This document shows, piece after piece, positions 1 through 64,000 of a stretch of 64,000 nt of DNA. Within the stretch, counting starts at the first letter, position 1. Each line of letters starts with the position of its first letter. The stretch spans positions 1-64,000 of the IMG/VR virus record IMGVR_UViG_3300023049_000005; one strand, written 5' to 3'. A program made the position numbers and the translations under genes. Below the pieces are notes generated by a model, which had not been told where the DNA came from, did not search any database, and saw only the letters and a program-made list of their open reading frames with translations.

Positions 1-16
1 TCATAATAATAACGCC

Positions 17-136
17 ACATAACAACGTGTCATAAAACATTGCCTTTCGTGGTCTTTTTAAGTTTATACTAAATTTATAATTCTGTTCATTTTATTAAAT
101 TCTGTATTGGCAACGTTTCATACACCAACGTTACCT
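17..136 (+). mobile_element. attC-like recombination site 1 (integron cassette-type)
   Basis: ACATAAC (17-23) ... GTTACCT (130-136) flank an imperfect inverted repeat (GTGTCATAAAACATTGC 27-43 / GCAACGTTTCATACAC 110-125); 120 bp. Confidence 0.7.
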
Positions 137-175
137 GCAAGTGCTTAATTCAGTCCATTAAATAAAGTTGGTGCT

Positions 176-997
176 TCAATCTCTTTTTCTTTTCTTTTTT
201 CTTTTTTCTTCCCACGCTTTTTTTATTCTCGAATCGGCTATATTAAAATATTTATCTTCTAACTCAATCCCAATAAACCTTCTATTTGTATTCACACAAC
301 CAACGCCTGTCGTTCCGCTTCCCATTGTATTATCAAGAACTAACTCGCCTTCATTAGAGTATGTTTTTATTAAATACTCTATCAAGTCTAAAGGTTTTTG
401 TGTTGGGTGCAAACCTCTCTCTCTATTAAATTTCTGCACACTACTTGGGTATCTTAAATCAGGTCTGTTACTACTTACACCTTTATCGCCTATTAAGCCA
501 CCACTTCCGTAAACTTCGGCACTTGTATTATAATTCACTTTTGTTTTCACTCTCGCTTTACCGCTTTCAGCACGTTCTTCCATTATTGGGTTATAACACA
601 CCTTTCCGCCACCATTACTAAACACCACTATACTTTCGTGTTCTTTAAATGGTTGGTATTTAACAGTTCCAAAATTACTACCTGCATTTTTTTTCCAAAT
701 CCATTCGTGCTTAAAAAACTTAACGTGTTCATAGACCAAAGTAGATGTAAAAGGCTGTGAAGCAAACAAGACTATTGCACCATTCTTTTTTAATACCCTA
801 TAATATTCACTAAAAAGAAATGTTAAGTCTATTTGGCTATCCCATTTGCAGTCCGTAGTTCCGTATGGTAAATCGCAAAGAACCATATCTATACTTTTGT
901 CGTGTATTTGCGTGAAGTAATCTTCACAATAACCTTTGTGTAATTCTATATTATTCATAAGTTTTAATTTTATCAAATTAATTTTGCCAACGCTCAA
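176..997 (-). CDS. DNA N4/N6 methyltransferase (beta-class order), cassette-borne; ATG at 958 is a likely start
   Basis: Catalytic DLPYG motif near the N-terminus, HPTQKP, SAM-binding LDNTMGSGTT, FIGIELE. Confidence 0.9.
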   Translation of the reverse strand: MSVGKINLIKLKLMNNIELHKGYCEDYFTQIHDKSIDMVLCDLPYGTTDCKWDSQIDLTFLFSEYYRVLKKNGAIVLFASQPFTSTLVYEHVKFFKHEWIWKKNAGSNFGTVKYQPFKEHESIVVFSNGGGKVCYNPIMEERAESGKARVKTKVNYNTSAEVYGSGGLIGDKGVSSNRPDLRYPSSVQKFNRERGLHPTQKPLDLIEYLIKTYSNEGELVLDNTMGSGTTGVGCVNTNRRFIGIELEDKYFNIADSRIKKAWEEKRKKKRKRD

Positions 998-1058
998 AAA
1001 AGAAAAGAAAAAGGTTCAGTTCTGTTAATTAAGTTTTAGCGTTTAAAGTCGCACCAGT

Positions 1059-1121
1059 AGGTAACACGTAATATAATTAATTGGCAAAAAAGCCAACTAA
1101 CCATATTACCATCCGTTATCT
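1059..1121 (+). mobile_element. attC-like recombination site 2
   Basis: AGGTAAC (1059-1065) ... GTTATCT (1115-1121); inner stems GTAATAT/ATATTAC and TTGGC/GCCAA; 63 bp. Confidence 0.7.
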
Positions 1122-1127
1122 TTAATA

Positions 1128-1277
1128 CTACTTCGGTGCTTCTAAATGAGCCTTATTTATCAAGTAGGTTATGTAACCGCTAATGTTTTCAGTTCCTAAC
1201 GTCAAAACAGAAAGGTTTAACGCTCTTTGTTTTGTTTCTTCGGTCATTGTAACCGTCACTTTTTTAGTCTTTGTCAT
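1128..1277 (-). CDS. 49-aa ribbon-helix-helix-like protein (not in ORF track)
   Basis: Manual translation MTKTKKVTVTMTEETKQRALNLSVLTLGTENISGYITYLINKAHLEAPK; alternating beta strand then two helices; ATG overlaps the upstream TAA. Confidence 0.6.
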   Translation of the reverse strand: MTKTKKVTVTMTEETKQRALNLSVLTLGTENISGYITYLINKAHLEAPK

Positions 1278-1444
1278 TATTTTTTATTTTCCAACCATAT
1301 TAAAAAATTTAATTTCATCTCATCTAAGTTGAATTTCATAGAAAGTAGTTTACTTTCATAGTAAAAATAAAAAGTGTCAACACCCTTGCCACTTATAAGG
1401 TAATCTACAAAATCTAGCTTAGTCATTTTTTCAATATGTATCAT
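1277..1444 (-). CDS. hypothetical protein (cassette 2)
   Basis: ORF track 1277..1474; ATG at 1444 preferred because the TTG lies within the TATCTTTG promoter box (1472-1479). Confidence 0.55.
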   Translation of the reverse strand: MIHIEKMTKLDFVDYLISGKGVDTFYFYYESKLLSMKFNLDEMKLNFLIWLENKK

Positions 1445-1542
1445 TTTATTTGTTTTAAGTTTAACATACGTCAAAGATAGTAAATACTTTGCAAATACAA
1501 AAGGAATGCTAATAAAGTTTAGTTTTTATTTTACCGTACTAA

Positions 1543-1610
1543 AGGTAACACTACCTATAATGCAGTTTTTAAGAAAAATAAAAACCGACATCATAGCCAA
1601 AACGTTATAT
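1543..1610 (+). mobile_element. attC-like recombination site 3
   Basis: AGGTAAC (1543-1549) ... GTTATAT (1604-1610); inner stems CTATAATG/CATCATAG and GTTTTTA/TAAAAAC; 68 bp. Confidence 0.65.
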
Positions 1611-1684
1611 GTAAATCTTTAACAAAATTTACTATAATAAGGGCTAAAAAACATCCATAACGATGTTTAGTTTGGTGTTACTGA

Positions 1685-2278
1685 TTAGGCTGTGTTTCCC
1701 TGTCTGTCTAATATTTTTAAAAGTTCTTCCTTCCTAACGAATTTAGGAAAGTTTTCCGTTTCTTCTCTATTGACTAATTCCCACTCATTTTTATTAGAGG
1801 TCTGATATAGAAATGATTCACCTTCTTCCTCAATTTCTATTGTTCTATTAGTTAACTTATCATAGAAGTTAGAAAACTCACCATTTATTTGGTATAATTT
1901 AACACTATTCCAATCTTGTTGCGTAGAATTAAATGTTTGGATGAAAATATAATCAGGGTCTTGTAGGTCTGTTTTATTATTAGATCTTACTAACAAAAAT
2001 TTAAATGGGTTCAATAAGAAGGTTTCATAATCATCCGTTAATTCGACTACTCCTCTTTTAAGATTTTTTAATCTTAATATTTTTTGAAACTCACTATTAT
2101 TATCAAGATTTTCTAAATCTGTTATATCTATATCACCAATGAAGCTTTCTATATTAAGTAGCTCTGCTTGGACACTATCTAATATACTTTTCTCAACAAC
2201 CGATAACTTTTCTAATAGTTCATCCATTGTGCTAGGTTCTTCGATTTTAAATGATTCAAAGGTTCTAAGGTGCTTCAT
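1685..2278 (-). CDS. hypothetical protein with N-terminal capsid-targeting-like motif
   Basis: 197 aa, starts MKHLRTFESF; TAATATATA 4 nt before ATG. Confidence 0.75.
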   Translation of the reverse strand: MKHLRTFESFKIEEPSTMDELLEKLSVVEKSILDSVQAELLNIESFIGDIDITDLENLDNNSEFQKILRLKNLKRGVVELTDDYETFLLNPFKFLLVRSNNKTDLQDPDYIFIQTFNSTQQDWNSVKLYQINGEFSNFYDKLTNRTIEIEEEGESFLYQTSNKNEWELVNREETENFPKFVRKEELLKILDRQGNTA

Positions 2279-2291
2279 ATACTATATATTA

Positions 2292-2558
2292 TTACTTACT
2301 AATCATTTTTACTTCAATAGTAGAATCGTTATCCCATTCATAAGTATGATCATCAAAGGATATCATTTCTATATGAATATACTTAGTATTACTATCAGAT
2401 TCCAAACAAAAAGAACCATTGAAATCAGTATAAGTTGTGTCTATATTATTATAGACCTTAGCTCCAACGATATCATAGTTATTTTTATCGTGAACATTAC
2501 CCGTTATTATGACGGGGGTTAAAAATTGAATTATTACATTAAGGTATATTAAAATCAT
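2292..2558 (-). CDS. small CarboxypepD_reg-like domain protein
   Basis: ITGNVHD..IVGAKV..TYTDFNGSFCL pattern after a hydrophobic N-terminus. Confidence 0.55.
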   Translation of the reverse strand: MILIYLNVIIQFLTPVIITGNVHDKNNYDIVGAKVYNNIDTTYTDFNGSFCLESDSNTKYIHIEMISFDDHTYEWDNDSTIEVKMISK

Positions 2559-2589
2559 GTCTTATATATTATTTATGAAGTATATATAT

Positions 2590-2598
2590 TAATATATA
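2590..2598 (+). promoter_or_regulatory. putative late promoter box TAATATATA (representative of at least 18 copies)
   Basis: WATATATA exactly 4 nt upstream of 16 start codons in the window. Confidence 0.7.
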
Positions 2599-2602
2599 CT
2601 TC

Positions 2603-3943
2603 ATGAGATACTTAAAAAATTTAGAACTTTTCTTAGAGTCAACTAAGAGTAATACAAACCTGATTACTGATATATGTATTGCTATGTTATTGATCAACCC
2701 TGACTTCCTTAATAGTATATTAGACAAGGGAATGCATACAAGATATAAGTATAATAACTTAGTGTTTATCAATGATCTGAAACAACTTTTAATGAAGGAA
2801 AATAGATTAATTTTAGGTAAAAAGAACGAAGAAACAGGTAGATATGAAGAAGAAGATAATATCGGTAAGATTAATTCTTATTTCAATGATCACTCTAAGG
2901 AGTTCAATATCGAAAAAGATTTCAAAAAGTTAGAGAAAGCAAGAAATATCGCAAGAAACATACAAGATAAATTATTAGTAGAAGATAAACTAAGAGCAGA
3001 AATGGTTCAGAAAGTTTATTGGATCAGTCCTAATAAAGAAAGAGGAATAAAAGAAGATATCGTTATAGAACTAGTGGGCAGTAAACAATATCCTATCGTA
3101 GTTAATAGTAATATAAATAGTTCTAAAACTAAGAGCTTTAATACATTATTAGACGTAATGTTAGATAGTGATGCTGATATACTATTCTCTGATAAGTACA
3201 TCGATCTTTGGGATAAACTTACAGTGAATTGGTTCAATGCAGTTTATAAAAACGCTAAAACAGATTATAAGATAATGATCGATCAATTCATAGATGCTTC
3301 TAGGGCAGATAGTTTAACTTTTTTCGATTACCAAAACATCGAAATATTAGACGAAAAATATAAGATATTGGGTCAATTCTTTGCGCCTTTAAATAAGAAT
3401 TATAAAGAACTACCTAAATTAATGAATGATATTTGGAAAGATAGAAAGAAAAGTATCAACAATTATCAAGAAGTAGAAAAAGAATGGGATGAAACTAAGA
3501 AAGTTTTATTAAATAATAGAATCATTGAAGATATTATCATCGGTAGTATAGAAGAATTAATAGAAGGTGAAATAAAAAAAGATGAAAATAAATTTATCAT
3601 TGCTAATAATAAAATAAAGTCTAGGTTATTAAGACTTATATTAGATATTATCTCTGTTGAAGATATCGATGTATATTATGCAGGTTCTTCAAGTTTTTAT
3701 CACTTACCATCTAAGAAATGGTTCAGGGATAACTATAATAGACTTACAGTGAAGTATGATTATCATCAAGAATTGAGTGATGATAATGATTCTCAATTTG
3801 ATATTAGAATCGAATTAGACGAGAAACCATTAATGGATCTTGAAATAAGAACAGGATTTACTAGTAATGAAATGGGGAACAAACTTAGTAGTAAAATTAA
3901 GATCAACTACACTTCTAATTTCAATCAGAAAGTTAAACAATAA
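2603..3943 (+). CDS. hypothetical protein, probable internal virion protein
   Basis: 446 aa, starts MRYLKNLELFLES; late box upstream. Confidence 0.8.
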   Translation: MRYLKNLELFLESTKSNTNLITDICIAMLLINPDFLNSILDKGMHTRYKYNNLVFINDLKQLLMKENRLILGKKNEETGRYEEEDNIGKINSYFNDHSKEFNIEKDFKKLEKARNIARNIQDKLLVEDKLRAEMVQKVYWISPNKERGIKEDIVIELVGSKQYPIVVNSNINSSKTKSFNTLLDVMLDSDADILFSDKYIDLWDKLTVNWFNAVYKNAKTDYKIMIDQFIDASRADSLTFFDYQNIEILDEKYKILGQFFAPLNKNYKELPKLMNDIWKDRKKSINNYQEVEKEWDETKKVLLNNRIIEDIIIGSIEELIEGEIKKDENKFIIANNKIKSRLLRLILDIISVEDIDVYYAGSSSFYHLPSKKWFRDNYNRLTVKYDYHQELSDDNDSQFDIRIELDEKPLMDLEIRTGFTSNEMGNKLSSKIKINYTSNFNQKVKQ

Positions 3944-3945
3944 AA

Positions 3946-4794
3946 TTATAACTTTTGCTTAAAAGCATGAAGTACATTTAATAAGAGAGAAGCCACCGTC
4001 ATCGGTCCTACTCCATTAGGCACGGGGGTCATAGCAGATACTTTATGTTTCAAATTGTCGTAATCGACATCACCACAAAGTTTACCTTCACTGTTTCTAT
4101 TAATACCAACATCAACAATAACTGACCCTTCCTTAACCATATCTTCGGTGATCATATTTTGTTTACCCACAGCACAAATAATAATATCAGCACTAATAGT
4201 CTTCTCTTTAAGATCTGATGTATTAACATGACAAGAAGTTACTGTTGCTTTGTCTTCATTACCTAACATAATAGATATAGGTAAACCAACGTGTTGTCCT
4301 CTACCAACTACTGTTACGTTCTTTCCTTCCCAATTAATATCATAATGTTCTAGTAATTTAAGAACACCTAATGCTGTCGCAGGTTTAATGCCAGGTAAGT
4401 CTAAACACATTCTTCCCATATTATCACTATGGAAACCATCTACATCCTTTTTTGGGCTGATCGTACTAATAATATTTTTATAACTAATATGATCGGGTAG
4501 TGGTGTTTGTACTATTATACCATCTGTGTATTCGTCTTCGTTAAAGAATTTTATTGCTTTTAATATTTCTTCTTCATTAGAAGATTCCGAATATTTAGAA
4601 AGTGTTGTCTTAACACCCACCTCATTTGAGGATCTGATTTTATTTCGGATATAGATATCAGAAGCTTTATCTTCTCCTACTTGTATGATAGCAAGTTTGG
4701 GTTGCTTCCCAAATTGATCTTTACAATGATCAATCTCTTTTTTTAAATCATCTTTAATAGACTGTGCTGCGTCCTTCCCGTTTAAAACTACCAT
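3946..4794 (-). CDS. folD: bifunctional methylenetetrahydrofolate dehydrogenase/cyclohydrolase
   Basis: GIIVQTPLP, KDVDGFH, VVGRGQHVGLP, IVDVGINR, TPVPNGVGPMT. Confidence 0.97.
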   Translation of the reverse strand: MVVLNGKDAAQSIKDDLKKEIDHCKDQFGKQPKLAIIQVGEDKASDIYIRNKIRSSNEVGVKTTLSKYSESSNEEEILKAIKFFNEDEYTDGIIVQTPLPDHISYKNIISTISPKKDVDGFHSDNMGRMCLDLPGIKPATALGVLKLLEHYDINWEGKNVTVVGRGQHVGLPISIMLGNEDKATVTSCHVNTSDLKEKTISADIIICAVGKQNMITEDMVKEGSVIVDVGINRNSEGKLCGDVDYDNLKHKVSAMTPVPNGVGPMTVASLLLNVLHAFKQKL

Positions 4795-4853
4795 AAAATT
4801 AATGTACTTCTTTTGGTCATTATATCAAAATACGACCATTAGTTTACTAAATA

Positions 4854-5195
4854 TTAATCTAAATCTACTTGATCAATTCGGTAGTCTCTCATAAGTATAA
4901 CGAGATCATTTTTAAGGAGATCGTAAACCGTTCCTTTCTCTCTGTAACCATAGTACGCATCTAATCCATTGATTGACTTCTTGTTATTCTGTACTACCTT
5001 TTTTATCACAGATAAAGGTATGTTTATTTTTTCCCTTTTTAAATATTTCAATAAATAGGAATCCTTTCTGTTTCTTTTAGTAGCGATAACAATAAACTTT
5101 ACTAAATCATCAATAGGATCATCATCTCCCTCAGATACATCACCAATTATTAGTAAGAATTGGCGTTTATCATAATAATCTTTATTACTTTTCAT
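4854..5195 (-). CDS. hypothetical protein with C-terminal RDxxID tag
   Basis: Ends RDYRIDQVDLD; overlaps upstream gene. Confidence 0.7.
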   Translation of the reverse strand: MKSNKDYYDKRQFLLIIGDVSEGDDDPIDDLVKFIVIATKRNRKDSYLLKYLKREKINIPLSVIKKVVQNNKKSINGLDAYYGYREKGTVYDLLKNDLVILMRDYRIDQVDLD

Positions 5196-5523
5196 CTATG
5201 ATATTATTTATATTCCAATCCCTTCTCAGGATTTTAATTTCTTTTTCTAACCCGTCTCTTTTTTTAGAAATTTCTCCAATGCTTTCAAAATCAAAAATAT
5301 TAATATCTTTAAATATTTTTTTTAATTTCGAAAAAGAAACATTTAATTTTATTCTTTTTATTTGTCCCATTAACTCAGTGGGTTTGTACCCAAAACCATA
5401 GATATTAGATAAAAAAGGTTGAGTATTGTCTCTCACATCTATCCCTTCTTGTCTTTTTCTTATTGTGTACGCAATTCTATTATTTCGCTTCTTTACTTGT
5501 TTACTATATCCTTTTCTATTCAT
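5185..5523 (-). CDS. hypothetical protein with C-terminal RDxxIN tag
   Basis: Ends RDWNINNIIDEK. Confidence 0.7.
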   Translation of the reverse strand: MNRKGYSKQVKKRNNRIAYTIRKRQEGIDVRDNTQPFLSNIYGFGYKPTELMGQIKRIKLNVSFSKLKKIFKDINIFDFESIGEISKKRDGLEKEIKILRRDWNINNIIDEK

Positions 5524-5932
5524 TTGAATATATTTTTTGCCTATTTACTATATAATAATAATCCCACTTATTTTCCTCTGTTGTTATGTTATATATATTT
5601 CTTTCTTCTACTACATAAAAGGTAGTCGTATCTGTGATATTATCAAAATCTATTAGTTTATCAAAGATTAATAAATCATCACTGTTTTTAATAGACACGT
5701 ATATTTCATACTTTCCTTTTGTAATACTTAGAACCTCTGCTTCTAAATCTGTTTTAGTAACCGTTGAAACCGAACCAATTAATCCCCAACAAACTAATCC
5801 GATTGCTACTAAGGCTATATAACCCACCAATGTATGATCCTCTGATCCTCTATAATGACCATATAGGGCTATCAAAAGAGATGAAGTGGTTAATATACTA
5901 AAAACTAATATCATTATTTCTCTCGCTTCCAT
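5516..5932 (-). CDS. hypothetical membrane protein
   Basis: Two N-terminal hydrophobic segments; coupled to pncB stop. Confidence 0.7.
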   Translation of the reverse strand: MEAREIMILVFSILTTSSLLIALYGHYRGSEDHTLVGYIALVAIGLVCWGLIGSVSTVTKTDLEAEVLSITKGKYEIYVSIKNSDDLLIFDKLIDFDNITDTTTFYVVEERNIYNITTEENKWDYYYIVNRQKIYSNE

Positions 5933-7140
5933 TATACTTCTAATTTTTCTCTATTAGTAACTGAATAGTTGAACACTTCTTGGTATCTATCAATGTCTTC
6001 TTTTCTGCCCGTGTGTTTATTTAAGTTATCAGAAAGTTTAACTAAGGATCTATCACCGTCTTCTCTAAATACTTTAACTGCTTTCATAACGATAGATAAG
6101 GTTTCATATCCCAAGTTGTTAGTAAGTTTAGTACCCCACCCAAATGATATCTTTATTCTACTAATAAACCTTTCGTATAATCCAATAATTTTATTCACAT
6201 CTAAACCATCAGAGAAAACAATAAGTTTTTCTTTAGGATCGATACCTAGATCTTCATAATACTTGATTACCTTTTCTCCAAATTCAAAAGGATCACCGCT
6301 ATCATGTCGGACTCCTTTCCACGAACTTGCTTTATCTTTAAAGTCTTCAAAAAAGAAATCTGTACCAAACGTATCAGTAAGACCAATACTCAATGGTTCG
6401 TCATACATTTCAAACCATTGGTTCATAATAATACTATGAGATTCTTTAAGACTAATATCATTATTATCATAGTAACCTGCAGCAATCATATAGATCTCAT
6501 GTGCATTTGTTCCAATAGGTGTGATTCCGTATTTCTTAGCAAAATAAACATTAGATGTCCCTGAGAAAGAAGGATCGGTAGAAATGTGTTCTATAACCTT
6601 ATCTTGCCAATCATGTGAGAATCTTCTTCTTGTGCCGAAATCAGTTATTACTTGTGGAATACTGTATTCATCCAATACATAAAGATGATCTCTTAAGTTA
6701 CATAAACCTTCGAGTTCGTCTTCAAGTCTATTTCTTTCAGGATACTTATATCTGTAATATAATTCGTTTACTGTAGAAAGTACAATAGTTTCCCATAACG
6801 TAGCAGCAAACCAATAGGTGTTTTCATCAGTATAAATATCTAAGTCCTCTGTTACATGGATCTCAGGTAGTTGATACCCAATTAGAGATGTTGTATAATC
6901 CATATTGAATATACCTAAGTTATTCAAATAGTCTATTTCATCTATTTGGAATCTAAGTTCTCTAATTTTAGCGAACTCTTCATCAAGTATTTCTTTGGTT
7001 AAATACTGCTTGAGGTCAACATTGGTTCTGTTTTTGAATTGGAATTGCGCTCTCAGTCTTGGGTAATATGTCCAAGCAAACTGCATCATTGTGAGTTTGT
7101 AGAGATCTAAATCTAATAGGCTTCTTACGGTTGTTTTCAT
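5932..7140 (-). CDS. pncB: nicotinate phosphoribosyltransferase
   Basis: DLDLYKLTM, DFGTRRRFS, GTSNV, GTNAHE, RHDSGDP, VFSDGLD, KLSDN. Confidence 0.93.
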   Translation of the reverse strand: MKTTVRSLLDLDLYKLTMMQFAWTYYPRLRAQFQFKNRTNVDLKQYLTKEILDEEFAKIRELRFQIDEIDYLNNLGIFNMDYTTSLIGYQLPEIHVTEDLDIYTDENTYWFAATLWETIVLSTVNELYYRYKYPERNRLEDELEGLCNLRDHLYVLDEYSIPQVITDFGTRRRFSHDWQDKVIEHISTDPSFSGTSNVYFAKKYGITPIGTNAHEIYMIAAGYYDNNDISLKESHSIIMNQWFEMYDEPLSIGLTDTFGTDFFFEDFKDKASSWKGVRHDSGDPFEFGEKVIKYYEDLGIDPKEKLIVFSDGLDVNKIIGLYERFISRIKISFGWGTKLTNNLGYETLSIVMKAVKVFREDGDRSLVKLSDNLNKHTGRKEDIDRYQEVFNYSVTNREKLEV

Positions 7141-7400
7141 AATATTTCGTATCCTAGTTTTGGTGCGTTTTCTTTTAATTTCTTGTAATACATATTTATA
7201 TATTCACCACTATCCCCATTACAAGGATGTGACATACCTGTAATCTTCTCCGCTAGAAAATTAATAAGATCACCTCTCTCCAATGTATCAAAACATTCAA
7301 TAGGATTCTCATCAAGAAATTCTTGTATTTGTTCATCAGTTAAGTTAAAACCGAATAATTTCAACATTTCTTCTTTAATAGATGGAATAAGGTGTATCAT
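7137..7400 (-). CDS. hypothetical protein
   Basis: 87 aa; TATTTTTG box at 7415-7422. Confidence 0.65.
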   Translation of the reverse strand: MIHLIPSIKEEMLKLFGFNLTDEQIQEFLDENPIECFDTLERGDLINFLAEKITGMSHPCNGDSGEYINMYYKKLKENAPKLGYEIL

Positions 7401-7437
7401 GTTTTTATTTTACACAAAAATAAAGATAAATAATCTA

Positions 7438-8166
7438 TTAACCAAATTTAAGTTCATTCATTCGATCTACACACATAGAAGTATAAATTTTATAATCCAT
7501 TCCATATGATCCAATAGCCCACATATCATTAACTTCTATTAACATAGTCTCACCTTTATCATTAACACCTACATCTAATGTATATGCGATTGGAGAACTA
7601 TCATAATCTCTAATCATCTTTTCAACAAGAGAAGCATCAATATACTTTCTGAAATCACCCGCATAATATTGGATTCCTTTAAGTTCCTTTTTATGAACAA
7701 AACACCTATATTCTGAAACTATATTAATAGGATCACTGATATAAAGTTCCATATCATTTGTAAGATCACAGTAATCTCTCATAAACTTCAATGATTCTTC
7801 TTTCTCGATTAATTCACCCGTAAAAAGTTTAACATCATCAGCAGGTTTTATAAAAAATGGATAATCTTTAGTGTTATTATTTAGATTACTTTTTGTAATA
7901 TCTCTCTTTAAATACTTTTTTAGTGTATCAGGATATCCTAAGTACTTAGGTACTTCTATATCTATCTTATTGAAGAAATCGGTTGTAGCCTGTACAGAAG
8001 CTATAATAATATCTGATTCTTTATATACAGGAACAGAAATCATATCCGTAAACGGAACTACTTTAAACCCCCTGTTATATAGCTCGTTATGGCATATATA
8101 CACGAAATCATCAAACCATTCGTCGTTGACAGGATCTTTCTCTAAAAAGGCTCTTTTTTCTTTCAT
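7438..8166 (-). CDS. ATP-grasp domain protein (DUF4343/R2K-like)
   Basis: FIKP..KLFTG, EYRCFV, AYTLDVG, LIEVND..AIGSYG. Confidence 0.8.
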   Translation of the reverse strand: MKEKRAFLEKDPVNDEWFDDFVYICHNELYNRGFKVVPFTDMISVPVYKESDIIIASVQATTDFFNKIDIEVPKYLGYPDTLKKYLKRDITKSNLNNNTKDYPFFIKPADDVKLFTGELIEKEESLKFMRDYCDLTNDMELYISDPINIVSEYRCFVHKKELKGIQYYAGDFRKYIDASLVEKMIRDYDSSPIAYTLDVGVNDKGETMLIEVNDMWAIGSYGMDYKIYTSMCVDRMNELKFG

Positions 8167-8194
8167 TCTACAAATATAATAAAATATATAGTAT

Positions 8195-8884
8195 ATGAAC
8201 TATTTAAAACTATTTGAAAATTGGTATGATAATAGAACAATTAAAGGGAGGAAAGATTATTCTCAAATAAATTTAGATTGGTCTAAGTTCCTAAAAGATG
8301 TTGATTACACATTCGATATTATTAAACAAGTCAATCCTAGATTGGAAACTCAATGGATAGAGCCTTTTGGTAATTACCTGACATTAATAGAAGGCGGTGA
8401 ATTAGATGATTATCATGAGATAGAAACCATCGAAGAATACGAAAACAGTTATATAAAACAACCTATTAAAGATTATATAAAGTTATTTAAGAAAACCAAG
8501 GATCGAGGATATTTGGAGGTAACTAGGATATTGACTGTTGATGATTTAAGTGAAATTGATTTTAGTAAAATAGGTAAGTATTGGTCATTCTGCGATAACC
8601 CAAGTCAAAAATTTGATAATATCTACAAAAAACAATATATCAAATTAATAGCTAAAGCTAGATTAGATAGTATAGATTGGTTAAATAGTTTAGACAATTA
8701 TGTATATTATGGGGATGATGAATGTGAGATAACACTAAGAGAAGGCGCATCTATTTTCATTGAAAAGATGATAAACGATAAAAGAACTCCTAGTGATTAT
8801 AAGACTAAGAAGGATAATAAAACTTTTTATAATTTTACAGGAAATAAGGAAACTATCGATTTAAATAAGAAGGCTAAAATTTAA
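8195..8884 (+). CDS. hypothetical protein with capsid-targeting-like motif
   Basis: Starts MNYLKLFENW; AAATATATA 4 nt before ATG. Confidence 0.75.
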   Translation: MNYLKLFENWYDNRTIKGRKDYSQINLDWSKFLKDVDYTFDIIKQVNPRLETQWIEPFGNYLTLIEGGELDDYHEIETIEEYENSYIKQPIKDYIKLFKKTKDRGYLEVTRILTVDDLSEIDFSKIGKYWSFCDNPSQKFDNIYKKQYIKLIAKARLDSIDWLNSLDNYVYYGDDECEITLREGASIFIEKMINDKRTPSDYKTKKDNKTFYNFTGNKETIDLNKKAKI

Positions 8885-9581
8885 GATCTAATATAACCGA
8901 ATTATCTTGTTCTAATATATCTAAATAATATTCTATTATAAAAGTTTTACTATAGTAATCCATATCTGCTCTAACATAAATCCCCTTTATATCAAAATAA
9001 ACAGCAGGTGTTAATAATACTTGGTTAGGGTCTAATAAATTATTTTCATTAATAGTCAAATTAAAATCAGGTCTTTTCATATAATGATAAATATTCATAT
9101 CTACTTCAAGATAACTATATTTAATATAATTCAATTTCCCGTGTAATTCATTAATATTATTAATAGGTTCGACTTTAATATTCTGTAACATTTGTTGGAA
9201 TTGGGTATATAATTGTCTTTCAAAATCTCTTACAAGATATGGGATGTAGTCAATATTCATATCCATATTTAACTTTACGGTAAACTGATGACTATCTAAT
9301 CTATGTGTATGGATAATAGGAGCTATTACACCTATATAATCCTTATCTCGTGTAGCTATATTAAATACTTCCGCTTTCTTATTAGTATATTCACTCTCGT
9401 TTATATCATCTAATAACATATCTATTTCTATATCCCTTAATTTAGTAGTTCTTTCGGCTTGAGACTGTGTTTCTTCTTTTACTATCTTATGATAATGGAT
9501 AACATCTTTATTTCTAGGATAATCTACGAAATAATATTTCTCTCTTAAATATTTTTCTACTTCTTCTAATTCGTTATTCAT
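8874..9581 (-). CDS. hypothetical protein
   Basis: 235 aa; internal RDIEIDMLL motif. Confidence 0.7.
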   Translation of the reverse strand: MNNELEEVEKYLREKYYFVDYPRNKDVIHYHKIVKEETQSQAERTTKLRDIEIDMLLDDINESEYTNKKAEVFNIATRDKDYIGVIAPIIHTHRLDSHQFTVKLNMDMNIDYIPYLVRDFERQLYTQFQQMLQNIKVEPINNINELHGKLNYIKYSYLEVDMNIYHYMKRPDFNLTINENNLLDPNQVLLTPAVYFDIKGIYVRADMDYYSKTFIIEYYLDILEQDNSVILDLKF

Positions 9582-10267
9582 TTAAATAGTAACTTTTTTA
9601 TCTCATCATTTTTAAGATACTTCTGTATCTGATGTACACCTAATGGGTCTTCGTAGAACATAGATTCTACTGCAAATCTCTTTTTAGTTTCTAATGGTAT
9701 GTCATCTTTGATAGCATTAGAGAAATACATATCTTCGAATTCGTAATCCTGTTCAATGTTCTCTATTATATCTACCATTTTACTTCTCTTCCTAAGAGAG
9801 AAACCGCCATTACCACCATTCTTAAAATCTTTTAGATCTTTATATCGTTTATCACGATAATCACCGTATGCCCAATACCAAGGTGCGCCTATATAATCAT
9901 AACTTAAAAATTCTTCTATACCACTTCTTAATACAAAGCTATCGTGTTGGAAAACTAAAATGTTTTCATATTCTATATCGTTCCAAAAGTGGATATCTTT
10001 AAATATTTTATTATAGTCTATGCTCTCAGGTATAATACTTTTTTCCACATCGTTTATACAATTCTTAGACACATGAGAACAGAAGTACCTTATAGGTAAA
10101 TTTAAATGATGTTTCACTGTGTCTGTAACCCAATCTAAATAATCGAGATTTCTCGTTTCTACGATGATAGCTAAACAGTTTAAATCAGAAGAATTAGGAT
10201 TATAATCCATTATAGGTTTATAGTCTGTTTCTTCTTTATATTTTTTTATCAAAGAATGATTAAACAT
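9578..10267 (-). CDS. DUF5672-like (glycosyltransferase-like) protein
   Basis: ILVFQHDS, YDYIGAPW, GGNGGFSLR, EDMYFS. Confidence 0.75.
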   Translation of the reverse strand: MFNHSLIKKYKEETDYKPIMDYNPNSSDLNCLAIIVETRNLDYLDWVTDTVKHHLNLPIRYFCSHVSKNCINDVEKSIIPESIDYNKIFKDIHFWNDIEYENILVFQHDSFVLRSGIEEFLSYDYIGAPWYWAYGDYRDKRYKDLKDFKNGGNGGFSLRKRSKMVDIIENIEQDYEFEDMYFSNAIKDDIPLETKKRFAVESMFYEDPLGVHQIQKYLKNDEIKKLLFK

Positions 10268-11010
10268 TATGGTATCATTAATTCTCTTTCAGTGTATTTG
10301 TGTATATTAGAAGATTTCTTAGTATTAGAAATAGCATATTTATATAAACTCTGTGGTTCTGCTTCCATTACCTTTTCTAAATGTTTACTACTTCTAGCTG
10401 AATCTTCATCTGAAATCTTTGGTTTATCAGTATCAAATACATATGTTTTAATTCCATTTACCTTACCTGATGAAATCAAGTTAGTGTTTTTCTTATCTTG
10501 TAATACATAAAGGTCTTCACTGAATACACTTTCGTCCCATGTTCCTACCTTATATAAATCATCGTATTTATAATAAACAATACCATGTGATGCCTTTTCT
10601 TCGCCTTTTAAATCCGCAGGTAGTTCTTTTTTATCAGTTTGTTGTTGATTTAAATAAACAACTTCGTCTTGTAGATATAAACAACCGTGATCTGTATTCT
10701 TTTGAATAACTGCCATAATTGTTTTGATGGTCGGCACAAGAGACATCTCACCAAAAAATAATTTATCAGTACTTGTGTTTCTCGTTCCTATATTATATAA
10801 CCAACCTAAGTTCCACTTTTTACTTTCTACGAAAACGTGTTTACATTTCATATCCTGATTCTTTAAGAAAGAGTGTTTTCCTGTTTCCACAACGATAATT
10901 TCTATCATTGGATTCTGTAATAATATATTGATATTATATTTAAGAGCATTTAAGTTCCTTCTACTATGTGAATAAGGAATTATATAACTGCATATGTAAC
11001 TAGTTTTCAT
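10267..11010 (-). CDS. divergent GT2/GT7-like glycosyltransferase homolog
   Basis: SYIIPY, EIIVVE, WNLGWLYNIG, VGTWDE; DxD motif not evident. Confidence 0.55.
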   Translation of the reverse strand: MKTSYICSYIIPYSHSRRNLNALKYNINILLQNPMIEIIVVETGKHSFLKNQDMKCKHVFVESKKWNLGWLYNIGTRNTSTDKLFFGEMSLVPTIKTIMAVIQKNTDHGCLYLQDEVVYLNQQQTDKKELPADLKGEEKASHGIVYYKYDDLYKVGTWDESVFSEDLYVLQDKKNTNLISSGKVNGIKTYVFDTDKPKISDEDSARSSKHLEKVMEAEPQSLYKYAISNTKKSSNIHKYTERELMIP

Positions 11011-11060
11011 AGAGTAATTTCTTTTTCTTTTATATAGTTTTTATACACTTTTGTTTAAAT

Positions 11061-11090
11061 AAAAAAAGTGCAGCACCTGCTGCACTTTTT
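11061..11090. terminator. intrinsic terminator after hsp20
   Basis: AAAAAGTGCAGCA-CC-TGCTGCACTTTTT hairpin with A/T tracts. Confidence 0.8.
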
Positions 11091-11111
11091 CAGATGAAAT
11101 TAAAGGAAAAT

Positions 11112-11492
11112 TTAGCTGACTGTAATTAATTTTTTATTTGAGACTTTTTCCCTTTTTGGTAAATTGATAGAAAGGATACCGTCTTCCATTTTACAACTAA
11201 TTTCATCCTGATTAATATCACCACTTAGACGCATTTGTTTTCTGAAGTCTTCGTAATACCAACTATTTTCTTCTTTTTCTTCATTTTCTGATATTATCTT
11301 TAAATATCCATCCTCTATTTCTATTTTGATATCTTCTTTCGATACACCTGCTAGTATCATTTCATATAAGTAATGGTCTTCGTTTTCAATAAAGTTTGTT
11401 TCTTTCTTAGGTATTTGTCCACCAAAGAAATCTCTTGTGAATGGCTCAAAGTCCATTAATTCATTTAATAAATCTTTTCTAATCGTTAACAT
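11112..11492 (-). CDS. Hsp20/alpha-crystallin small heat shock protein
   Basis: LAGVSKEDIKIEIEDGYLKI, F.K..RL, EISCKMEDGILSINLPK. Confidence 0.9.
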   Translation of the reverse strand: MLTIRKDLLNELMDFEPFTRDFFGGQIPKKETNFIENEDHYLYEMILAGVSKEDIKIEIEDGYLKIISENEEKEENSWYYEDFRKQMRLSGDINQDEISCKMEDGILSINLPKREKVSNKKLITVS

Positions 11493-11542
11493 AATTCTCA
11501 ATTATTTTTTTTTTCTGTTAATCACTTAACTACTTAATAGTA

Positions 11543-11583
11543 AGCAAATTAGATACCAATAGATATTAAGTGACATTATGGCA
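11543..11583 (-). promoter_or_regulatory. sigma54-type -24/-12 promoter with upstream TGNCA-N3-TGTCA box (hsp20)
   Basis: Minus strand TGCCATAATGTCA-N12-TGGTATCTAATTTGCT; same layout upstream of dnaK. Confidence 0.6.
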
Positions 11584-11682
11584 CTATGTCTGCAATATTT
11601 TCATGTAGATATAAATAATTAAATGAAATAACTCAAAACTTTATACTAATAAATCTATATAAAAGAAAATATAAACCAATTA

Positions 11683-12540
11683 ATGAAACCAATTTATAAA
11701 TGGACAGGTGGAAAAAGAAAAGAGATTGATATAATCAGAGAATACACACCACAATATATTAAAGAAGAAAAAGAATATACTTTCATAGAACCATTTTTTG
11801 GTGGCGGTGCTGTGTATTGGAATTTAGAAAACAATGATAATATCATAAATGATGTTGATACCGAAGTAATAAATTTTCTTAATACTATAAAATCTAATCC
11901 CAACGAAGTATCTAAAGTATTAGATCAGTTAAGTAAAGATATAGCAATCATAACAACAAGAGAAAAAAACGAAGAATTATCTATATCAGAAGCAAAAACC
12001 GAAAGAGGTAAATATTTCTATGAGTGGAGAAATAAAGATAGAGACGGTGGAATGACTAACTTATCTGAAATAGAACGTGCTATTCGATTTTATATAGTGA
12101 ATCAGTTATCATTTAATGGTATGAGAAGATTTAATAATAAGGGAGAATTCAATGTACCTTATGGTAATTATAAAACATTTAATAGACAATACACGGAAGA
12201 TCATATTTCTTTATTACATAATACTACAATAAACTGTGGTGATTATAGAGATATTATTAAAAAGACTGATAAAGATACTTTTGTGTTTATTGATCCTCCT
12301 TATACAAGAGAATTTAATGAATATAGCCACGGCAATTCTTTTGGCAATAAAGAACAAATGGAGCTTTGTGATTTATTCAAGAGTTCAGATTGTGATATAA
12401 TGATCGTAATCAATAAAGATGATTTCACGACTGAATTATATGACGGATATATTAAGGATGTATATGAATTAAAATACTCCACTAATATCAAGAATAGATT
12501 CTCGAATACAGTGGAGCATTTAATGATCACTAATTACTAA
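11683..12540 (+). CDS. Dam-like (D12 class) DNA adenine methyltransferase
   Basis: KWTGGK, FIEPFFGGGAV, FNVPYG, FIDPPY. Confidence 0.92.
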   Translation: MKPIYKWTGGKRKEIDIIREYTPQYIKEEKEYTFIEPFFGGGAVYWNLENNDNIINDVDTEVINFLNTIKSNPNEVSKVLDQLSKDIAIITTREKNEELSISEAKTERGKYFYEWRNKDRDGGMTNLSEIERAIRFYIVNQLSFNGMRRFNNKGEFNVPYGNYKTFNRQYTEDHISLLHNTTINCGDYRDIIKKTDKDTFVFIDPPYTREFNEYSHGNSFGNKEQMELCDLFKSSDCDIMIVINKDDFTTELYDGYIKDVYELKYSTNIKNRFSNTVEHLMITNY

Positions 12541-12549
12541 AAATTGGTA

Positions 12550-13533
12550 CTATTTCACTAGTTTGAATTTTTTGCCTTCCTTAGCAGCAACAGTATTATA
12601 AAATTCTAGTAGAGCTTTTACAATATGTTTTACTTTTTTACCATCAAGGAAATCTTTGCTTTCCAATTCGTTAATCACACTCTTTTTAGTAAGCATTTTT
12701 TCGAAAATTCTACGCTCATAATTTTCATATGAATAGAGGTTAACAACGGCTCTTTGGAAATATCTATTTCTAACTGTTTTTCCTGAGAGTTTTTTAGGTA
12801 AATCCATAAGCATCCAATCTAGAAAATCAATTACTTCCTTTTCAGATCTAACAAATCTTAGATCCCCGTTGTTAAAAGGTTTGTGTATAGTAGCTGCACT
12901 AAACGCCTTATGACCCGTGATGAGCATTCTGAGTTCATTGTGCTGAATACTCTTGTACTGTATAAGCTTTTTGTTATTATACCTGTCGTATATCTTTTTA
13001 TACTTAGTATAAGTATTACCTTTCTTAGTACCACTTTTCTCTTGTTGAACAAAGTGTTTTAAGTAGCCGTTCACATCCCAAGGTTTACCTTGTTGTATCG
13101 CAGCTAGATCAGCTTCTGTTACATTTTTACTAATGAAGAAATAAACAGGAAGTTCTAAGGCTGCTCTTGCTGCAAGTCTATGTTGTCCGTCCATCACACG
13201 CAAATCAGAATCCATCATAAAGGGAATATCTAAGTCTTTCCCATTATCGGAAATTTCTTTCTTCCACCATTCGATTTGTTTTCGATTCTTGTCACGGTTT
13301 GATTCGACTATACTAAACGAATCATAACTCTTTGTCTTGAAAATGATATTCTCAATTCCTACATCCATTCCCTTAGCTTTCATTTTAGCTAAAGTCTCTA
13401 GATATCCTGATTCTTCCATCTTAGTCAAGAACTGCGCAATAAGTTCATTCTTATACATTTCTACTGCAAGTGATTGGTTTCTACTCGTAGCCTTTTTTGC
13501 TACTTTTTTCTTTGGGGTTGCTATACTAGCCAT
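12550..13533 (-). CDS. ParB/Srx-like domain protein (paralog A)
   Basis: SNR..., IPFM...VMDGQHRLAA. Confidence 0.65.
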   Translation of the reverse strand: MASIATPKKKVAKKATSRNQSLAVEMYKNELIAQFLTKMEESGYLETLAKMKAKGMDVGIENIIFKTKSYDSFSIVESNRDKNRKQIEWWKKEISDNGKDLDIPFMMDSDLRVMDGQHRLAARAALELPVYFFISKNVTEADLAAIQQGKPWDVNGYLKHFVQQEKSGTKKGNTYTKYKKIYDRYNNKKLIQYKSIQHNELRMLITGHKAFSAATIHKPFNNGDLRFVRSEKEVIDFLDWMLMDLPKKLSGKTVRNRYFQRAVVNLYSYENYERRIFEKMLTKKSVINELESKDFLDGKKVKHIVKALLEFYNTVAAKEGKKFKLVK

Positions 13534-13554
13534 AATATACTTATTTAGGTTAAA

Positions 13555-14442
13555 TTATTTATTTTTACTAAGGATGTATTTCTTTCCTTTCTTTTTCGCT
13601 ACTTCGTTATAGAAGTCCAATACTTTTGTTACTTTATCTTCTGCTTTTGCTTTCTTGATAAAATCAAATTCTTCTAAACTATTTGCGTATTTCTTTATCG
13701 AAATCATTTTCTCGAAGATATCTTTATCAAAATTATCATATGAGTATAAATTAACGACTGCTCTTTGGAAGTATCTATCCCTTACTAAATCACCTTTTAA
13801 TTTAGTTGGTATAAAATAGAACATCCACTCCAAAAACTGATTCACTTCCTCGTATGATCTGACGAATTTCATATCACCTCTCTCAAACGGAGCTTTGATA
13901 CTCTTGCTACTAAATGCAGCATGTCCCATCACAATCATTCTAAGTTCGTTGTGGTTGATCCACCTCTTTGCCTTTTGATTAAACTTATCATAGATTACCT
14001 TATATTTTTTATATGCGGTATTTCCTTTTTTGGTGAAATACTTCAGGTAATCTTTAATTGTCCATTTGTTCCCTTTCTGTAGATCAGCAATATGCTCTTT
14101 TTTGATATTTCTGCTGATATAAAACAAAATAGGTAAACCTAATTTTTTTCTACCACCAAATCTATGTTGTCCCTCAAGTATATTCATGTTTTCGTCAACA
14201 ATAATTGGGATGTCTAAATCCTTTTTCTTTTCCCCTATTTCTACGACCCACCTTTCTACTGCTTTCGTATCGATATCTCTGTTTTCGGGAAGAAAACTAA
14301 AAGCATCATAATTGAAAGTCTGAAAATGAAAGTTATTAATTTTCATATCAGGTGTTTTACTGAGTACGTCAATTAAAAATTCGTCATTGATATTTATTGA
14401 AAATGACTTTTGTTCTTTTGTTGCTATTTTTTGTTTACACAT
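13555..14442 (-). CDS. ParB/Srx-like domain protein (paralog B)
   Basis: ENRDID, IPIIVD..ILEGQHR; shares HNELRM, FVRS, RYFQRAVVNLYSY with paralog A. Confidence 0.65.
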   Translation of the reverse strand: MCKQKIATKEQKSFSININDEFLIDVLSKTPDMKINNFHFQTFNYDAFSFLPENRDIDTKAVERWVVEIGEKKKDLDIPIIVDENMNILEGQHRFGGRKKLGLPILFYISRNIKKEHIADLQKGNKWTIKDYLKYFTKKGNTAYKKYKVIYDKFNQKAKRWINHNELRMIVMGHAAFSSKSIKAPFERGDMKFVRSYEEVNQFLEWMFYFIPTKLKGDLVRDRYFQRAVVNLYSYDNFDKDIFEKMISIKKYANSLEEFDFIKKAKAEDKVTKVLDFYNEVAKKKGKKYILSKNK

Positions 14443-14492
14443 GGTGTTATATTTATGTTTAAAATTAGATTAGATTACAAATATATTAAAAA

Positions 14493-15140
14493 TTATTTGA
14501 TGTTGTATTTTTTGAAAATTTTATTTAAAATAATTTCCAATTCGATATTAGTGTTTACCCAAGACATGATGCTACTATAATTTAGACCAATTCTTTTTGA
14601 GAAATCAAGACCGCCCACTATCTCTAGGTTAGTGTTTCTTTTTTGGTTCAGGTTTAATTTACAAGAACCCTTTGCTTTACCACTAGTAGTTTCTAATGAA
14701 ACTATCATGGCTTTGGATTTAAAAGGTAAGTTAGTTTGTATTTTTAACATTTCCGTTAATTTATGATAAATACCATAAATATTTGTAGTATCTATGTTAC
14801 TAATATCCTTTCTCAGTTCAACGAAATATACTATATCCCTTTCTATAAAAATAGCATTACATATCTTCCTACTACCGTCATTTAAAAACACATCTACTTT
14901 ACTTTGGAAAAGGTTTTTACCATCACGATCAATATAAGGAAAGGAATTTTTAATTTGAGTTAACGAAGTAGAATTATCCTGTATAATAAGTTTAGTATTT
15001 TTACTTTGATTATCTTCGATTTGATTATATAAATAATGTTCAAATCGATATCCCTTATTTATGTTATTTTTATGACACTCGGTATGTATTTCTTCCGTTA
15101 ATTCAAGTATGTCTTCTTTGATAATAGTATATTTATCCAT
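14493..15140 (-). CDS. hypothetical protein, possible PD-(D/E)xK nuclease-like
   Basis: FEHYL..., VDVF..., YFVELR; weak pattern only. Confidence 0.5.
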   Translation of the reverse strand: MDKYTIIKEDILELTEEIHTECHKNNINKGYRFEHYLYNQIEDNQSKNTKLIIQDNSTSLTQIKNSFPYIDRDGKNLFQSKVDVFLNDGSRKICNAIFIERDIVYFVELRKDISNIDTTNIYGIYHKLTEMLKIQTNLPFKSKAMIVSLETTSGKAKGSCKLNLNQKRNTNLEIVGGLDFSKRIGLNYSSIMSWVNTNIELEIILNKIFKKYNIK

Positions 15141-15212
15141 ATTTTTATAAATTCAATTTCGACAAATGTAATAATAATTTTTACAATATTCCATAAAAAT
15201 AAAAAAAAGTTG

Positions 15213-15220
15213 TATATTTG
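15213..15220 (+). promoter_or_regulatory. Bacteroidota-type sigma70 -7 element TAnnTTTG (representative of 11 copies)
   Basis: TATATTTG 4 nt before ATG 15225; recurs before other operon-leading genes. Confidence 0.7.
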
Positions 15221-15224
15221 TCAT

Positions 15225-15812
15225 ATGAAATTAGACATAGGTAAGACATACGTAGCTTTTCGGATAAAAAAAGATAAACCATTGGCGTTCGGTTTTTATA
15301 TTAAACCTGCTTATTATAGTGAATGGGAGAAGGGAGAAGAATGGATAAGTTTTATAGAAACTAATATATTAGATAATATCAAAGATATTAAAGTGGATGT
15401 TCAAGAAGATTATCTAATTAAACAAATCCGAAGTAGGACTACGGGTGAATATGTAATGGATTATAAAGATCTTGATAAAAAATTAGAAAATAAAATAGGT
15501 GACCTATTTTATTCATTTAGAGAACAACTTGATCTTGATTTTAATGGTGATGAGACTTTGTTTTTTAGATATAAAGGTTGGAATGTAGAATATCATACAC
15601 CTAAAGAATATATATCTAATTTCTATAAAGGTGATTATTTTGATAATAATTTTTTCTGTATTCCGTTAGATGTTGCTAAAAAAGACTATCCTTTTATGTT
15701 TATTTCTGATTATAATTCATCGGAAGAAGGGGCGTTACCATTTTTAAATGAAAACAATAGGAAGTTTATAGTAAGAGATTATAAGATTAAACAAGTATTA
15801 GACCTCTGTTAA
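15225..15812 (+). CDS. hypothetical protein with C-terminal RDxxI tag
   Basis: Ends RDYKIKQVLDLC; the track TTG start is upstream of the promoter box. Confidence 0.75.
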   Translation: MKLDIGKTYVAFRIKKDKPLAFGFYIKPAYYSEWEKGEEWISFIETNILDNIKDIKVDVQEDYLIKQIRSRTTGEYVMDYKDLDKKLENKIGDLFYSFREQLDLDFNGDETLFFRYKGWNVEYHTPKEYISNFYKGDYFDNNFFCIPLDVAKKDYPFMFISDYNSSEEGALPFLNENNRKFIVRDYKIKQVLDLC

Positions 15813-15814
15813 TA

Positions 15815-16276
15815 TTAAATGACCCTTAACCGAGTAGTATCTACCCATATAGAGTAATATAACTTACCTGTTTCTATGTTATGTGATACGTTAGTCACCA
15901 AGAAAACCTCATAAGAAACTTCATCGAACGTAAAATTTACTTTTATATTCTCTTTATCTACCTTTTCTACATGTGTTATAACTTCATCATTTAAGTTAGT
16001 AATGAATAGTTCTAAATCATCAGTAATTTTATTCACATTACTCATAGGGTAGTAATATATATCTGATAAACCATCTGATAATGATAAAGCTGAACTCATG
16101 GTTGAACTCATGGTTGAACTCATGGTTGAACTCATGGTTGAACTCAACGTAATGCCTATAGATTCCGTACTTAATGTTAAACTACTATTTGTAGTTTGTA
16201 TTATATTTAGGAACTCAGTACGTATAATGAAGAATCTTTCTTCGACACCTGCTATTACATCTACATTAACACTCAT
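15815..16276 (-). CDS. hypothetical protein with (SSTM)4 repeat
   Basis: 153 aa ORF. Confidence 0.7.
   Translation of the reverse strand: MSVNVDVIAGVEERFFIIRTEFLNIIQTTNSSLTLSTESIGITLSSTMSSTMSSTMSSTMSSALSLSDGLSDIYYYPMSNVNKITDDLELFITNLNDEVITHVEKVDKENIKVNFTFDEVSYEVFLVTNVSHNIETGKLYYSIWVDTTRLRVI
16091..16146. repeat. 12-bp tandem repeat TGAACTCATGGT x4 plus partial
   Basis: Directly visible; in frame, encodes SSTM. Confidence 0.95.
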
Positions 16277-16542
16277 TATTTAACTTTTATATTTATATTT
16301 ATATTAGCTTCCACTTCTACTTCCATATTATTATCTAATTCACTTATAGTAGATCTGAAATTTTTTAATTCTTCTCTTAATTCTTCTATTCTTTTATCAC
16401 ACCCTTTATCGTCACCAAAACGTTCTTGGTTTGAAAATGATTTTGATGATAGTGATTTAATTTTACTTCGGAAAAGATCTGAAATTATTTCTAAAGCGTC
16501 TTCTTTATTATAAGTGTTTTTAACTATACTGAAATCTTTCAT
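16276..16542 (-). CDS. hypothetical protein (coiled coil)
   Basis: 88 aa, tightly packed in operon. Confidence 0.7.
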   Translation of the reverse strand: MKDFSIVKNTYNKEDALEIISDLFRSKIKSLSSKSFSNQERFGDDKGCDKRIEELREELKNFRSTISELDNNMEVEVEANININIKVK

Positions 16543-16543
16543 A

Positions 16544-16759
16544 TTATTTATCTAATCTTCTTTCTATTTCTGTCTCTAATTCACTTAATGAATAGTTACT
16601 AGTATTTAATTTTTCTCCATATGGTGAATAATGATCATCTCTTACTGCATTCTCATAGAAATCTAAAAGTGATTGAGTTGACATATCTTCTAATTTACTT
16701 TCCTGATCAGGATTATATCTTTCGTTAAACTTGTCTATCTTCTTCATCTTATTTTTCAC
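16544..16759 (-). CDS. small protein with capsid-targeting-like motif
   Basis: MKKIDKFNER near the N-terminus. Confidence 0.65.
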   Translation of the reverse strand: MKNKMKKIDKFNERYNPDQESKLEDMSTQSLLDFYENAVRDDHYSPYGEKLNTSNYSLSELETEIERRLDK

Positions 16760-17174
16760 ATAGTTTTTTTAAATCTTCATACCAATTGTTGTATTCGATT
16801 TTAACATCTTTATCACCATCAAAGTATTCAACACCTTCGATTAAAACACCTTGTACAGTATTCTCTAAGTCGTGTTCCCATAGATCTGCTTGACAACTAT
16901 CCATTTTATCAACTATCTTTTGTAATTCTTCATTATCTTTAGTTAATTCAGTTAAGTCTTCTGACCAACCGTTGTATATTACACTACCTTCTTGACCGCT
17001 ATTTGCGTCTTCTACTGCGATAAATTCATGGGATTCATTTAAATCATCATCTGATCCTAACCAACCTGATGTAAGGTTATCATCTATCTTATCACATAAT
17101 TCTTTTACGTTAGTAGCTGCTTTGAACTCTGTTTTAGTACTTTCGTTAAATTGCTCAAATCTTTTAATCTTCAT
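16749..17174 (-). CDS. acidic protein with capsid-targeting-like motif
   Basis: Starts MKIKRFEQFNES. Confidence 0.75.
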   Translation of the reverse strand: MKIKRFEQFNESTKTEFKAATNVKELCDKIDDNLTSGWLGSDDDLNESHEFIAVEDANSGQEGSVIYNGWSEDLTELTKDNEELQKIVDKMDSCQADLWEHDLENTVQGVLIEGVEYFDGDKDVKIEYNNWYEDLKKLCEK

Positions 17175-17208
17175 GACATTATTTTATTTTCTTTATATAT
17201 TAAAAATA

Positions 17209-20200
17209 TTATAGGAAACTTTTAAGGTCTTTCAAATCATCTGACCAAAGATCTTTTGGTGATTTCTTTTTCAATGCATTATATTCAGCTTTCTTATTCT
17301 TTAATTTCTCTGAAAGTTCATCTACTTTCTCTTTAGTTAAACTATAAATAGGCATACCTAATAGGTAGTCATATGAATCATTATATAGATCAAATTTATT
17401 CTTCTTTAAATCTTTAATAATGATATCTTTCTTTCTATTATTCACTTTAAGCTCATCTTTGATAACCATCTTAATAAATCTAACCTGATTATCTAATTTA
17501 GTTTTCTCGACGTTTAATACATCTAATAGACTTTTCTTTCTCTTAGTATAATCATCTAATCTCTTATCATAAAATACATCAATGATTTCTTCTACTTGGT
17601 CAAATTTTCTGATATTACCATCTACAAATAAGTGCATATTAGAAGTATATAATCTAGAAGATAATTTGAATTTATCAATTAGTTTCTCCTTTTTAGAAAC
17701 CTTCATCATATTCTCTCTACTTATTGTAATAGTAATATCTACTTCTTGCTCGGTACTATTATCTAAAAATTCTTTGATGAATTTAGCTTCAATTAACTTA
17801 TGTAAATGCTCAGTGAAGTTATGTGTCCAATATCCAATAGGTAACTCTGTTATTCTAACAGTAGTAGTGTTAACTATATCTACATTACCGTAAGTAATAT
17901 ATCCATTGTCAGTTTCTTCAATAGATCCTTTAAACCCGTTATAATGTGGATGGATTCTATGTGATTTCTTACCACTCATTTTATTCTCTATTACTCTAAT
18001 CAAATCATTAGGATTATATTTAGGAATATATGTTGACCAACCTGTGCCAATACCTTCTGCGCCATTCACTAACACCATTGGTATAATAGGCTTGAAATGC
18101 TTAGGTTCGATGACTACACCATCTTCTTGTAAATATTCTAAGATATCTTCATCTCTTTTATCAAATATAGTTTTAGTAGCATCACTTAAAAATGTATTAA
18201 TATATCTTGAACTCGCAGCATCTTTACCACCTTGTAAACGTGTACCAAAGTTTCCATTAGGTACAAGTAAAGGAATGTTATTCGATCCCACAAAATCTTG
18301 TGCTAGGTTTACAATACCCATTTCAAGAGACTGTTCACCATGATGGTATTTTTGTGTCTCTTTAACTGATCCACCAAGAGATGATACAGGAGTATCTTTA
18401 ATAATATTCCTCTTTATTACTGTATTCATAATCTTTCTATGAGATGGTTTTAATCCATCATATAGATCAGGAATAGATCTGATGTTATCTTCTAATGAGA
18501 AACCAATCATTTCATTATTAATAAAACTAGATATAGGTGTTGGAGTTTTATATTTAACCACATCTTTAACATTATTCTTAATCATCCAATCTTTTCTTTC
18601 ATCACTTCTAGATTTATTAAATACTAAATCAATATAATCATGATTCTTGTCTGTATCCCAATTAAACGGAAGAAGGTGATTATTAAGGTCAGAAAAATAC
18701 TCTTTAGCTTCCTTAGCCGTAGAAGTACCCAATCCTTTATAATACTTAACACTCCATCCCTTAACATCAGTGGCTAACCATTTCTGATATTCTTTTATAG
18801 TATAGAAACTTTTCACTTGTTTTGCTTTTCTTACTTTAAGAATAGGAGTAATGAATTCATATAAGATGTCCAATTTTAACAGTTCGGGCCAATTATCCTC
18901 AAAAAAGTTAATCAACAGCCCTTTAATATGGATACCATCCAAATCTGAATCTGTTAGAATGATTATCTTCCCATATCTCAAATCTGATGTATCTTCATAT
19001 TTCTTACCGAACTGAAGTCCAACGATATCTAATAAACTTTGGATCTCTTTATTTCTTTTAATCTTCTGTGCAGACGTATCTCTCGTATTAAGTATCTTTC
19101 CTTTAAGTGGGAAAGCACCATAATAATCTCTACCTACAATTGACATACCTGCTACAGCAAAACCTAATGCTGAATCTCCTTCTGTTAATAATAAAGAACA
19201 TTTATCACTTTCTCTTGTACCCGCTTTATTAGCATCAACGAGCTTAGGCATATTCACATTAGATTTTTTACCACCGCCCATTTTCTTCAATTGAAGCTTT
19301 TCTCTCATCTCCATTTCTTCTATGATAGCCTGATATATATCAGACTTCATTACCTTACGGATAGTGTTATCTTTAACCTCAACATTCTGATGAATATCAA
19401 CAGTCATTTTATTTGTTAAATTCTCTTTAGTCTGTGTATCAAAAGTTGGATTAGGTATTTTACATACTAAAAATATATGTAGTTTATTCTTTACGTCTTG
19501 CCAACTAACTTTCTTCTTAATCTTACCTGCAATTTGTTTAGCTAAATTAAGTGACACATGATTAATATGTGTACCACCTCTATGTGTAGTAATACCATTA
19601 CAAATAGAATTAAATACAAAACCGTGTTCATTAGATTTAGCAATTCCTATTTCCCAACCATTATCCATTTGTTCATAGAAAAAGTCTTGTCCTTCCTCTA
19701 AGTGTAATTTCATATAATCACTTAATCTCTTAATAGGTAATGTTTTACCATCTAAGCTGATTCTAACATCAGGTATATAAGCAGCTACATCTAAACATCT
19801 TTTATACATAATCGATTTTAAATCCTCTGTTAAAGAATCAAAATCAAATTGTGAATAATCAGGATAATATGTAATACGTGTGAAACTTTTGGTGTCCTTA
19901 ACATTGGTGATCTCAGGTTCTTCGATATCTTTCATGTTGTTCTTACTCCATTGACGGTACATCTTTTTACCATCACAACACTCTACTTTGAATTTCTTTG
20001 AGAATACGTTACAAAGTTTAGCACCAAGACCATTACGCCCACCCGTTAATCTTTTTTCAGTATCATCATAATTCTCTCCTGTTAATAAATGACTAAATAT
20101 TAATTCAGGATTATATACTTTTTCTTTACTGTGTTTTTCTATCGGAATGGTCGGTCCGTCATTCTCTATTACAATCTTCTTATCATCAATAATAACTTTG

Positions 20201-20445
20201 ATCATTTTAACCTTACCTGTGCGAATAGCGTGATCCGATGCGTTGGTTAATATTTCATCATATAACTTAATAAAGGCAGGGTTATGATTAACCTTCTTCT
20301 TTTCTATTACTATATTATTTAGATCATTATCTTTAATAACGAACATCTCTTGTTCTTCTGTTACCTTAGATCCAACATAGGTTTCTGATCTTTTTAGGAT
20401 GTGTTCTCTTTGACTTAACTTTACATACTTATTCTCTTTAGCCAT
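17209..20445 (-). CDS. single-polypeptide type IIA DNA topoisomerase (ATPase, TOPRIM and breakage-reunion domains fused)
   Basis: DEILTNASDH, GGRNGLGAK, TEGDSA, PLKGKILN, DSDLDG, YYKGLGTS, DGLKP, YHHGE, catalytic SRY. Confidence 0.96.
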   Translation of the reverse strand: MAKENKYVKLSQREHILKRSETYVGSKVTEEQEMFVIKDNDLNNIVIEKKKVNHNPAFIKLYDEILTNASDHAIRTGKVKMIKVIIDDKKIVIENDGPTIPIEKHSKEKVYNPELIFSHLLTGENYDDTEKRLTGGRNGLGAKLCNVFSKKFKVECCDGKKMYRQWSKNNMKDIEEPEITNVKDTKSFTRITYYPDYSQFDFDSLTEDLKSIMYKRCLDVAAYIPDVRISLDGKTLPIKRLSDYMKLHLEEGQDFFYEQMDNGWEIGIAKSNEHGFVFNSICNGITTHRGGTHINHVSLNLAKQIAGKIKKKVSWQDVKNKLHIFLVCKIPNPTFDTQTKENLTNKMTVDIHQNVEVKDNTIRKVMKSDIYQAIIEEMEMREKLQLKKMGGGKKSNVNMPKLVDANKAGTRESDKCSLLLTEGDSALGFAVAGMSIVGRDYYGAFPLKGKILNTRDTSAQKIKRNKEIQSLLDIVGLQFGKKYEDTSDLRYGKIIILTDSDLDGIHIKGLLINFFEDNWPELLKLDILYEFITPILKVRKAKQVKSFYTIKEYQKWLATDVKGWSVKYYKGLGTSTAKEAKEYFSDLNNHLLPFNWDTDKNHDYIDLVFNKSRSDERKDWMIKNNVKDVVKYKTPTPISSFINNEMIGFSLEDNIRSIPDLYDGLKPSHRKIMNTVIKRNIIKDTPVSSLGGSVKETQKYHHGEQSLEMGIVNLAQDFVGSNNIPLLVPNGNFGTRLQGGKDAASSRYINTFLSDATKTIFDKRDEDILEYLQEDGVVIEPKHFKPIIPMVLVNGAEGIGTGWSTYIPKYNPNDLIRVIENKMSGKKSHRIHPHYNGFKGSIEETDNGYITYGNVDIVNTTTVRITELPIGYWTHNFTEHLHKLIEAKFIKEFLDNSTEQEVDITITISRENMMKVSKKEKLIDKFKLSSRLYTSNMHLFVDGNIRKFDQVEEIIDVFYDKRLDDYTKRKKSLLDVLNVEKTKLDNQVRFIKMVIKDELKVNNRKKDIIIKDLKKNKFDLYNDSYDYLLGMPIYSLTKEKVDELSEKLKNKKAEYNALKKKSPKDLWSDDLKDLKSFL

Positions 20446-20546
20446 CTTATAACTTTTAATTTTTAGACTTATATATAGAATAAAATTTATTTCCCTATAT
20501 ATAGTCAGTTATATGATTTATTAAAAAGTTTATAAAAAGTTTATTT

Positions 20547-21275
20547 TTAAATTAATTCAACAAAAGAAGTTGTATTAAAATCGAATACCATTTCGTTCTT
20601 AGAAGTGTTTATATAAACATCATCAATACTTGGTAATTTCATTAGACACTCTTCTAATTTCATCCATGTATTAGGAGTTAATTTTTCATTAGTAACATTC
20701 ATAATCACCTCTAATCTATCTCCCATTTTAGGAGTTTCGTTAAATGTATTTCCTACTCTTTCTCTGTTTTCTTTAAAGTAATCACTCTTTTTGAATTCAA
20801 GAATAACACCTAAGCTTTCTTCTATATGCTGAAAATATTTACTAAGATTTATTTTAGTATTATCTCCATCTACTTCATATGTATCTTCAAGATTAATAAC
20901 TTCTGTTTCTTCTGTTTCAACATCCTCATTGATCATTTCAACCTTTAATGAACTAAGGTATTCTTTATCCATCTTACCTTCTTTAATAATATCAGCTATC
21001 GTAGGTGCAATTTGATTGATCCCTGTTCTATATCCAATATAGTTCTTTTCATTAATAGGGTTATCACTATAACTCCATTCTATAACAGGATTCATATTAG
21101 TCAAATTATTAGTCTTAACTACTACTTTCATTTGAAGAGCTTCACTAACATTTTCCATAATAGGTTTACTTAATGTAAATTTAACGAATCTGTGATTAGA
21201 TGTATCTACTTCTGATATATTGAAGTTTTTCTTCAATTCGTAGTTAATGTGGTTTATATTTTTCTGAAATGACAT
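20547..21275 (-). CDS. hypothetical protein
   Basis: 242 aa; TAATATATA about 23 nt upstream. Confidence 0.75.
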   Translation of the reverse strand: MSFQKNINHINYELKKNFNISEVDTSNHRFVKFTLSKPIMENVSEALQMKVVVKTNNLTNMNPVIEWSYSDNPINEKNYIGYRTGINQIAPTIADIIKEGKMDKEYLSSLKVEMINEDVETEETEVINLEDTYEVDGDNTKINLSKYFQHIEESLGVILEFKKSDYFKENRERVGNTFNETPKMGDRLEVIMNVTNEKLTPNTWMKLEECLMKLPSIDDVYINTSKNEMVFDFNTTSFVELI

Positions 21276-21339
21276 AATATTATAATATTTATTTACACTA
21301 TATATTATTTATTCTATATCCAATTTTAATATATAAGAT

Positions 21340-21636
21340 ATGATTACTAGTTTTAAAGTGTTTGAAGGATTAAATATTCAACCATTAGTTGATAAAGTTG
21401 TAAAATATGGTAATATGGAAGCATTTCAATATTTAAAAAATATGAAATTTGATCTGAGTGTTAATAATAATATAATCATTGAAGTGGCTTCATCAAATAT
21501 ATATAATGAAATAGTTAAGGATATATATCATGCCATAGAAGAAGCCGCTAAATTTGGATTAGATATAGATCCGATAGATGATAATATTATATTCGATGAA
21601 AAGGAAAATAGATATAAAATAATAGATTACCTTTAA
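21340..21636 (+). CDS. small protein with capsid-targeting-like motif and a degenerate ankyrin-like repeat
   Basis: MITSFKVFEG; KYGNMEAFQYL..DLSVNNNIIIEVAS. Confidence 0.55.
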   Translation: MITSFKVFEGLNIQPLVDKVVKYGNMEAFQYLKNMKFDLSVNNNIIIEVASSNIYNEIVKDIYHAIEEAAKFGLDIDPIDDNIIFDEKENRYKIIDYL

Positions 21637-21692
21637 TAGACTCTCAATGTTTTATATATATTATGAATTAATAAAAAAACAAGAATTAATTT

Positions 21693-22979
21693 ATGGGATT
21701 AACTAAGCTTAATAATCAAGGAGATACTATCTTAAAAGATATCTTCGAAGACGTAATTACTGTGTATGAAGATATACAAGGATCAAAAATGATCGTTAAT
21801 TTTAACGGTAAAGATTTTGAATTCAGAACTAAAAGTATAAACAATGATCCGATCTCTCTGATCGATGTATCGTTACAAAAATATTATAATAAAGCATTTA
21901 ACTTCTTCTATTCATTAGATGAACGTGTACTTAGTTTAATACCTAAAAATTGGTATTTCTGTTTTGAGTACTTTCCCGATAACCAACCTGCTCATATAGA
22001 GTATAAAAAAAGCCCTAAGAATAGCTTAATATTAACGGGTATAATTAAAGGAAGTAAAAAGAAGTTTAAATATAACATTGAAGAAATTATAGAGTTTTCT
22101 AATCTATTTAATTGTGATCCTTTACCTGTTGTATTTCATGGTAAATTGAATCAGAAACAAAAGGAAGGTATTAAGTATTTCTTACATACCTCAAAAGAAG
22201 ATTTAGAATATGTATTTGGTGATAAGAACTTTTCCTTTTTCTTTTATAAACTATTAGACCCTACCCATAAACATTCATTTTTAATGGAAGAAGGAGAGTT
22301 TCAGCCTAATACACAAAGACTTATTATCAAAACAAATAGCAACGATCATAAGTATGAAGTATTGAATCCTTTATATGAAAGAACAGTAGAGAATATAGAT
22401 ACGGAATTCACAGAAGTATACTCATTAATAATATTAAACTTCTTAAATTATATACAGAACGTAGATCTAAGTGATCTTAAATTAAGTGGTAAAAAGTATG
22501 ATGAAGTCTATATGAATCTTATATGTAAGTTATATAATATGTATATGAACGATAATAGTGAAGAATTAGTGGAGTTTGAATTCAGTATACCTAAGTTCTT
22601 TAATAAAGATAAGTTTAAGATCAATACTAAGTTCATCTCAAATAACCTGACAAAAAAGTATGTAAATAAGAATGATAAATTCGAATACATCTTTAAATCT
22701 ATATTAGGATCATTTAGACAGAAGAAGACAAAAGAGATTGGTCTTTTCAATAAAAACTCTTTAGTGTTATTTAATAAGTTTATCGATAGCTTAAATGATA
22801 TCATACATGATTACTTAAATAAGATGAAAGAGGATAAACTTAGAAATACTAATCTAATGGACTTCGGAAGATATTACGATTTCCAATATGATACTGATGC
22901 TGATGGTAAAGTTTATCCTGATGTATATACTGAATTTGAAGCAGATAGCATTGATAAGAAAAAAAAATTAAAAAAATAA
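21693..22979 (+). CDS. hypothetical protein with RNA-ligase-like N-terminal region (probably inactive)
   Basis: YEDIQGS resembles ligase motif I without the Lys; FCFEYF. Confidence 0.55.
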   Translation: MGLTKLNNQGDTILKDIFEDVITVYEDIQGSKMIVNFNGKDFEFRTKSINNDPISLIDVSLQKYYNKAFNFFYSLDERVLSLIPKNWYFCFEYFPDNQPAHIEYKKSPKNSLILTGIIKGSKKKFKYNIEEIIEFSNLFNCDPLPVVFHGKLNQKQKEGIKYFLHTSKEDLEYVFGDKNFSFFFYKLLDPTHKHSFLMEEGEFQPNTQRLIIKTNSNDHKYEVLNPLYERTVENIDTEFTEVYSLIILNFLNYIQNVDLSDLKLSGKKYDEVYMNLICKLYNMYMNDNSEELVEFEFSIPKFFNKDKFKINTKFISNNLTKKYVNKNDKFEYIFKSILGSFRQKKTKEIGLFNKNSLVLFNKFIDSLNDIIHDYLNKMKEDKLRNTNLMDFGRYYDFQYDTDADGKVYPDVYTEFEADSIDKKKKLKK

Positions 22980-23055
22980 TTTAATTCTCCTTTTTCATTT
23001 AATATTTATTCCTATATTTGTAGTCTAAAATGTAATAAAAATTAAACTTATCATT

Positions 23056-24411
23056 ATGGATAACAAACAAAACGTCAAAAAGGTAACACCTGTTTACCAA
23101 ACAGCAAAATTTAACAGGGATATTAAAACATTAACTAAGAGAGAGTTTAAGTACTTTGCTCTTATGAGGTCACAATACGGAGTTCCTTTTATTAAGGCAA
23201 AACCAGGTGTGGCTAAATCGGCTATTGTAAGAACTATTGCCGAAAAGCTCGATATGCAATATATCGATCTTCGTCTTTCTATGGCAGATGAAACTGATAT
23301 GCAGTTTCCTAATCTTACTTTCAGTGAAAAGCATGGTGTACATGTAATTGAGAGTGCGATTCCTGAGTGGGCTGCATTATCAAATGAAAGACCAACTATC
23401 ATTCACTTTGAAGAATTAAACCGTGCGAGGTTGGAAGTTAGAAATGCCGCACTTCAAATTCTTCTTGAAAGAACTATTGGACACAAGTTCAAGTTCAATG
23501 AAAATGTATTTATGATATCAAGTGGTAACTTAGGTGACGAAGATGACACCGATGTTGAAGAATTTGATACTGCTTTAAATAACCGTTTGATTCACGTTAA
23601 GCACACACTTACTGTTGATGAATGGTTAGCATGGGCGAGAGATTTCGGACACATTCACCCTGATATTATTCAGTTCATCGAACTTGATGGAACTAAGCTT
23701 GTAACCAAGCCTGCGGATAATGAAGGTTCTAGTGGGGGCGCACATGCTACACCAAGATCTTGGGAGATGTTAAGTAAGTTTATTGTTGCCAACTTCGGTG
23801 GTGGAAGTAAATTAGATGAAGAAGGGAATATCATCTGTGATGAAGAAGGTAATCCTATTCGTTTCTATGATGGTTGGAAAACTGACAAGAAAGGTAATCC
23901 TATTTTCAACAAAGTTGTAGATGGATCAGAAGAAATGGAAACCGTATCTTCTAGTGATGCTAGAATTAATGGTATCAGAAACTACGGAGATACCACAGAA
24001 TACTTACCTGTGGTAAGTGAATTCGGTTCGGGTTTCATCGGTGCAAGTGCTTGGAATAGATTTGCTAGATTCTTGAAAGACCGTATCAACCTTAATCTTA
24101 GAGATATTCTTGAAGATTTTAAGAAAAGAGAAGCAGATCTTGCTAATTTCAAGAGAGATAAATACTCTGAACTTATTTCGGAAGCTAAGGGTGCTGATAT
24201 CTCTAAGTGGAGTTCTAAGAACGTTGATAACTTCTCATTATTCTTGATGAAGTGTAGTGCTGACGAAAGAACAGGTTTCCTACTTCACGTAGTGGATAAA
24301 GCAAACAACAACTTCGGTAAAGCTGTTGCTGACAGTTCAGTGAAATCACTTCTTAGAAAGTTCCCTAATGAATTGAAGAAAATTAAATCACTTAATCAGA
24401 ACAACAGATAA
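23056..24411 (+). CDS. MoxR-like AAA+ ATPase
   Basis: Walker A AKPGVAKS, Walker B IHFEELNRA, SSGN, ALNNRL, TPRSWE. Confidence 0.85.
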   Translation: MDNKQNVKKVTPVYQTAKFNRDIKTLTKREFKYFALMRSQYGVPFIKAKPGVAKSAIVRTIAEKLDMQYIDLRLSMADETDMQFPNLTFSEKHGVHVIESAIPEWAALSNERPTIIHFEELNRARLEVRNAALQILLERTIGHKFKFNENVFMISSGNLGDEDDTDVEEFDTALNNRLIHVKHTLTVDEWLAWARDFGHIHPDIIQFIELDGTKLVTKPADNEGSSGGAHATPRSWEMLSKFIVANFGGGSKLDEEGNIICDEEGNPIRFYDGWKTDKKGNPIFNKVVDGSEEMETVSSSDARINGIRNYGDTTEYLPVVSEFGSGFIGASAWNRFARFLKDRINLNLRDILEDFKKREADLANFKRDKYSELISEAKGADISKWSSKNVDNFSLFLMKCSADERTGFLLHVVDKANNNFGKAVADSSVKSLLRKFPNELKKIKSLNQNNR

Positions 24412-24445
24412 TAGTATTTAAATAATAAAAATAAACAGATAGATT

Positions 24446-25858
24446 ATGAGCGATGTAGTAGATATGGGGTCTAACCACCCTACCTTAGTAGAAGCTGTGG
24501 AAAGAATGTTAATTGACGTAAAGTTTGAATTACCTTTCTATGGAGAGTTTAACCTAAACATTAATTTCAGAGATTCCACTAAGAAAATGCGTACTTGTGC
24601 GACCAATGTTAAATCCACGGGTATGTATTTCTACTACAACGCTAATTTTCTATCTAGTTTAAATACTATTGATGGAGAAATCAGTGGAGTTGGGGAAGAA
24701 GAAATTAAATTCAATGAGTGGGAAAGACAGAAGCAAGTAAACTTTTTACTTCTTCATAATAATTACCACTTACTTTTCAATCACCCACAAAGGATGATTG
24801 CGGGTAACTTTAAGCCTAGTTTCTCTAATATTGCCCAAGATATGATTATCAACTCAACTTTATGGGCTGATATCACACAAGAGTTTATTTCAGTTCCTAA
24901 GTATCCTATTAATGATGAAAACCGTAGTAAGGATATTGATAATAAACATATGGCACTCTTTATCCCTAGAAAGTTCGCAGAACAAGGTGGTGAGCCTATC
25001 TTCGAAGAACTATATAGTTGGTTGAGAGAAGAGCATATGCTTTGGGATAATAACAGAAAACAAAATCCTGATCAACCTAATACTGATCCTATGTATGGTG
25101 ATTATGGTGTATATGGCGAAAATAATAACTCAGTTAATATGTTCTCTTTAGATTACATTTTCAATCAACTTGATGAAAACGAAGGATCTTTTATGGACGA
25201 GCATATGGATGACACCGTACCTGAGGAAGTAAGAGAAAACTTTGTAAACGATGTAATCGAAGGTTTAAGAGGTAGAGGTCTTGTTAAAGGTGATATCGAA
25301 ACTACTTTAGATAAACTAAGAAAGAAAAGAAAGGATTATTTAAGGGAAATTAAAAGATGTATTTCTAATGATATTCTTGGTAATATCAAACAAAGAAGTC
25401 TTGCTAAACCTAACCGTAGAGGTATTAAGGGGTTGAAAGGTAATAGAAAAATTAAAGCTGAGATTAATGTTATCTTAGATACATCAGGATCTATGGGAGG
25501 TCTTTTTGAAAAAGTGCTTTCTTTTGTATTTCAAAGAGATATTACTATTAATATGTTACAAGTAGATACCGAGGTACATGGTGTTAAGAAAATCACATCT
25601 CTGAGAGAGATGCAACAAATTGACATCAAAGGTCTTGGTGGTACTATGTTACAACCAGGTATTGATATGTTGACAGAGAAAGGATCTGAGTACCAAAATT
25701 ATAATACAGTTATCTTAACTGATGGATATTGTGATACTTTAGATTTATCTAAAGTTAATGGTAGAGTACTTGGTATCACAACAGGATGTGCTATCCCAAT
25801 GTCTAAAAAACCAAAGAATGGTTTTTATAAAGAAATTTTCGTAGACGAATCATTATAA
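24446..25858 (+). CDS. DUF2201-like peptidase-fold plus VWA domain protein
   Basis: LLHNNYHLLFNH, NIAQDMIIN, MIDAS DTSGS, GLGGT, ILTDGY. Confidence 0.82.
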   Translation: MSDVVDMGSNHPTLVEAVERMLIDVKFELPFYGEFNLNINFRDSTKKMRTCATNVKSTGMYFYYNANFLSSLNTIDGEISGVGEEEIKFNEWERQKQVNFLLLHNNYHLLFNHPQRMIAGNFKPSFSNIAQDMIINSTLWADITQEFISVPKYPINDENRSKDIDNKHMALFIPRKFAEQGGEPIFEELYSWLREEHMLWDNNRKQNPDQPNTDPMYGDYGVYGENNNSVNMFSLDYIFNQLDENEGSFMDEHMDDTVPEEVRENFVNDVIEGLRGRGLVKGDIETTLDKLRKKRKDYLREIKRCISNDILGNIKQRSLAKPNRRGIKGLKGNRKIKAEINVILDTSGSMGGLFEKVLSFVFQRDITINMLQVDTEVHGVKKITSLREMQQIDIKGLGGTMLQPGIDMLTEKGSEYQNYNTVILTDGYCDTLDLSKVNGRVLGITTGCAIPMSKKPKNGFYKEIFVDESL

Positions 25859-25861
25859 AAA

Positions 25862-26230
25862 ATGAAACTAGTAAACACAAAACTAAGAGTTGTATATATC
25901 CCACAAGTTCCTATGAAGGGATTTAAAGTGGTAGTCAATAATGAGCGTGAGGCATATATTGTTTATAATGCTCTTATTAACCAACACAACTTTCTACTTG
26001 ATGAGAAAGTAATTCCTGATCACTTAAATGTTATTTTTGTAGAAATGGTTGATGAAAGTGGAGAATGGGTTGAGTACTACAATGAAGAAGAAATGGTTGA
26101 ATGGGAAGAATTTTGTGAAGAATATGATGCCTATATAAAAGGGGATTATATCATTGGACAAAATGATGATATAGATCATCTATCCGATGGTAATTATATC
26201 GGTGGATTAACAATGCCTAAAAAAGATTAA
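25862..26230 (+). CDS. P22 gp17-like (superinfection-exclusion family) protein
   Basis: KLRVVYIPQVPMKGF..IPDHLN resembles the LRVWHIPQVPMKPF signature. Confidence 0.6.
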   Translation: MKLVNTKLRVVYIPQVPMKGFKVVVNNEREAYIVYNALINQHNFLLDEKVIPDHLNVIFVEMVDESGEWVEYYNEEEMVEWEEFCEEYDAYIKGDYIIGQNDDIDHLSDGNYIGGLTMPKKD

Positions 26231-26260
26231 ACAACAATAAACAACTTGAACGATTAAATA

Positions 26261-27319
26261 TTGGAAAATATGGAAAATAAAAAACTTTCTCAGGAAATTG
26301 AATTGTCTAAAGCAGACAAAAAGGTAGCTTTAGAAACAGCTAAAAAAATTGATACAAGTGATCCGAATTCTATCTTAGAATATGGTAATGATGTACAAAA
26401 GAAATTAGGTGATTTCTCTACTGATATTTTAAAGAATATAAAGAAGAATGATAATAATGAGATCAATGATCTTATTAACGACCTTCTACATGATATACAA
26501 CATATCGAAAGTAGTACTAATCCTTCTATTATGGATAGAGTTGTTAGTGTACTTCCATATGGAAAGAAACTCCAAAAAGGTGCTAGAAAGATGATCGCTA
26601 AATATGAAGGTGTTGAGTCTAATATTGATAATATCGTTGTTAAAATCGATAAAAAGAGATTACACCTTTATCAAGATAACGAGCTTTTAAATCAATTATT
26701 TGCTCAAAATCTTGACAACCTTAAAGAACTTAAGGTTTATATCGAAGGTGCTGAGATCAGATTAAAAGAATTAAAAGAAGAAGTAGTAACTATCGATGGT
26801 AGTACTATTGAAAATCAATACTTGATTAACGATAAGAAAAACTTCATTAATCGATTAGAGAAAAAAATTACTGACCTTAAAACATCAGGGGCAGTAACTT
26901 TACAAACACTTCCTCAAATAAGAATTATTCAAGATAATAATTCAACTCTTATTGAGAAGATCCAAAGTTCTATCAATAGTACTATTCCTCTTTGGAAGAA
27001 TCAGTTTGTTATTGCGGTATCACTCCAAAGACAACAAAATGCTATTGAAATCAAAAATAAGATTGATGATACTACTAATGATATTCTAAAAAAGAACTCA
27101 TTAGCGTTGAAACAAAATGCTATCGAAACTGCTAAGGCTAATGAGAGAAGTACTATCGATATCTCAACTCTTAAATCAGTAAATGATAATCTTATTTCTA
27201 CATTACAGGAAATTAAGAAAATCAAGAAAGGTGGAGAACAAAAGAGAAAAGAAGTTGATAAAGAACTTCAGAATATCAAAGACACACTTAAAAAAGGACT
27301 ATTAGAAGATCAAGACTAA
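26261..27319 (+). CDS. telA: toxic anion resistance protein TelA family
   Basis: ILEYG..VQ, QTLPQIRIIQDNN..LIEKIQS...TIPLWKNQ. Confidence 0.88.
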   Translation: MENMENKKLSQEIELSKADKKVALETAKKIDTSDPNSILEYGNDVQKKLGDFSTDILKNIKKNDNNEINDLINDLLHDIQHIESSTNPSIMDRVVSVLPYGKKLQKGARKMIAKYEGVESNIDNIVVKIDKKRLHLYQDNELLNQLFAQNLDNLKELKVYIEGAEIRLKELKEEVVTIDGSTIENQYLINDKKNFINRLEKKITDLKTSGAVTLQTLPQIRIIQDNNSTLIEKIQSSINSTIPLWKNQFVIAVSLQRQQNAIEIKNKIDDTTNDILKKNSLALKQNAIETAKANERSTIDISTLKSVNDNLISTLQEIKKIKKGGEQKRKEVDKELQNIKDTLKKGLLEDQD

Positions 27320-27320
27320 T

Positions 27321-28664
27321 ATGTTTTCCCAAGCCGAATGTGTCCAAGTACTTAAAGGTAAATTAGATCCTAAAGACTTTCCTTCTTTAGATAAGATGAG
27401 ATTGTACAAATTAGAACATGTACTTAGAGAGCTTATTGGGGGACAACTTAGTGATAGTATTAAGAAACAATATGTAGTAAATTTTCTACATATTGTTAAT
27501 CTTAATTTAGAGAAGATCAATTACTTTGATATCAACCTTTTCAAATATCTTAAATTCAATATCTTAGATACCTCATTATTTTATGATAAACTAATATTTA
27601 ATCAGAGTCTTATTTCTAAGATATTCAATCTAAAAAAGAAGATTTTAATCAGAGAAGGTAAATGGGAAGAATGGAGTAAGTATAGAAAATATTTTACTTC
27701 AAATAATGATAATTGGATCAAAGAATCTTCTGATAGAATTGATCATCTAAAGTCTATTAATAAGAAATTCAAAGATAGTAGATTAGAGCAGATCGTTAGT
27801 ATATCCGAAAATATACATAGTTATATTAAAGATAATAAAAAAGTTAAACTAACTAAATTAGAGCAATTCCATATTTACTATTCTGATAATCTTATTCAAC
27901 TACTAGATGATTATGTTTATCAAATAGAAAAAGAGGCAGAATCTATTATCTCTTATAATAAGAAGTATAATCAAGAAATTGATGTTTATAAACAGAACTA
28001 TGTAGATAAACTTACTGATATCAAGAAGTATTTTTCTAATCTATCTTATATATCCGAAAATAAAATTGATCATACTATAAGTAGATATAATAGAGTATTA
28101 AGTGAATCACAGATGTATAATAATTATATCAAAAAGGGTGATAGTATTAAATTAAATCTTTATAAAAAAGAACAAAAAAGTATCTGTTTCTATGATACTA
28201 ATAATATAGCCTCTTGTGATAAAATTTATAACACTAGTACTTTCGTAAGAAAATATACGTTTATAACAAAAGGTAAATATGGTGTAGATATGAAACTATT
28301 ATCTATTTTACACAATATATCATTTAATCTTATTGATGAATTTAATTCAGATAGTAATGTTACATATTTTGAAACTAATGATGACACAGGTGTTTCACAT
28401 TGTCTGTGTATTAGATATGAGAATGATATTACATTATTATATTTAGTAGATAGAAGATTTATACATTCAGATAAAACAGGAAATAGATATAAAAAAATTG
28501 AAGTCAAAATCAATTATAATCTTAATGATGAATTAAATGAATTATTAGATCAATATAAAACTAAAATAGAATCGTATATTGATGATAATGTTAAACCAAA
28601 GGCTGATGAAATACTAAAAAGTAAACTTATCTCAGCTATGAAAGATGAAGTAACCGATATATGA
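27321..28664 (+). CDS. hypothetical protein, possible XpaC-like segment
   Basis: Directly follows telA; LEQFHIYYSDNLIQLLDDY resembles the XpaC motif. Confidence 0.55.
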   Translation: MFSQAECVQVLKGKLDPKDFPSLDKMRLYKLEHVLRELIGGQLSDSIKKQYVVNFLHIVNLNLEKINYFDINLFKYLKFNILDTSLFYDKLIFNQSLISKIFNLKKKILIREGKWEEWSKYRKYFTSNNDNWIKESSDRIDHLKSINKKFKDSRLEQIVSISENIHSYIKDNKKVKLTKLEQFHIYYSDNLIQLLDDYVYQIEKEAESIISYNKKYNQEIDVYKQNYVDKLTDIKKYFSNLSYISENKIDHTISRYNRVLSESQMYNNYIKKGDSIKLNLYKKEQKSICFYDTNNIASCDKIYNTSTFVRKYTFITKGKYGVDMKLLSILHNISFNLIDEFNSDSNVTYFETNDDTGVSHCLCIRYENDITLLYLVDRRFIHSDKTGNRYKKIEVKINYNLNDELNELLDQYKTKIESYIDDNVKPKADEILKSKLISAMKDEVTDI

Positions 28665-29131
28665 ATATTAAAGATATAATAAAAGAAGAAGGCGATTCCT
28701 TCCATGGTATACATAAAAGTATACTCTATTATGGTATAAGACATGATCATTTAGGAATGTGGTGCGGTTATATAGTAATCAAACCTAATCATCCATTTTA
28801 TAAAACCACAGAAAAACAATCAGGATATTTCCATGTACATGGTGGTGTTACTTTTGTTAAATATGTAAATGAGAGTTATCAGAAAATTTTAATAGACAAA
28901 AATATTGATAATATCTTAATAAAAGATTACGTAATAGGATTTGATTGTGGTCATAGTGGTGATTTAGTTCCGAGCATGTTTGAGTTATATGATGGTATCA
29001 CAAGAAATGATGTTTATAGGGATAAAAAATACGTCATTGAAGAATGTAAAAATATGATAAATCAATTAGATAAAAAATATCCTAAATTTTTCGGTGAATA
29101 TAAGGAAATGTTTAAAAAACTAAATTCCTAA
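28661..29131 (+). CDS. conserved phage hypothetical protein
   Basis: WCGY..HP, VHGGVTF, GFDCGH.GD. Confidence 0.75.
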   Translation: MNIKDIIKEEGDSFHGIHKSILYYGIRHDHLGMWCGYIVIKPNHPFYKTTEKQSGYFHVHGGVTFVKYVNESYQKILIDKNIDNILIKDYVIGFDCGHSGDLVPSMFELYDGITRNDVYRDKKYVIEECKNMINQLDKKYPKFFGEYKEMFKKLNS

Positions 29132-30703
29132 TAGACGCTTAGTTATTTTATAAGGATATTCGTGTTTATTATACATCTTTTCTCTTTCTACTCCATGTTT
29201 CTTTAATATATTATTACTATCCTCAGTAAACATATCAACTAAATCATAAATAGAAGCAACATCCTTAGTATCATGAAGTCTTAAACTTCTACCGATACTC
29301 TGAATAGTCCTTTGTTCTACTTTGAAACCTTCAGCGAATATTATATTATGGATATTCTTTATACTAACCCCTGTACTTAATGTACCATATGTAGCTAAAA
29401 GTATTCTTAATTTACCATCCTCTTTTTCTAGTTCCTTTTTAATCTCTTCTCTTTTATCTTTCTTTACGCCACCGTTAATCATATAGATTACTAAGTTATC
29501 ATTATGATAATGTTCTTCTAAATATTCCTTTAATTTATCACCGAATTCAATTATGTTATATAATACTAACGTGTTCTTATTAATATTATTTAATAGTTTT
29601 ACAATGAAATCTTTTCTTGGTTCACTATTTCTAATATACTCCCCTTCTAATCTGTATATTTCAGATCCTGATCCACCGTTCTTTCTAGCACCTTTTAAAT
29701 TATCATAAAACTCAGGATCATCATGATTTAATAATATTTGTGATATCCTTACATATGATATAATACCTTTATCTTGTAACTCCTTGGCTTTGATCTTCGC
29801 CACCTTCGGTCCTGTCAGACTTTGAATAGTAATATAATCAGCAAAACCATCGTCTTGGAAAGTACCCGATACACCAAATTGATATGAACTATTCTTAATC
29901 GTTCTACCCATAATATCAATAAAACTTTTACTCTTAGCAAGGTGAGCTTCATCACAAGCTATACAATCAAACTGAGTGTAAAATTCTTCACCTGTTTTAT
30001 CGGGTTTTGATAAACTCTGAAAAGTAGATATAAATATATTAGGTTCTTTCTCCCCTCTCCATTTTCTAGGTTTACTACTCATTATTTCATTCACTCTAAG
30101 ATCTAACTTTCTACTATTCTCACCATTGAATCCTTCATTATAGTCTACGATATCATCATAAAATTGCGTTACAAGGTCAATAGAAGGCACTATAAGCAAC
30201 ATCTTTAAGTCGTTGTCCTCTTGTAATAGATAGAAGAATACAATCGATATAATCAAAGATTTACCACCACCTGTGGCAACTTCTGCAGTGCAATACATAT
30301 TTCTTAATATATGATAGGCTGTTTCGATCTGATGATCATATGGATAGAAATCTACTTCCTTACCATCTTTCATAACTTTATGATCTTTGAAAAAAGTTTC
30401 ACAAAATTTCTGAACCTTCTCTAAAGTAACATCTCTATTAAGTGGGAAATCTTTTTTATTACTAACTTCCATTTTACTCTGAACTTTATTCATAGCAACA
30501 ACAGTCTCTTTCCAAAGACCTAATGGAATTTTATCTGATTTGAAATGTTTTATTTCTCCATCCCATATACCTCGTTTAAAACTAGGCATAAATTGGAAAC
30601 CCTTCACTTTTCTATTCAGTGAGAGTTTTAATTGGTTGTATTCTAATGTAGTTGCTTTTTCTACTTTAAACCATTTATTTTCAGCATCATATGATAATAA
30701 CAT
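29120..30703 (-). CDS. uvsW: UvsW-like superfamily 2 DNA helicase
   Basis: ATGGGKS, DEAH, GVSGT, LSTGVSIKN, QSIGRSLR. Confidence 0.88.
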   Translation of the reverse strand: MLLSYDAENKWFKVEKATTLEYNQLKLSLNRKVKGFQFMPSFKRGIWDGEIKHFKSDKIPLGLWKETVVAMNKVQSKMEVSNKKDFPLNRDVTLEKVQKFCETFFKDHKVMKDGKEVDFYPYDHQIETAYHILRNMYCTAEVATGGGKSLIISIVFFYLLQEDNDLKMLLIVPSIDLVTQFYDDIVDYNEGFNGENSRKLDLRVNEIMSSKPRKWRGEKEPNIFISTFQSLSKPDKTGEEFYTQFDCIACDEAHLAKSKSFIDIMGRTIKNSSYQFGVSGTFQDDGFADYITIQSLTGPKVAKIKAKELQDKGIISYVRISQILLNHDDPEFYDNLKGARKNGGSGSEIYRLEGEYIRNSEPRKDFIVKLLNNINKNTLVLYNIIEFGDKLKEYLEEHYHNDNLVIYMINGGVKKDKREEIKKELEKEDGKLRILLATYGTLSTGVSIKNIHNIIFAEGFKVEQRTIQSIGRSLRLHDTKDVASIYDLVDMFTEDSNNILKKHGVEREKMYNKHEYPYKITKRLLGI

Positions 30704-30726
30704 TAATGATTATATGAAAAAATAGA

Positions 30727-31470
30727 TTATTGTTTAAATCTTTTGTAACTTTTAATGTAACTTTCGTTTATTTCGACTTCTTCTAAGGCTTCATTATAAG
30801 AATTCTTTACAAAATCTAAGATATATGTATTTTCTATAAACGCATATACAAAATCTGTCTTATATTTTTCAGGATCTTCTAAATTAGATAAAATATAATT
30901 TAACATTACTGCAACTACATATTCTTCATCTTCTATCTTATTTTCTAATATCTTTTCTATATCTTGTATAGAATTTGGCATAAATGAAATAAAACCTGAT
31001 CTAGAACGATATGTCTCATGTAAGTATTCATTGAAATCATCCTCTTTTATTTTAGATTTGAATTTATTCCAAAACGTTTTAACATCTTCATTTAAATAAA
31101 TATCAAAATATAAGTTATCCGTAGTATAATTATATGATTTAGGACTCACTATTTTTATAACTTTTCCTGAATCAATAAAAGAAACTTTCTTTTTCATATC
31201 AGGTAAGTAACTTTCATTGAATATTTTTTTAGCACATTCTAATACATGTTCTTCAAAAACATCGTTATCAAAATGATCGTAATAAAAATCTCTATATGCA
31301 TCAGCGTCTTCAAAACGATCTTGTAATTCTATACTTCCTTCGTATTCACTACTAAAATCATCAATAGTAAAAAGATTATCAGGACTGTAAGATTGGTACA
31401 TATCAACTGATATGAAAGGAACTAATTCTGTAGTAAGTTCAACTTTATATAACTCATTATTAATAAACAT
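30727..31470 (-). CDS. hypothetical protein (late); capsid-targeting-like motif at the C-terminus
   Basis: TAATATATA-N4-ATG; ends INESYIKSYKRFKQ. Confidence 0.7.
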   Translation of the reverse strand: MFINNELYKVELTTELVPFISVDMYQSYSPDNLFTIDDFSSEYEGSIELQDRFEDADAYRDFYYDHFDNDVFEEHVLECAKKIFNESYLPDMKKKVSFIDSGKVIKIVSPKSYNYTTDNLYFDIYLNEDVKTFWNKFKSKIKEDDFNEYLHETYRSRSGFISFMPNSIQDIEKILENKIEDEEYVVAVMLNYILSNLEDPEKYKTDFVYAFIENTYILDFVKNSYNEALEEVEINESYIKSYKRFKQ

Positions 31471-31485
31471 ATCTTATATATTAAA

Positions 31486-31959
31486 TTACTTATTTAGTTT
31501 TAGTATTAAATCAGTAATAAGTAATTTACCATATTCGGCTATTTCTTCATCTGTTAGCTTATCCCTTACTCTTTTATCACGTAATAAAAGTATTACTATA
31601 TCATCATGACCTCTCTTTGCTGCCCATCGTATAGCCATATTATTTATTGTACTAGGATCAACTCTTGGATCTTTAAGTAATAGTTTAACAATTTCTAGAT
31701 GATTCGATTCTGCTGCTAATCGTATAGCATAGTTTTTTTCATCACTAGGATCAACTCTATCATCTTTTAATAACTCTCGGACTACTTCTATATGACCATT
31801 ACAAGATGCCCATACTATACCATTATTTCCATTATTACTAGGATCAACTCTTGGGTCTTTTAAAAACAATTTAACTAAATTTAGATCACCTATTTTACAA
31901 GCCTCAATAAATTCTTGTTGTTTATTATCTGATTCGAATAGTTTATAACTTTTAATTAT
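31486..31959 (-). CDS. ankyrin repeat protein with non-canonical or disrupted start
   Basis: LLKDxRVDPS ankyrin repeats; the frame extends upstream of TTG 31869 as IIKSYKLFESDNKQQEFIEACKIGDLNLVKL, with no ATG/GTG. Confidence 0.75.
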   Translation of the reverse strand: MIKSYKLFESDNKQQEFIEACKIGDLNLVKLFLKDPRVDPSNNGNNGIVWASCNGHIEVVRELLKDDRVDPSDEKNYAIRLAAESNHLEIVKLLLKDPRVDPSTINNMAIRWAAKRGHDDIVILLLRDKRVRDKLTDEEIAEYGKLLITDLILKLNK

Positions 31960-32022
31960 AAACTGATCTAATTTATCACGTATTTATATAACTATTCTAT
32001 TTTAGTTATATATTAAATATAA

Positions 32023-32337
32023 TTAGATAATAATTAAAGAGTCGATGAACTCATCTCTTTTCTGAGCTAAGAGATTTTGACGCATTTTATCATCAAATTT
32101 ATAATAATGAATAGAGTCGATATTATTAACCACATAGAAAAAAATATTAACTCTATCATATTTAGTCTTGAATAATTCATCCCCTATTTTTATGAGATAT
32201 TTATTGAGATGAATGATAATGCCATCGTGATCGAATACAGTTATATTAGATAAACGAATATATGTAGGTGTTATATCTACAGATGAATCATTTTTATGTT
32301 CATCAATATAATCGTATATCCGTTCTTCAATAGTCAT
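32023..32337 (-). CDS. hypothetical protein with C-terminal RDxxID tag
   Basis: Ends RDEFIDSLIII; TACCTTTG 5 nt before ATG. Confidence 0.7.
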   Translation of the reverse strand: MTIEERIYDYIDEHKNDSSVDITPTYIRLSNITVFDHDGIIIHLNKYLIKIGDELFKTKYDRVNIFFYVVNNIDSIHYYKFDDKMRQNLLAQKRDEFIDSLIII

Positions 32338-32416
32338 AGATACAAAGGTAATGAATTATAACTGAAACACCCATAATTAATTATATTTTATTATTATATT
32401 ATAATGTTGCACCTTT

Positions 32417-33193
32417 TTAGTTTCTGTACCTCTTCATGATCTCAATTAAGAATGGATCTCTTACAATATCATCGTCTTCGAATTTAAAGTATCCGACACC
32501 ATCGAGACTTTCTAATCGTTCTGCAGCATCAACTGCCCCACACTTTTCATTATTTCTCGTTTTAATATCGATTTGATCAGGATCATATAGTACTACTATT
32601 TTACTATCTTCTCCTAAACGAGATAAATAAGTTTTCATTTCATTAATAGAAGTATTCTGCCCTTCATCTAAAATACAGAAGACACCTGTTGGTTCGCCTT
32701 CTTCATTAACATTACCAAAGGTTTCTCCTCTCATATAATTAATGATTCTTTCTTCTATTAGATTATTTCTAAGAAATTTAGCAACTTCCTTATCTACTAT
32801 TTTATCTAAGTTAGCATAAATAGAATTGAAATAGATATAAGTTTTATCATTGATGTCGCCTGGTAAAGCCCCTATATCATAGCTAACACTTACTATTGGT
32901 TTAGTTATCATAATATTAGAGATATTATATTCTTCGGGATGTTTTAATATTTCTAAGCCCGTTTTAAGTGAGATTAAGGATTTACCTGTACCTGCGGGTC
33001 CTTCCACGAAGGTGATTCTATTCTCTTTAATCATCTGAGCCATTTCTTTCTGTTTCTTATTCTTGAATTTTGTTCTAATATTAAATTGTAAATTAGAAAG
33101 TTCTTTTCTTTTACGAGCGTTAAGTTCGTCCATTTCGTTTGCTGCATCTCTTAGCAATTGGCTTTTAGGTGATTTCTTAGTTTTCCTTGGCAT
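32417..33193 (-). CDS. phoH: PhoH-like ATPase
   Basis: GPAGTGKS, IGALPG, YMRGETF, ILDEGQN, SRLGE, DIVR. Confidence 0.9.
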   Translation of the reverse strand: MPRKTKKSPKSQLLRDAANEMDELNARKRKELSNLQFNIRTKFKNKKQKEMAQMIKENRITFVEGPAGTGKSLISLKTGLEILKHPEEYNISNIMITKPIVSVSYDIGALPGDINDKTYIYFNSIYANLDKIVDKEVAKFLRNNLIEERIINYMRGETFGNVNEEGEPTGVFCILDEGQNTSINEMKTYLSRLGEDSKIVVLYDPDQIDIKTRNNEKCGAVDAAERLESLDGVGYFKFEDDDIVRDPFLIEIMKRYRN

Positions 33194-33261
33194 ATAAAAT
33201 TTATTTTTTTATTATTCTATATATTTTATTACCTTTGTCATCTATTATTAAAAAAGAAATT

Positions 33262-33681
33262 ATGGTAATTTTTAATCTACTTACACTTGTTTATATCATT
33301 TCTCATCTAAAGATAGCGTTGAATCCTGATTTGTTGATTAGTGGTTATAATGAAGTAAACGAAAGAAGTGAAGCTATAAAAGAAGGACGTGAGTTAAAAA
33401 AACTAACTAAGGAAACTATAACAATAACAAGAATTAGTATACTTACTTTGATATGGAGAATTAGTGGATTATTAACATCCGATTGGATTATATTTTTAAT
33501 TTATAACATATATATCCAAGTCTATTCTCTTTTTATGAAGAAAAAAAGAGGCACACCTTCTTATAGAACAGCCATTGTTATTACTTCATATATAGCTTTT
33601 TCTTTTTCTACTATATTATTTTTGAAGAATATCTTCTTTGAAAATATGAATGTTTCGGAAAAAATTATCGCTTTATTTTGA
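33262..33681 (+). CDS. hypothetical membrane protein
   Basis: Several hydrophobic segments; TACCTTTG at 33230-33237 favours ATG 33262. Confidence 0.6.
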   Translation: MVIFNLLTLVYIISHLKIALNPDLLISGYNEVNERSEAIKEGRELKKLTKETITITRISILTLIWRISGLLTSDWIIFLIYNIYIQVYSLFMKKKRGTPSYRTAIVITSYIAFSFSTILFLKNIFFENMNVSEKIIALF

Positions 33682-34873
33682 TCTTAATTGTGATCCAAAA
33701 TTTAGAAGCGTCTATATTGAAAAGTACTTTCTTATCTATTTTCTTTTTCTTACAATAAGAGATAAATTCGTTTCTTACTTTATCTAAACTTTCTTTCTCT
33801 ATAATACCGTCTTTCCATTCTCCCATACCGTAGTACCTTTGTATGATAGATTTATCTTTGATATAAGGATTAGTCTTTTTCTCAAAATAACCAGGTGAGA
33901 AATCAGACATCAGCTTCTTAATTTTCATATGAGAAATAACATCTTCCTTTGATAAACTATCAATATCATCTCTTAACTGTTGTAATACTTTACCTTTACT
34001 ATCCTTAAGTTCTTTGAAGTTTCTTTTAGAAAGTTTATATTCACCTACTTTTATTTTCTGATCACTATCATCTATATTAATACCATACTCTAAGAATAGA
34101 GAAGTAGTATAAGTTATTCCGAAATATAATTTAATGCTGCCTTGTGACTGAGTTATATAATCTGAAATTTGTTCCATTGATTTAAATCGCTCTAAGATAG
34201 AAAGTAACCTTTCTTTATTAACTGATTCAGTGATATAAAAAGAAAAGAAACTATTAGGGCATCTATCTTCTTCTTTTGTTAATTCAGGAAGTGATAATGC
34301 TGTTAATATTTTTAAGAAACTATTGAATCCTGTTTTATTAAGTACTATTAAGTTTTTAATATTAAGATCTTCGAATTTATTACTTTCTTCTATTTTAAAG
34401 TTATCATTGATCGATTTAACTAATGCCATTTGATCATAAGGATTAAGTATATTTACTGCCTTAGAAATACGAATTGAAGTATCAACTGATTTATCATTAA
34501 ATCTTTTTCTGTAATGATCAATAATATCTTCCTTTTTTAATGTTTCATTAGGTGCATTTTGTATATCACTTTCGTTGATATTATGACTAACTATATAACT
34601 TCTTCCTTTCTTCTCAACTATTTTAACAGGTGTTAACATGTTGTTATACCAATACTCAGTAAGGACTATATCATTTTCATCAAATTTCTTTGAATCGTTT
34701 TTACCCACAGGTAGTTTAAGATATTCCCCAAGGATTCTTGAAAAGTCTTCTTTTTCTTCATTCTTAATATTATCATATACGTGTTCAACATATTCACCAA
34801 GTGAACCGTATTCATTTTTAATATCAGCGTATATTCCTTCGTTTATTTTAAAGTTATTGAATTTGGTAATCAT
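33665..34873 (-). CDS. hypothetical protein with capsid-targeting-like motif
   Basis: Starts MITKFNNFKINEG; TAATATATA-N4-ATG. Confidence 0.8.
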   Translation of the reverse strand: MITKFNNFKINEGIYADIKNEYGSLGEYVEHVYDNIKNEEKEDFSRILGEYLKLPVGKNDSKKFDENDIVLTEYWYNNMLTPVKIVEKKGRSYIVSHNINESDIQNAPNETLKKEDIIDHYRKRFNDKSVDTSIRISKAVNILNPYDQMALVKSINDNFKIEESNKFEDLNIKNLIVLNKTGFNSFLKILTALSLPELTKEEDRCPNSFFSFYITESVNKERLLSILERFKSMEQISDYITQSQGSIKLYFGITYTTSLFLEYGINIDDSDQKIKVGEYKLSKRNFKELKDSKGKVLQQLRDDIDSLSKEDVISHMKIKKLMSDFSPGYFEKKTNPYIKDKSIIQRYYGMGEWKDGIIEKESLDKVRNEFISYCKKKKIDKKVLFNIDASKFWITIKIKIKR

Positions 34874-34888
34874 ATCTTATATATTAAA

Positions 34889-36320
34889 CTATTGATTTAA
34901 CTTTGTTAACATATCACCCACATATGGTTTAGTTATTTTGAGAAGTTCCTTTTCTGTTAACTTTTCTCTCACTCTTTCGTCTCTCAATAATTGTAATATT
35001 AATTCTTTTTCGTCCTTAAAGTCTCTTAGTGTTCTATTTAAAACATAATTAGAATTAGCACTTGGATCAACTCTATCGTCTTTTAATAACACCTTCACTA
35101 AATCTATTTCACCTACAAAAATTGCATTTCCTATAATAATATTATCATTAACACTTGGATCAACTCTATCATCTTTTAATAATAATCTTACGATATTAAA
35201 ATAGCCTTTTTTAGATGCTTCTATTATGTTTATATTATCACCATCACTAGGATCAACTCTATCATCTTTCATCAATAGGCTTACTAATGCCATATCTCCC
35301 CTCTCCACTGCTGCCCTTATAGTCCAATTATTCACATCAGTTGGATCTACTTTAGGGTGTTTTAATAACATATGCACTATCGAAATTTCTCCATATAATG
35401 ATGCCATTCGTATAGCGTAGTTAGCCTCTATACTAGGATCAACTCTTTTATCATTTAGTAAAAGTTTAACTACTTTGATATGTCCGTTTTCTGCTGCACT
35501 TTTTATAGCTTTACCACCTTTAGCATTAGGATTAACTTCCTCAAATCCTAATAAATATTCTACTACTTCGGGGTTATTGTTATTCGCAGCTATTCTTATA
35601 GCTTGGTCTTCAAATGCTGTTGGGTCTAAATCATATTCTTCTATAAATAATTTAACTAAATTTAGATGACCCCAAGCTGCTGCTGATATTAAATTATTTT
35701 CAGTAGGAAGATTCCCTGTTTCGATTATTTTTTTAATCATTTCCATATCAACATTAGGCTTCTCTATTTCTAACATTAAAGCCATCTCATGTTTGAGGTC
35801 TTCAATGAAATTATCTTCATTTAATTTTTGGATCATACTACTAACAAGTGGTCTACCTTTAGCATATCTCTTAATTTCTTTTTTAGATAAATGTTTATAT
35901 ACCTCAGGTTGATTGAGTAGTAGATATACCACATCATCATGACCATTTTCATATGCGTATTCTATGGGAGTATTACTATCTAAATATCCACTTGCGTTAA
36001 ACCTGCCGTCTTTTAAAAGTAATTTAATAATTTCTAAATAACCTTCTTGTGCAGCCGTTTCTATTAAATCGTGTTCTCTTCTTTTATCTACCCCTTTATA
36101 TCTTAATAGAAACTTCAGAAGTTCAGGTTGATTCATACGAACTGCATAATATATAGGTGAATTTTTATTAGTAGTTGGTTTAATTTTTTCTTTACGAATC
36201 ATTTTTTTTAACATGTTCGATATCCCCCTCCATTGAAGCATATACTATTTGTTCCTTAGGGTCTAAAATATACCCCCCGTTTTTAGTAGTATATCCTTCA
36301 TATAATTTAATATATTTCAT
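34889..36320 (-). CDS. long ankyrin repeat protein, frameshifted at an A8 run near its 5' end
   Basis: Multiple DxRVDPS ankyrin repeats in 34889..36241; upstream 42-aa ORF 36192..36320 (MKYIKLYEGY...YASMEGDIEHVKK) joins in frame if T8 at 36202-36209 is T7. Confidence 0.8.
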
Positions 36321-36366
36321 ATCATATATATTATATTGAAGAAATGCTTTGCTTAATATATACTAA

Positions 36367-36585
36367 GTGAATGATAAAGATAGGATAATATATGATCTAC
36401 TATTTAGTGAAAAAACTGAGTTCAGTTTTGAAATATCATCTCTTTTTGAGTTCATAGAAGATTACAGAGATGTGATCGAAAGTATAGTAAAGAGTGCTAA
36501 TAAAGGTAGAGTTAGTATAGTGAAAGATATTATTGAAGTAAAAGGCGATGATATTTTTTGGAATATAAAAATAAAAAGAAAGTAA
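36367..36585 (+). CDS. hypothetical protein (late)
   Basis: TAATATATA-N4-GTG; precedes the giant gene. Confidence 0.7.
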   Translation: MNDKDRIIYDLLFSEKTEFSFEISSLFEFIEDYRDVIESIVKSANKGRVSIVKDIIEVKGDDIFWNIKIKRK

Positions 36586-36586
36586 T

Positions 36587-39500
36587 ATGTGGGATTATTC
36601 CTCAATAGAAGACAATTTTAAAAAGAGAACAGGAAAGCTTGATAAAAAGACATTTAACTTTCTTAGACAAGAAATAGATTCAGTTCGCTTTTATTCTAAG
36701 TGTTTAGATGGAAGTAGCTATGTTTATTCTGATGACTTAAATAATATTTATGACCTTCAGTTTAGAGACTATAATACTTATAAAATAAGCAGCGAATATT
36801 CTACATATTATAACGGTGGTGATGCTGATGGTATTGCTATTGATAGACAAGGAAACAGTGATCTTGGATTTTATAACAGATATAAAAACGATTATGGTTA
36901 TACAGTTAAAAACTTATTTAGTCCTAAGCGTTTATTTAATTATACAAATTATTATAACGTAGACCTTGCTACTACTCAACCAATAGACTTCGATCTAGTT
37001 GATGATAAACTTACTATTGATGGAGAAATTGTGATAATCGGACAAAGAATACTAGTAAAAGATAATATATCTACTGTAACATTAGACAGTAGTATTGATG
37101 CTGAAACATTTTTAAACACTGACGTAACAGTTGTTCAAACTATTGGTGGACAAATAACTTATCAATATTCTAATAACGAGAATGGTGTTTATAGATACGA
37201 TGGTTTACAACTTATAAGAGAAAACGATTTAGATACAGTAGATAATGTCAGAAATTATTCTGTGTATGTAAAATTAGGAAGCAGTAATATAACAAAAAGT
37301 TTCCATTTAAATAGATTAACAAACGGGGCATTTCCTTTAATAACCAATAATGAAAATATATCATTTACAGAAAAAAATGATTATGTGATCAGAAATTCTG
37401 TTGATTATAGAAACGTACTTGATAATAATTTTGCTACATCGTTGGCTCAACTTGAAACAGTATTTAGTTTCAGGGGTAATACATATGATATACCAAATAG
37501 AAATATTACAGTTGGTGATTTTGGCTTGATATTAAATTACCAAAATAACTATATGAATATTGTTAAAAACAGATTCAAAGAAGATCTCAAAGATATCATA
37601 GAATTAAATAATAAGTATCTAATCGTTGGTAACAACGGCACTCTTTTATCTATGGATAAAGTTTACTTTGATCTAAGTATTATCGAAATTGATTCTATTG
37701 AGGATCTACTTTCAATTGATATTAGAAACGGTAAAGGAATTATAGTAGGATCGAACGGTAGTATATTAACATCTATTAATAATAATAATTGGAATGAATT
37801 AGATAACCCAATAGAAAATAACATTAATGCAGTACAATATTTTAATTTAGCTAAGGCTAATTATATAGGAAATAATGGGGTTTTTGGTGAGGTTAATGTA
37901 AGCGGAGATCAGTTTAAAATAACAGAAAAAGAATTAACTATTCGTCCTAATTTATTCGACGAAAGGATAATAAGAGATGATTTACATAACATAAATAACG
38001 TAGAAATAGAGAACCAATTTTTCAAATACACAGGTGCAGATTGGGTAGACATACCTAAAGATATAAACAGTAGCTTTAGTTTTGATTTTAGTTTCAAACC
38101 AACAGACTTAGAAGCTAATGATACACAAGTATTATTCTCTATTACACCTACACCTTCGGCTACACAAAGCGCAGTTAATATTAAAGGGTTTAAAGTGTTT
38201 ATTGAAAAAGAAAATAATGATTATAGACTTAGATTATCGATTACTGATCCAAATGGAAATGAAGTTAAATTAGATGGTGATATATCTCTTTCTAATGATA
38301 AATGGTATAAAGTATTCATAACTCGTTTCAAAAACGAATATGAATTTTTTGTGAATAATAGATTAGGCGCAGAAACAGCATTGGGCTTTGATAGTAACTT
38401 TGATAACTTCAATGATACTATCAGATTAGGTGCGGAATTAACATATGATTTTAATAATTCACAATATTTAACTGCAAGTTATAATAACTTTATTGGTACA
38501 ATTGATAATGTGAGATTATGGGATAAGCGTTTAGATAACCAAGAAGTATTTAGTTATGGTAATTACTATTCAGATGATTTACCAAATCTAGTTACTTGGT
38601 ATAAATTTAAAGTAACTAAGAACGCTAGTGGTGATAAAATAATATTAACAAATGATGTAGTAGATAATAGATCTCTTTCGTTACCAAGTAATTCTAATAT
38701 AACTTTTTATAATGCAAATACTTCGGCTACTGCGATGTTAGAAATTGAATTATTTAAGGGAACGTCCATCATAGGAGATAATATAATTGTATTTGATTTA
38801 GAAGATCAATCTAATTATTCAGATATAACAACTAATACACAGTTTTATATTACATTTGATAATGAAAGCCCTAAGAACTTACGATATTATAGTACAGATG
38901 GTTATTATTATGGGGTATCTGATCAGAGAAGTTTTAGAATAGATTCATTTAAATTAGACTTCAACTTACTGAATTATATCAATGATATAGAAGTAGAATT
39001 AGAACCTATTTCAAATAAAGGATATGACAATTTAAGTATAAACTTTAACCTTCAAGAATTATTATTAATCGGAAGTGTAGAAAATAATGAGATTGATAAA
39101 ATCGATCTCAATAATGTGTGTGTTATACAACCTGTTGATAGATTAGAAGGTTGTACTATATCTTCTACTGTTTCGATAATAGACACTACAAATAGTATTG
39201 ATATTGAAAATGATTATAAAGATAATGTAACAGACGAAGTTAATGTTTGTAGCATTAACTATATTAAAGCATTAGGTTTCCCTTCGTCAACACAATCAGT
39301 ATGTACGTTCTATGTACCTAATGGTGATGGACAACCATTTGATCTTTATCAAGAAGTGTATTTAGTGGGAGAAGTAGAAGATCAATTAAATGGATATTTT
39401 GAGGTTAGTTTTAACGGAGTAGACTTTGAAGAAATAAGAGGTAATGGTGAATTTATCGTACCATTAGGAGTAGGGGCAGATTCATCTCTAACATTTAGAA

Positions 39501-42500
39501 CACGATTAGCAGAAGGTGCTGATGGTAATAAAGTAAAAGGATTAATTAAGAATTTAAAAGTATATGATAATTGTGTTAGAGATTTGTTCCCTGAACAGTA
39601 TACAGGTAATGCAGTAGAAGTTAAGAAATTATACTTTTCTCAGTTTGATAAAACGACTGAGGTTGATAAGATAACAGCTAGTAACTATTTATATTCATAT
39701 ATAGATCTTAAGAGCTTACAGATAAATAATATTGAAGAAATAAATTTAGCTACATATCAATCAGAGGGGTTTCCTGTGAGATTATTTGAATCACAAGTAG
39801 TTAATAATGCACTTGTGAACTGTCAAAATACAGGATTATGTTCAAGATCTACTTTCTTAACTAATAATACTATAGACAGAATTCAATACGGACTTGGATT
39901 ATCGCTTAGTTTAACAGGTGATGATTATGTATATAATAATACATCATATAATTTATTAGAACCACTTACATTAACTAATGTTCAATTATTTGGAATCGAT
40001 GATCATGAAGTGGGTGGATTAAATAGTCCATACCACATAGGTTTTGATATTTCTAAAAATTTCTATTTTGAAGTGGATTCAGTAATAATAACAGAAGAAG
40101 ATCTATTAAATAGTGATATCACAAATGGTGCATATATTACCCAATCTGTTGAAATGTCAGCGACATCATCATTAGGTTCAGGATTAGCAGCAGATGTGTT
40201 TAATCAAATAGTGTTCACAGGTAGTTTAGCCACATATAGTGTACTTACTGATGTAACATTAAATGAGAATTCTAAATATTTATTGGAATTGGAAATAGAC
40301 GGTGATCTTGATTTCACATTCGGTACAAACTCATATTCAGTAACGGGATCTAATACATTTGTTAGTCAGATAGTAGAGGTAAACCAAGATAGTGATTTTA
40401 TTGTAATGAAAGCAAACTCTAACACTACTATTACTAACTTAGTTGTATCAGATCGAGTTCCAACTAAGTCATTCATTAAATGGGATACAGAAACATGTGA
40501 TCTAACATATAAATTAAGTGGTGTTAGTGTAGAAGAAGGATTCATTCAAAGTGATGGTGAAAGATTTTTACCACAGTGTGTGTTACAACAAGATTGTGAT
40601 ATAACAGTGGAGAGTATAGTGAATACTCAATATTGGGAAGACTATGATCCGAAATTACTTTTCTTAAACTATGATGTAGCCAATAAATTATATTTCTTTG
40701 ATTTAGAAACAGGAGAATACCAACTTCCACAAAACGCTCAGTTATTCGATGTAAGAGAATTAACAATAGAAAGCCTTAGTGGGGAAAAGTCTTGGTTAGA
40801 TTACGTAAGAGATACGACAAAAGAATTTTTATATGCTGCTGTGAAATCAACAGGCAATACAGTCCCTTGGTCAAATTCATTTATATTATGTGGTAATATT
40901 ACTTCATATACTTTAACATTAAATACTAATACTACAAACGATCTTTCGGAGATCAACGGTGTAGCATCAGGATTATTACCTAACTATGCAACGGGTAGTA
41001 CAATATCAATTGGTGTGCCACCTGTTTCAAAGGATGTTTATTTATATAAAAATGCTATGGTAATAAAAATACCAACAACGTTTGATATAGAAATAGGAGA
41101 TGTTATTAAGTTTACGAACAGTTTAATAGATATAAATTTAATTACAATCGATCTTTTAGATGATGGTGGGAATACATACGCATATTTCAAAACAGGATTC
41201 GATGATTACTTAATTAGTAGATTAGTAAGTTGGACAAAGACAACTACTATAACTAACTTAAACAGATTTAAAGACATAGATGAACTATTATTAAATTTTA
41301 ATCTCCATCCAATTAGTATAGGATATACTTTATCAGAAATAAATGGCGGTGTTGAACTATCACCTAAGTATAATTACCAAACAGCATACTATAATTTACA
41401 GTGTAATATCTCTGTTAGAAACAATGATTTAATTGTTACGGATACTCAAATGAGATATAGAGATAAAGTGACATTATTTGATTATTCTCCTAATTATAGC
41501 ATATTATCATATTTAACTAAAGATAGTCGATTTGATGCAAGTTTTAAATTAAGATCGTTGCCTGAATATAATTTCCCTAATAATAACAGTGGAGTATTAT
41601 ATACACTTTCAACAGGTGAGATATCATTCAATTCTAGCTTAAAAGCAGAGTGGGAATCTATTCCAATATACACTTTCATAGATCTAGTATATGATACTGC
41701 TTCAATAAGAAGTGTATTAATAATGAGTAAAAATTATGATGAAGTAACAGAAAGATATATTATTAAGACATATGATTATTATGATGATGTAATTCAACAA
41801 TCTGATTTAACAGGAGCTAATTTTAATTTAAGAGTAAGAAATACACTTGGTGAAATATCAGAAGATCTTAAAAAACTTGATAATATCCAAAGGGTTGAAT
41901 CTGATGAATATGATATTACGAATTTAAATGCTACTATTTTCAGTAGTTATAAAAACTTAAAATCAGATCTTAACTTCAAACCATATACAGATAGTTATGC
42001 GAAGGCATTCTTATCACAAAAAGAAATAAAAGAATATTTAAGTGGTATAGTTTATACCGACTTTAATAATAACTTAGCGATGAATATCATAAATCTAACT
42101 AAGGATGATTATTTCCCAATCACAGGTATTAGTAAGTATTATATAGATTGTGAAGATTGTGTTCACGATAATTTTATATCATTTGATGGATTTAATCAGT
42201 TCTCTTATTTTGGAGCAGCTACAAGTTCAACGAATCGTGTACCATTCGAAACATATGGGTTTAATAATCAAATTCAAGTTTTTGGGGCAACAGGTGCTAC
42301 ATTTGTAGATATACCATTAAACTATGCAACACAAAGTGGTACGTCATCAAGAATGATAGAATTCGATATACAAGAATTAGAAAACGCAACAATAGAATTA
42401 AGAAAAGGTGGAACAAGTTTAACAACAATTAGCCGTGTCCCAAATGAAATAACTAAAGTTCAATTTATATCAGATGATACAAGTGATCTATTATTTAGAA

Positions 42501-44653
42501 TAAATTATGATCCTGAAAATAGAACAGTTATAAATGATATAAGAGCAGGTGATATAGAATGTTTAGATAATTGTTATTTAACAACATTAAGAATACCTGA
42601 TCATGGATTACAAATCGGTGATGAATTTACAGTTAAGATAGAAGATGATATTTTTGAATTAGTTAATTTATATGAATCTGATTTTGCTTTCGCAACACAA
42701 AGTGGTTGGGTACAAAATGTGAATGGCGTAGAAACTGCTATCCCATTACTTAATGGACAGATAGATGACTATTCTGTAGTAAATAGTGTTGATAGTATCT
42801 ATTATGATCAACCAATTGGTGTTACTGTTGGAAGAACATATAGAATAAGTTTTGATTACAGTATGTTCGCATTTGGTGGCGGCACACCTAGTTTAGATGT
42901 AGCTTTCGGGGCAACACCTTCTCCTACATTTAATACAGTAATTAATGAATTAAGTGTAGCGAATAATCAAAGAGTAGAAACTAATTTTATTGCAACTACT
43001 TCTAGTATATACGTAGGATTCAATACAGAAAATCCTCAAATATTGACACTTCGTAATATAACAGTAGATGATATAACAAATAGGAGTAAGTATTATGATG
43101 GTAGACAAATAGCCTTTGATGTATTAAATGAAGATGTGATTGTAATTGATACAGATTATATTGGTGATGTAGTAGAAACATCAGCTACTTATACTGCGAT
43201 AAACCCCTGTGGTAAAAAAGTAATTAGAGAAAGAATAACTTCTCTTGTTGGTACAATAAGCGTATCAGAGTTCGATCCTTATTTGAATTATGAGCCAATA
43301 GATCTATATGATTTAGGTAATGATAATAAGATTAAGTACCCTACGGAGATAAACGATATTAATTGGAATATTAATGATGAAGTAGTTAATATAACAGGAA
43401 TTGATAATAACCCATATAGGTTTAGGTTAATTGATAATTTAACTTTTGATGAAATATTAGATAAATATCCTTGGTTATTAGAAGCTGAAATAAGAAATGC
43501 TGTTATTGGTAAAGATCAGAACGGATTAGTATGGTACAAAGGTACATGGGATTGTGGAAGATGGTTAGGTGGTACTTGGTATTCAGGTACATGGAAAACA
43601 GGAGTATGGTATAACGGTACTTGGTTTAATAGTAGAGTAACAACAGATAATAATAGTGCTACTATCGATGTGATAGATGCTTTCGGTGATTATAGTGTAT
43701 GGAAAGGTGGAACATGGTTCAACGGTACTAAGAAAGGTGGTCGTTGGGAATCAGGTGATTGGTTTGATGGTACTTGGGAAAAAGGCGATTGGTTAGGTGG
43801 CACTTGGAGAGGTGGTACATGGATAGACGGTAATTTCAAAAGAGGTAATTGGTTTGATGGTACATGGACAAAGGGTACATTCAATTCTGATTTTGGATTG
43901 AGTAGATGGTTTGATGGTAATTGGCTAAGAGGTGATTTTGAAAACGGTATATGGTTCAAAGGAAGATTCGAAAGTATCGGAGCGCAATCTACATTTGGTA
44001 ACAGAGCTACATTATCTAGAAAAGCTATTTGGGAAAATGGTTTTATGGTAGCAGGAACAGTTAATAGTGGAGATAATAGTAGACATGATCTTACGGTTTG
44101 GAAAACAGGTAGAGCTAATTTCCTATTATGGAATGGTGGTACAATGTTCCAAAACAATATAAACAATTGTGTATGGCAAGACGGTGTTGTTAAAGACATT
44201 GATATATTAGCTTTCTATGGGGATAATACAGGTGATTACTATTTTATAGTAGACGGAGAATATCGTTTCGAAGATGGTAATAACTTTTGGGTAATCAATA
44301 ATGACACATATAATCCTATATATGGCGCAGATACTACACCGAATAGATATACAGTTGATTTAGATTATCTAAGTTTAGATAACGGAAGGTTGACTAAGGT
44401 ATATGTTTCTAATCTACCTAGTGCTTTACTTGCTGTGATAAATAATAACGGAAGTTACGTAGAAGGGTTTTCTGATAATAATAATCCTGTTGATACAGAA
44501 GTAGATGGTACAATATTAACTAAATTAGTATCTGAGTTCTCTAAGACGAGTTGGTTTAATGGTAGAATCGAGAACTGTATATTTGATGATAGATTTATCA
44601 GAAGTGTGTATTGGGAAAACGGTTACTTCAAATCAGGTGATTTTGGATTTTAA
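36587..44653 (+). CDS. giant (2688 aa) virion structural/adhesion protein
   Basis: Tail-fibre-type VDLATT..IDG..RILVKD..ENGVY motif, propeller-like VGNNG repeats, LamG-like KWY..F.GTIDNVRLW, C-terminal GxW pentapeptide repeats. Confidence 0.75.
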   Translation: MWDYSSIEDNFKKRTGKLDKKTFNFLRQEIDSVRFYSKCLDGSSYVYSDDLNNIYDLQFRDYNTYKISSEYSTYYNGGDADGIAIDRQGNSDLGFYNRYKNDYGYTVKNLFSPKRLFNYTNYYNVDLATTQPIDFDLVDDKLTIDGEIVIIGQRILVKDNISTVTLDSSIDAETFLNTDVTVVQTIGGQITYQYSNNENGVYRYDGLQLIRENDLDTVDNVRNYSVYVKLGSSNITKSFHLNRLTNGAFPLITNNENISFTEKNDYVIRNSVDYRNVLDNNFATSLAQLETVFSFRGNTYDIPNRNITVGDFGLILNYQNNYMNIVKNRFKEDLKDIIELNNKYLIVGNNGTLLSMDKVYFDLSIIEIDSIEDLLSIDIRNGKGIIVGSNGSILTSINNNNWNELDNPIENNINAVQYFNLAKANYIGNNGVFGEVNVSGDQFKITEKELTIRPNLFDERIIRDDLHNINNVEIENQFFKYTGADWVDIPKDINSSFSFDFSFKPTDLEANDTQVLFSITPTPSATQSAVNIKGFKVFIEKENNDYRLRLSITDPNGNEVKLDGDISLSNDKWYKVFITRFKNEYEFFVNNRLGAETALGFDSNFDNFNDTIRLGAELTYDFNNSQYLTASYNNFIGTIDNVRLWDKRLDNQEVFSYGNYYSDDLPNLVTWYKFKVTKNASGDKIILTNDVVDNRSLSLPSNSNITFYNANTSATAMLEIELFKGTSIIGDNIIVFDLEDQSNYSDITTNTQFYITFDNESPKNLRYYSTDGYYYGVSDQRSFRIDSFKLDFNLLNYINDIEVELEPISNKGYDNLSINFNLQELLLIGSVENNEIDKIDLNNVCVIQPVDRLEGCTISSTVSIIDTTNSIDIENDYKDNVTDEVNVCSINYIKALGFPSSTQSVCTFYVPNGDGQPFDLYQEVYLVGEVEDQLNGYFEVSFNGVDFEEIRGNGEFIVPLGVGADSSLTFRTRLAEGADGNKVKGLIKNLKVYDNCVRDLFPEQYTGNAVEVKKLYFSQFDKTTEVDKITASNYLYSYIDLKSLQINNIEEINLATYQSEGFPVRLFESQVVNNALVNCQNTGLCSRSTFLTNNTIDRIQYGLGLSLSLTGDDYVYNNTSYNLLEPLTLTNVQLFGIDDHEVGGLNSPYHIGFDISKNFYFEVDSVIITEEDLLNSDITNGAYITQSVEMSATSSLGSGLAADVFNQIVFTGSLATYSVLTDVTLNENSKYLLELEIDGDLDFTFGTNSYSVTGSNTFVSQIVEVNQDSDFIVMKANSNTTITNLVVSDRVPTKSFIKWDTETCDLTYKLSGVSVEEGFIQSDGERFLPQCVLQQDCDITVESIVNTQYWEDYDPKLLFLNYDVANKLYFFDLETGEYQLPQNAQLFDVRELTIESLSGEKSWLDYVRDTTKEFLYAAVKSTGNTVPWSNSFILCGNITSYTLTLNTNTTNDLSEINGVASGLLPNYATGSTISIGVPPVSKDVYLYKNAMVIKIPTTFDIEIGDVIKFTNSLIDINLITIDLLDDGGNTYAYFKTGFDDYLISRLVSWTKTTTITNLNRFKDIDELLLNFNLHPISIGYTLSEINGGVELSPKYNYQTAYYNLQCNISVRNNDLIVTDTQMRYRDKVTLFDYSPNYSILSYLTKDSRFDASFKLRSLPEYNFPNNNSGVLYTLSTGEISFNSSLKAEWESIPIYTFIDLVYDTASIRSVLIMSKNYDEVTERYIIKTYDYYDDVIQQSDLTGANFNLRVRNTLGEISEDLKKLDNIQRVESDEYDITNLNATIFSSYKNLKSDLNFKPYTDSYAKAFLSQKEIKEYLSGIVYTDFNNNLAMNIINLTKDDYFPITGISKYYIDCEDCVHDNFISFDGFNQFSYFGAATSSTNRVPFETYGFNNQIQVFGATGATFVDIPLNYATQSGTSSRMIEFDIQELENATIELRKGGTSLTTISRVPNEITKVQFISDDTSDLLFRINYDPENRTVINDIRAGDIECLDNCYLTTLRIPDHGLQIGDEFTVKIEDDIFELVNLYESDFAFATQSGWVQNVNGVETAIPLLNGQIDDYSVVNSVDSIYYDQPIGVTVGRTYRISFDYSMFAFGGGTPSLDVAFGATPSPTFNTVINELSVANNQRVETNFIATTSSIYVGFNTENPQILTLRNITVDDITNRSKYYDGRQIAFDVLNEDVIVIDTDYIGDVVETSATYTAINPCGKKVIRERITSLVGTISVSEFDPYLNYEPIDLYDLGNDNKIKYPTEINDINWNINDEVVNITGIDNNPYRFRLIDNLTFDEILDKYPWLLEAEIRNAVIGKDQNGLVWYKGTWDCGRWLGGTWYSGTWKTGVWYNGTWFNSRVTTDNNSATIDVIDAFGDYSVWKGGTWFNGTKKGGRWESGDWFDGTWEKGDWLGGTWRGGTWIDGNFKRGNWFDGTWTKGTFNSDFGLSRWFDGNWLRGDFENGIWFKGRFESIGAQSTFGNRATLSRKAIWENGFMVAGTVNSGDNSRHDLTVWKTGRANFLLWNGGTMFQNNINNCVWQDGVVKDIDILAFYGDNTGDYYFIVDGEYRFEDGNNFWVINNDTYNPIYGADTTPNRYTVDLDYLSLDNGRLTKVYVSNLPSALLAVINNNGSYVEGFSDNNNPVDTEVDGTILTKLVSEFSKTSWFNGRIENCIFDDRFIRSVYWENGYFKSGDFGF
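43532..44180 (+). repeat. GxWxx pentapeptide repeat coding region (probable beta-helix)
   Basis: KGTWDCGRWLGGTWYSGTWKTGVWYNGTW and following repeats. Confidence 0.85.
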
Positions 44654-44663
44654 TATATATACT

Positions 44664-45044
44664 GTGATCAAAAGTTATAAAATATTCGAATCAGATAATA
44701 AGGAACGAAGACTTAATCAAGCTGCTATAAAAGGAGATTTAAAAGAAGTAAAGAAATTACTTAACGACTCTGATGTAGATATAGAGCATTATGATAATTC
44801 CGCACTTTGGTATGCAGTAGCATATAATCGTTTAGATGTAATAAAAGAATTATTAAAAGACCCTAGAATTGATCCTACTTATGATAAGAACCGTGCTATT
44901 AAATTAGCATCATCAAATGGTGATGATGAGATAGTATTATTGTTGTTACATGACAAAAGAGTACAAAAAAGTCTATCTAAAAAAAAATTAGCAGAGTTTG
45001 GTAAACTACTTACTGCTGATTTGATAGTAAATCTAAATAAGTAA
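44664..45044 (+). CDS. ankyrin repeat protein with capsid-targeting-like motif
   Basis: TAATATATA-N4-GTG; MIKSYKIFESDNK; LLKDPRIDPT; paralog of the 31486 gene. Confidence 0.8.
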   Translation: MIKSYKIFESDNKERRLNQAAIKGDLKEVKKLLNDSDVDIEHYDNSALWYAVAYNRLDVIKELLKDPRIDPTYDKNRAIKLASSNGDDEIVLLLLHDKRVQKSLSKKKLAEFGKLLTADLIVNLNK

Positions 45045-45060
45045 TTTAATATATAATATA

Positions 45061-45624
45061 ATGGATAAGTTTAGTAAATTAAAGAAGAAGAAAAAGAAAA
45101 AGGGTGATAAACTTTTATATGAAGGAGATTACCTGAAGGTTTATAAAAGAGATGATTGGGCATATATCAAAGAACCTGATAATGCTTGTGTAGTTCCTAT
45201 TTTATTAGATAGTGATGAATTCTTAGTAAGGATGGAAGTAATACCAAGTTTCCAATCGAGAGATGATCAAGATTATCACTTAACATGTATTAGCGGAACA
45301 ATCGAAGATGAAGAATCTCCTAAGATGTGTTTAGTTAGAGAACTAGAAGAAGAAGCGGGTATCCGTTTAAAAGATAATGTTAATATCGAATTCTTTGATG
45401 TTTTATATAAATCTAAAAGTCAGAGTTCTCAATTCCATTTATGTATATTACCATTATTATCTTATCAATTTGATGAAGTAGTAGCTAAAGGAGATGGATC
45501 TAATATAGAGAAGATGTCTAAAACAGTAGCAGTTTCTTATGATAATATAGATAGACTATTCCCATCTGATATAGTAACCTCATTACTTTTAGAGAAGGTT
45601 AAAGAACATTTTAAGAAGAAATAA
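45061..45624 (+). CDS. Nudix hydrolase (ADP-ribose pyrophosphatase-like)
   Basis: Nudix box GTIEDEESPKMCLVRELEEEAG. Confidence 0.85.
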   Translation: MDKFSKLKKKKKKKGDKLLYEGDYLKVYKRDDWAYIKEPDNACVVPILLDSDEFLVRMEVIPSFQSRDDQDYHLTCISGTIEDEESPKMCLVRELEEEAGIRLKDNVNIEFFDVLYKSKSQSSQFHLCILPLLSYQFDEVVAKGDGSNIEKMSKTVAVSYDNIDRLFPSDIVTSLLLEKVKEHFKKK

Positions 45625-45709
45625 ATAAACTTTCCTTTTAATATTTTATATACTTAAAACAAATTAGTACTTTTACATCAAGTTAAATTTTAATCTAAAA
45701 ACAATTTTT

Positions 45710-46423
45710 ATGAATAATGAAAAAAAATCAGGAAGTATCGTAGACCTTCCTTCTAATTCTATGACTCCTTATATATTAGAGGAAAGACAAATGAATGTTA
45801 CGCAGATGGATGTGTTCAGTCGTTTGTTACAAGACAGAATCATCTTTGTATCGGGTGTAGTTAATGAATATATGTGTAATGTAATCCAAGCACAGCTTCT
45901 TTTCTTAGAGTCTGCGGATGCATCGAGAGACATTACATTGTATATCAACAGCCCAGGCGGGAGTGTAATCCACGGTCTTGGTATCGTAGACGTAATGAAC
46001 TACATTAAGCCTGATGTAGCAACAATCAATGTTGGTATGTGTGCATCTATGGGATCTGTTCTATTATCAGCAGGAGCAGAAGGAAAAAGATCAACATTAG
46101 TTTCGGCTAAAGTGATGATCCACCAAGCAAGTAGTGGAACACAAGGTAATGTACAAGATCAGGCTATTTCTTTAAGAGAAACACACATGTATAATTACAT
46201 CTTACTTAAAACTTTAGCCAAGAACACAGGACAGACATTAGAGAACATGATTAAATTTTCTGAAAGGGATCTTTGGTTGGATTCTGATGAGTCCAAAGAA
46301 TTTGGTATAGTGGACGAAGTTATTATTCCTGATGGGTCAGAATCTATCTCTGAGCTTAAACAAGGTTTCAATGAGTATATGGAATCAGTTAACAGTAAGC
46401 ACGTATATAAAAATAATAAGTAA
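45710..46423 (+). CDS. clpP: ATP-dependent Clp protease proteolytic subunit
   Basis: DVFSRLLQDRIIF, YINSPGG, GMCASMG (catalytic Ser), MIHQ, ERD. Confidence 0.96.
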   Translation: MNNEKKSGSIVDLPSNSMTPYILEERQMNVTQMDVFSRLLQDRIIFVSGVVNEYMCNVIQAQLLFLESADASRDITLYINSPGGSVIHGLGIVDVMNYIKPDVATINVGMCASMGSVLLSAGAEGKRSTLVSAKVMIHQASSGTQGNVQDQAISLRETHMYNYILLKTLAKNTGQTLENMIKFSERDLWLDSDESKEFGIVDEVIIPDGSESISELKQGFNEYMESVNSKHVYKNNK

Positions 46424-46674
46424 TGAGTTCAAAACTATTAACCAAACAGTACTCGGTTATTAATACACCTATCACTAATGTGAATTTTGACGAACAAGAG
46501 ATCATTGATAACACTATGGTGTTAGAAACTGTGTTCGTTTGTGGAACAGTAGTAAAAACATTGAATGGTGGTAGGATAAAAGACAAGGAGATTGAGCATC
46601 TAAATGAAGATGATATTATCTCTGTTAATAATAGTCTATATAAAGTAGTGAATATTATAGAAGATTATAAGTAA
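46423..46674 (+). CDS. hypothetical protein
   Basis: Coupled to the clpP stop (TAATG). Confidence 0.6.
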   Translation: MSSKLLTKQYSVINTPITNVNFDEQEIIDNTMVLETVFVCGTVVKTLNGGRIKDKEIEHLNEDDIISVNNSLYKVVNIIEDYK

Positions 46675-47021
46675 TTTTCTATTTCAAATGGGAGGTTAGT
46701 TTTATCGAAAGTAACAGGTTTACTTAACATAAAGTTAGCTTCCCATAATTCACTTAAGCCTAATGTTTTCTTTTCTATTTTCTTCTCGTTTTGAGAAGTA
46801 ACTAAAGGTCTGATTGCAGTAACTACGTAATTACCATTAGTCGTTTCTTTATCGAAGTATAATTTTAAGACATCCCCTTTCTTAATATCAACATCTATTT
46901 CAATATCAGATCCTGCGAAAATATCTAATTTATAATTCTCTGTGAATTTAACTATCTCATATTTTCTAAACACAGTAGTATTAGATTCTAAGAATAATTT
47001 ATAATTTTTAATGTTCTTCAT
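46665..47021 (-). CDS. hypothetical protein with capsid-targeting-like motif
   Basis: Starts MKNIKNYKLFLES; TTATATATA-N4-ATG. Confidence 0.75.
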   Translation of the reverse strand: MKNIKNYKLFLESNTTVFRKYEIVKFTENYKLDIFAGSDIEIDVDIKKGDVLKLYFDKETTNGNYVVTAIRPLVTSQNEKKIEKKTLGLSELWEANFMLSKPVTFDKTNLPFEIENYL

Positions 47022-47095
47022 ATCCTATATATAAAAAAAAAGAATAGTATATTTGTATCTATGGGATATGATTATCACAAAGAAAATATTAGCAG

Positions 47096-47440
47096 ATGAA
47101 AAGATATAGTTTAGATTTACAGGTATGTGAGTTAATTGAAAAGAATATAGAGTTTATTCAATATGAAGAATTCATTTCTTGTTACTCTATTGAAAATAAT
47201 GGAGTTTCTGTTAAAATATATAAAAGAAACCTATCGGACTTATTAATATCTGTATATGTTATAGACAGCATTTATTATAAAGAGTATAAACTTAGTGAGC
47301 AGATTTCTTCTAAAATAAGAAGAATAATAACGAGTTACGAAGATAATAATGATTCTAAATTAGAAAATGATCTAGAGTCTATTAAAAATTTACTTAATAC
47401 GTTTAATGAAGATACAAAGCTACAAAAATCGGAAGATTAA
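47096..47440 (+). CDS. hypothetical protein
   Basis: 114 aa downstream of TATATTTG (47048-47055). Confidence 0.55.
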   Translation: MKRYSLDLQVCELIEKNIEFIQYEEFISCYSIENNGVSVKIYKRNLSDLLISVYVIDSIYYKEYKLSEQISSKIRRIITSYEDNNDSKLENDLESIKNLLNTFNEDTKLQKSED

Positions 47441-47780
47441 TCATAATAAACCTGTACAAGTATATAGGTGTTTGAATCGAAAGGGGTTTGTTTTTTCTAT
47501 AAAACAAGGATCTCATGTTGTTGCACACACTTCAGAATTAACACTAAATAATGTGTCTTTTCATGTGGGTCAAGCAGGCAGAGAACGCTGTTTAAAAGAA
47601 AAACAAAGAAATGTACATGCTTGGGTAATTGGAACTATTAATGGTTCTATTATCGAATGTGATAATACTATTTATTATAACCCATATAAAACAAATAGTT
47701 TCATATCAACTAAAGATGGATCTAAGATAGATCACACCGATTTCCTGACTATAAAGGATAATACTATTTCTATCAAATAA
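47406..47780 (+). CDS. conserved phage hypothetical protein
   Basis: VYRCLN..FSIK, AGRER..EKQRNVHAWV.G, YNPY. Confidence 0.7.
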   Translation: MKIQSYKNRKINHNKPVQVYRCLNRKGFVFSIKQGSHVVAHTSELTLNNVSFHVGQAGRERCLKEKQRNVHAWVIGTINGSIIECDNTIYYNPYKTNSFISTKDGSKIDHTDFLTIKDNTISIK

Positions 47781-47810
47781 AAAAGAGAGTATTTCTACTC
47801 CCTTTCTTTT
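47781..47810. terminator. probable bidirectional terminator between convergent genes
   Basis: GAGTA-TTTC-TACTC stem flanked by A and T tracts. Confidence 0.5.
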
Positions 47811-48166
47811 TAATTTAAAGCTTCGTTTATATTTGCTTCTCTGTGATCGATGATTAAATTATTTGTCCTCATTATATTTACCATAGTATGTGGAGATAAT
47901 ATCTCACTGTTTTGAATAAAGTACTCTTTGATTTCTTTATTTTCAATACCAAAAACATTATTATCATATTTTGATAAATATTCTGATATCATTTCACGCA
48001 TATCATATGAATTTGCTTCTCTCTTAATAACACTTAAATAAAAATCTCTTTCTTCTTCTGTTAACTTAAAGATAGCATCAAAATCAATTTGATATCTTAA
48101 CGATTGTTTAGGCATTGTATCTATCTCTTCGATATCGTGACCTTTTGTAGTTTCTACTTTTTCCAT
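47810..48166 (-). CDS. hypothetical protein with C-terminal RExxIN tag
   Basis: Ends REANINEALN. Confidence 0.7.
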   Translation of the reverse strand: MEKVETTKGHDIEEIDTMPKQSLRYQIDFDAIFKLTEEERDFYLSVIKREANSYDMREMISEYLSKYDNNVFGIENKEIKEYFIQNSEILSPHTMVNIMRTNNLIIDHREANINEALN

Positions 48167-48218
48167 AATAATCTTTTTGTTTATTATATCAAAAAATAAA
48201 CAAAAAGTTTAAGCATAA

Positions 48219-48247
48219 AAAAAGAGGAACATTACATTCCTCTTTTT
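48219..48247 (-). terminator. intrinsic terminator after dnaK
   Basis: AAAAAGAGGAA-CATTACA-TTCCTCTTTTT. Confidence 0.75.
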
Positions 48248-48266
48248 AAAAATAAATATTAAATGA

Positions 48267-50156
48267 TTATTCATCATCTTTCACTTCCTCAAAATCTACA
48301 TCATTGACTTCTTGTTCAGTGTTATCTGTTGAACCTTCCTCTGTATTAGATTCTTGTTCTTGTTGATATAACTTAGTAGAAATAGTAGACCAAGACTGTT
48401 GAAGATCTTCCATCAATGAATCAATAGAATCTAGATCTTTATTCTCATGTGCTTCTTTTAAAGCTTTAGACTTTTCTTCTAACTCAGTTCGATCAGAATC
48501 TTCTAACTTATCTTCGCTTTCTTTGATGAATTTCTCAGTTGAAAAAATTAACTGATCCGCAGAGTTTAGTTTATCAACTTCCTCTTTCTTTTTCTTATCA
48601 GCTTCTGCGTTTTCTTCCGCATCTTTCTTCATTTTCTCGATTTCTTCGTCTGACAGTTGACCGCCATTTTCGATTCTAATATCGTTTTCTTTACCCGTAG
48701 CTTTATCAACAGCTTTAACTGTTAATACACCATTAGCATCGATATTAAAACTAACTTCGATTTGTGGTACTCCTCTTGGAGATGGTGGAATTCCATCTAA
48801 GTGAAACGTACCTAGTGTCTTATTGTCGGTAAAGAACTCACGTTCTCCTACACCAACATTAATCTGAACACTTGGTTGATTATCACTAGCCGTACTATAC
48901 ACTTCCTTCTTTTCAGCAGGGATAGTAGTATTGGCTTCGATCATCTTAGTGAATACACCACCCATTGTTTCAATACCCATACTCATTGGAGTAACATCCA
49001 ATAGAAGAATATCTTCTACTTCATTGTTTAATACACCACCTTGTATAGCAGCACCTAGAGATACGACCTCATCAGGGTTAACACTCTTATTGGGTGCTTT
49101 ACCAAAGAATTTTTCAACAGCTTCTTGTACAGCAGGAATTCTAGTAGATCCACCCACTAAGATTATCTCATCGATATCACTATTCTTAATACCTGCGTTT
49201 TTCATTGCGTTCTTACACGGCTTCAAAGTTCTAGCAATAAATGAATCGATCAATTTATTGAACTCACTTCTAGAAAGAGTTTTCACGTAATGTTTAGGAT
49301 TGTTATCTACTACCGTAATATAAGGCAAGTTAATTTCAGTTGAAGTAGTAGATGATAATTCTATCTTAGCTTTTTCAGCAGCTTCTTTCAATCTCTGTAA
49401 TGCCATAGAATCTTCTTTTAGATCCATACCATTTTCTTCTTTGAACCCATCATTTAACCAATCGATTAATATTTCATCTACATTATCACCACCTAAATGA
49501 ACATCACCATCAGTAGACTTAACCTCAAATACACCATCACCTAGATCTAAGATAGAGATATCAAATGTACCACCACCTAAATCATATACTGCGATAGTTT
49601 TATCTTCTTCGGTTTTATCTAAACCATATGCTAATGCTGCAGCAGTAGGCTCATTGATAATTCTTTTTACCTCAAGACCTGCAATTTTACCTGCCTCAAT
49701 AGTAGCGTTTCTTTCTTGGTCATTAAAGAAAGCAGGAACTGTAATCACACATTCCTTAACATCTTGTCCTAGATAAGACTCAGCAGATTTCTTTAACTTT
49801 TGTAATATCATTGAAGATATTTCTTGTGGTGTGTATTCTCTGTCTCCGATCTTTACCACAGGGATATTTGCTTTATTTTTCACTACTTTAAAAGAAACGT
49901 TTTTTATTTCGTTTTTTACTTCATTGTAGTTCTTCCCAATAAATCTTTTAATTGAGAATACTGTGCTTTCAGGATTGGTTACCATTTGTCTCTTAGCACT
50001 ATCTCCTACTTTTCTTTCACCATCTTCTCCAAATGCTACAATAGAAGGCGTAGTTCTTTTTCCTTCTTCGTTATTAATAACAGTAGCTTTACCGCTTTCG
50101 ATTACTGATACACAACTATTTGATGTACCTAAATCAATTCCTATAATTTTACCCAT
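48267..50156 (-). CDS. dnaK: Hsp70 chaperone DnaK
   Basis: [54 protein letters not shown]. Confidence 0.98.
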
Positions 50157-50205
50157 AATTTTTATTTCTTTTTTTATTTAGTTATTACTAATATAATTAC
50201 TATTA

Positions 50206-50246
50206 ATCAATATGAATGCCATTGTATATAACATGACATACTGACA
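50206..50246 (-). promoter_or_regulatory. sigma54-type promoter with upstream TGNCA-N3-TGTCA box (dnaK)
   Basis: Minus strand TGTCAGTATGTCA-N12-TGGCATTCATATTGAT. Confidence 0.6.
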
Positions 50247-50281
50247 TAGTATTATATTTATTTATTGGAATTTGTTGTTAA

Positions 50282-50845
50282 TTATTTTACATTTCTATAT
50301 GTTAAAAGATAAAAATCTTTTCTTGGTATAATACACTTATTAAACCTTTCTTTAACCCTTCTATTTATCTTTCTTTCCCATTTGCTAGATCCTTCTGATA
50401 TCAACAATAAACTTCTTGGTTCTACTAGAAAGTCTAATATCAGATCATCATTTTTCTTAAGGTTATAAACGAAAGAAGATCCTAATACAATTATTATAAC
50501 ATTGTCTTGGAAGACATCACCTTCCTTCATGTAATTATGACCGTCTTCTTTTCTGAAATGTTGTATAACTAATTGGTCATAATTCAGACCCATTGGTTTT
50601 AGTAAATTAAGATAATCAGGAAGTGGCTCTTTTTCTTTATTATGATGTTTCCTATTAAATTTATAATCTAATCCGAAAAACTTAGTTGGTCTACCATTCG
50701 ATAAGTTATAATCTAACTTTTGAAGAAAACTGAACAATTCATCGTGTTTTTCTTTTGTTAAGAAATTTGGATGATATTGTAGACCGTCTATTTTATCCAC
50801 GATCTTTTTAGTTAATTCCGAGTTTTTTCTATAAGCAACTTCCAT
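50282..50845 (-). CDS. AlkB-like 2OG-Fe(II) oxygenase-fold protein lacking metal ligands
   Basis: GLQYHPNFLT, DQLVIQHF, VLGS, EPRSLLLIS, LTYR; HxD..H absent. Confidence 0.65.
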   Translation of the reverse strand: MEVAYRKNSELTKKIVDKIDGLQYHPNFLTKEKHDELFSFLQKLDYNLSNGRPTKFFGLDYKFNRKHHNKEKEPLPDYLNLLKPMGLNYDQLVIQHFRKEDGHNYMKEGDVFQDNVIIIVLGSSFVYNLKKNDDLILDFLVEPRSLLLISEGSSKWERKINRRVKERFNKCIIPRKDFYLLTYRNVK

Positions 50846-50865
50846 AACCTATATATTAATGTAGG

Positions 50866-51990
50866 TTATCTGTTCCAAGGATATTTTGGATCATAGTCTT
50901 GGAAAGCATTATGTATAACAAACATACTTAATCCAAAGTTTAATATGATAGATATAACAATATTCCAAATATATTGAGAAGTAGTTAATTTAACTTCTAA
51001 ATAATCGAAGTCAGTAAACTCTTTTCTCTTGTAGTTTTTCTTAATTTGTTTATATGAATAATCCACTATCTTAGACAAATCTAATTTTTCTTGATCCATC
51101 ACATAATCTCTGATATTAACCTTAGCTAATTCTTTCTCACTCCATGAGAATGGCAGACACCAAATAGGCTTACTGTTATCATCAATACTGATTGGGATAA
51201 TAAACTCATTCTTATTACCGCCTTTCCATAAGGCTTCTTGTAAATTAGCAGCCTTCATCGGTTGGTTATTATATACTAATATAAAAACCTTTACTTGTTT
51301 CTTGTTTCCTAAATCACCATTTAAGATCTGTAACAGTTTAGTTGCTTTTTTATCATTGTACCCTAATAATGACCTTTGGGTATGTCTGTATATTTGAGGA
51401 TATGTAAATAATCTATATTTACTAATATCCAAAGAATCTACATCAGGGTATTCGAATATATTAGGAACAGCTTGTGTTTTATTCTCGTAAATATGTGCAG
51501 TAGTAATACATTCATATGTGATTGTATCTTTGTTCCACATAGTATAATACATATCACCATCTACTGAATGGTAATCTCTACGCATATCTTTGAATTGACT
51601 ATTGCCGTTTTTCTTTTTAAGTCTTAAATATTCACTTTTAGAAGTATAATGTCCATTGTTTAGATGATCTACTTTGATCCATTTAGCAGGATGGTTTTGT
51701 ACGTAAGAACAATCATACGTTTCAGTAGAACAGTTATTCCCTTTAGAATCACAACAACAAGTTCTTGTACAAGTCTGATGGATATATTCATCCCATCTTT
51801 CGTGATACTCCACTCTTTCGAAGCGAGTACCCCAATATTCAACATCTTTAGTAAGGCTATCAACAGCAAAGTATCTAAATATGATCGCTACTAAAACAGA
51901 CATTACTAATAGTAGGATAATTTCCCACCAAACGATCTTTGACTTAAAAAAAGTAAGCAGCAGGATAACAGTTAATATTGTTATTCCCAC
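50866..51990 (-). CDS. membrane-anchored phage protein with Cys-rich extracytoplasmic domain
   Basis: N- and C-terminal TM segments; ERWDEYIHQTC..TYDCSYV, WKGGNKNE. Confidence 0.75.
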   Translation of the reverse strand: MGITILTVILLLTFFKSKIVWWEIILLLVMSVLVAIIFRYFAVDSLTKDVEYWGTRFERVEYHERWDEYIHQTCTRTCCCDSKGNNCSTETYDCSYVQNHPAKWIKVDHLNNGHYTSKSEYLRLKKKNGNSQFKDMRRDYHSVDGDMYYTMWNKDTITYECITTAHIYENKTQAVPNIFEYPDVDSLDISKYRLFTYPQIYRHTQRSLLGYNDKKATKLLQILNGDLGNKKQVKVFILVYNNQPMKAANLQEALWKGGNKNEFIIPISIDDNSKPIWCLPFSWSEKELAKVNIRDYVMDQEKLDLSKIVDYSYKQIKKNYKRKEFTDFDYLEVKLTTSQYIWNIVISIILNFGLSMFVIHNAFQDYDPKYPWNR

Positions 51991-52047
51991 TGCTGATATA
52001 ATTACCTCTAACCTTACTCTTCCGATATAAGAATTACTATATGTTCG

Positions 52048-53012
52048 TTATTTAATTTGTAAAGTATCTAAATTTTTATTGAATAGTGTCTTATATATGT
52101 TATTGACTGAGAATTCAGGTCTGTTTTGTGTACCAAATAATGATCTCGGTGAAAAAACAACCTCGATTTTATCATTACCTACTTCTTTGATATCATGTAT
52201 AGTTATCCGATATCCCGCAATACTATTTGATGAGGTAAAAGTTAATGATCCTGTCCCACCAAAATCAAATTCAAAGTACACTAAGTCATATGTATTAACA
52301 AATGACTTATTATATGTACTAAATAATGCTTTTAATTTTTCTGTTTCATAATCAAATATGAAATTTTCTATATTACCTTCTACATAAGAATCGAAAAATT
52401 CCACGTCATACGTATCAGTAGATAAATCATATTTAGATATACGCAATTCACTTGTGGTTGTTACACCTGCTTGCCCCCTTTGGTAATATATCTTACTATT
52501 ATTTCTATCATAGTAGATAGGCGTAACGGATCTTAAATCATTGGATACGTCCAATGAATCACCCGAAGTCCTAGAATATGTTCCAATAATATTTATTGTA
52601 CTATTGGTCAAATCGTTTTGGTCAAATCGTTTTGGTCGATTTGCCACTCTGTCCACTTAGCTCTATATCCATTAGTGGATGTAGCACCACCGACTATTTC
52701 ATCATCTGCTGTCATGGGAAATATAAAATTACCCGTATCATAATCATATAAAACAAAATTTTGTCTATATAATTGACCATAAGAAGCACCATATGTATCA
52801 TTAGGTGTCCAAGATTCTTCGCTACTTAAATCGAAATTTAAATTGTACCTAGACACAGAAACAGTGCCTGTAGTCTGACCATTGACCCCATGTTCAAATC
52901 TATATACCCATCCCCTTATTTCGTCTGTTATAATCAACCCGTCTGTGTCTATATACCCATTAGTTGATAGGTCAAAATCTTCTACTATTCCCAATTCTAT
53001 ATTACTAGTCAT
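52048..53012 (-). pseudogene. late gene (about 316 aa if intact) split by a 14-bp tandem duplication
   Basis: ORFs 52608..53012 and 52048..52656 fuse in frame (QIDQNDLTNSTINII) when one TTGGTCAAATCGTT copy is removed. Confidence 0.75.
52604..52637. repeat. 14-bp tandem duplication TTGGTCAAATCGTT x2 plus TTGGTC
   Basis: Directly visible. Confidence 0.95.
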
Positions 53013-53047
53013 ACGATTATATATTAAATATAATTAAGACGCTAATT

Positions 53048-53073
53048 AAACTTTATTAATCTGTTCTATATAA
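53048..53073 (+). promoter_or_regulatory. putative middle promoter AAAC(T/A)-N14/15-NATATAA (representative)
   Basis: Same bipartite motif before folD, GT, dam, clpP, 48166, polymerase, clamp loader and 62123. Confidence 0.5.
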
Positions 53074-53091
53074 GAGTAAACGTTTTATAAT

Positions 53092-54600
53092 ATGCTAATA
53101 GAAACACAATACTTAACTAGGACAAAGAAATTACTAGTATCCTTCATCAACGCAGAAGGAAAAACAGAACTAAAATACTTTGATTGGGAGCATCCCTTCA
53201 AGTATCAAATATGTAATCCAAGCGATCCTGATATTGATCCTAAATATAAAAGTTGGGATGGTAAACATATTAAAAAAATCTATAATGTATACCCTGATAG
53301 GTATGCTACTTATGAATTTTTAGATGCGTTACCCAAAGAAGAAACTGAAGAAATATTTAAATTCTATTTACCTAATATATATTTTATTGATATCGAAACA
53401 GAAATTGTCGATGGGTTTCCTGATCCTGCAGAAGCAGCTACTATGATACAGTCTATATCTATTGTGTATGATGATCAAATCGTACTTCTTGGGTTGAAAG
53501 ATATGTCAGAGGAAGTAAGGGCTAGGATAGAAGAAAACACTAATAAGTATTTTGAAAAATTTGAAGCAAATTATAAATTGAAATATGTTAAGTATGATTG
53601 TGAATTTGATATGCTTCAAGATTTCTTTGATAAGGCAAAGAAAATGCCTTGTATAACAGGATGGAACTTCTTAGATTTTGACTTTAGATTCTTAGTCAAT
53701 AGAGCAAGAAAATTATCTAAGGACTATAAAGGTAAAACGTATCATATAGATCCTGCATCTTGTTCTTACACTAGGAGATTAAATAAGATATTTAGAACTG
53801 ATTATGAAATACCTGCTCATAAATTGGTATATGATTACATGCTATTATATGATAGTTTAGATACTTCTGTTAAAGTTAAGGAGAGTAAATCACTTGATTT
53901 CGTATCAAATGCTTTATTAGGAGTAAAGAAAATCGATTTCAAAGGTAGTTTGACTAAGTTATATGAAGAAGATTTCGAAACCTTTATGTATTATAACGCA
54001 GTGGATAGTGTACTTGTACAAAAAATACACGATAAGGGTAAATATATTGATATTATCTTTGCGATTGCTTCATTGTCTAAGATTAGAGCAGTGGATGTGT
54101 ATTCGTATGCGAACGGTGCATTAGGCTCTCTTGCTGTAACAGAGGGGGTATTAAGAGAAATGTTTAGGGAAGATGAAAATATACTATTAGTACCTAGGAC
54201 ACAAGAAGAAAAAGAGAGAACGTATCCTCGTATCGCAGGTGGGTGGGTAAAAGACCCTGCTGTTGGTATGAATAGTTGGGTAGCTTGTTATGACTTTGCT
54301 TCTCTTTATCCTACTACACAAAGACAATTTTATATTGCGCCTGAGAACTATAAAGGGATACGTGTAATAGATGATCCTGAATATTACCTCTGTAATAAGA
54401 CACAACAAAGATTAAAAATCGATAAAACAGATGTGATATGTAGTAACGGTTGTGTATTTAGGAAAAAGAAATCACCTACACTTAAAATGCTTGAGAATGT
54501 ATATAAGGAAAGGAAAGAAAAAAAGAAGATCATGCAGACTAAAAAATTAGAGCGTGATGAATTAAAGAAAGAGTTAGAAGAACTTAAAAATAGTATGTGA
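53092..54600 (+). CDS. family B DNA polymerase N-terminal subunit (gp43A-like)
   Basis: ExoI FIDIETE, ExoII GWNFLDFD, ExoIII YNAVD, motif A YDFASLYP; ends in the first fingers helix; motifs B and C absent. Confidence 0.88.
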   Translation: MLIETQYLTRTKKLLVSFINAEGKTELKYFDWEHPFKYQICNPSDPDIDPKYKSWDGKHIKKIYNVYPDRYATYEFLDALPKEETEEIFKFYLPNIYFIDIETEIVDGFPDPAEAATMIQSISIVYDDQIVLLGLKDMSEEVRARIEENTNKYFEKFEANYKLKYVKYDCEFDMLQDFFDKAKKMPCITGWNFLDFDFRFLVNRARKLSKDYKGKTYHIDPASCSYTRRLNKIFRTDYEIPAHKLVYDYMLLYDSLDTSVKVKESKSLDFVSNALLGVKKIDFKGSLTKLYEEDFETFMYYNAVDSVLVQKIHDKGKYIDIIFAIASLSKIRAVDVYSYANGALGSLAVTEGVLREMFREDENILLVPRTQEEKERTYPRIAGGWVKDPAVGMNSWVACYDFASLYPTTQRQFYIAPENYKGIRVIDDPEYYLCNKTQQRLKIDKTDVICSNGCVFRKKKSPTLKMLENVYKERKEKKKIMQTKKLERDELKKELEELKNSM

Positions 54601-55157
54601 TGAAAGATAGGTTTTTAATTCATATTAAATATCTTGATATTAAGAAAAAAGAGATCGTTGTAAATTATATAGACGATAGCGAAATAGAATTGTTTTACCA
54701 AATAAGAGATAGACAAAATGAGAGTGGAAACTTATTATCGGTTCTTAGTTTGGGTCAAAACATCACGAGTTTTTTTGAAGGTTGTACAGAGACTTATTAT
54801 TACATAAATCGTGAAATAGTAAATAACACAGCAACATATAATATTGACAAGGAAAAACCTACTTCTGAAGAAGTAATAGAGTTAATAGGTTCGGTAGTGA
54901 AGCTACCCGAATATGCTCCCATGGATGTATTTGATGAAGAGGATCTATATTACTATAATATAACTAAAGAATATAATTTCTTTTTCAATTATTATCAATA
55001 TAAAAGAATTAAATATTTTATTGGTGATGTATGTAATGATAAGATTCTCAACGATAAAGATGAAGAATATTTTTGTAGACGTATAATAGGAAGAAAATTT
55101 GTTCCTCATAAAATAGCTAATAGGGATAATATAATTGATGGAGTATTAAACAAATAA
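54597..55157 (+). CDS. hypothetical protein with C-terminal RDxxID tag
   Basis: Ends RDNIIDGVLNK. Confidence 0.7.
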   Translation: MMKDRFLIHIKYLDIKKKEIVVNYIDDSEIELFYQIRDRQNESGNLLSVLSLGQNITSFFEGCTETYYYINREIVNNTATYNIDKEKPTSEEVIELIGSVVKLPEYAPMDVFDEEDLYYYNITKEYNFFFNYYQYKRIKYFIGDVCNDKILNDKDEEYFCRRIIGRKFVPHKIANRDNIIDGVLNK

Positions 55158-55178
55158 TTTTTAAATAGTATAAAATTT

Positions 55179-56147
55179 ATGGACATTAAAAATAACTTAC
55201 TTTGGTTTAAATATAAACCACAAACATTAGATGATATCATTCTTTTACCACGGGTAAGAAAAATGGTAGAAAATGGAATCGATAATCACTTTTTGTTACA
55301 TGGTGATTTCGGTATAGGTAAATCCGCATTAATCGACATATTGACTACGGGCAAGCCAACACTTATGAAAAACACCTCTGTTGATACTTCTATTGATGTA
55401 TTAAGAGATGAAATTGATTCATATGTTACCTCGATGTCAGATATATTTGATTCAACAGATGATTTTAAATACGTATATCTAGATGAATTTGAGAAAGCTT
55501 CCCCTGCGTTTCAGAACGCACTAAAGAAGTATATAGATGATAAATCTGATACGGTTCGATTTGTATTTATTACAAACCATTTGAATAAAGTAGACGAAGG
55601 TATCAAAACAAGGTGTTCAACTATTAACTTTAACCCTAGTACTACCGAGGAAAGGAATTGGTGGAAGACTAAGTGTAAAGAAAAGTTAATGACTATTTCT
55701 TCTAAAGAAGAAATTGAGATCGAAGAAAAGGATATTAAAAAGATAGTTGTTAATAATTATCCTTCTTTACGTAAGATGATAATTGTTCTCTCAGAGATCA
55801 AGAAGACGGGTGTGGTCAAAAGCGATCAGACTTTATTTAAAAGTGAAATTGTTGGCGAATTATACAATTGTCTTACCACAGGTAGTACCGCAGATATGCA
55901 GACGTTTATTATGGAAAACTATGGTAATGATAATGTACAAGATTTAATGAACGCCTGTGGTAGACCATTATTAGAACATCTGATAGTAAATAGGAAAGAT
56001 CTTATACACACAGATAAATTAGGTGATATATATTCGTTAGTAGCCGAACACTCTATGTGGCTGAATACTATTAAAGGAGGTGATCCTATTGTAGTCGGTA
56101 CAAGTCTTTTACATAATATTAAAAAAATGATCAGAAGTGAAAGTTAA
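55179..56147 (+). CDS. clamp loader AAA+ subunit (T4 gp44/RFC-like)
   Basis: KYKPQTLDDIIL, GDFGIGKS, YLDEFE, QNALK, FITN, KTRC. Confidence 0.88.
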   Translation: MDIKNNLLWFKYKPQTLDDIILLPRVRKMVENGIDNHFLLHGDFGIGKSALIDILTTGKPTLMKNTSVDTSIDVLRDEIDSYVTSMSDIFDSTDDFKYVYLDEFEKASPAFQNALKKYIDDKSDTVRFVFITNHLNKVDEGIKTRCSTINFNPSTTEERNWWKTKCKEKLMTISSKEEIEIEEKDIKKIVVNNYPSLRKMIIVLSEIKKTGVVKSDQTLFKSEIVGELYNCLTTGSTADMQTFIMENYGNDNVQDLMNACGRPLLEHLIVNRKDLIHTDKLGDIYSLVAEHSMWLNTIKGGDPIVVGTSLLHNIKKMIRSES

Positions 56148-56448
56148 TCTAATTAACATTAGGGGTTATACTAATGATGATTATATCTATGTGGGGCGAC
56201 CTAGTAGATACGGAAACCCATATAGTTCTAAAGAAGATTCATTAGGAGAATATGTTGGAACTAAGGATGAAGCTATTAATAGATACGAGAAATACATTGA
56301 TGAAAATGATCATCTAATCGATGAACTGATATCAGAATTAAAGGAAAAGAATACTAATAAAATAGGATGTTGGTGTAGTCCGAGTAGATGCCATGGTGAT
56401 GTTTTAAAACAGAGGATAGAATTAAGGGGTTACGAATCAATCATCTAA
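56137..56448 (+). CDS. DUF4326-like protein
   Basis: IYVGRPS.YGNPY, GCWC.P..CHGDVL. Confidence 0.8.
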   Translation: MKVNLINIRGYTNDDYIYVGRPSRYGNPYSSKEDSLGEYVGTKDEAINRYEKYIDENDHLIDELISELKEKNTNKIGCWCSPSRCHGDVLKQRIELRGYESII

Positions 56449-56814
56449 TAGGTTATCGATAATATAATCTCTTTTTGCTCTTTTATCACCACGGCAGTAT
56501 TTTATCCAATCATAAAATTTCTCAGATTCTTTTTCTTTTATCTTTACTATATTTCTTTTATTATTTACATCAATTAAGAATTCCCTATTGAAATGGCAAT
56601 ATGTCTGATAATCTTTTCCCATATCTCCAAATACAGAAGGTCTTTTTTTAAGATCAATACTCCTAAAACTATTTATGATAACTTGCTTATTTAGTTTTGT
56701 TATATGTATTATAAGGTTCTCAGTATAGTTTTCGGGTCTATCACTCATATACTTTTTTTTGTATAAAACAAAATTTTCACCTAATTCGTATTCTTCTTTC
56801 TCTTCTACAAACAT
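56437..56814 (-). CDS. hypothetical protein with C-terminal RDxxID tag
   Basis: Ends RDYIIDNLLDD. Confidence 0.7.
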   Translation of the reverse strand: MFVEEKEEYELGENFVLYKKKYMSDRPENYTENLIIHITKLNKQVIINSFRSIDLKKRPSVFGDMGKDYQTYCHFNREFLIDVNNKRNIVKIKEKESEKFYDWIKYCRGDKRAKRDYIIDNLLDD

Positions 56815-56815
56815 A

Positions 56816-57196
56816 TTAATTTAATAAATTATCAATAAAATCATCTCTCATTTCTTCAATCGGTTTAGAAACTTCTACTATCCAATCAGCAATCTCCCTA
56901 GTTTCTTTTCTACTTATATGTACCTCAGGTTTCTTGTGTGTACCCGCACCTATTATTTTTATTCTAGGGAAAAATTTTATATATCCTAATTCGTTTTTTT
57001 GGAATATTTGATCCTTAATATCAGAAGAGTAGTAAGAAGATTGTAGACAAACCTTATCTGTTACCGTGTTTACAAGAGATACAACAACTGTATATTTTTT
57101 AGACCAATGGCTATATGTTTTAATTACATAAACTTGATGTATATCGTCCTCTAATTTGAATTCATATACATATGAATCTATATCAAAATCTCCCAT
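56816..57196 (-). CDS. hypothetical protein with C-terminal RDxxID tag
   Basis: Ends RDDFIDNLLN. Confidence 0.7.
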   Translation of the reverse strand: MGDFDIDSYVYEFKLEDDIHQVYVIKTYSHWSKKYTVVVSLVNTVTDKVCLQSSYYSSDIKDQIFQKNELGYIKFFPRIKIIGAGTHKKPEVHISRKETREIADWIVEVSKPIEEMRDDFIDNLLN

Positions 57197-57734
57197 CTAA
57201 ATATGTTTTAAATACTTTGATAGGCATACACTTCTTTACCTTATCGTATTGTTTACTTTTCATATACTCTCTTATATCAGTAGATGACATCGGTATCATC
57301 CCATCTATTTGATCTATGATATCAATAGCAGAATCTTCTTTAACATATCCTTCCCTTAATGATTCAATGAACTTATATTGTTTTATCTCATCATAGTTCT
57401 TCCAATTATGTATATTATTAACAACATCAGTTCCTACTAATATAGCAATATCACCATACTTTTCCTTTAGTTTTCTAAGGGTTTTATATGTATAATTGGG
57501 TTTTGGTAGATCGTTTTCTATCAAGTTGACCTTTGTTTTAAGACCGAGTTCTTCTATTGATTGTTCTAACATCCTAACCCTCAGTTCAAATGGTAATATA
57601 TTATTAAGATCTTTATCAGGATTATGCGGAGAAACAACTATTTCCACATCATATCCTTTCTGTTCACAGCTAGTAATTTGTTGTAAATGTCCGTAATGAA
57701 CAGGAGAAAAAGAACCAAAATAGAATACTTTCAT
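57183..57734 (-). CDS. nadD: nicotinate/nicotinamide mononucleotide adenylyltransferase
   Basis: FGSFSPVHYGHL (HxGH), SPHNP.K, YTYKTL, VGTD..W, SSTDIR; TACATTTG 4 nt before ATG. Confidence 0.9.
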   Translation of the reverse strand: MKVFYFGSFSPVHYGHLQQITSCEQKGYDVEIVVSPHNPDKDLNNILPFELRVRMLEQSIEELGLKTKVNLIENDLPKPNYTYKTLRKLKEKYGDIAILVGTDVVNNIHNWKNYDEIKQYKFIESLREGYVKEDSAIDIIDQIDGMIPMSSTDIREYMKSKQYDKVKKCMPIKVFKTYLDGRF

Positions 57735-57766
57735 AATACAAATGTACAAAATTTAATATATACAGT

Positions 57767-58144
57767 ATGGCAAATTTTGATTTTACTGACCTTTATATTA
57801 AATATCCTAGCCATCCGAACTACGACTCAACGAAAGTAGATGAAGATGATATAGTTAGAGTTATATTACAAAAGTATGAAATGATACTTTTTACAAACAA
57901 GGGGGAAGTATTAGGTGATCCTAACTTCGGTGCTGATATAAACAGACTTCTTTTTCAGACTAAAGTATCTAGTAGATATGTAGAAAGAATAATAAGAGAA
58001 CAGATAGCTAATTATATACCTGAACTAAACGGAATCGGATATGATTTAAATATTACTTTTCAACAAAATCCTAATAATTATTCTGATGTTATGTTAATAG
58101 ATTTTAAAGTAAGGGGTCAGGAAGTCAATGCATTTTTTGCCTAA
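57767..58144 (+). CDS. baseplate wedge protein, T4 gp25-like
   Basis: ILFTNKGEVLGDPNFG..LLF; late box upstream. Confidence 0.75.
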   Translation: MANFDFTDLYIKYPSHPNYDSTKVDEDDIVRVILQKYEMILFTNKGEVLGDPNFGADINRLLFQTKVSSRYVERIIREQIANYIPELNGIGYDLNITFQQNPNNYSDVMLIDFKVRGQEVNAFFA

Positions 58145-58646
58145 TTAGTTCTATAACATCTTCAGAATATTTATATCTTAATTTTTTATATAAATCTTGA
58201 AACTCTTCGATAAGATTTTTATCTACGTTTTTATCTAACTCACTATCATTAAAATATATCTCATATATTACATGACCATGACCATTTACTTTATATGAAA
58301 TGAAAAATGATTCTTCTGAAAAAGAACATACAATCCCACCTTGTCTTAGGTGATAACTATCACCCTCTTTTCCGAATTCTAAATTACTAGGATTATTTAT
58401 AAATAAACTGATTAAACGATTAGTTTGTTTTATTATTTCATCAGCGATAGGTTTCTCTCTCATCTCAGTGGTTGAAATATATTGAGTTCTAAAATCAGTG
58501 TAGAATCCACCCGAAGATACTGCCATAGTGACATCATCAGATTGGAATCCCCACATCATCAGCTTTCTGAGTTCGGAAAGAAGTTTATTATTCTTTTTAA
58601 TATATTTATTAATCCTTTTGGTGTACTTTTCTTTAAGTTCATTCAT
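58125..58646 (-). CDS. hypothetical protein
   Basis: 173 aa ORF. Confidence 0.7.
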   Translation of the reverse strand: MNELKEKYTKRINKYIKKNNKLLSELRKLMMWGFQSDDVTMAVSSGGFYTDFRTQYISTTEMREKPIADEIIKQTNRLISLFINNPSNLEFGKEGDSYHLRQGGIVCSFSEESFFISYKVNGHGHVIYEIYFNDSELDKNVDKNLIEEFQDLYKKLRYKYSEDVIELIRQKMH

Positions 58647-59199
58647 CTTCCAAGAAATCTAAGTTATTTAAAAATTCGGATCTAGATAATTTAGTCTTTT
58701 TTATAATAAAATCGAAACTCTTTATAACATCTTGTTTCTTTAATTTAGTATATTCCTCCTTTAATTTATCTATATAATTATTGATCTTATCTACGTCTAT
58801 TCCATCTAGTATTATTTCTTCATCTTTGATTACTAAGTTTATGACACCATTTCCTTTTTCCATTGTTATATGAATCCCCCACTCTGCTTTGGTAATAGAA
58901 TTAGGATCTTTTTCGAGATCCAAGAATATATTGGTTTTATGTATATCTTCGTGGTGATAGAAATTTATATCCATAACATCCTCTAATTCATTATTGAGTT
59001 GCCTTTCTATTAAGTTGAATACAGTTTCTACAAAAAAGGTATTTTCATCTTCTGTTAAATCTTCATAGAAATTATAATCATTAAAAACTAAGTCAGTCTT
59101 TCTTTCTGTTATGAGATTCTTATACATATCTTCTAACATATTAGACATCTTCTTTTGTTTCTTGGATATCTTTTTGAGTTCTTTTATTTCTTTTAGCAT
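58639..59199 (-). CDS. hypothetical protein
   Basis: 186 aa; weak C-terminal tag RSEFLNNL. Confidence 0.7.
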   Translation of the reverse strand: MLKEIKELKKISKKQKKMSNMLEDMYKNLITERKTDLVFNDYNFYEDLTEDENTFFVETVFNLIERQLNNELEDVMDINFYHHEDIHKTNIFLDLEKDPNSITKAEWGIHITMEKGNGVINLVIKDEEIILDGIDVDKINNYIDKLKEEYTKLKKQDVIKSFDFIIKKTKLSRSEFLNNLDFLEDE

Positions 59200-59214
59200 A
59201 ACTTTTATTGAATT

Positions 59215-59246
59215 AAAAAGGGAGAACTAATTTAGCTCTCCCTCTT
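59215..59246 (-). terminator. intrinsic terminator
   Basis: AGGGAGA...TCTCCCT stem with a T tract on the minus strand. Confidence 0.65.
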
Positions 59247-59272
59247 ATATAATATATTTAGAATTTGTTTAA

Positions 59273-59815
59273 TTAAAGTGGTAAATCTTCATCACTTTCT
59301 TCTGATTCTTCTTCATCAGCTTCGTCAGCAACTTCTTCTTCTTCCTCAGGAATTTCTTCAAACATTCCGTCTTCTGTGTCGTCTTGTGGTAATTCAACGT
59401 CTTCTTCTTCCTCAGTTTCTTCTTCCTCAGCGTCTTCTTCCTCAGTTTCTTCCATCTCAATACCTTCTTCTGAAACCTCAGCGTCTTCTTCTTCTACCGA
59501 TACTTCCTCAGCATCATCTTCCATTTCTTCGTCAACGTTAATTAAGATATCCATTGGTAAAGTATCACCGTCAGCGTTTTCACCTACGATGTAATTTATG
59601 ATCATTGAAGCGATTGTTTCTTCGCTAAATTGTTTTCTAACGTCTTTCTTAGCTTCTTTCTTGATCTTAGATATTAATTTGTTTACCACACTTCTTTTAA
59701 GTTCGATACCGTTCACGATGAACTTATCTCCCATAGGTACAACCGACTCATTTAAGTTAGCTTCCCCTGTTCTTTTTTCTCTAAAGTCAGTAAATTTTTT
59801 TATAAAATTTGGCAT
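59273..59815 (-). CDS. protein with very acidic C-terminus, possible prohead core/internal protein
   Basis: MPNFIKKFTDF..NLNES; long E/D tail. Confidence 0.7.
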   Translation of the reverse strand: MPNFIKKFTDFREKRTGEANLNESVVPMGDKFIVNGIELKRSVVNKLISKIKKEAKKDVRKQFSEETIASMIINYIVGENADGDTLPMDILINVDEEMEDDAEEVSVEEEDAEVSEEGIEMEETEEEDAEEEETEEEEDVELPQDDTEDGMFEEIPEEEEEVADEADEEESEESDEDLPL

Positions 59816-59876
59816 AATATTGTAATATTTTTCTATTATTATATATTAACTATAAAAACTAGTTTTTTCTCTTTTT

Positions 59877-60518
59877 TTATAGGAATATTATAATCATAAC
59901 CACAAATCCGATAGTACCTAATGCACCACCTTTGCTAAATAGTTTTAATTTCTTGTTCTCTTTTTCTAAATTAGAAATCTGCTTATCTTTATTAGCATCT
60001 ATTTCGCCTTGTTTAGCTTCTGATTCTTTGTATTTCTCAATGATCTTATATAATTGAGATATTTCTTGGTCTTTATCACCACTCTTACCTTCTAACACTT
60101 CTATCTTATTCTCATACTCTACTAACTTATTCTCTAAGTTATCTATGATCTGTATATAAGACGAATTCTCTAAGCCATACTTCTCGATCACCTTTTCCAT
60201 TAATTCTACTATTCTATATGTATTATTAATATTTTGCATATCAGACTTAGTGAAAGTAAAATATAATTCCCCATCTTCTGTGATCATAGCATCTCCTACC
60301 TTATCCCCATCGATATCTAATATCAATGTTTCTTTGATATACATCACTTCTGCTTCTTTGACTAATCTTTCAGTGTCGTCATTTAAAACAAGGTTAATAG
60401 AATCACTACCAACTATAATAGTATTACTATCGTTTCTAGTAGTATCACTAACTTGTGTGATAGCTAAAGAACTAAAGGATATCATTAATAGACTTATTAT
60501 TGTTAATATTCTTTTCAT
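59877..60518 (-). CDS. exported coiled-coil protein with C-terminal TM anchor
   Basis: Signal peptide MKRILTIISLLMISFSSLA, heptad region, hydrophobic C-terminus. Confidence 0.7.
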   Translation of the reverse strand: MKRILTIISLLMISFSSLAITQVSDTTRNDSNTIIVGSDSINLVLNDDTERLVKEAEVMYIKETLILDIDGDKVGDAMITEDGELYFTFTKSDMQNINNTYRIVELMEKVIEKYGLENSSYIQIIDNLENKLVEYENKIEVLEGKSGDKDQEISQLYKIIEKYKESEAKQGEIDANKDKQISNLEKENKKLKLFSKGGALGTIGFVVMIIIFL

Positions 60519-60916
60519 TTCCCCATTCTTTTTTGTGTATCTTTAATAAGATCATATGAATCATCCATTATAGTAGGGTTCTTCTTAAACTCTTCTAATT
60601 CGTTCTCAGCTTTTATTCTATCTCTCTTATTAGTTTCGAGTCTATTTTGTAACGCTTTATTTTTCTTATCTAAATTGGATATCGCTTCATTTAGCTCGTT
60701 TTCTCTTTCGATCCAATACTTCGCCCTCTTATCAAATATTGATAAACTATCTACTAATTGATCTATTTCGTTCTGTATCATTTCTTTTTCTTTAACTAAT
60801 ACAGCGTTTTCTTGTTTCAGTTCTTGATTAGGATCGGGATCTTTATCAAATATGATAAAGTATGCCAATGCAGCACCAAGTATTATTATAATTATCTGAT
60901 TTAAATTTAATTTCAT
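60515..60916 (-). CDS. N-terminal TM plus coiled-coil protein (i-spanin-like architecture)
   Basis: IIIIILGAALAYFIIF then coiled coil; late box upstream. Confidence 0.6.
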   Translation of the reverse strand: MKLNLNQIIIIILGAALAYFIIFDKDPDPNQELKQENAVLVKEKEMIQNEIDQLVDSLSIFDKRAKYWIERENELNEAISNLDKKNKALQNRLETNKRDRIKAENELEEFKKNPTIMDDSYDLIKDTQKRMGK

Positions 60917-60960
60917 GACTTATATATAAACTTTTTCGTTTCTAATACTATTATATTAAT

Positions 60961-61356
60961 ATGAAAGATAAAGTTTATTGTACCACAAGAGAACAAAAAA
61001 ATAGACAAATAATGGAAAACTCATTAAATGCCAAATATTTAAATATCATTAAGAAGTGTAGGTTTGTACCTAAGCCCGATGAGTGGTTTGTAGAAGGTGA
61101 GACATGTAACTTTATTGGTGTACCCTTCGGTAATTATGAAAAAGAATATAAATTCCACGACAAAGCAGGATATTTTGAAGGTTTGACCAATGAGACATTC
61201 ACAGGATATACAGGCGACTTATCAAGAATGGATGGAGAAACTTGTGTTTTTGAAGAATTTTATATCTACGATGAATATGATAATGAAATATCAGAACTAA
61301 CTTTAGAAGAATATATTGTATTACTTAGGGATCAGATAATTGATTACTTAGTCTGA
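60961..61356 (+). CDS. hypothetical protein with C-terminal RDxxID tag
   Basis: Ends RDQIIDYLV. Confidence 0.7.
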   Translation: MKDKVYCTTREQKNRQIMENSLNAKYLNIIKKCRFVPKPDEWFVEGETCNFIGVPFGNYEKEYKFHDKAGYFEGLTNETFTGYTGDLSRMDGETCVFEEFYIYDEYDNEISELTLEEYIVLLRDQIIDYLV

Positions 61357-62042
61357 GCTTGTTTTAATTGGTTAATCCATTTACTTTTCTTGGGTCTACC
61401 AAAGATCTGACGATCTCCGTAAGCAGGATAATAGGTTTGTACTTCGAAATCGAAACTCATTTTAACTAAGTCTTCTTCACCCATAGAGAAATCTCTTATA
61501 ATTTCAATATTATTTTCCTCAGGGAATGTAGCTACTGCATCAATATACATAAAATTATATTCAAAGAACATATGATCATAAAACATTAATGCGTTCATAA
61601 TAGACTCAGATGCTTTAAACGTATCCAATTCACTTCCTAATAAAAGAGTCCCACTAAACTTCGCAGATATAGGCATTGCTCTAACTTTAGTTAATACTTT
61701 TCTAATTTCTTCTGAATCTTCAATCACTTGTTGTAACCATATATTAGGGTTAGCGAACTCTGACCCTTTGATGTTCCAACTATCTAATGTGATATGCATT
61801 CTTGGTATTACATCAGTGTTCATATCTAATTTTCTAGCATCCCCTAATATATCATCTGAGAAACTATCTAATAAATAATCATCGTTTTTACCACTTAATG
61901 AATAGTAAACGGGGATATCAACTTGTACTTCCCCATCTGAGAAGTTATTGACCCATCCTATTCTTTCTTCCATCATTGCTAATGTGCATATAGTGAGATC
62001 CCTAAAGAAAACATCATCATAATTAAATTTCTTTCCTATCAT
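61344..62042 (-). CDS. tail sheath stabilizer/terminator, T4 gp15-like
   Basis: IPVYY, IPRM, ..F.FEVQTYYP pattern; late box upstream. Confidence 0.6.
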   Translation of the reverse strand: MIGKKFNYDDVFFRDLTICTLAMMEERIGWVNNFSDGEVQVDIPVYYSLSGKNDDYLLDSFSDDILGDARKLDMNTDVIPRMHITLDSWNIKGSEFANPNIWLQQVIEDSEEIRKVLTKVRAMPISAKFSGTLLLGSELDTFKASESIMNALMFYDHMFFEYNFMYIDAVATFPEENNIEIIRDFSMGEEDLVKMSFDFEVQTYYPAYGDRQIFGRPKKSKWINQLKQAQTK

Positions 62043-62122
62043 GTACTATATATAATTTTTTTGATCTTATCTAAACAATATTAGATCTCTTTAATATATA
62101 TTGTTAAAACCTTTATAAACAA

Positions 62123-62590
62123 TTGGAAAGAAAATGGGATAATATAGAATATGTTTTTCTTAAAAAGAAAAAAGCTAATGGTTTTCCTAATGGTCGAGAG
62201 ATCGGGGAAAAGCTAAAGGTTCTTGGTGTGTCCTATAGTAAGAACTATACATGTTTAATAATTAAAGGCAATAAAAATAATAACGATAGTTTCAAAATTC
62301 ATGAATCTTATGTAGATAATATAGCTGAGAAAAGAAATGATACTATTGTTTCCATCTTAACAGAAGGTCTAATATATTATTCTGATCATAAAAGACATCT
62401 AATTTGTTATCCGTATAGTATAGAGAATCTACATCTAATGGCAGAAGATTTACAGATAAACAATTGTTGGTTTCACAAAGATCATTATGATATACCCAAA
62501 AGAAGGATATCAGAGATAGCAAAAAAGACGGTGAATATTAGTAGTAAAGATATCGTAAGAATAATAAATGGAGAAAAATTATTTGTTTGA
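62123..62590 (+). CDS. two-domain protein with C-terminal DUF4031-like domain
   Basis: HL....IENLHLMA..L.I..CWFH.DHYDIP; RNDTIVSIL at the domain junction. Confidence 0.55.
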   Translation: MERKWDNIEYVFLKKKKANGFPNGREIGEKLKVLGVSYSKNYTCLIIKGNKNNNDSFKIHESYVDNIAEKRNDTIVSILTEGLIYYSDHKRHLICYPYSIENLHLMAEDLQINNCWFHKDHYDIPKRRISEIAKKTVNISSKDIVRIINGEKLFV

Positions 62591-62731
62591 TTTCTTGATA
62601 AGATCAATGAGTGAATAAACACAATCCCCCTCATATCTTTTCTTGTCCATCCTAGATATAGCCACGGCTATTTTATCTTCATAATATACATCAAAGACTT
62701 CGCCTTCTACATTTATTCTAATATTTCCCAT
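62579..62731 (-). CDS. 50-aa microprotein (not in ORF track)
   Basis: MGNIRINVEGEVFDVYYEDKIAVAISRMDKKRYEGDCVYSLIDLIKKSNK; TAATATATA-N4-ATG. Confidence 0.55.
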   Translation of the reverse strand: MGNIRINVEGEVFDVYYEDKIAVAISRMDKKRYEGDCVYSLIDLIKKSNK

Positions 62732-62748
62732 GGTCTATATATTACAGA

Positions 62749-62901
62749 TTAACAACCACAAAGTCTAATTTTTTGTATAAGATTCCAAGTACAGTTAGCT
62801 GTATATTCCTCACTTGTTTCGGGATCTTTTGCTGTGATACTATCAGAAGTTTCTTCTGATATTTCGTATATCTTATTATCTATGGTTATGCTAATTGTCA
62901 T
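62749..62901 (-). CDS. 50-aa microprotein (not in ORF track)
   Basis: MTISITIDNKIYEISEETSDSITAKDPETSEEYTANCTWNLIQKIRLCGC. Confidence 0.55.
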   Translation of the reverse strand: MTISITIDNKIYEISEETSDSITAKDPETSEEYTANCTWNLIQKIRLCGC

Positions 62902-62914
62902 ATCTTTATTGTTT

Positions 62915-63196
62915 TTAATCGGCATCTTCTATAGTAACAGAAAGACCCTGAGCTTGTAATTTTAATTTGATTTTCTTTAAATGGTCATCACTACCCTCAC
63001 ATACTCTAGTCTTTCCTTTATAGTGGACTTGTAACGTATGCTGCCATGCTGTTTCTTTATCCATCTTACAGATTTTGATAAGACAGCTATGTACGTGATC
63101 GAACGTATTGTAGTCATCGTTGTGTAGAATCACAACCTTTGGTCTACCCGTACTATCTTTAGTCTTTGACTTCTTTTTGGTAATTGTCTTTTCCAT
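62915..63196 (-). CDS. clpS: Clp protease adaptor ClpS
   Basis: VILHNDDYNTFDHV..CL, TLQVHYKGK. Confidence 0.88.
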   Translation of the reverse strand: MEKTITKKKSKTKDSTGRPKVVILHNDDYNTFDHVHSCLIKICKMDKETAWQHTLQVHYKGKTRVCEGSDDHLKKIKLKLQAQGLSVTIEDAD

Positions 63197-63230
63197 AACT
63201 TAATATATATTACAAAAGTAATTAAAAAAA

Positions 63231-63647
63231 ATGAAATTCATAAAAAAGATCAACGAATATTATAATAGTAGTGAACATTACTCACATAGTGATGAATATG
63301 GCTCAATAGAAGGCATAGTACATTATGATGAAGAAAAGGTGAGAAATAGATTTAGTAAAATGAGAGTTGATCCAAATGATTATATAGATGAGTTATTTTA
63401 CCCTGTTGCTTTTTTAAATAATATCAATATTAATGAAGAACATAGAAACAAAGGAGTTGGTGGTGCTATGTACTTTGATTTCGAATCTTTTTGTGAATTC
63501 AATGGGATAGAAAATATTGTATTAGAAGCCGATTTATTAGAAGCACAACAGGAAGGATTCGACCTGACTAAATGGTATAAGAAATTAGGTTTCGAAACAA
63601 TAGGGGAAACTAGCGACAATCCTATTATGGTCAAGTATTTAAGTTAA
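63231..63647 (+). CDS. GNAT-family acetyltransferase with capsid-targeting-like motif
   Basis: INEEHRNKGVG (motif A), WYKKLGF; starts MKFIKKINE. Confidence 0.75.
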   Translation: MKFIKKINEYYNSSEHYSHSDEYGSIEGIVHYDEEKVRNRFSKMRVDPNDYIDELFYPVAFLNNININEEHRNKGVGGAMYFDFESFCEFNGIENIVLEADLLEAQQEGFDLTKWYKKLGFETIGETSDNPIMVKYLS

Positions 63648-64000
63648 GGAACATCTTATTCAATTCTTTTTTATAATCAGAATATCGAATTACTATTGAA
63701 AACTTGAATGTCGCAGGATTTACATAATATATATCTCTTATAGAATATTTTGATAAATCTCTACGAAATATCATAAAATTCTCATAAGTTATCTTCTCTA
63801 AGCAGATAGAATTATATTTATACTGAAAATAATCAGTATGATCAAACTCAATATTATATATCTCTGAATAATTTTCTATACGGACAGTATACTTAAACTC
63901 AAATGTTATATCCTCAATATCCTCAAGATATTTCTCATCTAAATCGCTACTTTTTCTTGAGATAGTGCCATCTTTTTTATGTATAACTATGGTTTTCTTA
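63631..64000 (-). CDS. hypothetical protein, 5'-truncated by the window edge
   Basis: Open frame from the window end to TGA at 63631-63633 (..IRYSDYKKELNKMFLNLNT). Confidence 0.6.
   Translation of the reverse strand, partial: KKTIVIHKKDGTISRKSSDLDEKYLEDIEDITFEFKYTVRIENYSEIYNIEFDHTDYFQYKYNSICLEKITYENFMIFRRDLSKYSIRDIYYVNPATFKFSIVIRYSDYKKELNKMFLNLNT

What the first reader, a model, noticed from the sequence alone, without database searches (positions are those of the whole stretch)
11543..50246. hsp20 and dnaK share a sigma54-type promoter plus a 13-bp operator at identical spacing
Seen, 39 kb apart on the minus strand: TGCCATAATGTCA-N12-TGGTATCTAATTTGCT (11583-11543) and TGTCAGTATGTCA-N12-TGGCATTCATATTGAT (50246-50206). 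Established: the sigma54 consensus is TGGCAC-N5-TTGC(A/T). Inference: the phage chaperone genes plug into a host sigma54-dependent heat-shock circuit with a TGNCA-N3-TGTCA regulator site next to the -24 box, separate from the phage early/middle/late cascade.
Basis: partly seen in the sequence, partly recalled or inferred. Interest (0 to 1): 0.65.

Follow-up and report, generated by a model that had tools for sequence, protein, structure and literature searches.

The report
Phage chaperone genes use host heat-shock promoter
A 270-kb freshwater phage puts its own hsp20 and dnaK genes behind the sigma-54-type heat-shock promoter and 13-bp enhancer site that its Bacteroidota hosts use for their chaperone genes, so the phage chaperones are probably switched on by the host's protein-stress circuit.

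Summary
The composite TGNCA-N3-TGTCA / N12 / TGGYAT-N5-TTGM occurs exactly twice in the whole 270,756-bp phage genome, 50-51 nt before the ATG of hsp20 and of dnaK.

The same composite precedes dnaK, hsp20, htpG, grpE, clpB, groES and lon across Bacteroidota: 95 of 120 genome hits. It also precedes hsp20, dnaK or groES on at least 32 other viral contigs.

Published TSS maps put the start 11-13 nt after the TTG box in B. thetaiotaomicron. In F. psychrophilum the same genes are assigned to a sigma-54 motif. So the sigma-54 reading is well supported, though no rpoN mutant data exist.

The 13-mer behaves as an enhancer rather than a repressor operator. In an unbiased genome sample it sits 12 to 105 bp upstream at 10.5-bp steps.

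The best candidate binder is a sensor-less AAA+/HTH_8 activator. It is single-copy in 31 of 31 genomes sampled and lies beside groESL in 16 of them. It is also the only such activator in a 0.5-Mb genome that keeps rpoN.

The host circuit is already published. The phage wiring, the phased enhancer and the activator assignment appear to be new.

The parts
11571..11583 (-). 13-bp enhancer (UAS) site TGCCATAATGTCA upstream of hsp20; its 3' end lies 12 nt from the -24 box
   Evidence: the same 13-mer form with N12 spacing precedes host htpG, hsp20 and dnaK
11579..11591 (-). overlapping second 13-mer AGACATAGTGCCA, giving a third half-site 8 bp upstream (distance 20 to the -24 box)
   Evidence: triple half-site clusters are also seen upstream of host groES
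11553..11558 (-). -24 element TGGTAT (GG at 11557-11556) of the hsp20 promoter
   Evidence: TGGTAT is the commonest -24 form at host hsp20 (10 of 22)
11544..11547 (-). -12 element TTGC of the hsp20 promoter
   Evidence: TTGC occurs in 14 of 22 host hsp20 promoters
11531..11533 (-). predicted transcription start of hsp20 (inferred, not measured)
   Evidence: inferred from B. thetaiotaomicron TSSs, which lie 11-13 nt after the base following TTG
11112..11492 (-). hsp20 gene (126 aa, small heat-shock protein)
   Evidence: Pfam HSP20 E 3.8e-18
50234..50246 (-). 13-bp enhancer (UAS) site TGTCAGTATGTCA upstream of dnaK, 12 nt from the -24 box
   Evidence: related phage contigs carry TGACAAAATGTCA and AGACAAAATGTCT at the same spacing
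50216..50221 (-). -24 element TGGCAT (GG at 50220-50219) of the dnaK promoter
   Evidence: TGGCAT occurs in 25 of 33 host dnaK promoters
50207..50210 (-). -12 element TTGA of the dnaK promoter
   Evidence: TTGA occurs in 31 of 33 host dnaK promoters
50194..50196 (-). predicted transcription start of dnaK (inferred, not measured)
   Evidence: inferred from B. thetaiotaomicron TSS geometry
48267..50156 (-). dnaK gene (629 aa, Hsp70)
   Evidence: Pfam HSP70 E 2.4e-247; 62-65% identical to Flavobacteriaceae DnaK

Best explanation
Each phage gene sits behind a copy of the Bacteroidota heat-shock control region. This region is a sigma-54-type -24/-12 promoter (YGGNAY-N5-TTGM) plus a 13-bp site, TGNCA-N3-TGNCA. 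The site lies two helical turns upstream of the -24 box, centred near -44. Host RNA polymerase carrying sigma-54 (RpoN) would bind the promoter as a closed complex. A host enhancer-binding ATPase bound at the 13-mer would open it when the cell senses protein-folding stress. The most likely activator is a sensor-less AAA+/HTH_8 protein built like PspF, encoded beside groESL. The phage encodes neither sigma-54 nor such an activator, so its hsp20 and dnaK would be expressed with the host chaperone regulon, for example when infection itself creates folding stress. The -24 and -12 variants differ between the two phage promoters exactly as they differ between host dnaK and hsp20. The genes were therefore probably captured with their own promoters, and the promoters were then kept by selection. 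Shown: the motif, its distribution, the TSS geometry in hosts, and the phasing. Inferred: RpoN dependence in the phage, the identity of the binder, and the timing of expression.
For: The motif is unique to the two chaperone genes in 270 kb. Related phage contigs with DnaK only 57-61% identical keep the same architecture while their flanks differ. A genome-wide scan of 185,579 species genomes returned 120 loci, about 85% from Bacteroidota. Of these, 95 lie 25-150 nt before DnaK (40), HSP20 (22), HtpG (18), GrpE (5), ClpB (5), GroES (3) or Lon (2). In four host genomes a relaxed pattern found 21 sites against 3 for the reversed control, mostly at dnaK, hsp20, grpE, clpB and htpG. B. thetaiotaomicron dRNA-seq shows HtpG with the full composite: 13-mer at -50 to -38, GG at -24/-23, TTG at -14 to -12. 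Three more stress genes there have TGGCAY-N5-TTG with the TSS 11-13 nt after the base following TTG. F. psychrophilum motif SM4, a sigma-54 -24/-12 motif anchored on TSSs, covers groESL, lon, dnaK, grpE-dnaJ, htpG and clpB. In an unbiased sample, 70 of 83 dnaK/htpG/groES upstream regions carry the promoter. The 13-mer sits at 12-13, 20-23, 31-34, 43, 53-56, 62-65, 74-77, 84-88 and 105 bp, a 10.5-bp periodicity with R 0.85, or R 0.80 without the N12-13 class. A 0.5-Mb genome keeps rpoN, one sigma-70-family factor and one activator (AAA+ plus HTH_8, no sensor domain). Its only well-placed promoter matches precede groES and dnaK. That activator is single-copy in 31 of 31 genomes and lies within about 3.5 kb upstream of groES, on the same strand, in 16 of 31. 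The phage lacks rpoN and activators. Gene-specific promoter variants match the host.
Against: No RNA data exist for this phage; only lake-water DNA runs hold it. I found no rpoN or activator mutant study for heat shock in Bacteroidota. The -12 box is usually TTGA or NTGA rather than the canonical TTGC, so the C of the GC doublet is not conserved. An enhancer centred at -44 is unusually close for this class of activator, which normally acts from -80 to -150. In P. gingivalis a different regulator, RprY, binds the dnaK, groES and clpB promoter fragments and was proposed to repress them. B. thetaiotaomicron grpE uses an ordinary sigmaA promoter in unstressed culture. The link between the PspF-like protein and the 13-mer rests on genomic context only.
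Confidence: 0.75

Rival explanations
1. The promoter is sigma-54-type, but the 13-mer is an operator for a heat-shock repressor, analogous to HrcA-CIRCE or HspR-HAIR, or RprY itself. On this reading it is not the binding site of the activator.
For: In P. gingivalis RprY shifts dnaK, groES and clpB promoter fragments, and expression data suggested repression. The proximal site at -44 abuts the polymerase footprint. Many bacteria control chaperone genes with palindromic operators (established knowledge).
Against: The 13-mer never overlaps the -24/-12 core or the transcribed region. It occurs anywhere from 12 to 105 bp upstream, but only at 10.5-bp steps. That pattern is typical of face-of-helix activation and is not needed for occlusion. 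RprY did not bind htpG, yet htpG carries the clearest 13-mer. The window holds no CIRCE or HAIR sequence. Sigma-54 promoters need an activator, and the only one left in the 0.5-Mb genome has a DNA-binding domain.
Confidence: 0.13
2. The -24/-12 likeness is coincidental. On this reading the promoters are read by the host primary sigma (a -33/-7 type promoter) or by the phage's own sigma-70-family factor.
For: TTTG is also the core of the Bacteroidota -7 box TAnnTTTG. The -12 C is not conserved. The phage encodes a sigma-70-family protein at 68.8 kb of its genome. In B. thetaiotaomicron one DnaJ-like gene with TGGCGT-N5-TTGC starts only 4 nt after the C of that TTGC, which is the -7 box geometry.
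Against: The identical element precedes chaperone genes in bacteria that carry no phage. The TSS lies 11-13 nt after the base following TTG (the G of TTG at -12 to -14), not with that G at about -6 as in sigmaA promoters of the same data set. GG-N10-G spacing is invariant, including 30 of 30 groES promoters. A one-turn spacing between elements does not fit sigma-70-family promoters. A genome with only one sigma-70-family factor and rpoN keeps this promoter at groES and dnaK.
Confidence: 0.06
3. The control regions are inert passengers that were copied with the genes from a host and are no longer used by the phage.
For: Each promoter has the gene-specific host variants, which points to co-capture. 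There are no expression data for the phage.
Against: DnaK proteins of related phage contigs have diverged to 57-61% identity, yet GG, TTG, the half-sites and the N12 spacing are kept while the spacers differ. At least 32 further viral contigs keep the composite before hsp20, dnaK or groES. The intergenic regions are short (125 nt for dnaK) in a genome that is 87% coding. Unused sequence would be expected to decay.
Confidence: 0.06

Closest known systems
Sigma-54 motif SM4 and co-expression cluster B254 of Flavobacterium psychrophilum (Guerin et al. 2021, PMC9723704)
   Same: It is a -24/-12 promoter, anchored on mapped TSSs, upstream of groESL, lon, dnaK, grpE-dnaJ, htpG and clpB in a flavobacterium. 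This is the host circuit that the phage copies.
   Different: It was described for a bacterial chromosome. No enhancer site was reported and no activator was assigned (three candidates are mentioned). No phage genes were involved.
PSSM survey of sigma-54 regulons (PLoS One 2025, PMC12316311), which cites Sabree et al. 2009 on Blattabacterium
   Same: It predicts sigma-54 promoters enriched before GroEL, IbpA, GroES, GrpE, DnaJ, DnaK, HtpG, ClpB and Lon in Bacteroidota. My 0.5-Mb genome result parallels the endosymbiont case.
   Different: It is purely a promoter prediction. It mentions no 13-mer, no phasing and no phage. The 2009 paper was not available to read.
Canonical sigma-54 promoter TGGCAC-N5-TTGCW (Barrios et al. 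1999; established knowledge)
   Same: It shares GG-N10-G spacing, the TGGCA core, the TTG at -14 to -12, and a TSS about 12 nt downstream.
   Different: The C of the -12 GC doublet is usually A here (TTGA), or the box is NTG(A/C) at groES. The exact canonical string is barely above chance in three host genomes.
PspF-pspA system of E. coli (established knowledge)
   Same: The activator consists only of an AAA+ domain and a C-terminal HTH, without a sensor domain, so its control must come from a partner protein. It also serves a stress regulon.
   Different: NCBIfam scores for PspF are far below the cut-off (272 vs 443.55 bits), so the protein is not a PspF orthologue. PspF sites lie at about -80 to -126 with IHF, whereas here the sites can be at -44. 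About 90 residues link the AAA+ lid to the HTH.
HsfA/HsfB control of lonD in Myxococcus xanthus (from my own knowledge, not checked here)
   Same: It is a heat-shock gene driven by sigma-54 and an enhancer-binding activator.
   Different: HsfA is a response regulator in a two-component system. It belongs to a different phylum and controls a single gene rather than a whole chaperone regulon.
Phage auxiliary genes carrying host regulator sites, such as Pho boxes or NtcA sites in cyanophages and LexA boxes in temperate phages (from my own knowledge)
   Same: A phage gene is placed under a host stress or nutrient regulon by carrying the host's cis-element.
   Different: Those cases use sigma-70-type promoters with a transcription factor. 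Here both the alternative sigma promoter and its enhancer are borrowed.
Moraphages, large freshwater phages predicted to infect Flavobacteriia (Arch Virol 2025, PMC12619734)
   Same: They are freshwater jumbo phages encoding DnaK, DnaJ and HSP20, with DnaK nested in Flavobacteriaceae. This phage has the same gene set and habitat.
   Different: That paper does not analyse promoters. I did not test whether this phage belongs to that lineage.

Membership tests
Sigma-54 (-24/-12) promoter | GG and G(C) doublets exactly 10 nt apart, within TGGCAC-N5-TTGC-like boxes | tested here: met
   Both phage sites have GG-N10-G(C/A). The spacing is invariant in host sites, including 30 of 30 groES promoters. 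The C of the GC doublet is only partly conserved.
Sigma-54 (-24/-12) promoter | Transcription starts about 12 nt downstream of the -12 element | tested here: inconclusive
   This is met for four host promoters of the same type in published B. thetaiotaomicron dRNA-seq (11-13 nt) and for F. psychrophilum SM4. It was not measurable for the phage because no RNA runs hold it.
Sigma-54 (-24/-12) promoter | rpoN is present in the organism that transcribes it | tested here: met
   One rpoN was found in each of four host-type genomes and in the 0.5-Mb genome. The phage has none, so it must rely on the host. The actual host of this phage is not identified.
Sigma-54 (-24/-12) promoter | Expression depends on RpoN and on an AAA+ enhancer-binding activator | not testable with these tools
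   This needs rpoN and activator mutants or in vitro transcription. I found no such study for Bacteroidota heat-shock genes.
Enhancer (UAS) of a sigma-54 activator | A symmetric site upstream of the promoter, working at variable distance but on a fixed face of the helix | tested here: met
   Distances run from 12 to 105 bp in 10.5-bp steps, with R 0.85 (p about 1e-20) or R 0.80 for distal sites only. The p-values are inflated by the relatedness of the genomes.
Enhancer (UAS) of a sigma-54 activator | The site is bound by an activator with an HTH_8 DNA-binding domain | not testable with these tools
   A candidate exists: AAA+ plus HTH_8, single-copy in 31 of 31 genomes, next to groESL in 16 of 31, and the sole activator in a 0.5-Mb genome. 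Binding was not tested.
Bacteroidota primary-sigma promoter (-33 TTTG / -7 TAnnTTTG) | A TAnnTTTG box ending about 6 nt before the TSS | tested here: not met
   Neither phage site has TAnnTTTG in register. At host promoters of this type the G of TTG lies at -12 to -14, against about -6 for sigmaA promoters in the same table.
HrcA-CIRCE, HspR-HAIR heat-shock operators | CIRCE (TTAGCACTC-N9-GAGTGCTAA) or HAIR (CTTGAGT-N7-ACTCAAG) inverted repeat at the promoter | tested here: not met
   The window has no match with up to 3 mismatches. The P. gingivalis authors also found no CIRCE.
PspF orthologues | Score above the NCBIfam equivalog cut-off for PspF | tested here: not met
   The score is 272 bits against a cut-off of 443.55 (TIGR02974), and no other equivalog model is passed. 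The protein shares PspF's domain layout, not its family.

The most novel reading that the evidence does not exclude
Jumbo phages of Bacteroidota routinely place their own chaperone genes under the host's sigma-54 proteotoxic-stress enhancer, so that folding stress caused by infection itself turns on the phage chaperones. The proximal form of this enhancer, centred at -44 and two turns from the -24 box, implies a sensor-less activator that reaches the closed complex without DNA looping. That activator may be held in check by the chaperones it induces. This would be a previously undescribed geometry and feedback logic for sigma-54 activation.
Probability: 0.3. Interest if true: 0.72.

Novelty: new variant of a known kind. 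Interest (0 to 1): 0.58.

Why it matters
Heat-shock control in Bacteroidota has no sigma-32, HrcA or HspR. It is only partly understood: sigma-54 promoters have been mapped, but no activator or enhancer has been assigned. The phage sites led to three testable additions. The first is a 13-bp enhancer, TGNCA-N3-TGNCA, phased with the promoter. The second is one specific, universally conserved, sensor-less activator next to groESL. The third is evidence that large phages of this phylum hook their auxiliary chaperone genes into that circuit. If confirmed, this would be a rare case of phage genes depending on host sigma-54 and its activator. It would also give a compact, portable stress-inducible promoter for Bacteroidota genetics, and a sequence signature for host prediction of uncultivated phages.

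Tried and rejected
- **RNA evidence for the phage.** The look-up of sequencing runs found only lake-water DNA runs. Read laying on 49950-50450 showed identical contigs in four lakes and no variation in the motif, so it gave no population-level test and no TSS.
- **PM2 motif of Ryan et al. 2020.** Its elements lie at -10 and -30 and it is linked to oxidative stress. It is not this element.
- **SigmaA -7 box reading.** Rejected on register and on TSS distance.
- **CIRCE and HAIR.** Absent from the window.
- **RNA thermometer in the two predicted leaders.** The folds are no better than shuffles, with z about -0.4.
- **Canonical TGGCAC-N5-TTGCW scan.** I ran it on three host genomes as a source of non-heat-shock sigma-54 promoters to serve as controls. 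It gave 9 hits, mostly intragenic and near the control level, so it was not usable.
- **Phylum-level dnaK sample.** It was heterogeneous. Several lineages have dnaK behind hsp20, or TGGCAC-N5-TTTG with TGTCA repeats about 100 nt upstream. I therefore switched to a class-level sample.
- **REC-AAA+ activator without HTH.** It is syntenic with grpE-dnaJ and an ABC transporter, and I first considered it as the heat-shock activator. I ranked it second because the 0.5-Mb genome lacks it while keeping the HTH-bearing one.
- **Sabree et al. 2009.** The paper could not be read.


Full report
**The observation**

The window is the first 64 kb of a single 270,756-bp virus record with 30% G+C. On the minus strand, hsp20 (11112-11492) and dnaK (48267-50156) are confirmed by Pfam.
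- a 13-mer, TGCCATAATGTCA for hsp20 and TGTCAGTATGTCA for dnaK;
- exactly 12 nt of spacer;
- TGGTAT-N5-TTGC for hsp20 and TGGCAT-N5-TTGA for dnaK;
- about 50 nt of A-rich leader before the ATG.

The pattern matches nowhere else in the window or in the whole genome. With relaxed definitions the genome holds 99 promoter-like matches and 10 13-mers. They meet within 110 nt only at these two genes. The expected number at N12 is 0.0037, P about 7e-6. The phage also has a DnaJ homologue and a J-domain gene, but they lack the element.

**What it is**

Related IMG/VR contigs have DnaK only 57-61% identical. They still carry TGACAAAATGTCA or AGACAAAATGTCT, 12 nt, YGGNAY-N5-TTGA before dnaK, while the spacers differ.

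I scanned one genome per prokaryotic species with a strict form of the composite. The scan stopped at 120 loci, about 85% of them from Bacteroidota. In 95 of them the next gene, 25-150 nt away, belongs to a chaperone or protease family. Pfam confirmed representatives of each family.

| Downstream gene | Loci |
|---|---|
| DnaK | 40 |
| HSP20 | 22 |
| HtpG | 18 |
| GrpE | 5 |
| ClpB | 5 |
| GroES | 3 |
| Lon | 2 |

I then ran a relaxed pattern on four host-type genomes: Cellulophaga, Maribacter, Winogradskyella and a Bacteroides MAG. It gave 21 hits against 3 for the reversed control, mostly at dnaK, hsp20, grpE, clpB and htpG. The element is therefore the chaperone-regulon control region of Bacteroidota, and the phage carries two copies of it.

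**Is it sigma-54?**

Several lines of evidence bear on this.
- *TSS geometry in B. thetaiotaomicron.* Published dRNA-seq (PMC7366714, Supplementary Data 1) lists 50 nt upstream of each TSS. HtpG (BT_0897) shows the full composite, with the 13-mer at -50 to -38, GG at -24/-23 and TTG at -14 to -12. BT_0898, BT_0837 and BT_0565 have TGGCAY-N5-TTG with the TSS 11-13 nt after the base following TTG. Ordinary promoters in the same table have the G of TAnnTTTG at about -6.
- *F. psychrophilum.* A TSS-anchored analysis (PMC9723704) defines motif SM4 as a typical sigma-54 -24/-12 promoter. It lists groESL, lon, dnaK, grpE-dnaJ, htpG and clpB under it.
- *Regulon survey.* A 2025 survey predicts the same enrichment across Bacteroidota.
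- *Host and phage gene content.* Host-type genomes have one rpoN and 4-10 activators each. The phage has neither.
- *A reduced genome.* A 0.5-Mb genome of the same class keeps rpoN, a single sigma-70-family factor and a single activator. Of its nine TGGCAY-N6-TGM matches, only the two before groES and dnaK are intergenic and correctly placed.

These results make the sigma-54 reading strong. Direct dependence on RpoN has not been shown in any paper I could find. The -12 box also departs from the canon: it is TTGA at dnaK and NTG(A/C) at groES.

**The 13-mer is an enhancer, not a fixed-position operator**

I took 31 genomes drawn evenly from the class and collected dnaK, htpG and groES upstream regions without regard to the motif. 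Seventy of 83 regions carry the promoter 23-91 nt before the ATG. Upstream 13-mers lie at the following distances:

| Distance to the -24 box (bp) | Sites |
|---|---|
| 12-13 | 20 |
| 20-23 | 6 |
| 31-34 | 4 |
| 43 | 1 |
| 53-56 | 7 |
| 62-65 | 10 |
| 74-77 | 10 |
| 84-88 | 5 |
| 105 | 1 |

This is a 10.5-bp periodicity, with Rayleigh R 0.85. It stays at 0.80 when the N12-13 class is removed. The p-values are overstated because the genomes are related, but the pattern is plain. A site that works at many distances, always on one face of the helix and never over the promoter, is what an activator site looks like. htpG and hsp20 mostly use the proximal N12 position, as the phage does. dnaK and groES often use distal positions.

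**Candidate activator**

The single activator left in the 0.5-Mb genome has a Sigma54_activat AAA+ domain starting at residue 15, a lid, a linker of about 90 residues and a C-terminal HTH_8. It has no sensor domain.
- Orthologues at 48-74% identity are single-copy in 31 of 31 sampled genomes. Paralogues reach only 40-45%.
- In Cellulophaga, Maribacter, Winogradskyella, a Bacteroides MAG and another lineage the gene order is miaB (annotated in Maribacter), activator, two small genes, secG (annotated in Maribacter), groES, groEL.
- The activator lies within about 3.5 kb upstream of groES, on the same strand, in 16 of the 31 genomes.
- It passes no NCBIfam equivalog cut-off.

I infer, but have not shown, that this protein binds the 13-mer. 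Because it lacks a sensor domain, it would have to be controlled by a partner protein, as PspF is by PspA. Control by the chaperones themselves is a speculation.

**How the phage uses it**

Host dnaK promoters are TGGCAT (25 of 33) with TTGA (31 of 33). Host hsp20 promoters are mostly TGGTAT, TGGTAC or TGGAAT with TTGC (14 of 22). The phage dnaK and hsp20 promoters follow the same split, and their distances to the ATG match the host medians. Each gene therefore probably arrived with its own control region, which has since been maintained.

The case is not isolated. Among the first 119 viral-contig hits to the composite, 32 precede HSP20 (17), DnaK (12) or GroES (3). These are low-GC contigs, many over 100 kb.

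The rest of the phage looks like a Bacteroidota phage:
- only 6 of 258 ORFs have a Shine-Dalgarno-like sequence;
- TAnnTTTG boxes are enriched before genes;
- the phage has its own sigma-70-family factor.

The habitat (lake water) and the chaperone set match the recently described moraphages. That paper did not look at promoters.

**Verdict**

Two amendments apply: the -12 box is non-canonical, and the 'operator' is better described as a phased enhancer.

The host circuit is already published. The phage wiring, the enhancer with its phasing and the activator assignment are, as far as the held literature shows, new. They remain inferences until TSS mapping, mutants and binding assays are done.

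Noticed in passing
G000 (whole phage genome) 152898-153917 (+) and about 187697-187924 (+), outside the window: The phage also encodes a DnaJ homologue (32% identical to Maribacter DnaJ) and a separate J-domain ORF. Neither carries the sigma-54/13-mer element. The dnaJ ATG follows directly on an upstream ORF.
   Followed up: partly
G000:C1:68810-69010 (+), outside the window (locus L322): The phage encodes a sigma-70-family factor (Sigma70_r2, E 4e-13, open frame 297 aa). It may run part of the phage's own transcription programme.
   Followed up: no
window 17209-20445 (-): A 1078-aa ORF fuses GyrB-like ATPase, TOPRIM and GyrA/ParC-like domains, giving a single-chain type II topoisomerase.
   Followed up: no
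window 11683-12540 (+): A Dam-type N6-adenine methyltransferase gene is transcribed divergently from hsp20. It shares the 190-nt intergenic region that holds the enhancer cluster.
   Followed up: no
window 36587-44653 (+): A very long ORF of 2688 aa; I did not examine it.
   Followed up: no
window 58521-58533: A perfect 13-mer (TGCCATAGTGACA) lies inside ORF 58125-58646 with no promoter-like box nearby. It is probably a chance occurrence.
   Followed up: partly
L173:6437-7600 (Maribacter), L174:58-1269 (Bacteroides MAG); also G001:C18 and G003:C23: A second conserved activator has REC plus AAA+ plus lid and no DNA-binding domain (about 387-403 aa). It lies 5.6-7 kb downstream of grpE-dnaJ, after an ABC-2 transporter pair, in both Bacteroides and Flavobacteriaceae. 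Its role is unknown. It is absent from the 0.5-Mb genome.
   Followed up: partly
host groES upstream regions, e.g. L286, L288, L293, L296, L307: The distal 13-mers before groES are often embedded in a hairpin followed by a T-run. The hairpin is built from TGTCAG/CTGACA, so the terminator of the upstream gene and the enhancer appear to share sequence.
   Followed up: no
L177, L186, L190, L193, L195, L199, L201, L203, L206 (phylum-level sample): In several other Bacteroidota lineages dnaK lies directly behind an hsp20-like gene with no promoter of its own. Others (L194, L198, L200) have TGGCAC-N5-TTTG with TGTCAG...CTGACA repeats about 100 nt upstream.
   Followed up: partly
window 50227-50262: In three lake metagenomes a second contig matches only these 36 nt, which span the 13-mer and the sequence just upstream. 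Its flanks differ and contain another TGACAATGTCA. This suggests a relative with a similar enhancer region.
   Followed up: no
B. thetaiotaomicron BT_1243 (grpE), from PMC7366714 Supplementary Data 1: In unstressed culture grpE starts from an ordinary TACCTTTG -7 box, and a TGTCAATCTGGCA 13-mer lies over the -33 region. This hints at dual promoters or another use of the site.
   Followed up: no

What the first reader, a model, noticed from the sequence alone, without database searches (positions are those of the whole stretch)
31486..45044. Family of eukaryote/NCLDV-style ankyrin proteins tagged for packaging
Seen: three genes with LLKDxRVDPS repeats, capsid-type N-termini and a shared C-terminal cap (KLTDEEIAEYGKLLITDLILKLNK, SLSKKKLAEFGKLLTADLIVNLNK, KLTEKELLKITKPYVGDMLTKLNQ). 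The cap also recurs internally in the long gene, implying fusion of two units. Established: this repeat style is typical of giant viruses and some eukaryotes, and phage ankyrins have been linked to modulating eukaryotic immunity. Inference: injected anti-defence binders, or effectors aimed at a eukaryotic partner of the host.
Basis: partly seen in the sequence, partly recalled or inferred. Interest (0 to 1): 0.6.

Follow-up and report, generated by a model that had tools for sequence, protein, structure and literature searches.

The report
Leader-tagged ankyrin genes in a huge lake phage
A 270-kb lake-water phage carries three related ankyrin-repeat genes of the kind usual in giant viruses and protists, each fitted with the short N-terminal leader that this phage group puts on dozens of otherwise unrelated proteins; the leader looks like phage T4's capsid-packaging tag, but packaging is not shown.

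Summary
Three ankyrin genes lie at 31486-31983 (-), 34889-36320 (-) and 44664-45044 (+), and they are the only ones in the 270,756-bp phage record. All have 31-residue LLKDxRVDPS-type repeats, a shared folded C-terminal cap and a shared N-terminal leader (MK-Y-I-K-L-F/Y-E type). The long gene is a fusion of two capped units.

In the window's strain two of the three are damaged. Ank1 has ATA where other lake samples have ATG. Ank2 is split by an A8 run that is A7 elsewhere.

The leader heads 13-15 ORFs by a strict score, against 0.2-0.5 expected, and about 35 loosely. It is tied to a promoter-like TTAATATATA box set 4 nt before the start codon. The same box also precedes the capsid, protease, sheath and tube genes. 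The leader ends in an L-x-E site, as the T4 capsid targeting sequence does.

The phage has a gp21-type protease fused to a scaffold. Box and leader recur in two of the four largest known phage genomes (634-642 kb; both are uncultured records).

Packaging and injection therefore remain a plausible inference (about 0.45). The idea of an effector aimed at a eukaryote has no support. The repeat type is indeed that of giant viruses, protists and protist symbionts.

The parts
31486..31983 (-). Ank1, 165 codons plus stop. Three full 31-aa repeats plus the cap. Leader motif at residues 10-18 (31956-31930); cap at residues 126-165 (31608-31489). The first codon is ATA in this strain and ATG in other lakes.
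   Evidence: Pfam Ank_2 E 3e-25; open frame of 165 aa; T>C at 31981 in runs X3 and X4
32006..32017 (-). Promoter-like box (TTTAATATATAA) about 23 nt upstream of the Ank1 start position.
   Evidence: Sequence; the box is 18-fold enriched upstream of ORFs
34889..36320 (-). Ank2, 476 codons when the A run is read as A7. Unit 1 is residues 1-168 (36320-35816); unit 2 is residues 169-476 (35815-34892). In this strain it is split into a 42-codon leader ORF (36320-36192) and the 450-codon frame (36241-34889).
   Evidence: Pfam Ank_2 E 4e-38
36202..36209 (-). A8 homopolymer that breaks Ank2. One A fewer is seen in contigs of two other lake samples.
   Evidence: table 4: 1 letter left out at 36202 in X2 and X3; the source run X1 keeps A8
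35816..35941 (-). Internal cap of Ank2, ending in KLNE at 35827-35816. It is the junction of the two fused units and a candidate L-x-E cleavage site.
   Evidence: Cap alignment; the ortholog in L095 stops 10 aa after the same motif
36321..36333 (-). Promoter-like box TAATATATA plus a 4-nt spacer directly before the Ank2 ATG (leaderless-type layout).
44664..45044 (+). Ank3, 126 codons plus stop, with a GTG start. Leader at residues 1-9, two repeats plus the cap (cap 44922-45041). It starts 11 nt after the stop of the 2688-aa gene.
   Evidence: Pfam Ank_2 E 6e-11; AF2 model with pLDDT 88
44650..44663 (+). Promoter-like box TTAATATATA plus a 4-nt spacer before the Ank3 GTG. It overlaps the stop codon of the 2688-aa gene.

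Best explanation
Shown. The window is the first 64 kb of a 270-kb tailed phage from lake water. Its head genes are T4-like, and its capsid protein is closest to the 634-735-kb 'Mahaphage' genomes, which are predicted to infect Bacteroidota. It carries three paralogous ankyrin-repeat proteins. Each is built as: short disordered N-terminal leader, then a stack of 31-residue VDPS-type ankyrin repeats, then a folded three-helix C-terminal cap. One of them is a head-to-tail fusion of two such units. The leader is shared with at least a dozen, probably about 35, otherwise unrelated proteins of this phage, one of them a NUDIX enzyme. It is linked to a TTAATATATA box placed 4 nt before the start codon. 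The same box, 18-31 nt upstream, precedes the capsid, protease/scaffold, sheath, tube and hub genes, and it is missing before the replication genes.

Inferred. The box is the late promoter, and the 4-nt class gives leaderless late mRNAs. The leader works like the T4 capsid targeting sequence: it brings the protein into the scaffold core of the prohead, and the gp21-type protease removes it after the conserved Glu (L-F/Y-E). The same protease may also cut Ank2 at its internal KLNE. The ankyrin stacks would then travel in the capsid and enter the bacterium with the DNA. There they would act as protein binders, most likely blocking a host defence or other host enzyme, as T4 IPI* does. The target is unknown. 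In the window's strain Ank1 and Ank2 are probably not made in full.
For: Ankyrin identity and fold. Only three copies in the genome.

Leader statistics: 13-15 N-termini score at least 10 bits, against 0.2-0.5 expected. PTm1, a phage of equal GC content, has none. The codons vary synonymously.

The leader is appended to unrelated cargo. Ten top carriers have no PHROG family and at most one small Pfam match. One carrier is a NUDIX domain that starts at residue 19.

T4 comparison: IPII and IPIII start MKTYQEFIAE and IPI starts MKTFKEF. The T4 tag is a 10-20-residue propeptide, the only part conserved among diverse internal proteins, and is cut after Glu at ITE/LTE-type sites (PMC3012670, PMC5694885).

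Machinery present: portal, gp21-type protease and capsid protein are found by PHROG. The protease is fused to a scaffold with about 12 Y-I/L-A-E repeats, and this scaffold holds KLNE and KLFE side by side. The capsid protein's N-terminal 40 residues end in a conserved I/L-N-E in more than 40 relatives.

Promoter classes. Leader and 4-nt box go together (odds ratio 11, p 3e-5).

Leader disordered: residues 1-9 have pLDDT below 50.

The same box and leader occur in LR745206 (34 sites; 16 of 20 sampled ORFs carry the leader), in LR756502 (31 sites) and in a 145-kb contig with two leader-tagged Ank genes.
Against: There is no proteome, no RNA run and no cultured relative that has the leader.

The match to the T4 tag is one of style, not an alignable homology; the register of the aromatic and Glu residues differs.

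About 35 tagged proteins is many for a head cargo. The tetrapeptide K-L/I-F/Y-E also occurs inside ordinary proteins.

In Ank1 the leader starts at residue 10 when the ATG variant is used.

The fixed link to a leaderless-type promoter could mean that the N-terminus serves expression rather than sorting.

Two of the three genes are broken in this strain, so they are dispensable, at least there.

The complex prediction of the protease domain with the Ank3 N-terminus gave no verdict.
Confidence: 0.45

Rival explanations
1. The leader is not a packaging tag. It belongs to the expression system of leaderless late mRNAs, or it is a sorting or turnover signal inside the infected cell, for instance recognition by the phage-encoded ClpP system at 45710-46423. 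The ankyrin proteins then stay in the cytoplasm as binders or assembly helpers and are not injected.
For: About half of the 45-47 genes with the box 4 nt before the start carry the leader, and most strict leaders sit in that class. The phage encodes ClpP, DnaK and DnaJ. The leader starts Met-basic-hydrophobic-hydrophobic, a pattern also known for N-terminal protease recognition (own knowledge, not tested).
Against: Codons of the leader vary synonymously, and about half of the 4-nt-box genes lack it, so the mRNA layout alone does not demand it. The conserved Glu with L-x-E, the same words in the scaffold, and the T4 precedent for diverse proteins sharing only a tag all fit packaging better.
Confidence: 0.3
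2. The ankyrin proteins are effectors aimed at a eukaryote (a grazing protist, or a eukaryotic host of the bacterium), as proposed for the ankyrin proteins of sponge-symbiont phages.
For: The repeat type is that of giant viruses, chytrids, amoebae and protist symbionts such as Chlamydiae and Dependentiae. There is a published precedent, bioRxiv 10.1101/608950.
Against: The proteins have no signal peptide or other export signal: the N-terminus is charged and disordered. They have no F-box, unlike the chlamydial and viral relatives. The samples are open lake water and the predicted host phylum is free-living Bacteroidota. The N-terminus is the phage's own general leader.
Confidence: 0.07
3. The genes are recently acquired passengers that are decaying, and they have no function worth selection in this phage.
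For: Start-codon loss in Ank1 and a frameshift in Ank2 in the window's strain. The family is absent from four of the five compared relatives, and the one Ank protein found there is of another type. No hit in 50,697 phage records.
Against: Intact versions occur in two or three other lake samples. Leader-tagged orthologs with the same cap persist in a phage that shares only 10 of 199 ORFs with this one, and a 5.7-kb contig holds a tandem array of them. The frames stay open over 476 codons and the cap is conserved.
Confidence: 0.15

Closest known systems
T4 internal proteins (IPI, IPII, IPIII) and Alt, with their capsid targeting sequence
   Same: They are unrelated small proteins that share only a short Lys/aromatic/Glu-rich N-terminal leader ending in an L/I-x-E site. 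They are made together with the head genes. A gp21-type protease and a scaffold are present. The cargo is thought to counter host defences after injection.
   Different: The leader sequence differs in register. There are far more carriers (about 15-35). The leader is tied to a fixed promoter spacing. Ankyrin and NUDIX cargo are not known in T4. Nothing has been shown experimentally here.
F-box/ankyrin proteins with VDPS-type repeats of giant viruses (e.g. Pithovirus LCPAC302), chytrids, amoebae and Chlamydiae
   Same: They have the same 31-residue repeat with LLxDxRVDPS. The first half of the C-terminal cap (RV, then L-S/T, then E-I/L) is also shared.
   Different: The phage proteins have no F-box. 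Their N-terminus is the phage leader. The second half of the cap, ending K-L/M-N-K/E/Q, is seen only in the phage lineage.
ANKp of sponge-symbiont phages
   Same: It is a phage-encoded ankyrin-repeat protein.
   Different: ANKp is described as secreted and as acting on eukaryotic immune cells in a host-associated setting. Here there is no signal peptide and the setting is open lake water.
Ejection (E) proteins of giant phages such as SPN3US and phiKZ
   Same: They are many head-internal proteins, with N-terminal propeptides removed by a gp21-related protease after Glu.
   Different: Their propeptides are mostly over 100 residues and their cleavage motif is A/S-x-E. They belong to a different phage lineage.

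Membership tests
Ankyrin repeat proteins (Pfam clan Ank) | Significant match to the Ank/Ank_2 profiles | tested here: met
   E 3e-25, 4e-38 and 6e-11, all above the curated cut-offs
Ankyrin repeat proteins (Pfam clan Ank) | Helix-turn-helix solenoid fold | tested here: met
   AF2 model of Ank3 has pLDDT 88 and paired helices over residues 13-124. All top Foldseek matches are ankyrin proteins, with probability 1.00 but weak E of about 0.01.
VDPS-type ankyrin subfamily of giant viruses, protists and protist symbionts | 31-residue repeat with LLxDxRVDPS | tested here: met
   Repeat starts are spaced 31 aa apart. The best named relatives are a Pithovirus protein, chytrids and an amoeba.
VDPS-type ankyrin subfamily of giant viruses, protists and protist symbionts | N-terminal F-box (common partner domain, not universal) | tested here: not met
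   No F-box in Pfam. The N-termini are the phage leader.
T4-type capsid-targeted internal proteins | Short N-terminal leader shared by otherwise unrelated proteins | tested here: met
T4-type capsid-targeted internal proteins | Leader homologous to the T4 tag (MKT-Y/F-x-E-F) | tested here: inconclusive
   The composition and the M-K start are similar, and one carrier (75052-75726) is close. The core register differs.
T4-type capsid-targeted internal proteins | L/I-x-E cleavage site at the end of the leader | tested here: met
   L-F/Y-E at residues 6-8 in Ank2 and 7-9 in Ank3. The scaffold and the capsid propeptide carry similar sites. This is shown at sequence level only.
T4-type capsid-targeted internal proteins | gp21-type prohead protease and scaffold core in the same genome | tested here: met
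   phrog_207 E 2e-34, fused to a repeat scaffold
T4-type capsid-targeted internal proteins | Presence in virions with the leader removed | not testable with these tools
   There is no isolate and no proteome. No RNA run was found.
Secreted phage ankyrins (ANKp type) | N-terminal signal peptide | tested here: not met
   The N-termini are charged with no hydrophobic core and are disordered in the model. No signal-peptide predictor was run.

The most novel reading that the evidence does not exclude
Huge Bacteroidota-type phages of the Mahaphage group mark roughly a tenth of their proteins with a promoter-coupled N-terminal leader. These include ankyrin binders borrowed from the eukaryote and giant-virus world and a NUDIX enzyme. 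The leader loads them into the prohead, where the gp21-type protease trims them at L-x-E sites, including the junctions of fused multi-unit proteins. The result would be an unusually large and fast-changing injected protein arsenal.
Probability: 0.35. Interest if true: 0.75.

Novelty: new variant of a known kind. Interest (0 to 1): 0.55.

Why it matters
If the leader is a packaging tag, it gives a simple sequence rule for listing the injected proteins of the largest known phages, none of which is cultured. It would also show that these phages recruit eukaryote-style binder domains as cargo. The rule can be tested directly by viral-fraction proteomics. Even if the tag has another role, a promoter-coupled N-terminal leader on 5-10% of the proteome is a feature of this phage group that my literature searches did not find described.

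Tried and rejected
No DNA match and no tblastn match for Ank1 in 50,697 phage records.

The 402-aa neighbour gene found no relative in IMG/VR, so no syntenic locus could be compared.

Literature searches for six leader strings and for the assembly accession of L006 returned nothing. A search on ankyrin in jumbo phages gave nothing specific.

The complex prediction of the protease domain (1-215) with Ank3 (1-45) gave no verdict, score 0.00. It counts neither for nor against.

Alignment A1 was too divergent to seed a genome scan. A repeat alignment (A2) was used instead, and it finds only exact repeat words.

It was redone from coordinates.

Apparent deletion joints (31541-31922, 31953-36400, 35179-36152) are cross-matches between the paralogs, not variants.

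I considered that composition alone makes the leader. This is rejected by the PTm1 control (30% GC; 0 of 311 ORFs) and by the internal-window null.

I considered that the cap tail is a by-product of an overlapping promoter. That is true in the L006 array. It is not true in the window, where the box follows the stop codon.

Full report
**What the window is.** The window is the first 64 kb of an IMG/VR virus record of 270,756 bp. The record is linear, 28% GC, with CheckV completeness 89%. PHROG profiles identify a portal, a gp21-type head maturation protease, a major head protein, a tail sheath, a tail tube, a hub, a large terminase and UvsX. It is therefore a tailed phage with a T4-like head module, not a giant virus of eukaryotes.

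Its capsid protein is 48-58% identical to the uncultured phages of 634-735 kb (LR745206, LR756502, LR756504, LR756501). It is about 29% identical to those of Tenacibaculum phage PTm1 and the Prevotella Lak phages. The 634-735-kb genomes form the Mahaphage clade, which is predicted to replicate in Bacteroidetes (PMC7162821). The DNA is held by lake-water metagenomes of six studies, one of them the probable source.

**Check of the observation.** All three frames are ankyrin proteins by Pfam, and the whole genome has no other. The repeats are 31 residues long and carry the LLKDxRVDPS signature. The three quoted C-terminal strings are exact, and a fourth copy lies inside the long gene.

The 5' ends needed correction.

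- **Ank3** starts at GTG 44664, 11 nt after the stop of the 2688-aa gene.
- **Ank2** begins at ATG 36320 in another frame and meets the 450-codon frame at an A8 run (36202-36209).
- **Ank1** is open up to 31983, where this strain has ATA.

Contigs of other lake samples, laid on the region, settle two points. One A is left out at 36202 in runs X2 and X3, which gives one 476-codon Ank2. Position 31981 reads C in X3 and X4, which turns ATA into ATG. The source run keeps A8 and ATA. So in the window's strain two of the three genes carry inactivating changes that are absent elsewhere. These are low-depth contigs (2.8-6.5x), but two runs agree on each change.

**The cap and the fusion.** The caps of Ank1, Ank3, Ank2-internal, Ank2-end and two orthologs from a 145-kb IMG/VR contig (record G001, loci L095 and L111) align without difficulty. 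The first half of the cap is the last degenerate repeat helix plus an R-V ... L-S/T ... E-I/L stretch. It also occurs in VDPS-type ankyrin proteins with F-box-like N-termini. The second half, ending K-L/M-N-K/E/Q, was seen only in the phage lineage.

The AF2 model of Ank3 (pLDDT 88) shows the cap as three well-predicted helices that close the solenoid. The G001 ortholog of Ank2 unit 1 stops ten residues after the same KMNE boundary at which Ank2 runs on into unit 2. The fusion reading is therefore supported.

**The leader.** Ank2 starts MKYIKLYE. Ank3 starts M-IKSYKIFES. Ank1 has the same nine residues at positions 10-18. A position matrix built from such N-termini gives 13-15 ORFs of 333 at 10 bits or more, against 0.2-0.5 expected from internal windows. 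By eye about 35 ORFs carry looser versions.

PTm1 has the same GC content and a similar number of ORFs, and it has none. The codons of the leader vary synonymously, so selection acts on the peptide.

The ten best carriers have no PHROG family and almost no Pfam match. One looser carrier is a NUDIX domain preceded by an 18-residue leader. In the Ank3 model, residues 1-9 are the only part with pLDDT below 50.

The leader is thus a short, unstructured, modular N-terminal addition to unrelated cargo. This is the same pattern the literature describes for the T4 internal proteins. These are diverse proteins that share only a 10-20-residue capsid targeting sequence, which is removed after Glu (PMC3012670, PMC5694885). 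The T4 leaders read from the T4 record are MKTYQEFIAE and MKTFKEF. They are similar in style, but I cannot align them convincingly with the window's motif.

**Signs of the matching machinery.** The 748-aa protease is fused to a scaffold with about twelve tandem repeats centred on Y-I/L-A-E. That scaffold holds KLNE and KLFE four residues apart. The first 40 residues of the capsid protein are conserved in more than 40 relatives and end in I/L-N-E, after which the sequence becomes variable. That is what a propeptide cut at an L/I-x-E site would look like. The leader's conserved L-F/Y-E, and the KLNE at the Ank2 junction, fit the same rule. All of this is inference from sequence.

**Promoter context.** The word AATATATA lies upstream of 94 of 333 ORFs, an 18-fold enrichment, at two spacings.

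- It is 18-31 nt before the capsid, protease, sheath, tube and baseplate-region genes.
- It is exactly 4 nt before the start codon of 45-47 genes.
- It is absent before both DNA polymerase pieces, SbcC, topoisomerase II, the helicase, UvsX and DnaK.

I read it as the late promoter, and the 4-nt class as leaderless mRNAs. About half of the 4-nt class carries the leader. The association with strict leaders has an odds ratio of 11 (p 3e-5). Ank2 and Ank3 are of the 4-nt class. Ank1 has the box about 23 nt upstream.

**Distribution.** The box-N4-ATG layout occurs 34 times in LR745206 and 31 times in LR756502, with reversed-pattern controls of 0-1. It occurs 4 times in LR756504, once in LR756501 and never in PTm1. 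Sixteen of 20 sampled ORFs behind it in LR745206 start with the leader.

G001 shares only 10 of 199 ORFs with this phage by BLASTP. It nonetheless has the same box and the same leader. It also has two leader-tagged ankyrin genes and multi-unit proteins whose units end in KKLNE. A 5.7-kb contig of an NCBI assembly (L006) is a tandem array of seven leader-tagged genes, six of which encode VDPS-type ankyrin repeats. There the cap tail encodes the box and the start codon of the next gene.

The four huge relatives lack this ankyrin family. The single Ank protein in LR756502 is of the ordinary GADVN type.

**Origin of the repeats.** Word searches return hundreds of VDPS-type proteins. Named ones are from a Pithovirus, several chytrids, Planoprotostelium and protist transcriptomes. 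One lies on a contig with an NCLDV capsid gene and VLTF3.

A scan of one genome per prokaryote species with the repeat word gave 23 loci. They lie in Chlamydiae, Dependentiae, some Clostridia MAGs and a few others; none is in Bacteroidota, and several have F-box-like N-termini. The direction and source of the transfer cannot be told from consensus-like repeats.

**Verdict.** The family, its cap, the fusion and the tag are real. 'Tagged for packaging' is the best available mechanism, but it rests on analogy and sequence rules (confidence about 0.45). The main rival is that the leader serves expression, sorting or turnover inside the infected cell. An effector aimed at a eukaryote is unlikely, because there is no export signal, no F-box and no host-associated setting. 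The damage to two of the three genes in this strain shows that they are dispensable there.

Noticed in passing
whole genome; e.g. window 2589-2602, 8181-8194, 34874-34888: A promoter-like box TTTAATATATA lies upstream of 94 of 333 ORFs, at two fixed spacings. It is 4 nt before the start codon in about 45 genes, and 18-31 nt before it in the structural genes.
   Followed up: yes
G000 97691-99937 (L011:13691-15937): The prohead protease is fused to a scaffold region. That region has about 12 tandem repeats centred on Y-I/L-A-E, followed by a long acidic tract.
   Followed up: partly
G000 91388-91831 (L011:7388-7831, minus strand): A NUDIX hydrolase carries the same N-terminal leader. A second NUDIX gene without the leader lies next to it, and a third lies at window 45061-45624.
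   Followed up: partly
G000 212311-212841 and 212838-213389: Two adjacent non-ankyrin paralogs have both a leader-like N-terminus and the same K-K-L-N-K C-terminal end as the ankyrin caps.
   Followed up: partly
window 36587-44653: A 2688-aa protein has a concanavalin-like lectin domain (Laminin_G_3) and a C-terminal run of Trp/Gly-rich short repeats. It is probably a fibre or adhesin. The Ank3 promoter box overlaps its stop codon.
   Followed up: no
G000 82243-84936, 178533-180764, 230115-232544, 252561-256598: Four large proteins (743-1345 aa) share an N-terminal stretch of the type E-N-x-x-Q-A-K-S-x-L-K-K after a leader-like start. The two that were scanned have no PHROG match.
   Followed up: no
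window 53092-54600 and G000 224475-225908: The DNA polymerase appears split into two genes about 170 kb apart.
   Followed up: no
window 17209-20445, 45710-46423, 48267-50156; G000 152898-153938: The phage encodes a single-chain type II topoisomerase of 1078 aa, and also ClpP, DnaK and DnaJ.
   Followed up: no
L006 (5.7-kb NCBI contig), gene junctions near 2884, 3677, 5489: In this tandem array of leader-tagged genes, each gene's last codons encode the promoter box and the start codon of the next gene, with a 14-nt overlap.
   Followed up: partly
L095 7610-12481 (record G001): Next to the ankyrin ortholog lie proteins of 125, 164, 484 and 844 aa. They are built from one to about six units, and each unit ends in a KKLNE-type motif.
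   Followed up: partly
protein P0211 (JGI contig of 2.4 kb): This VDPS-type ankyrin protein has an N-terminus (MKTYNEYIQ) even closer to the T4 capsid targeting sequence.
   Followed up: no
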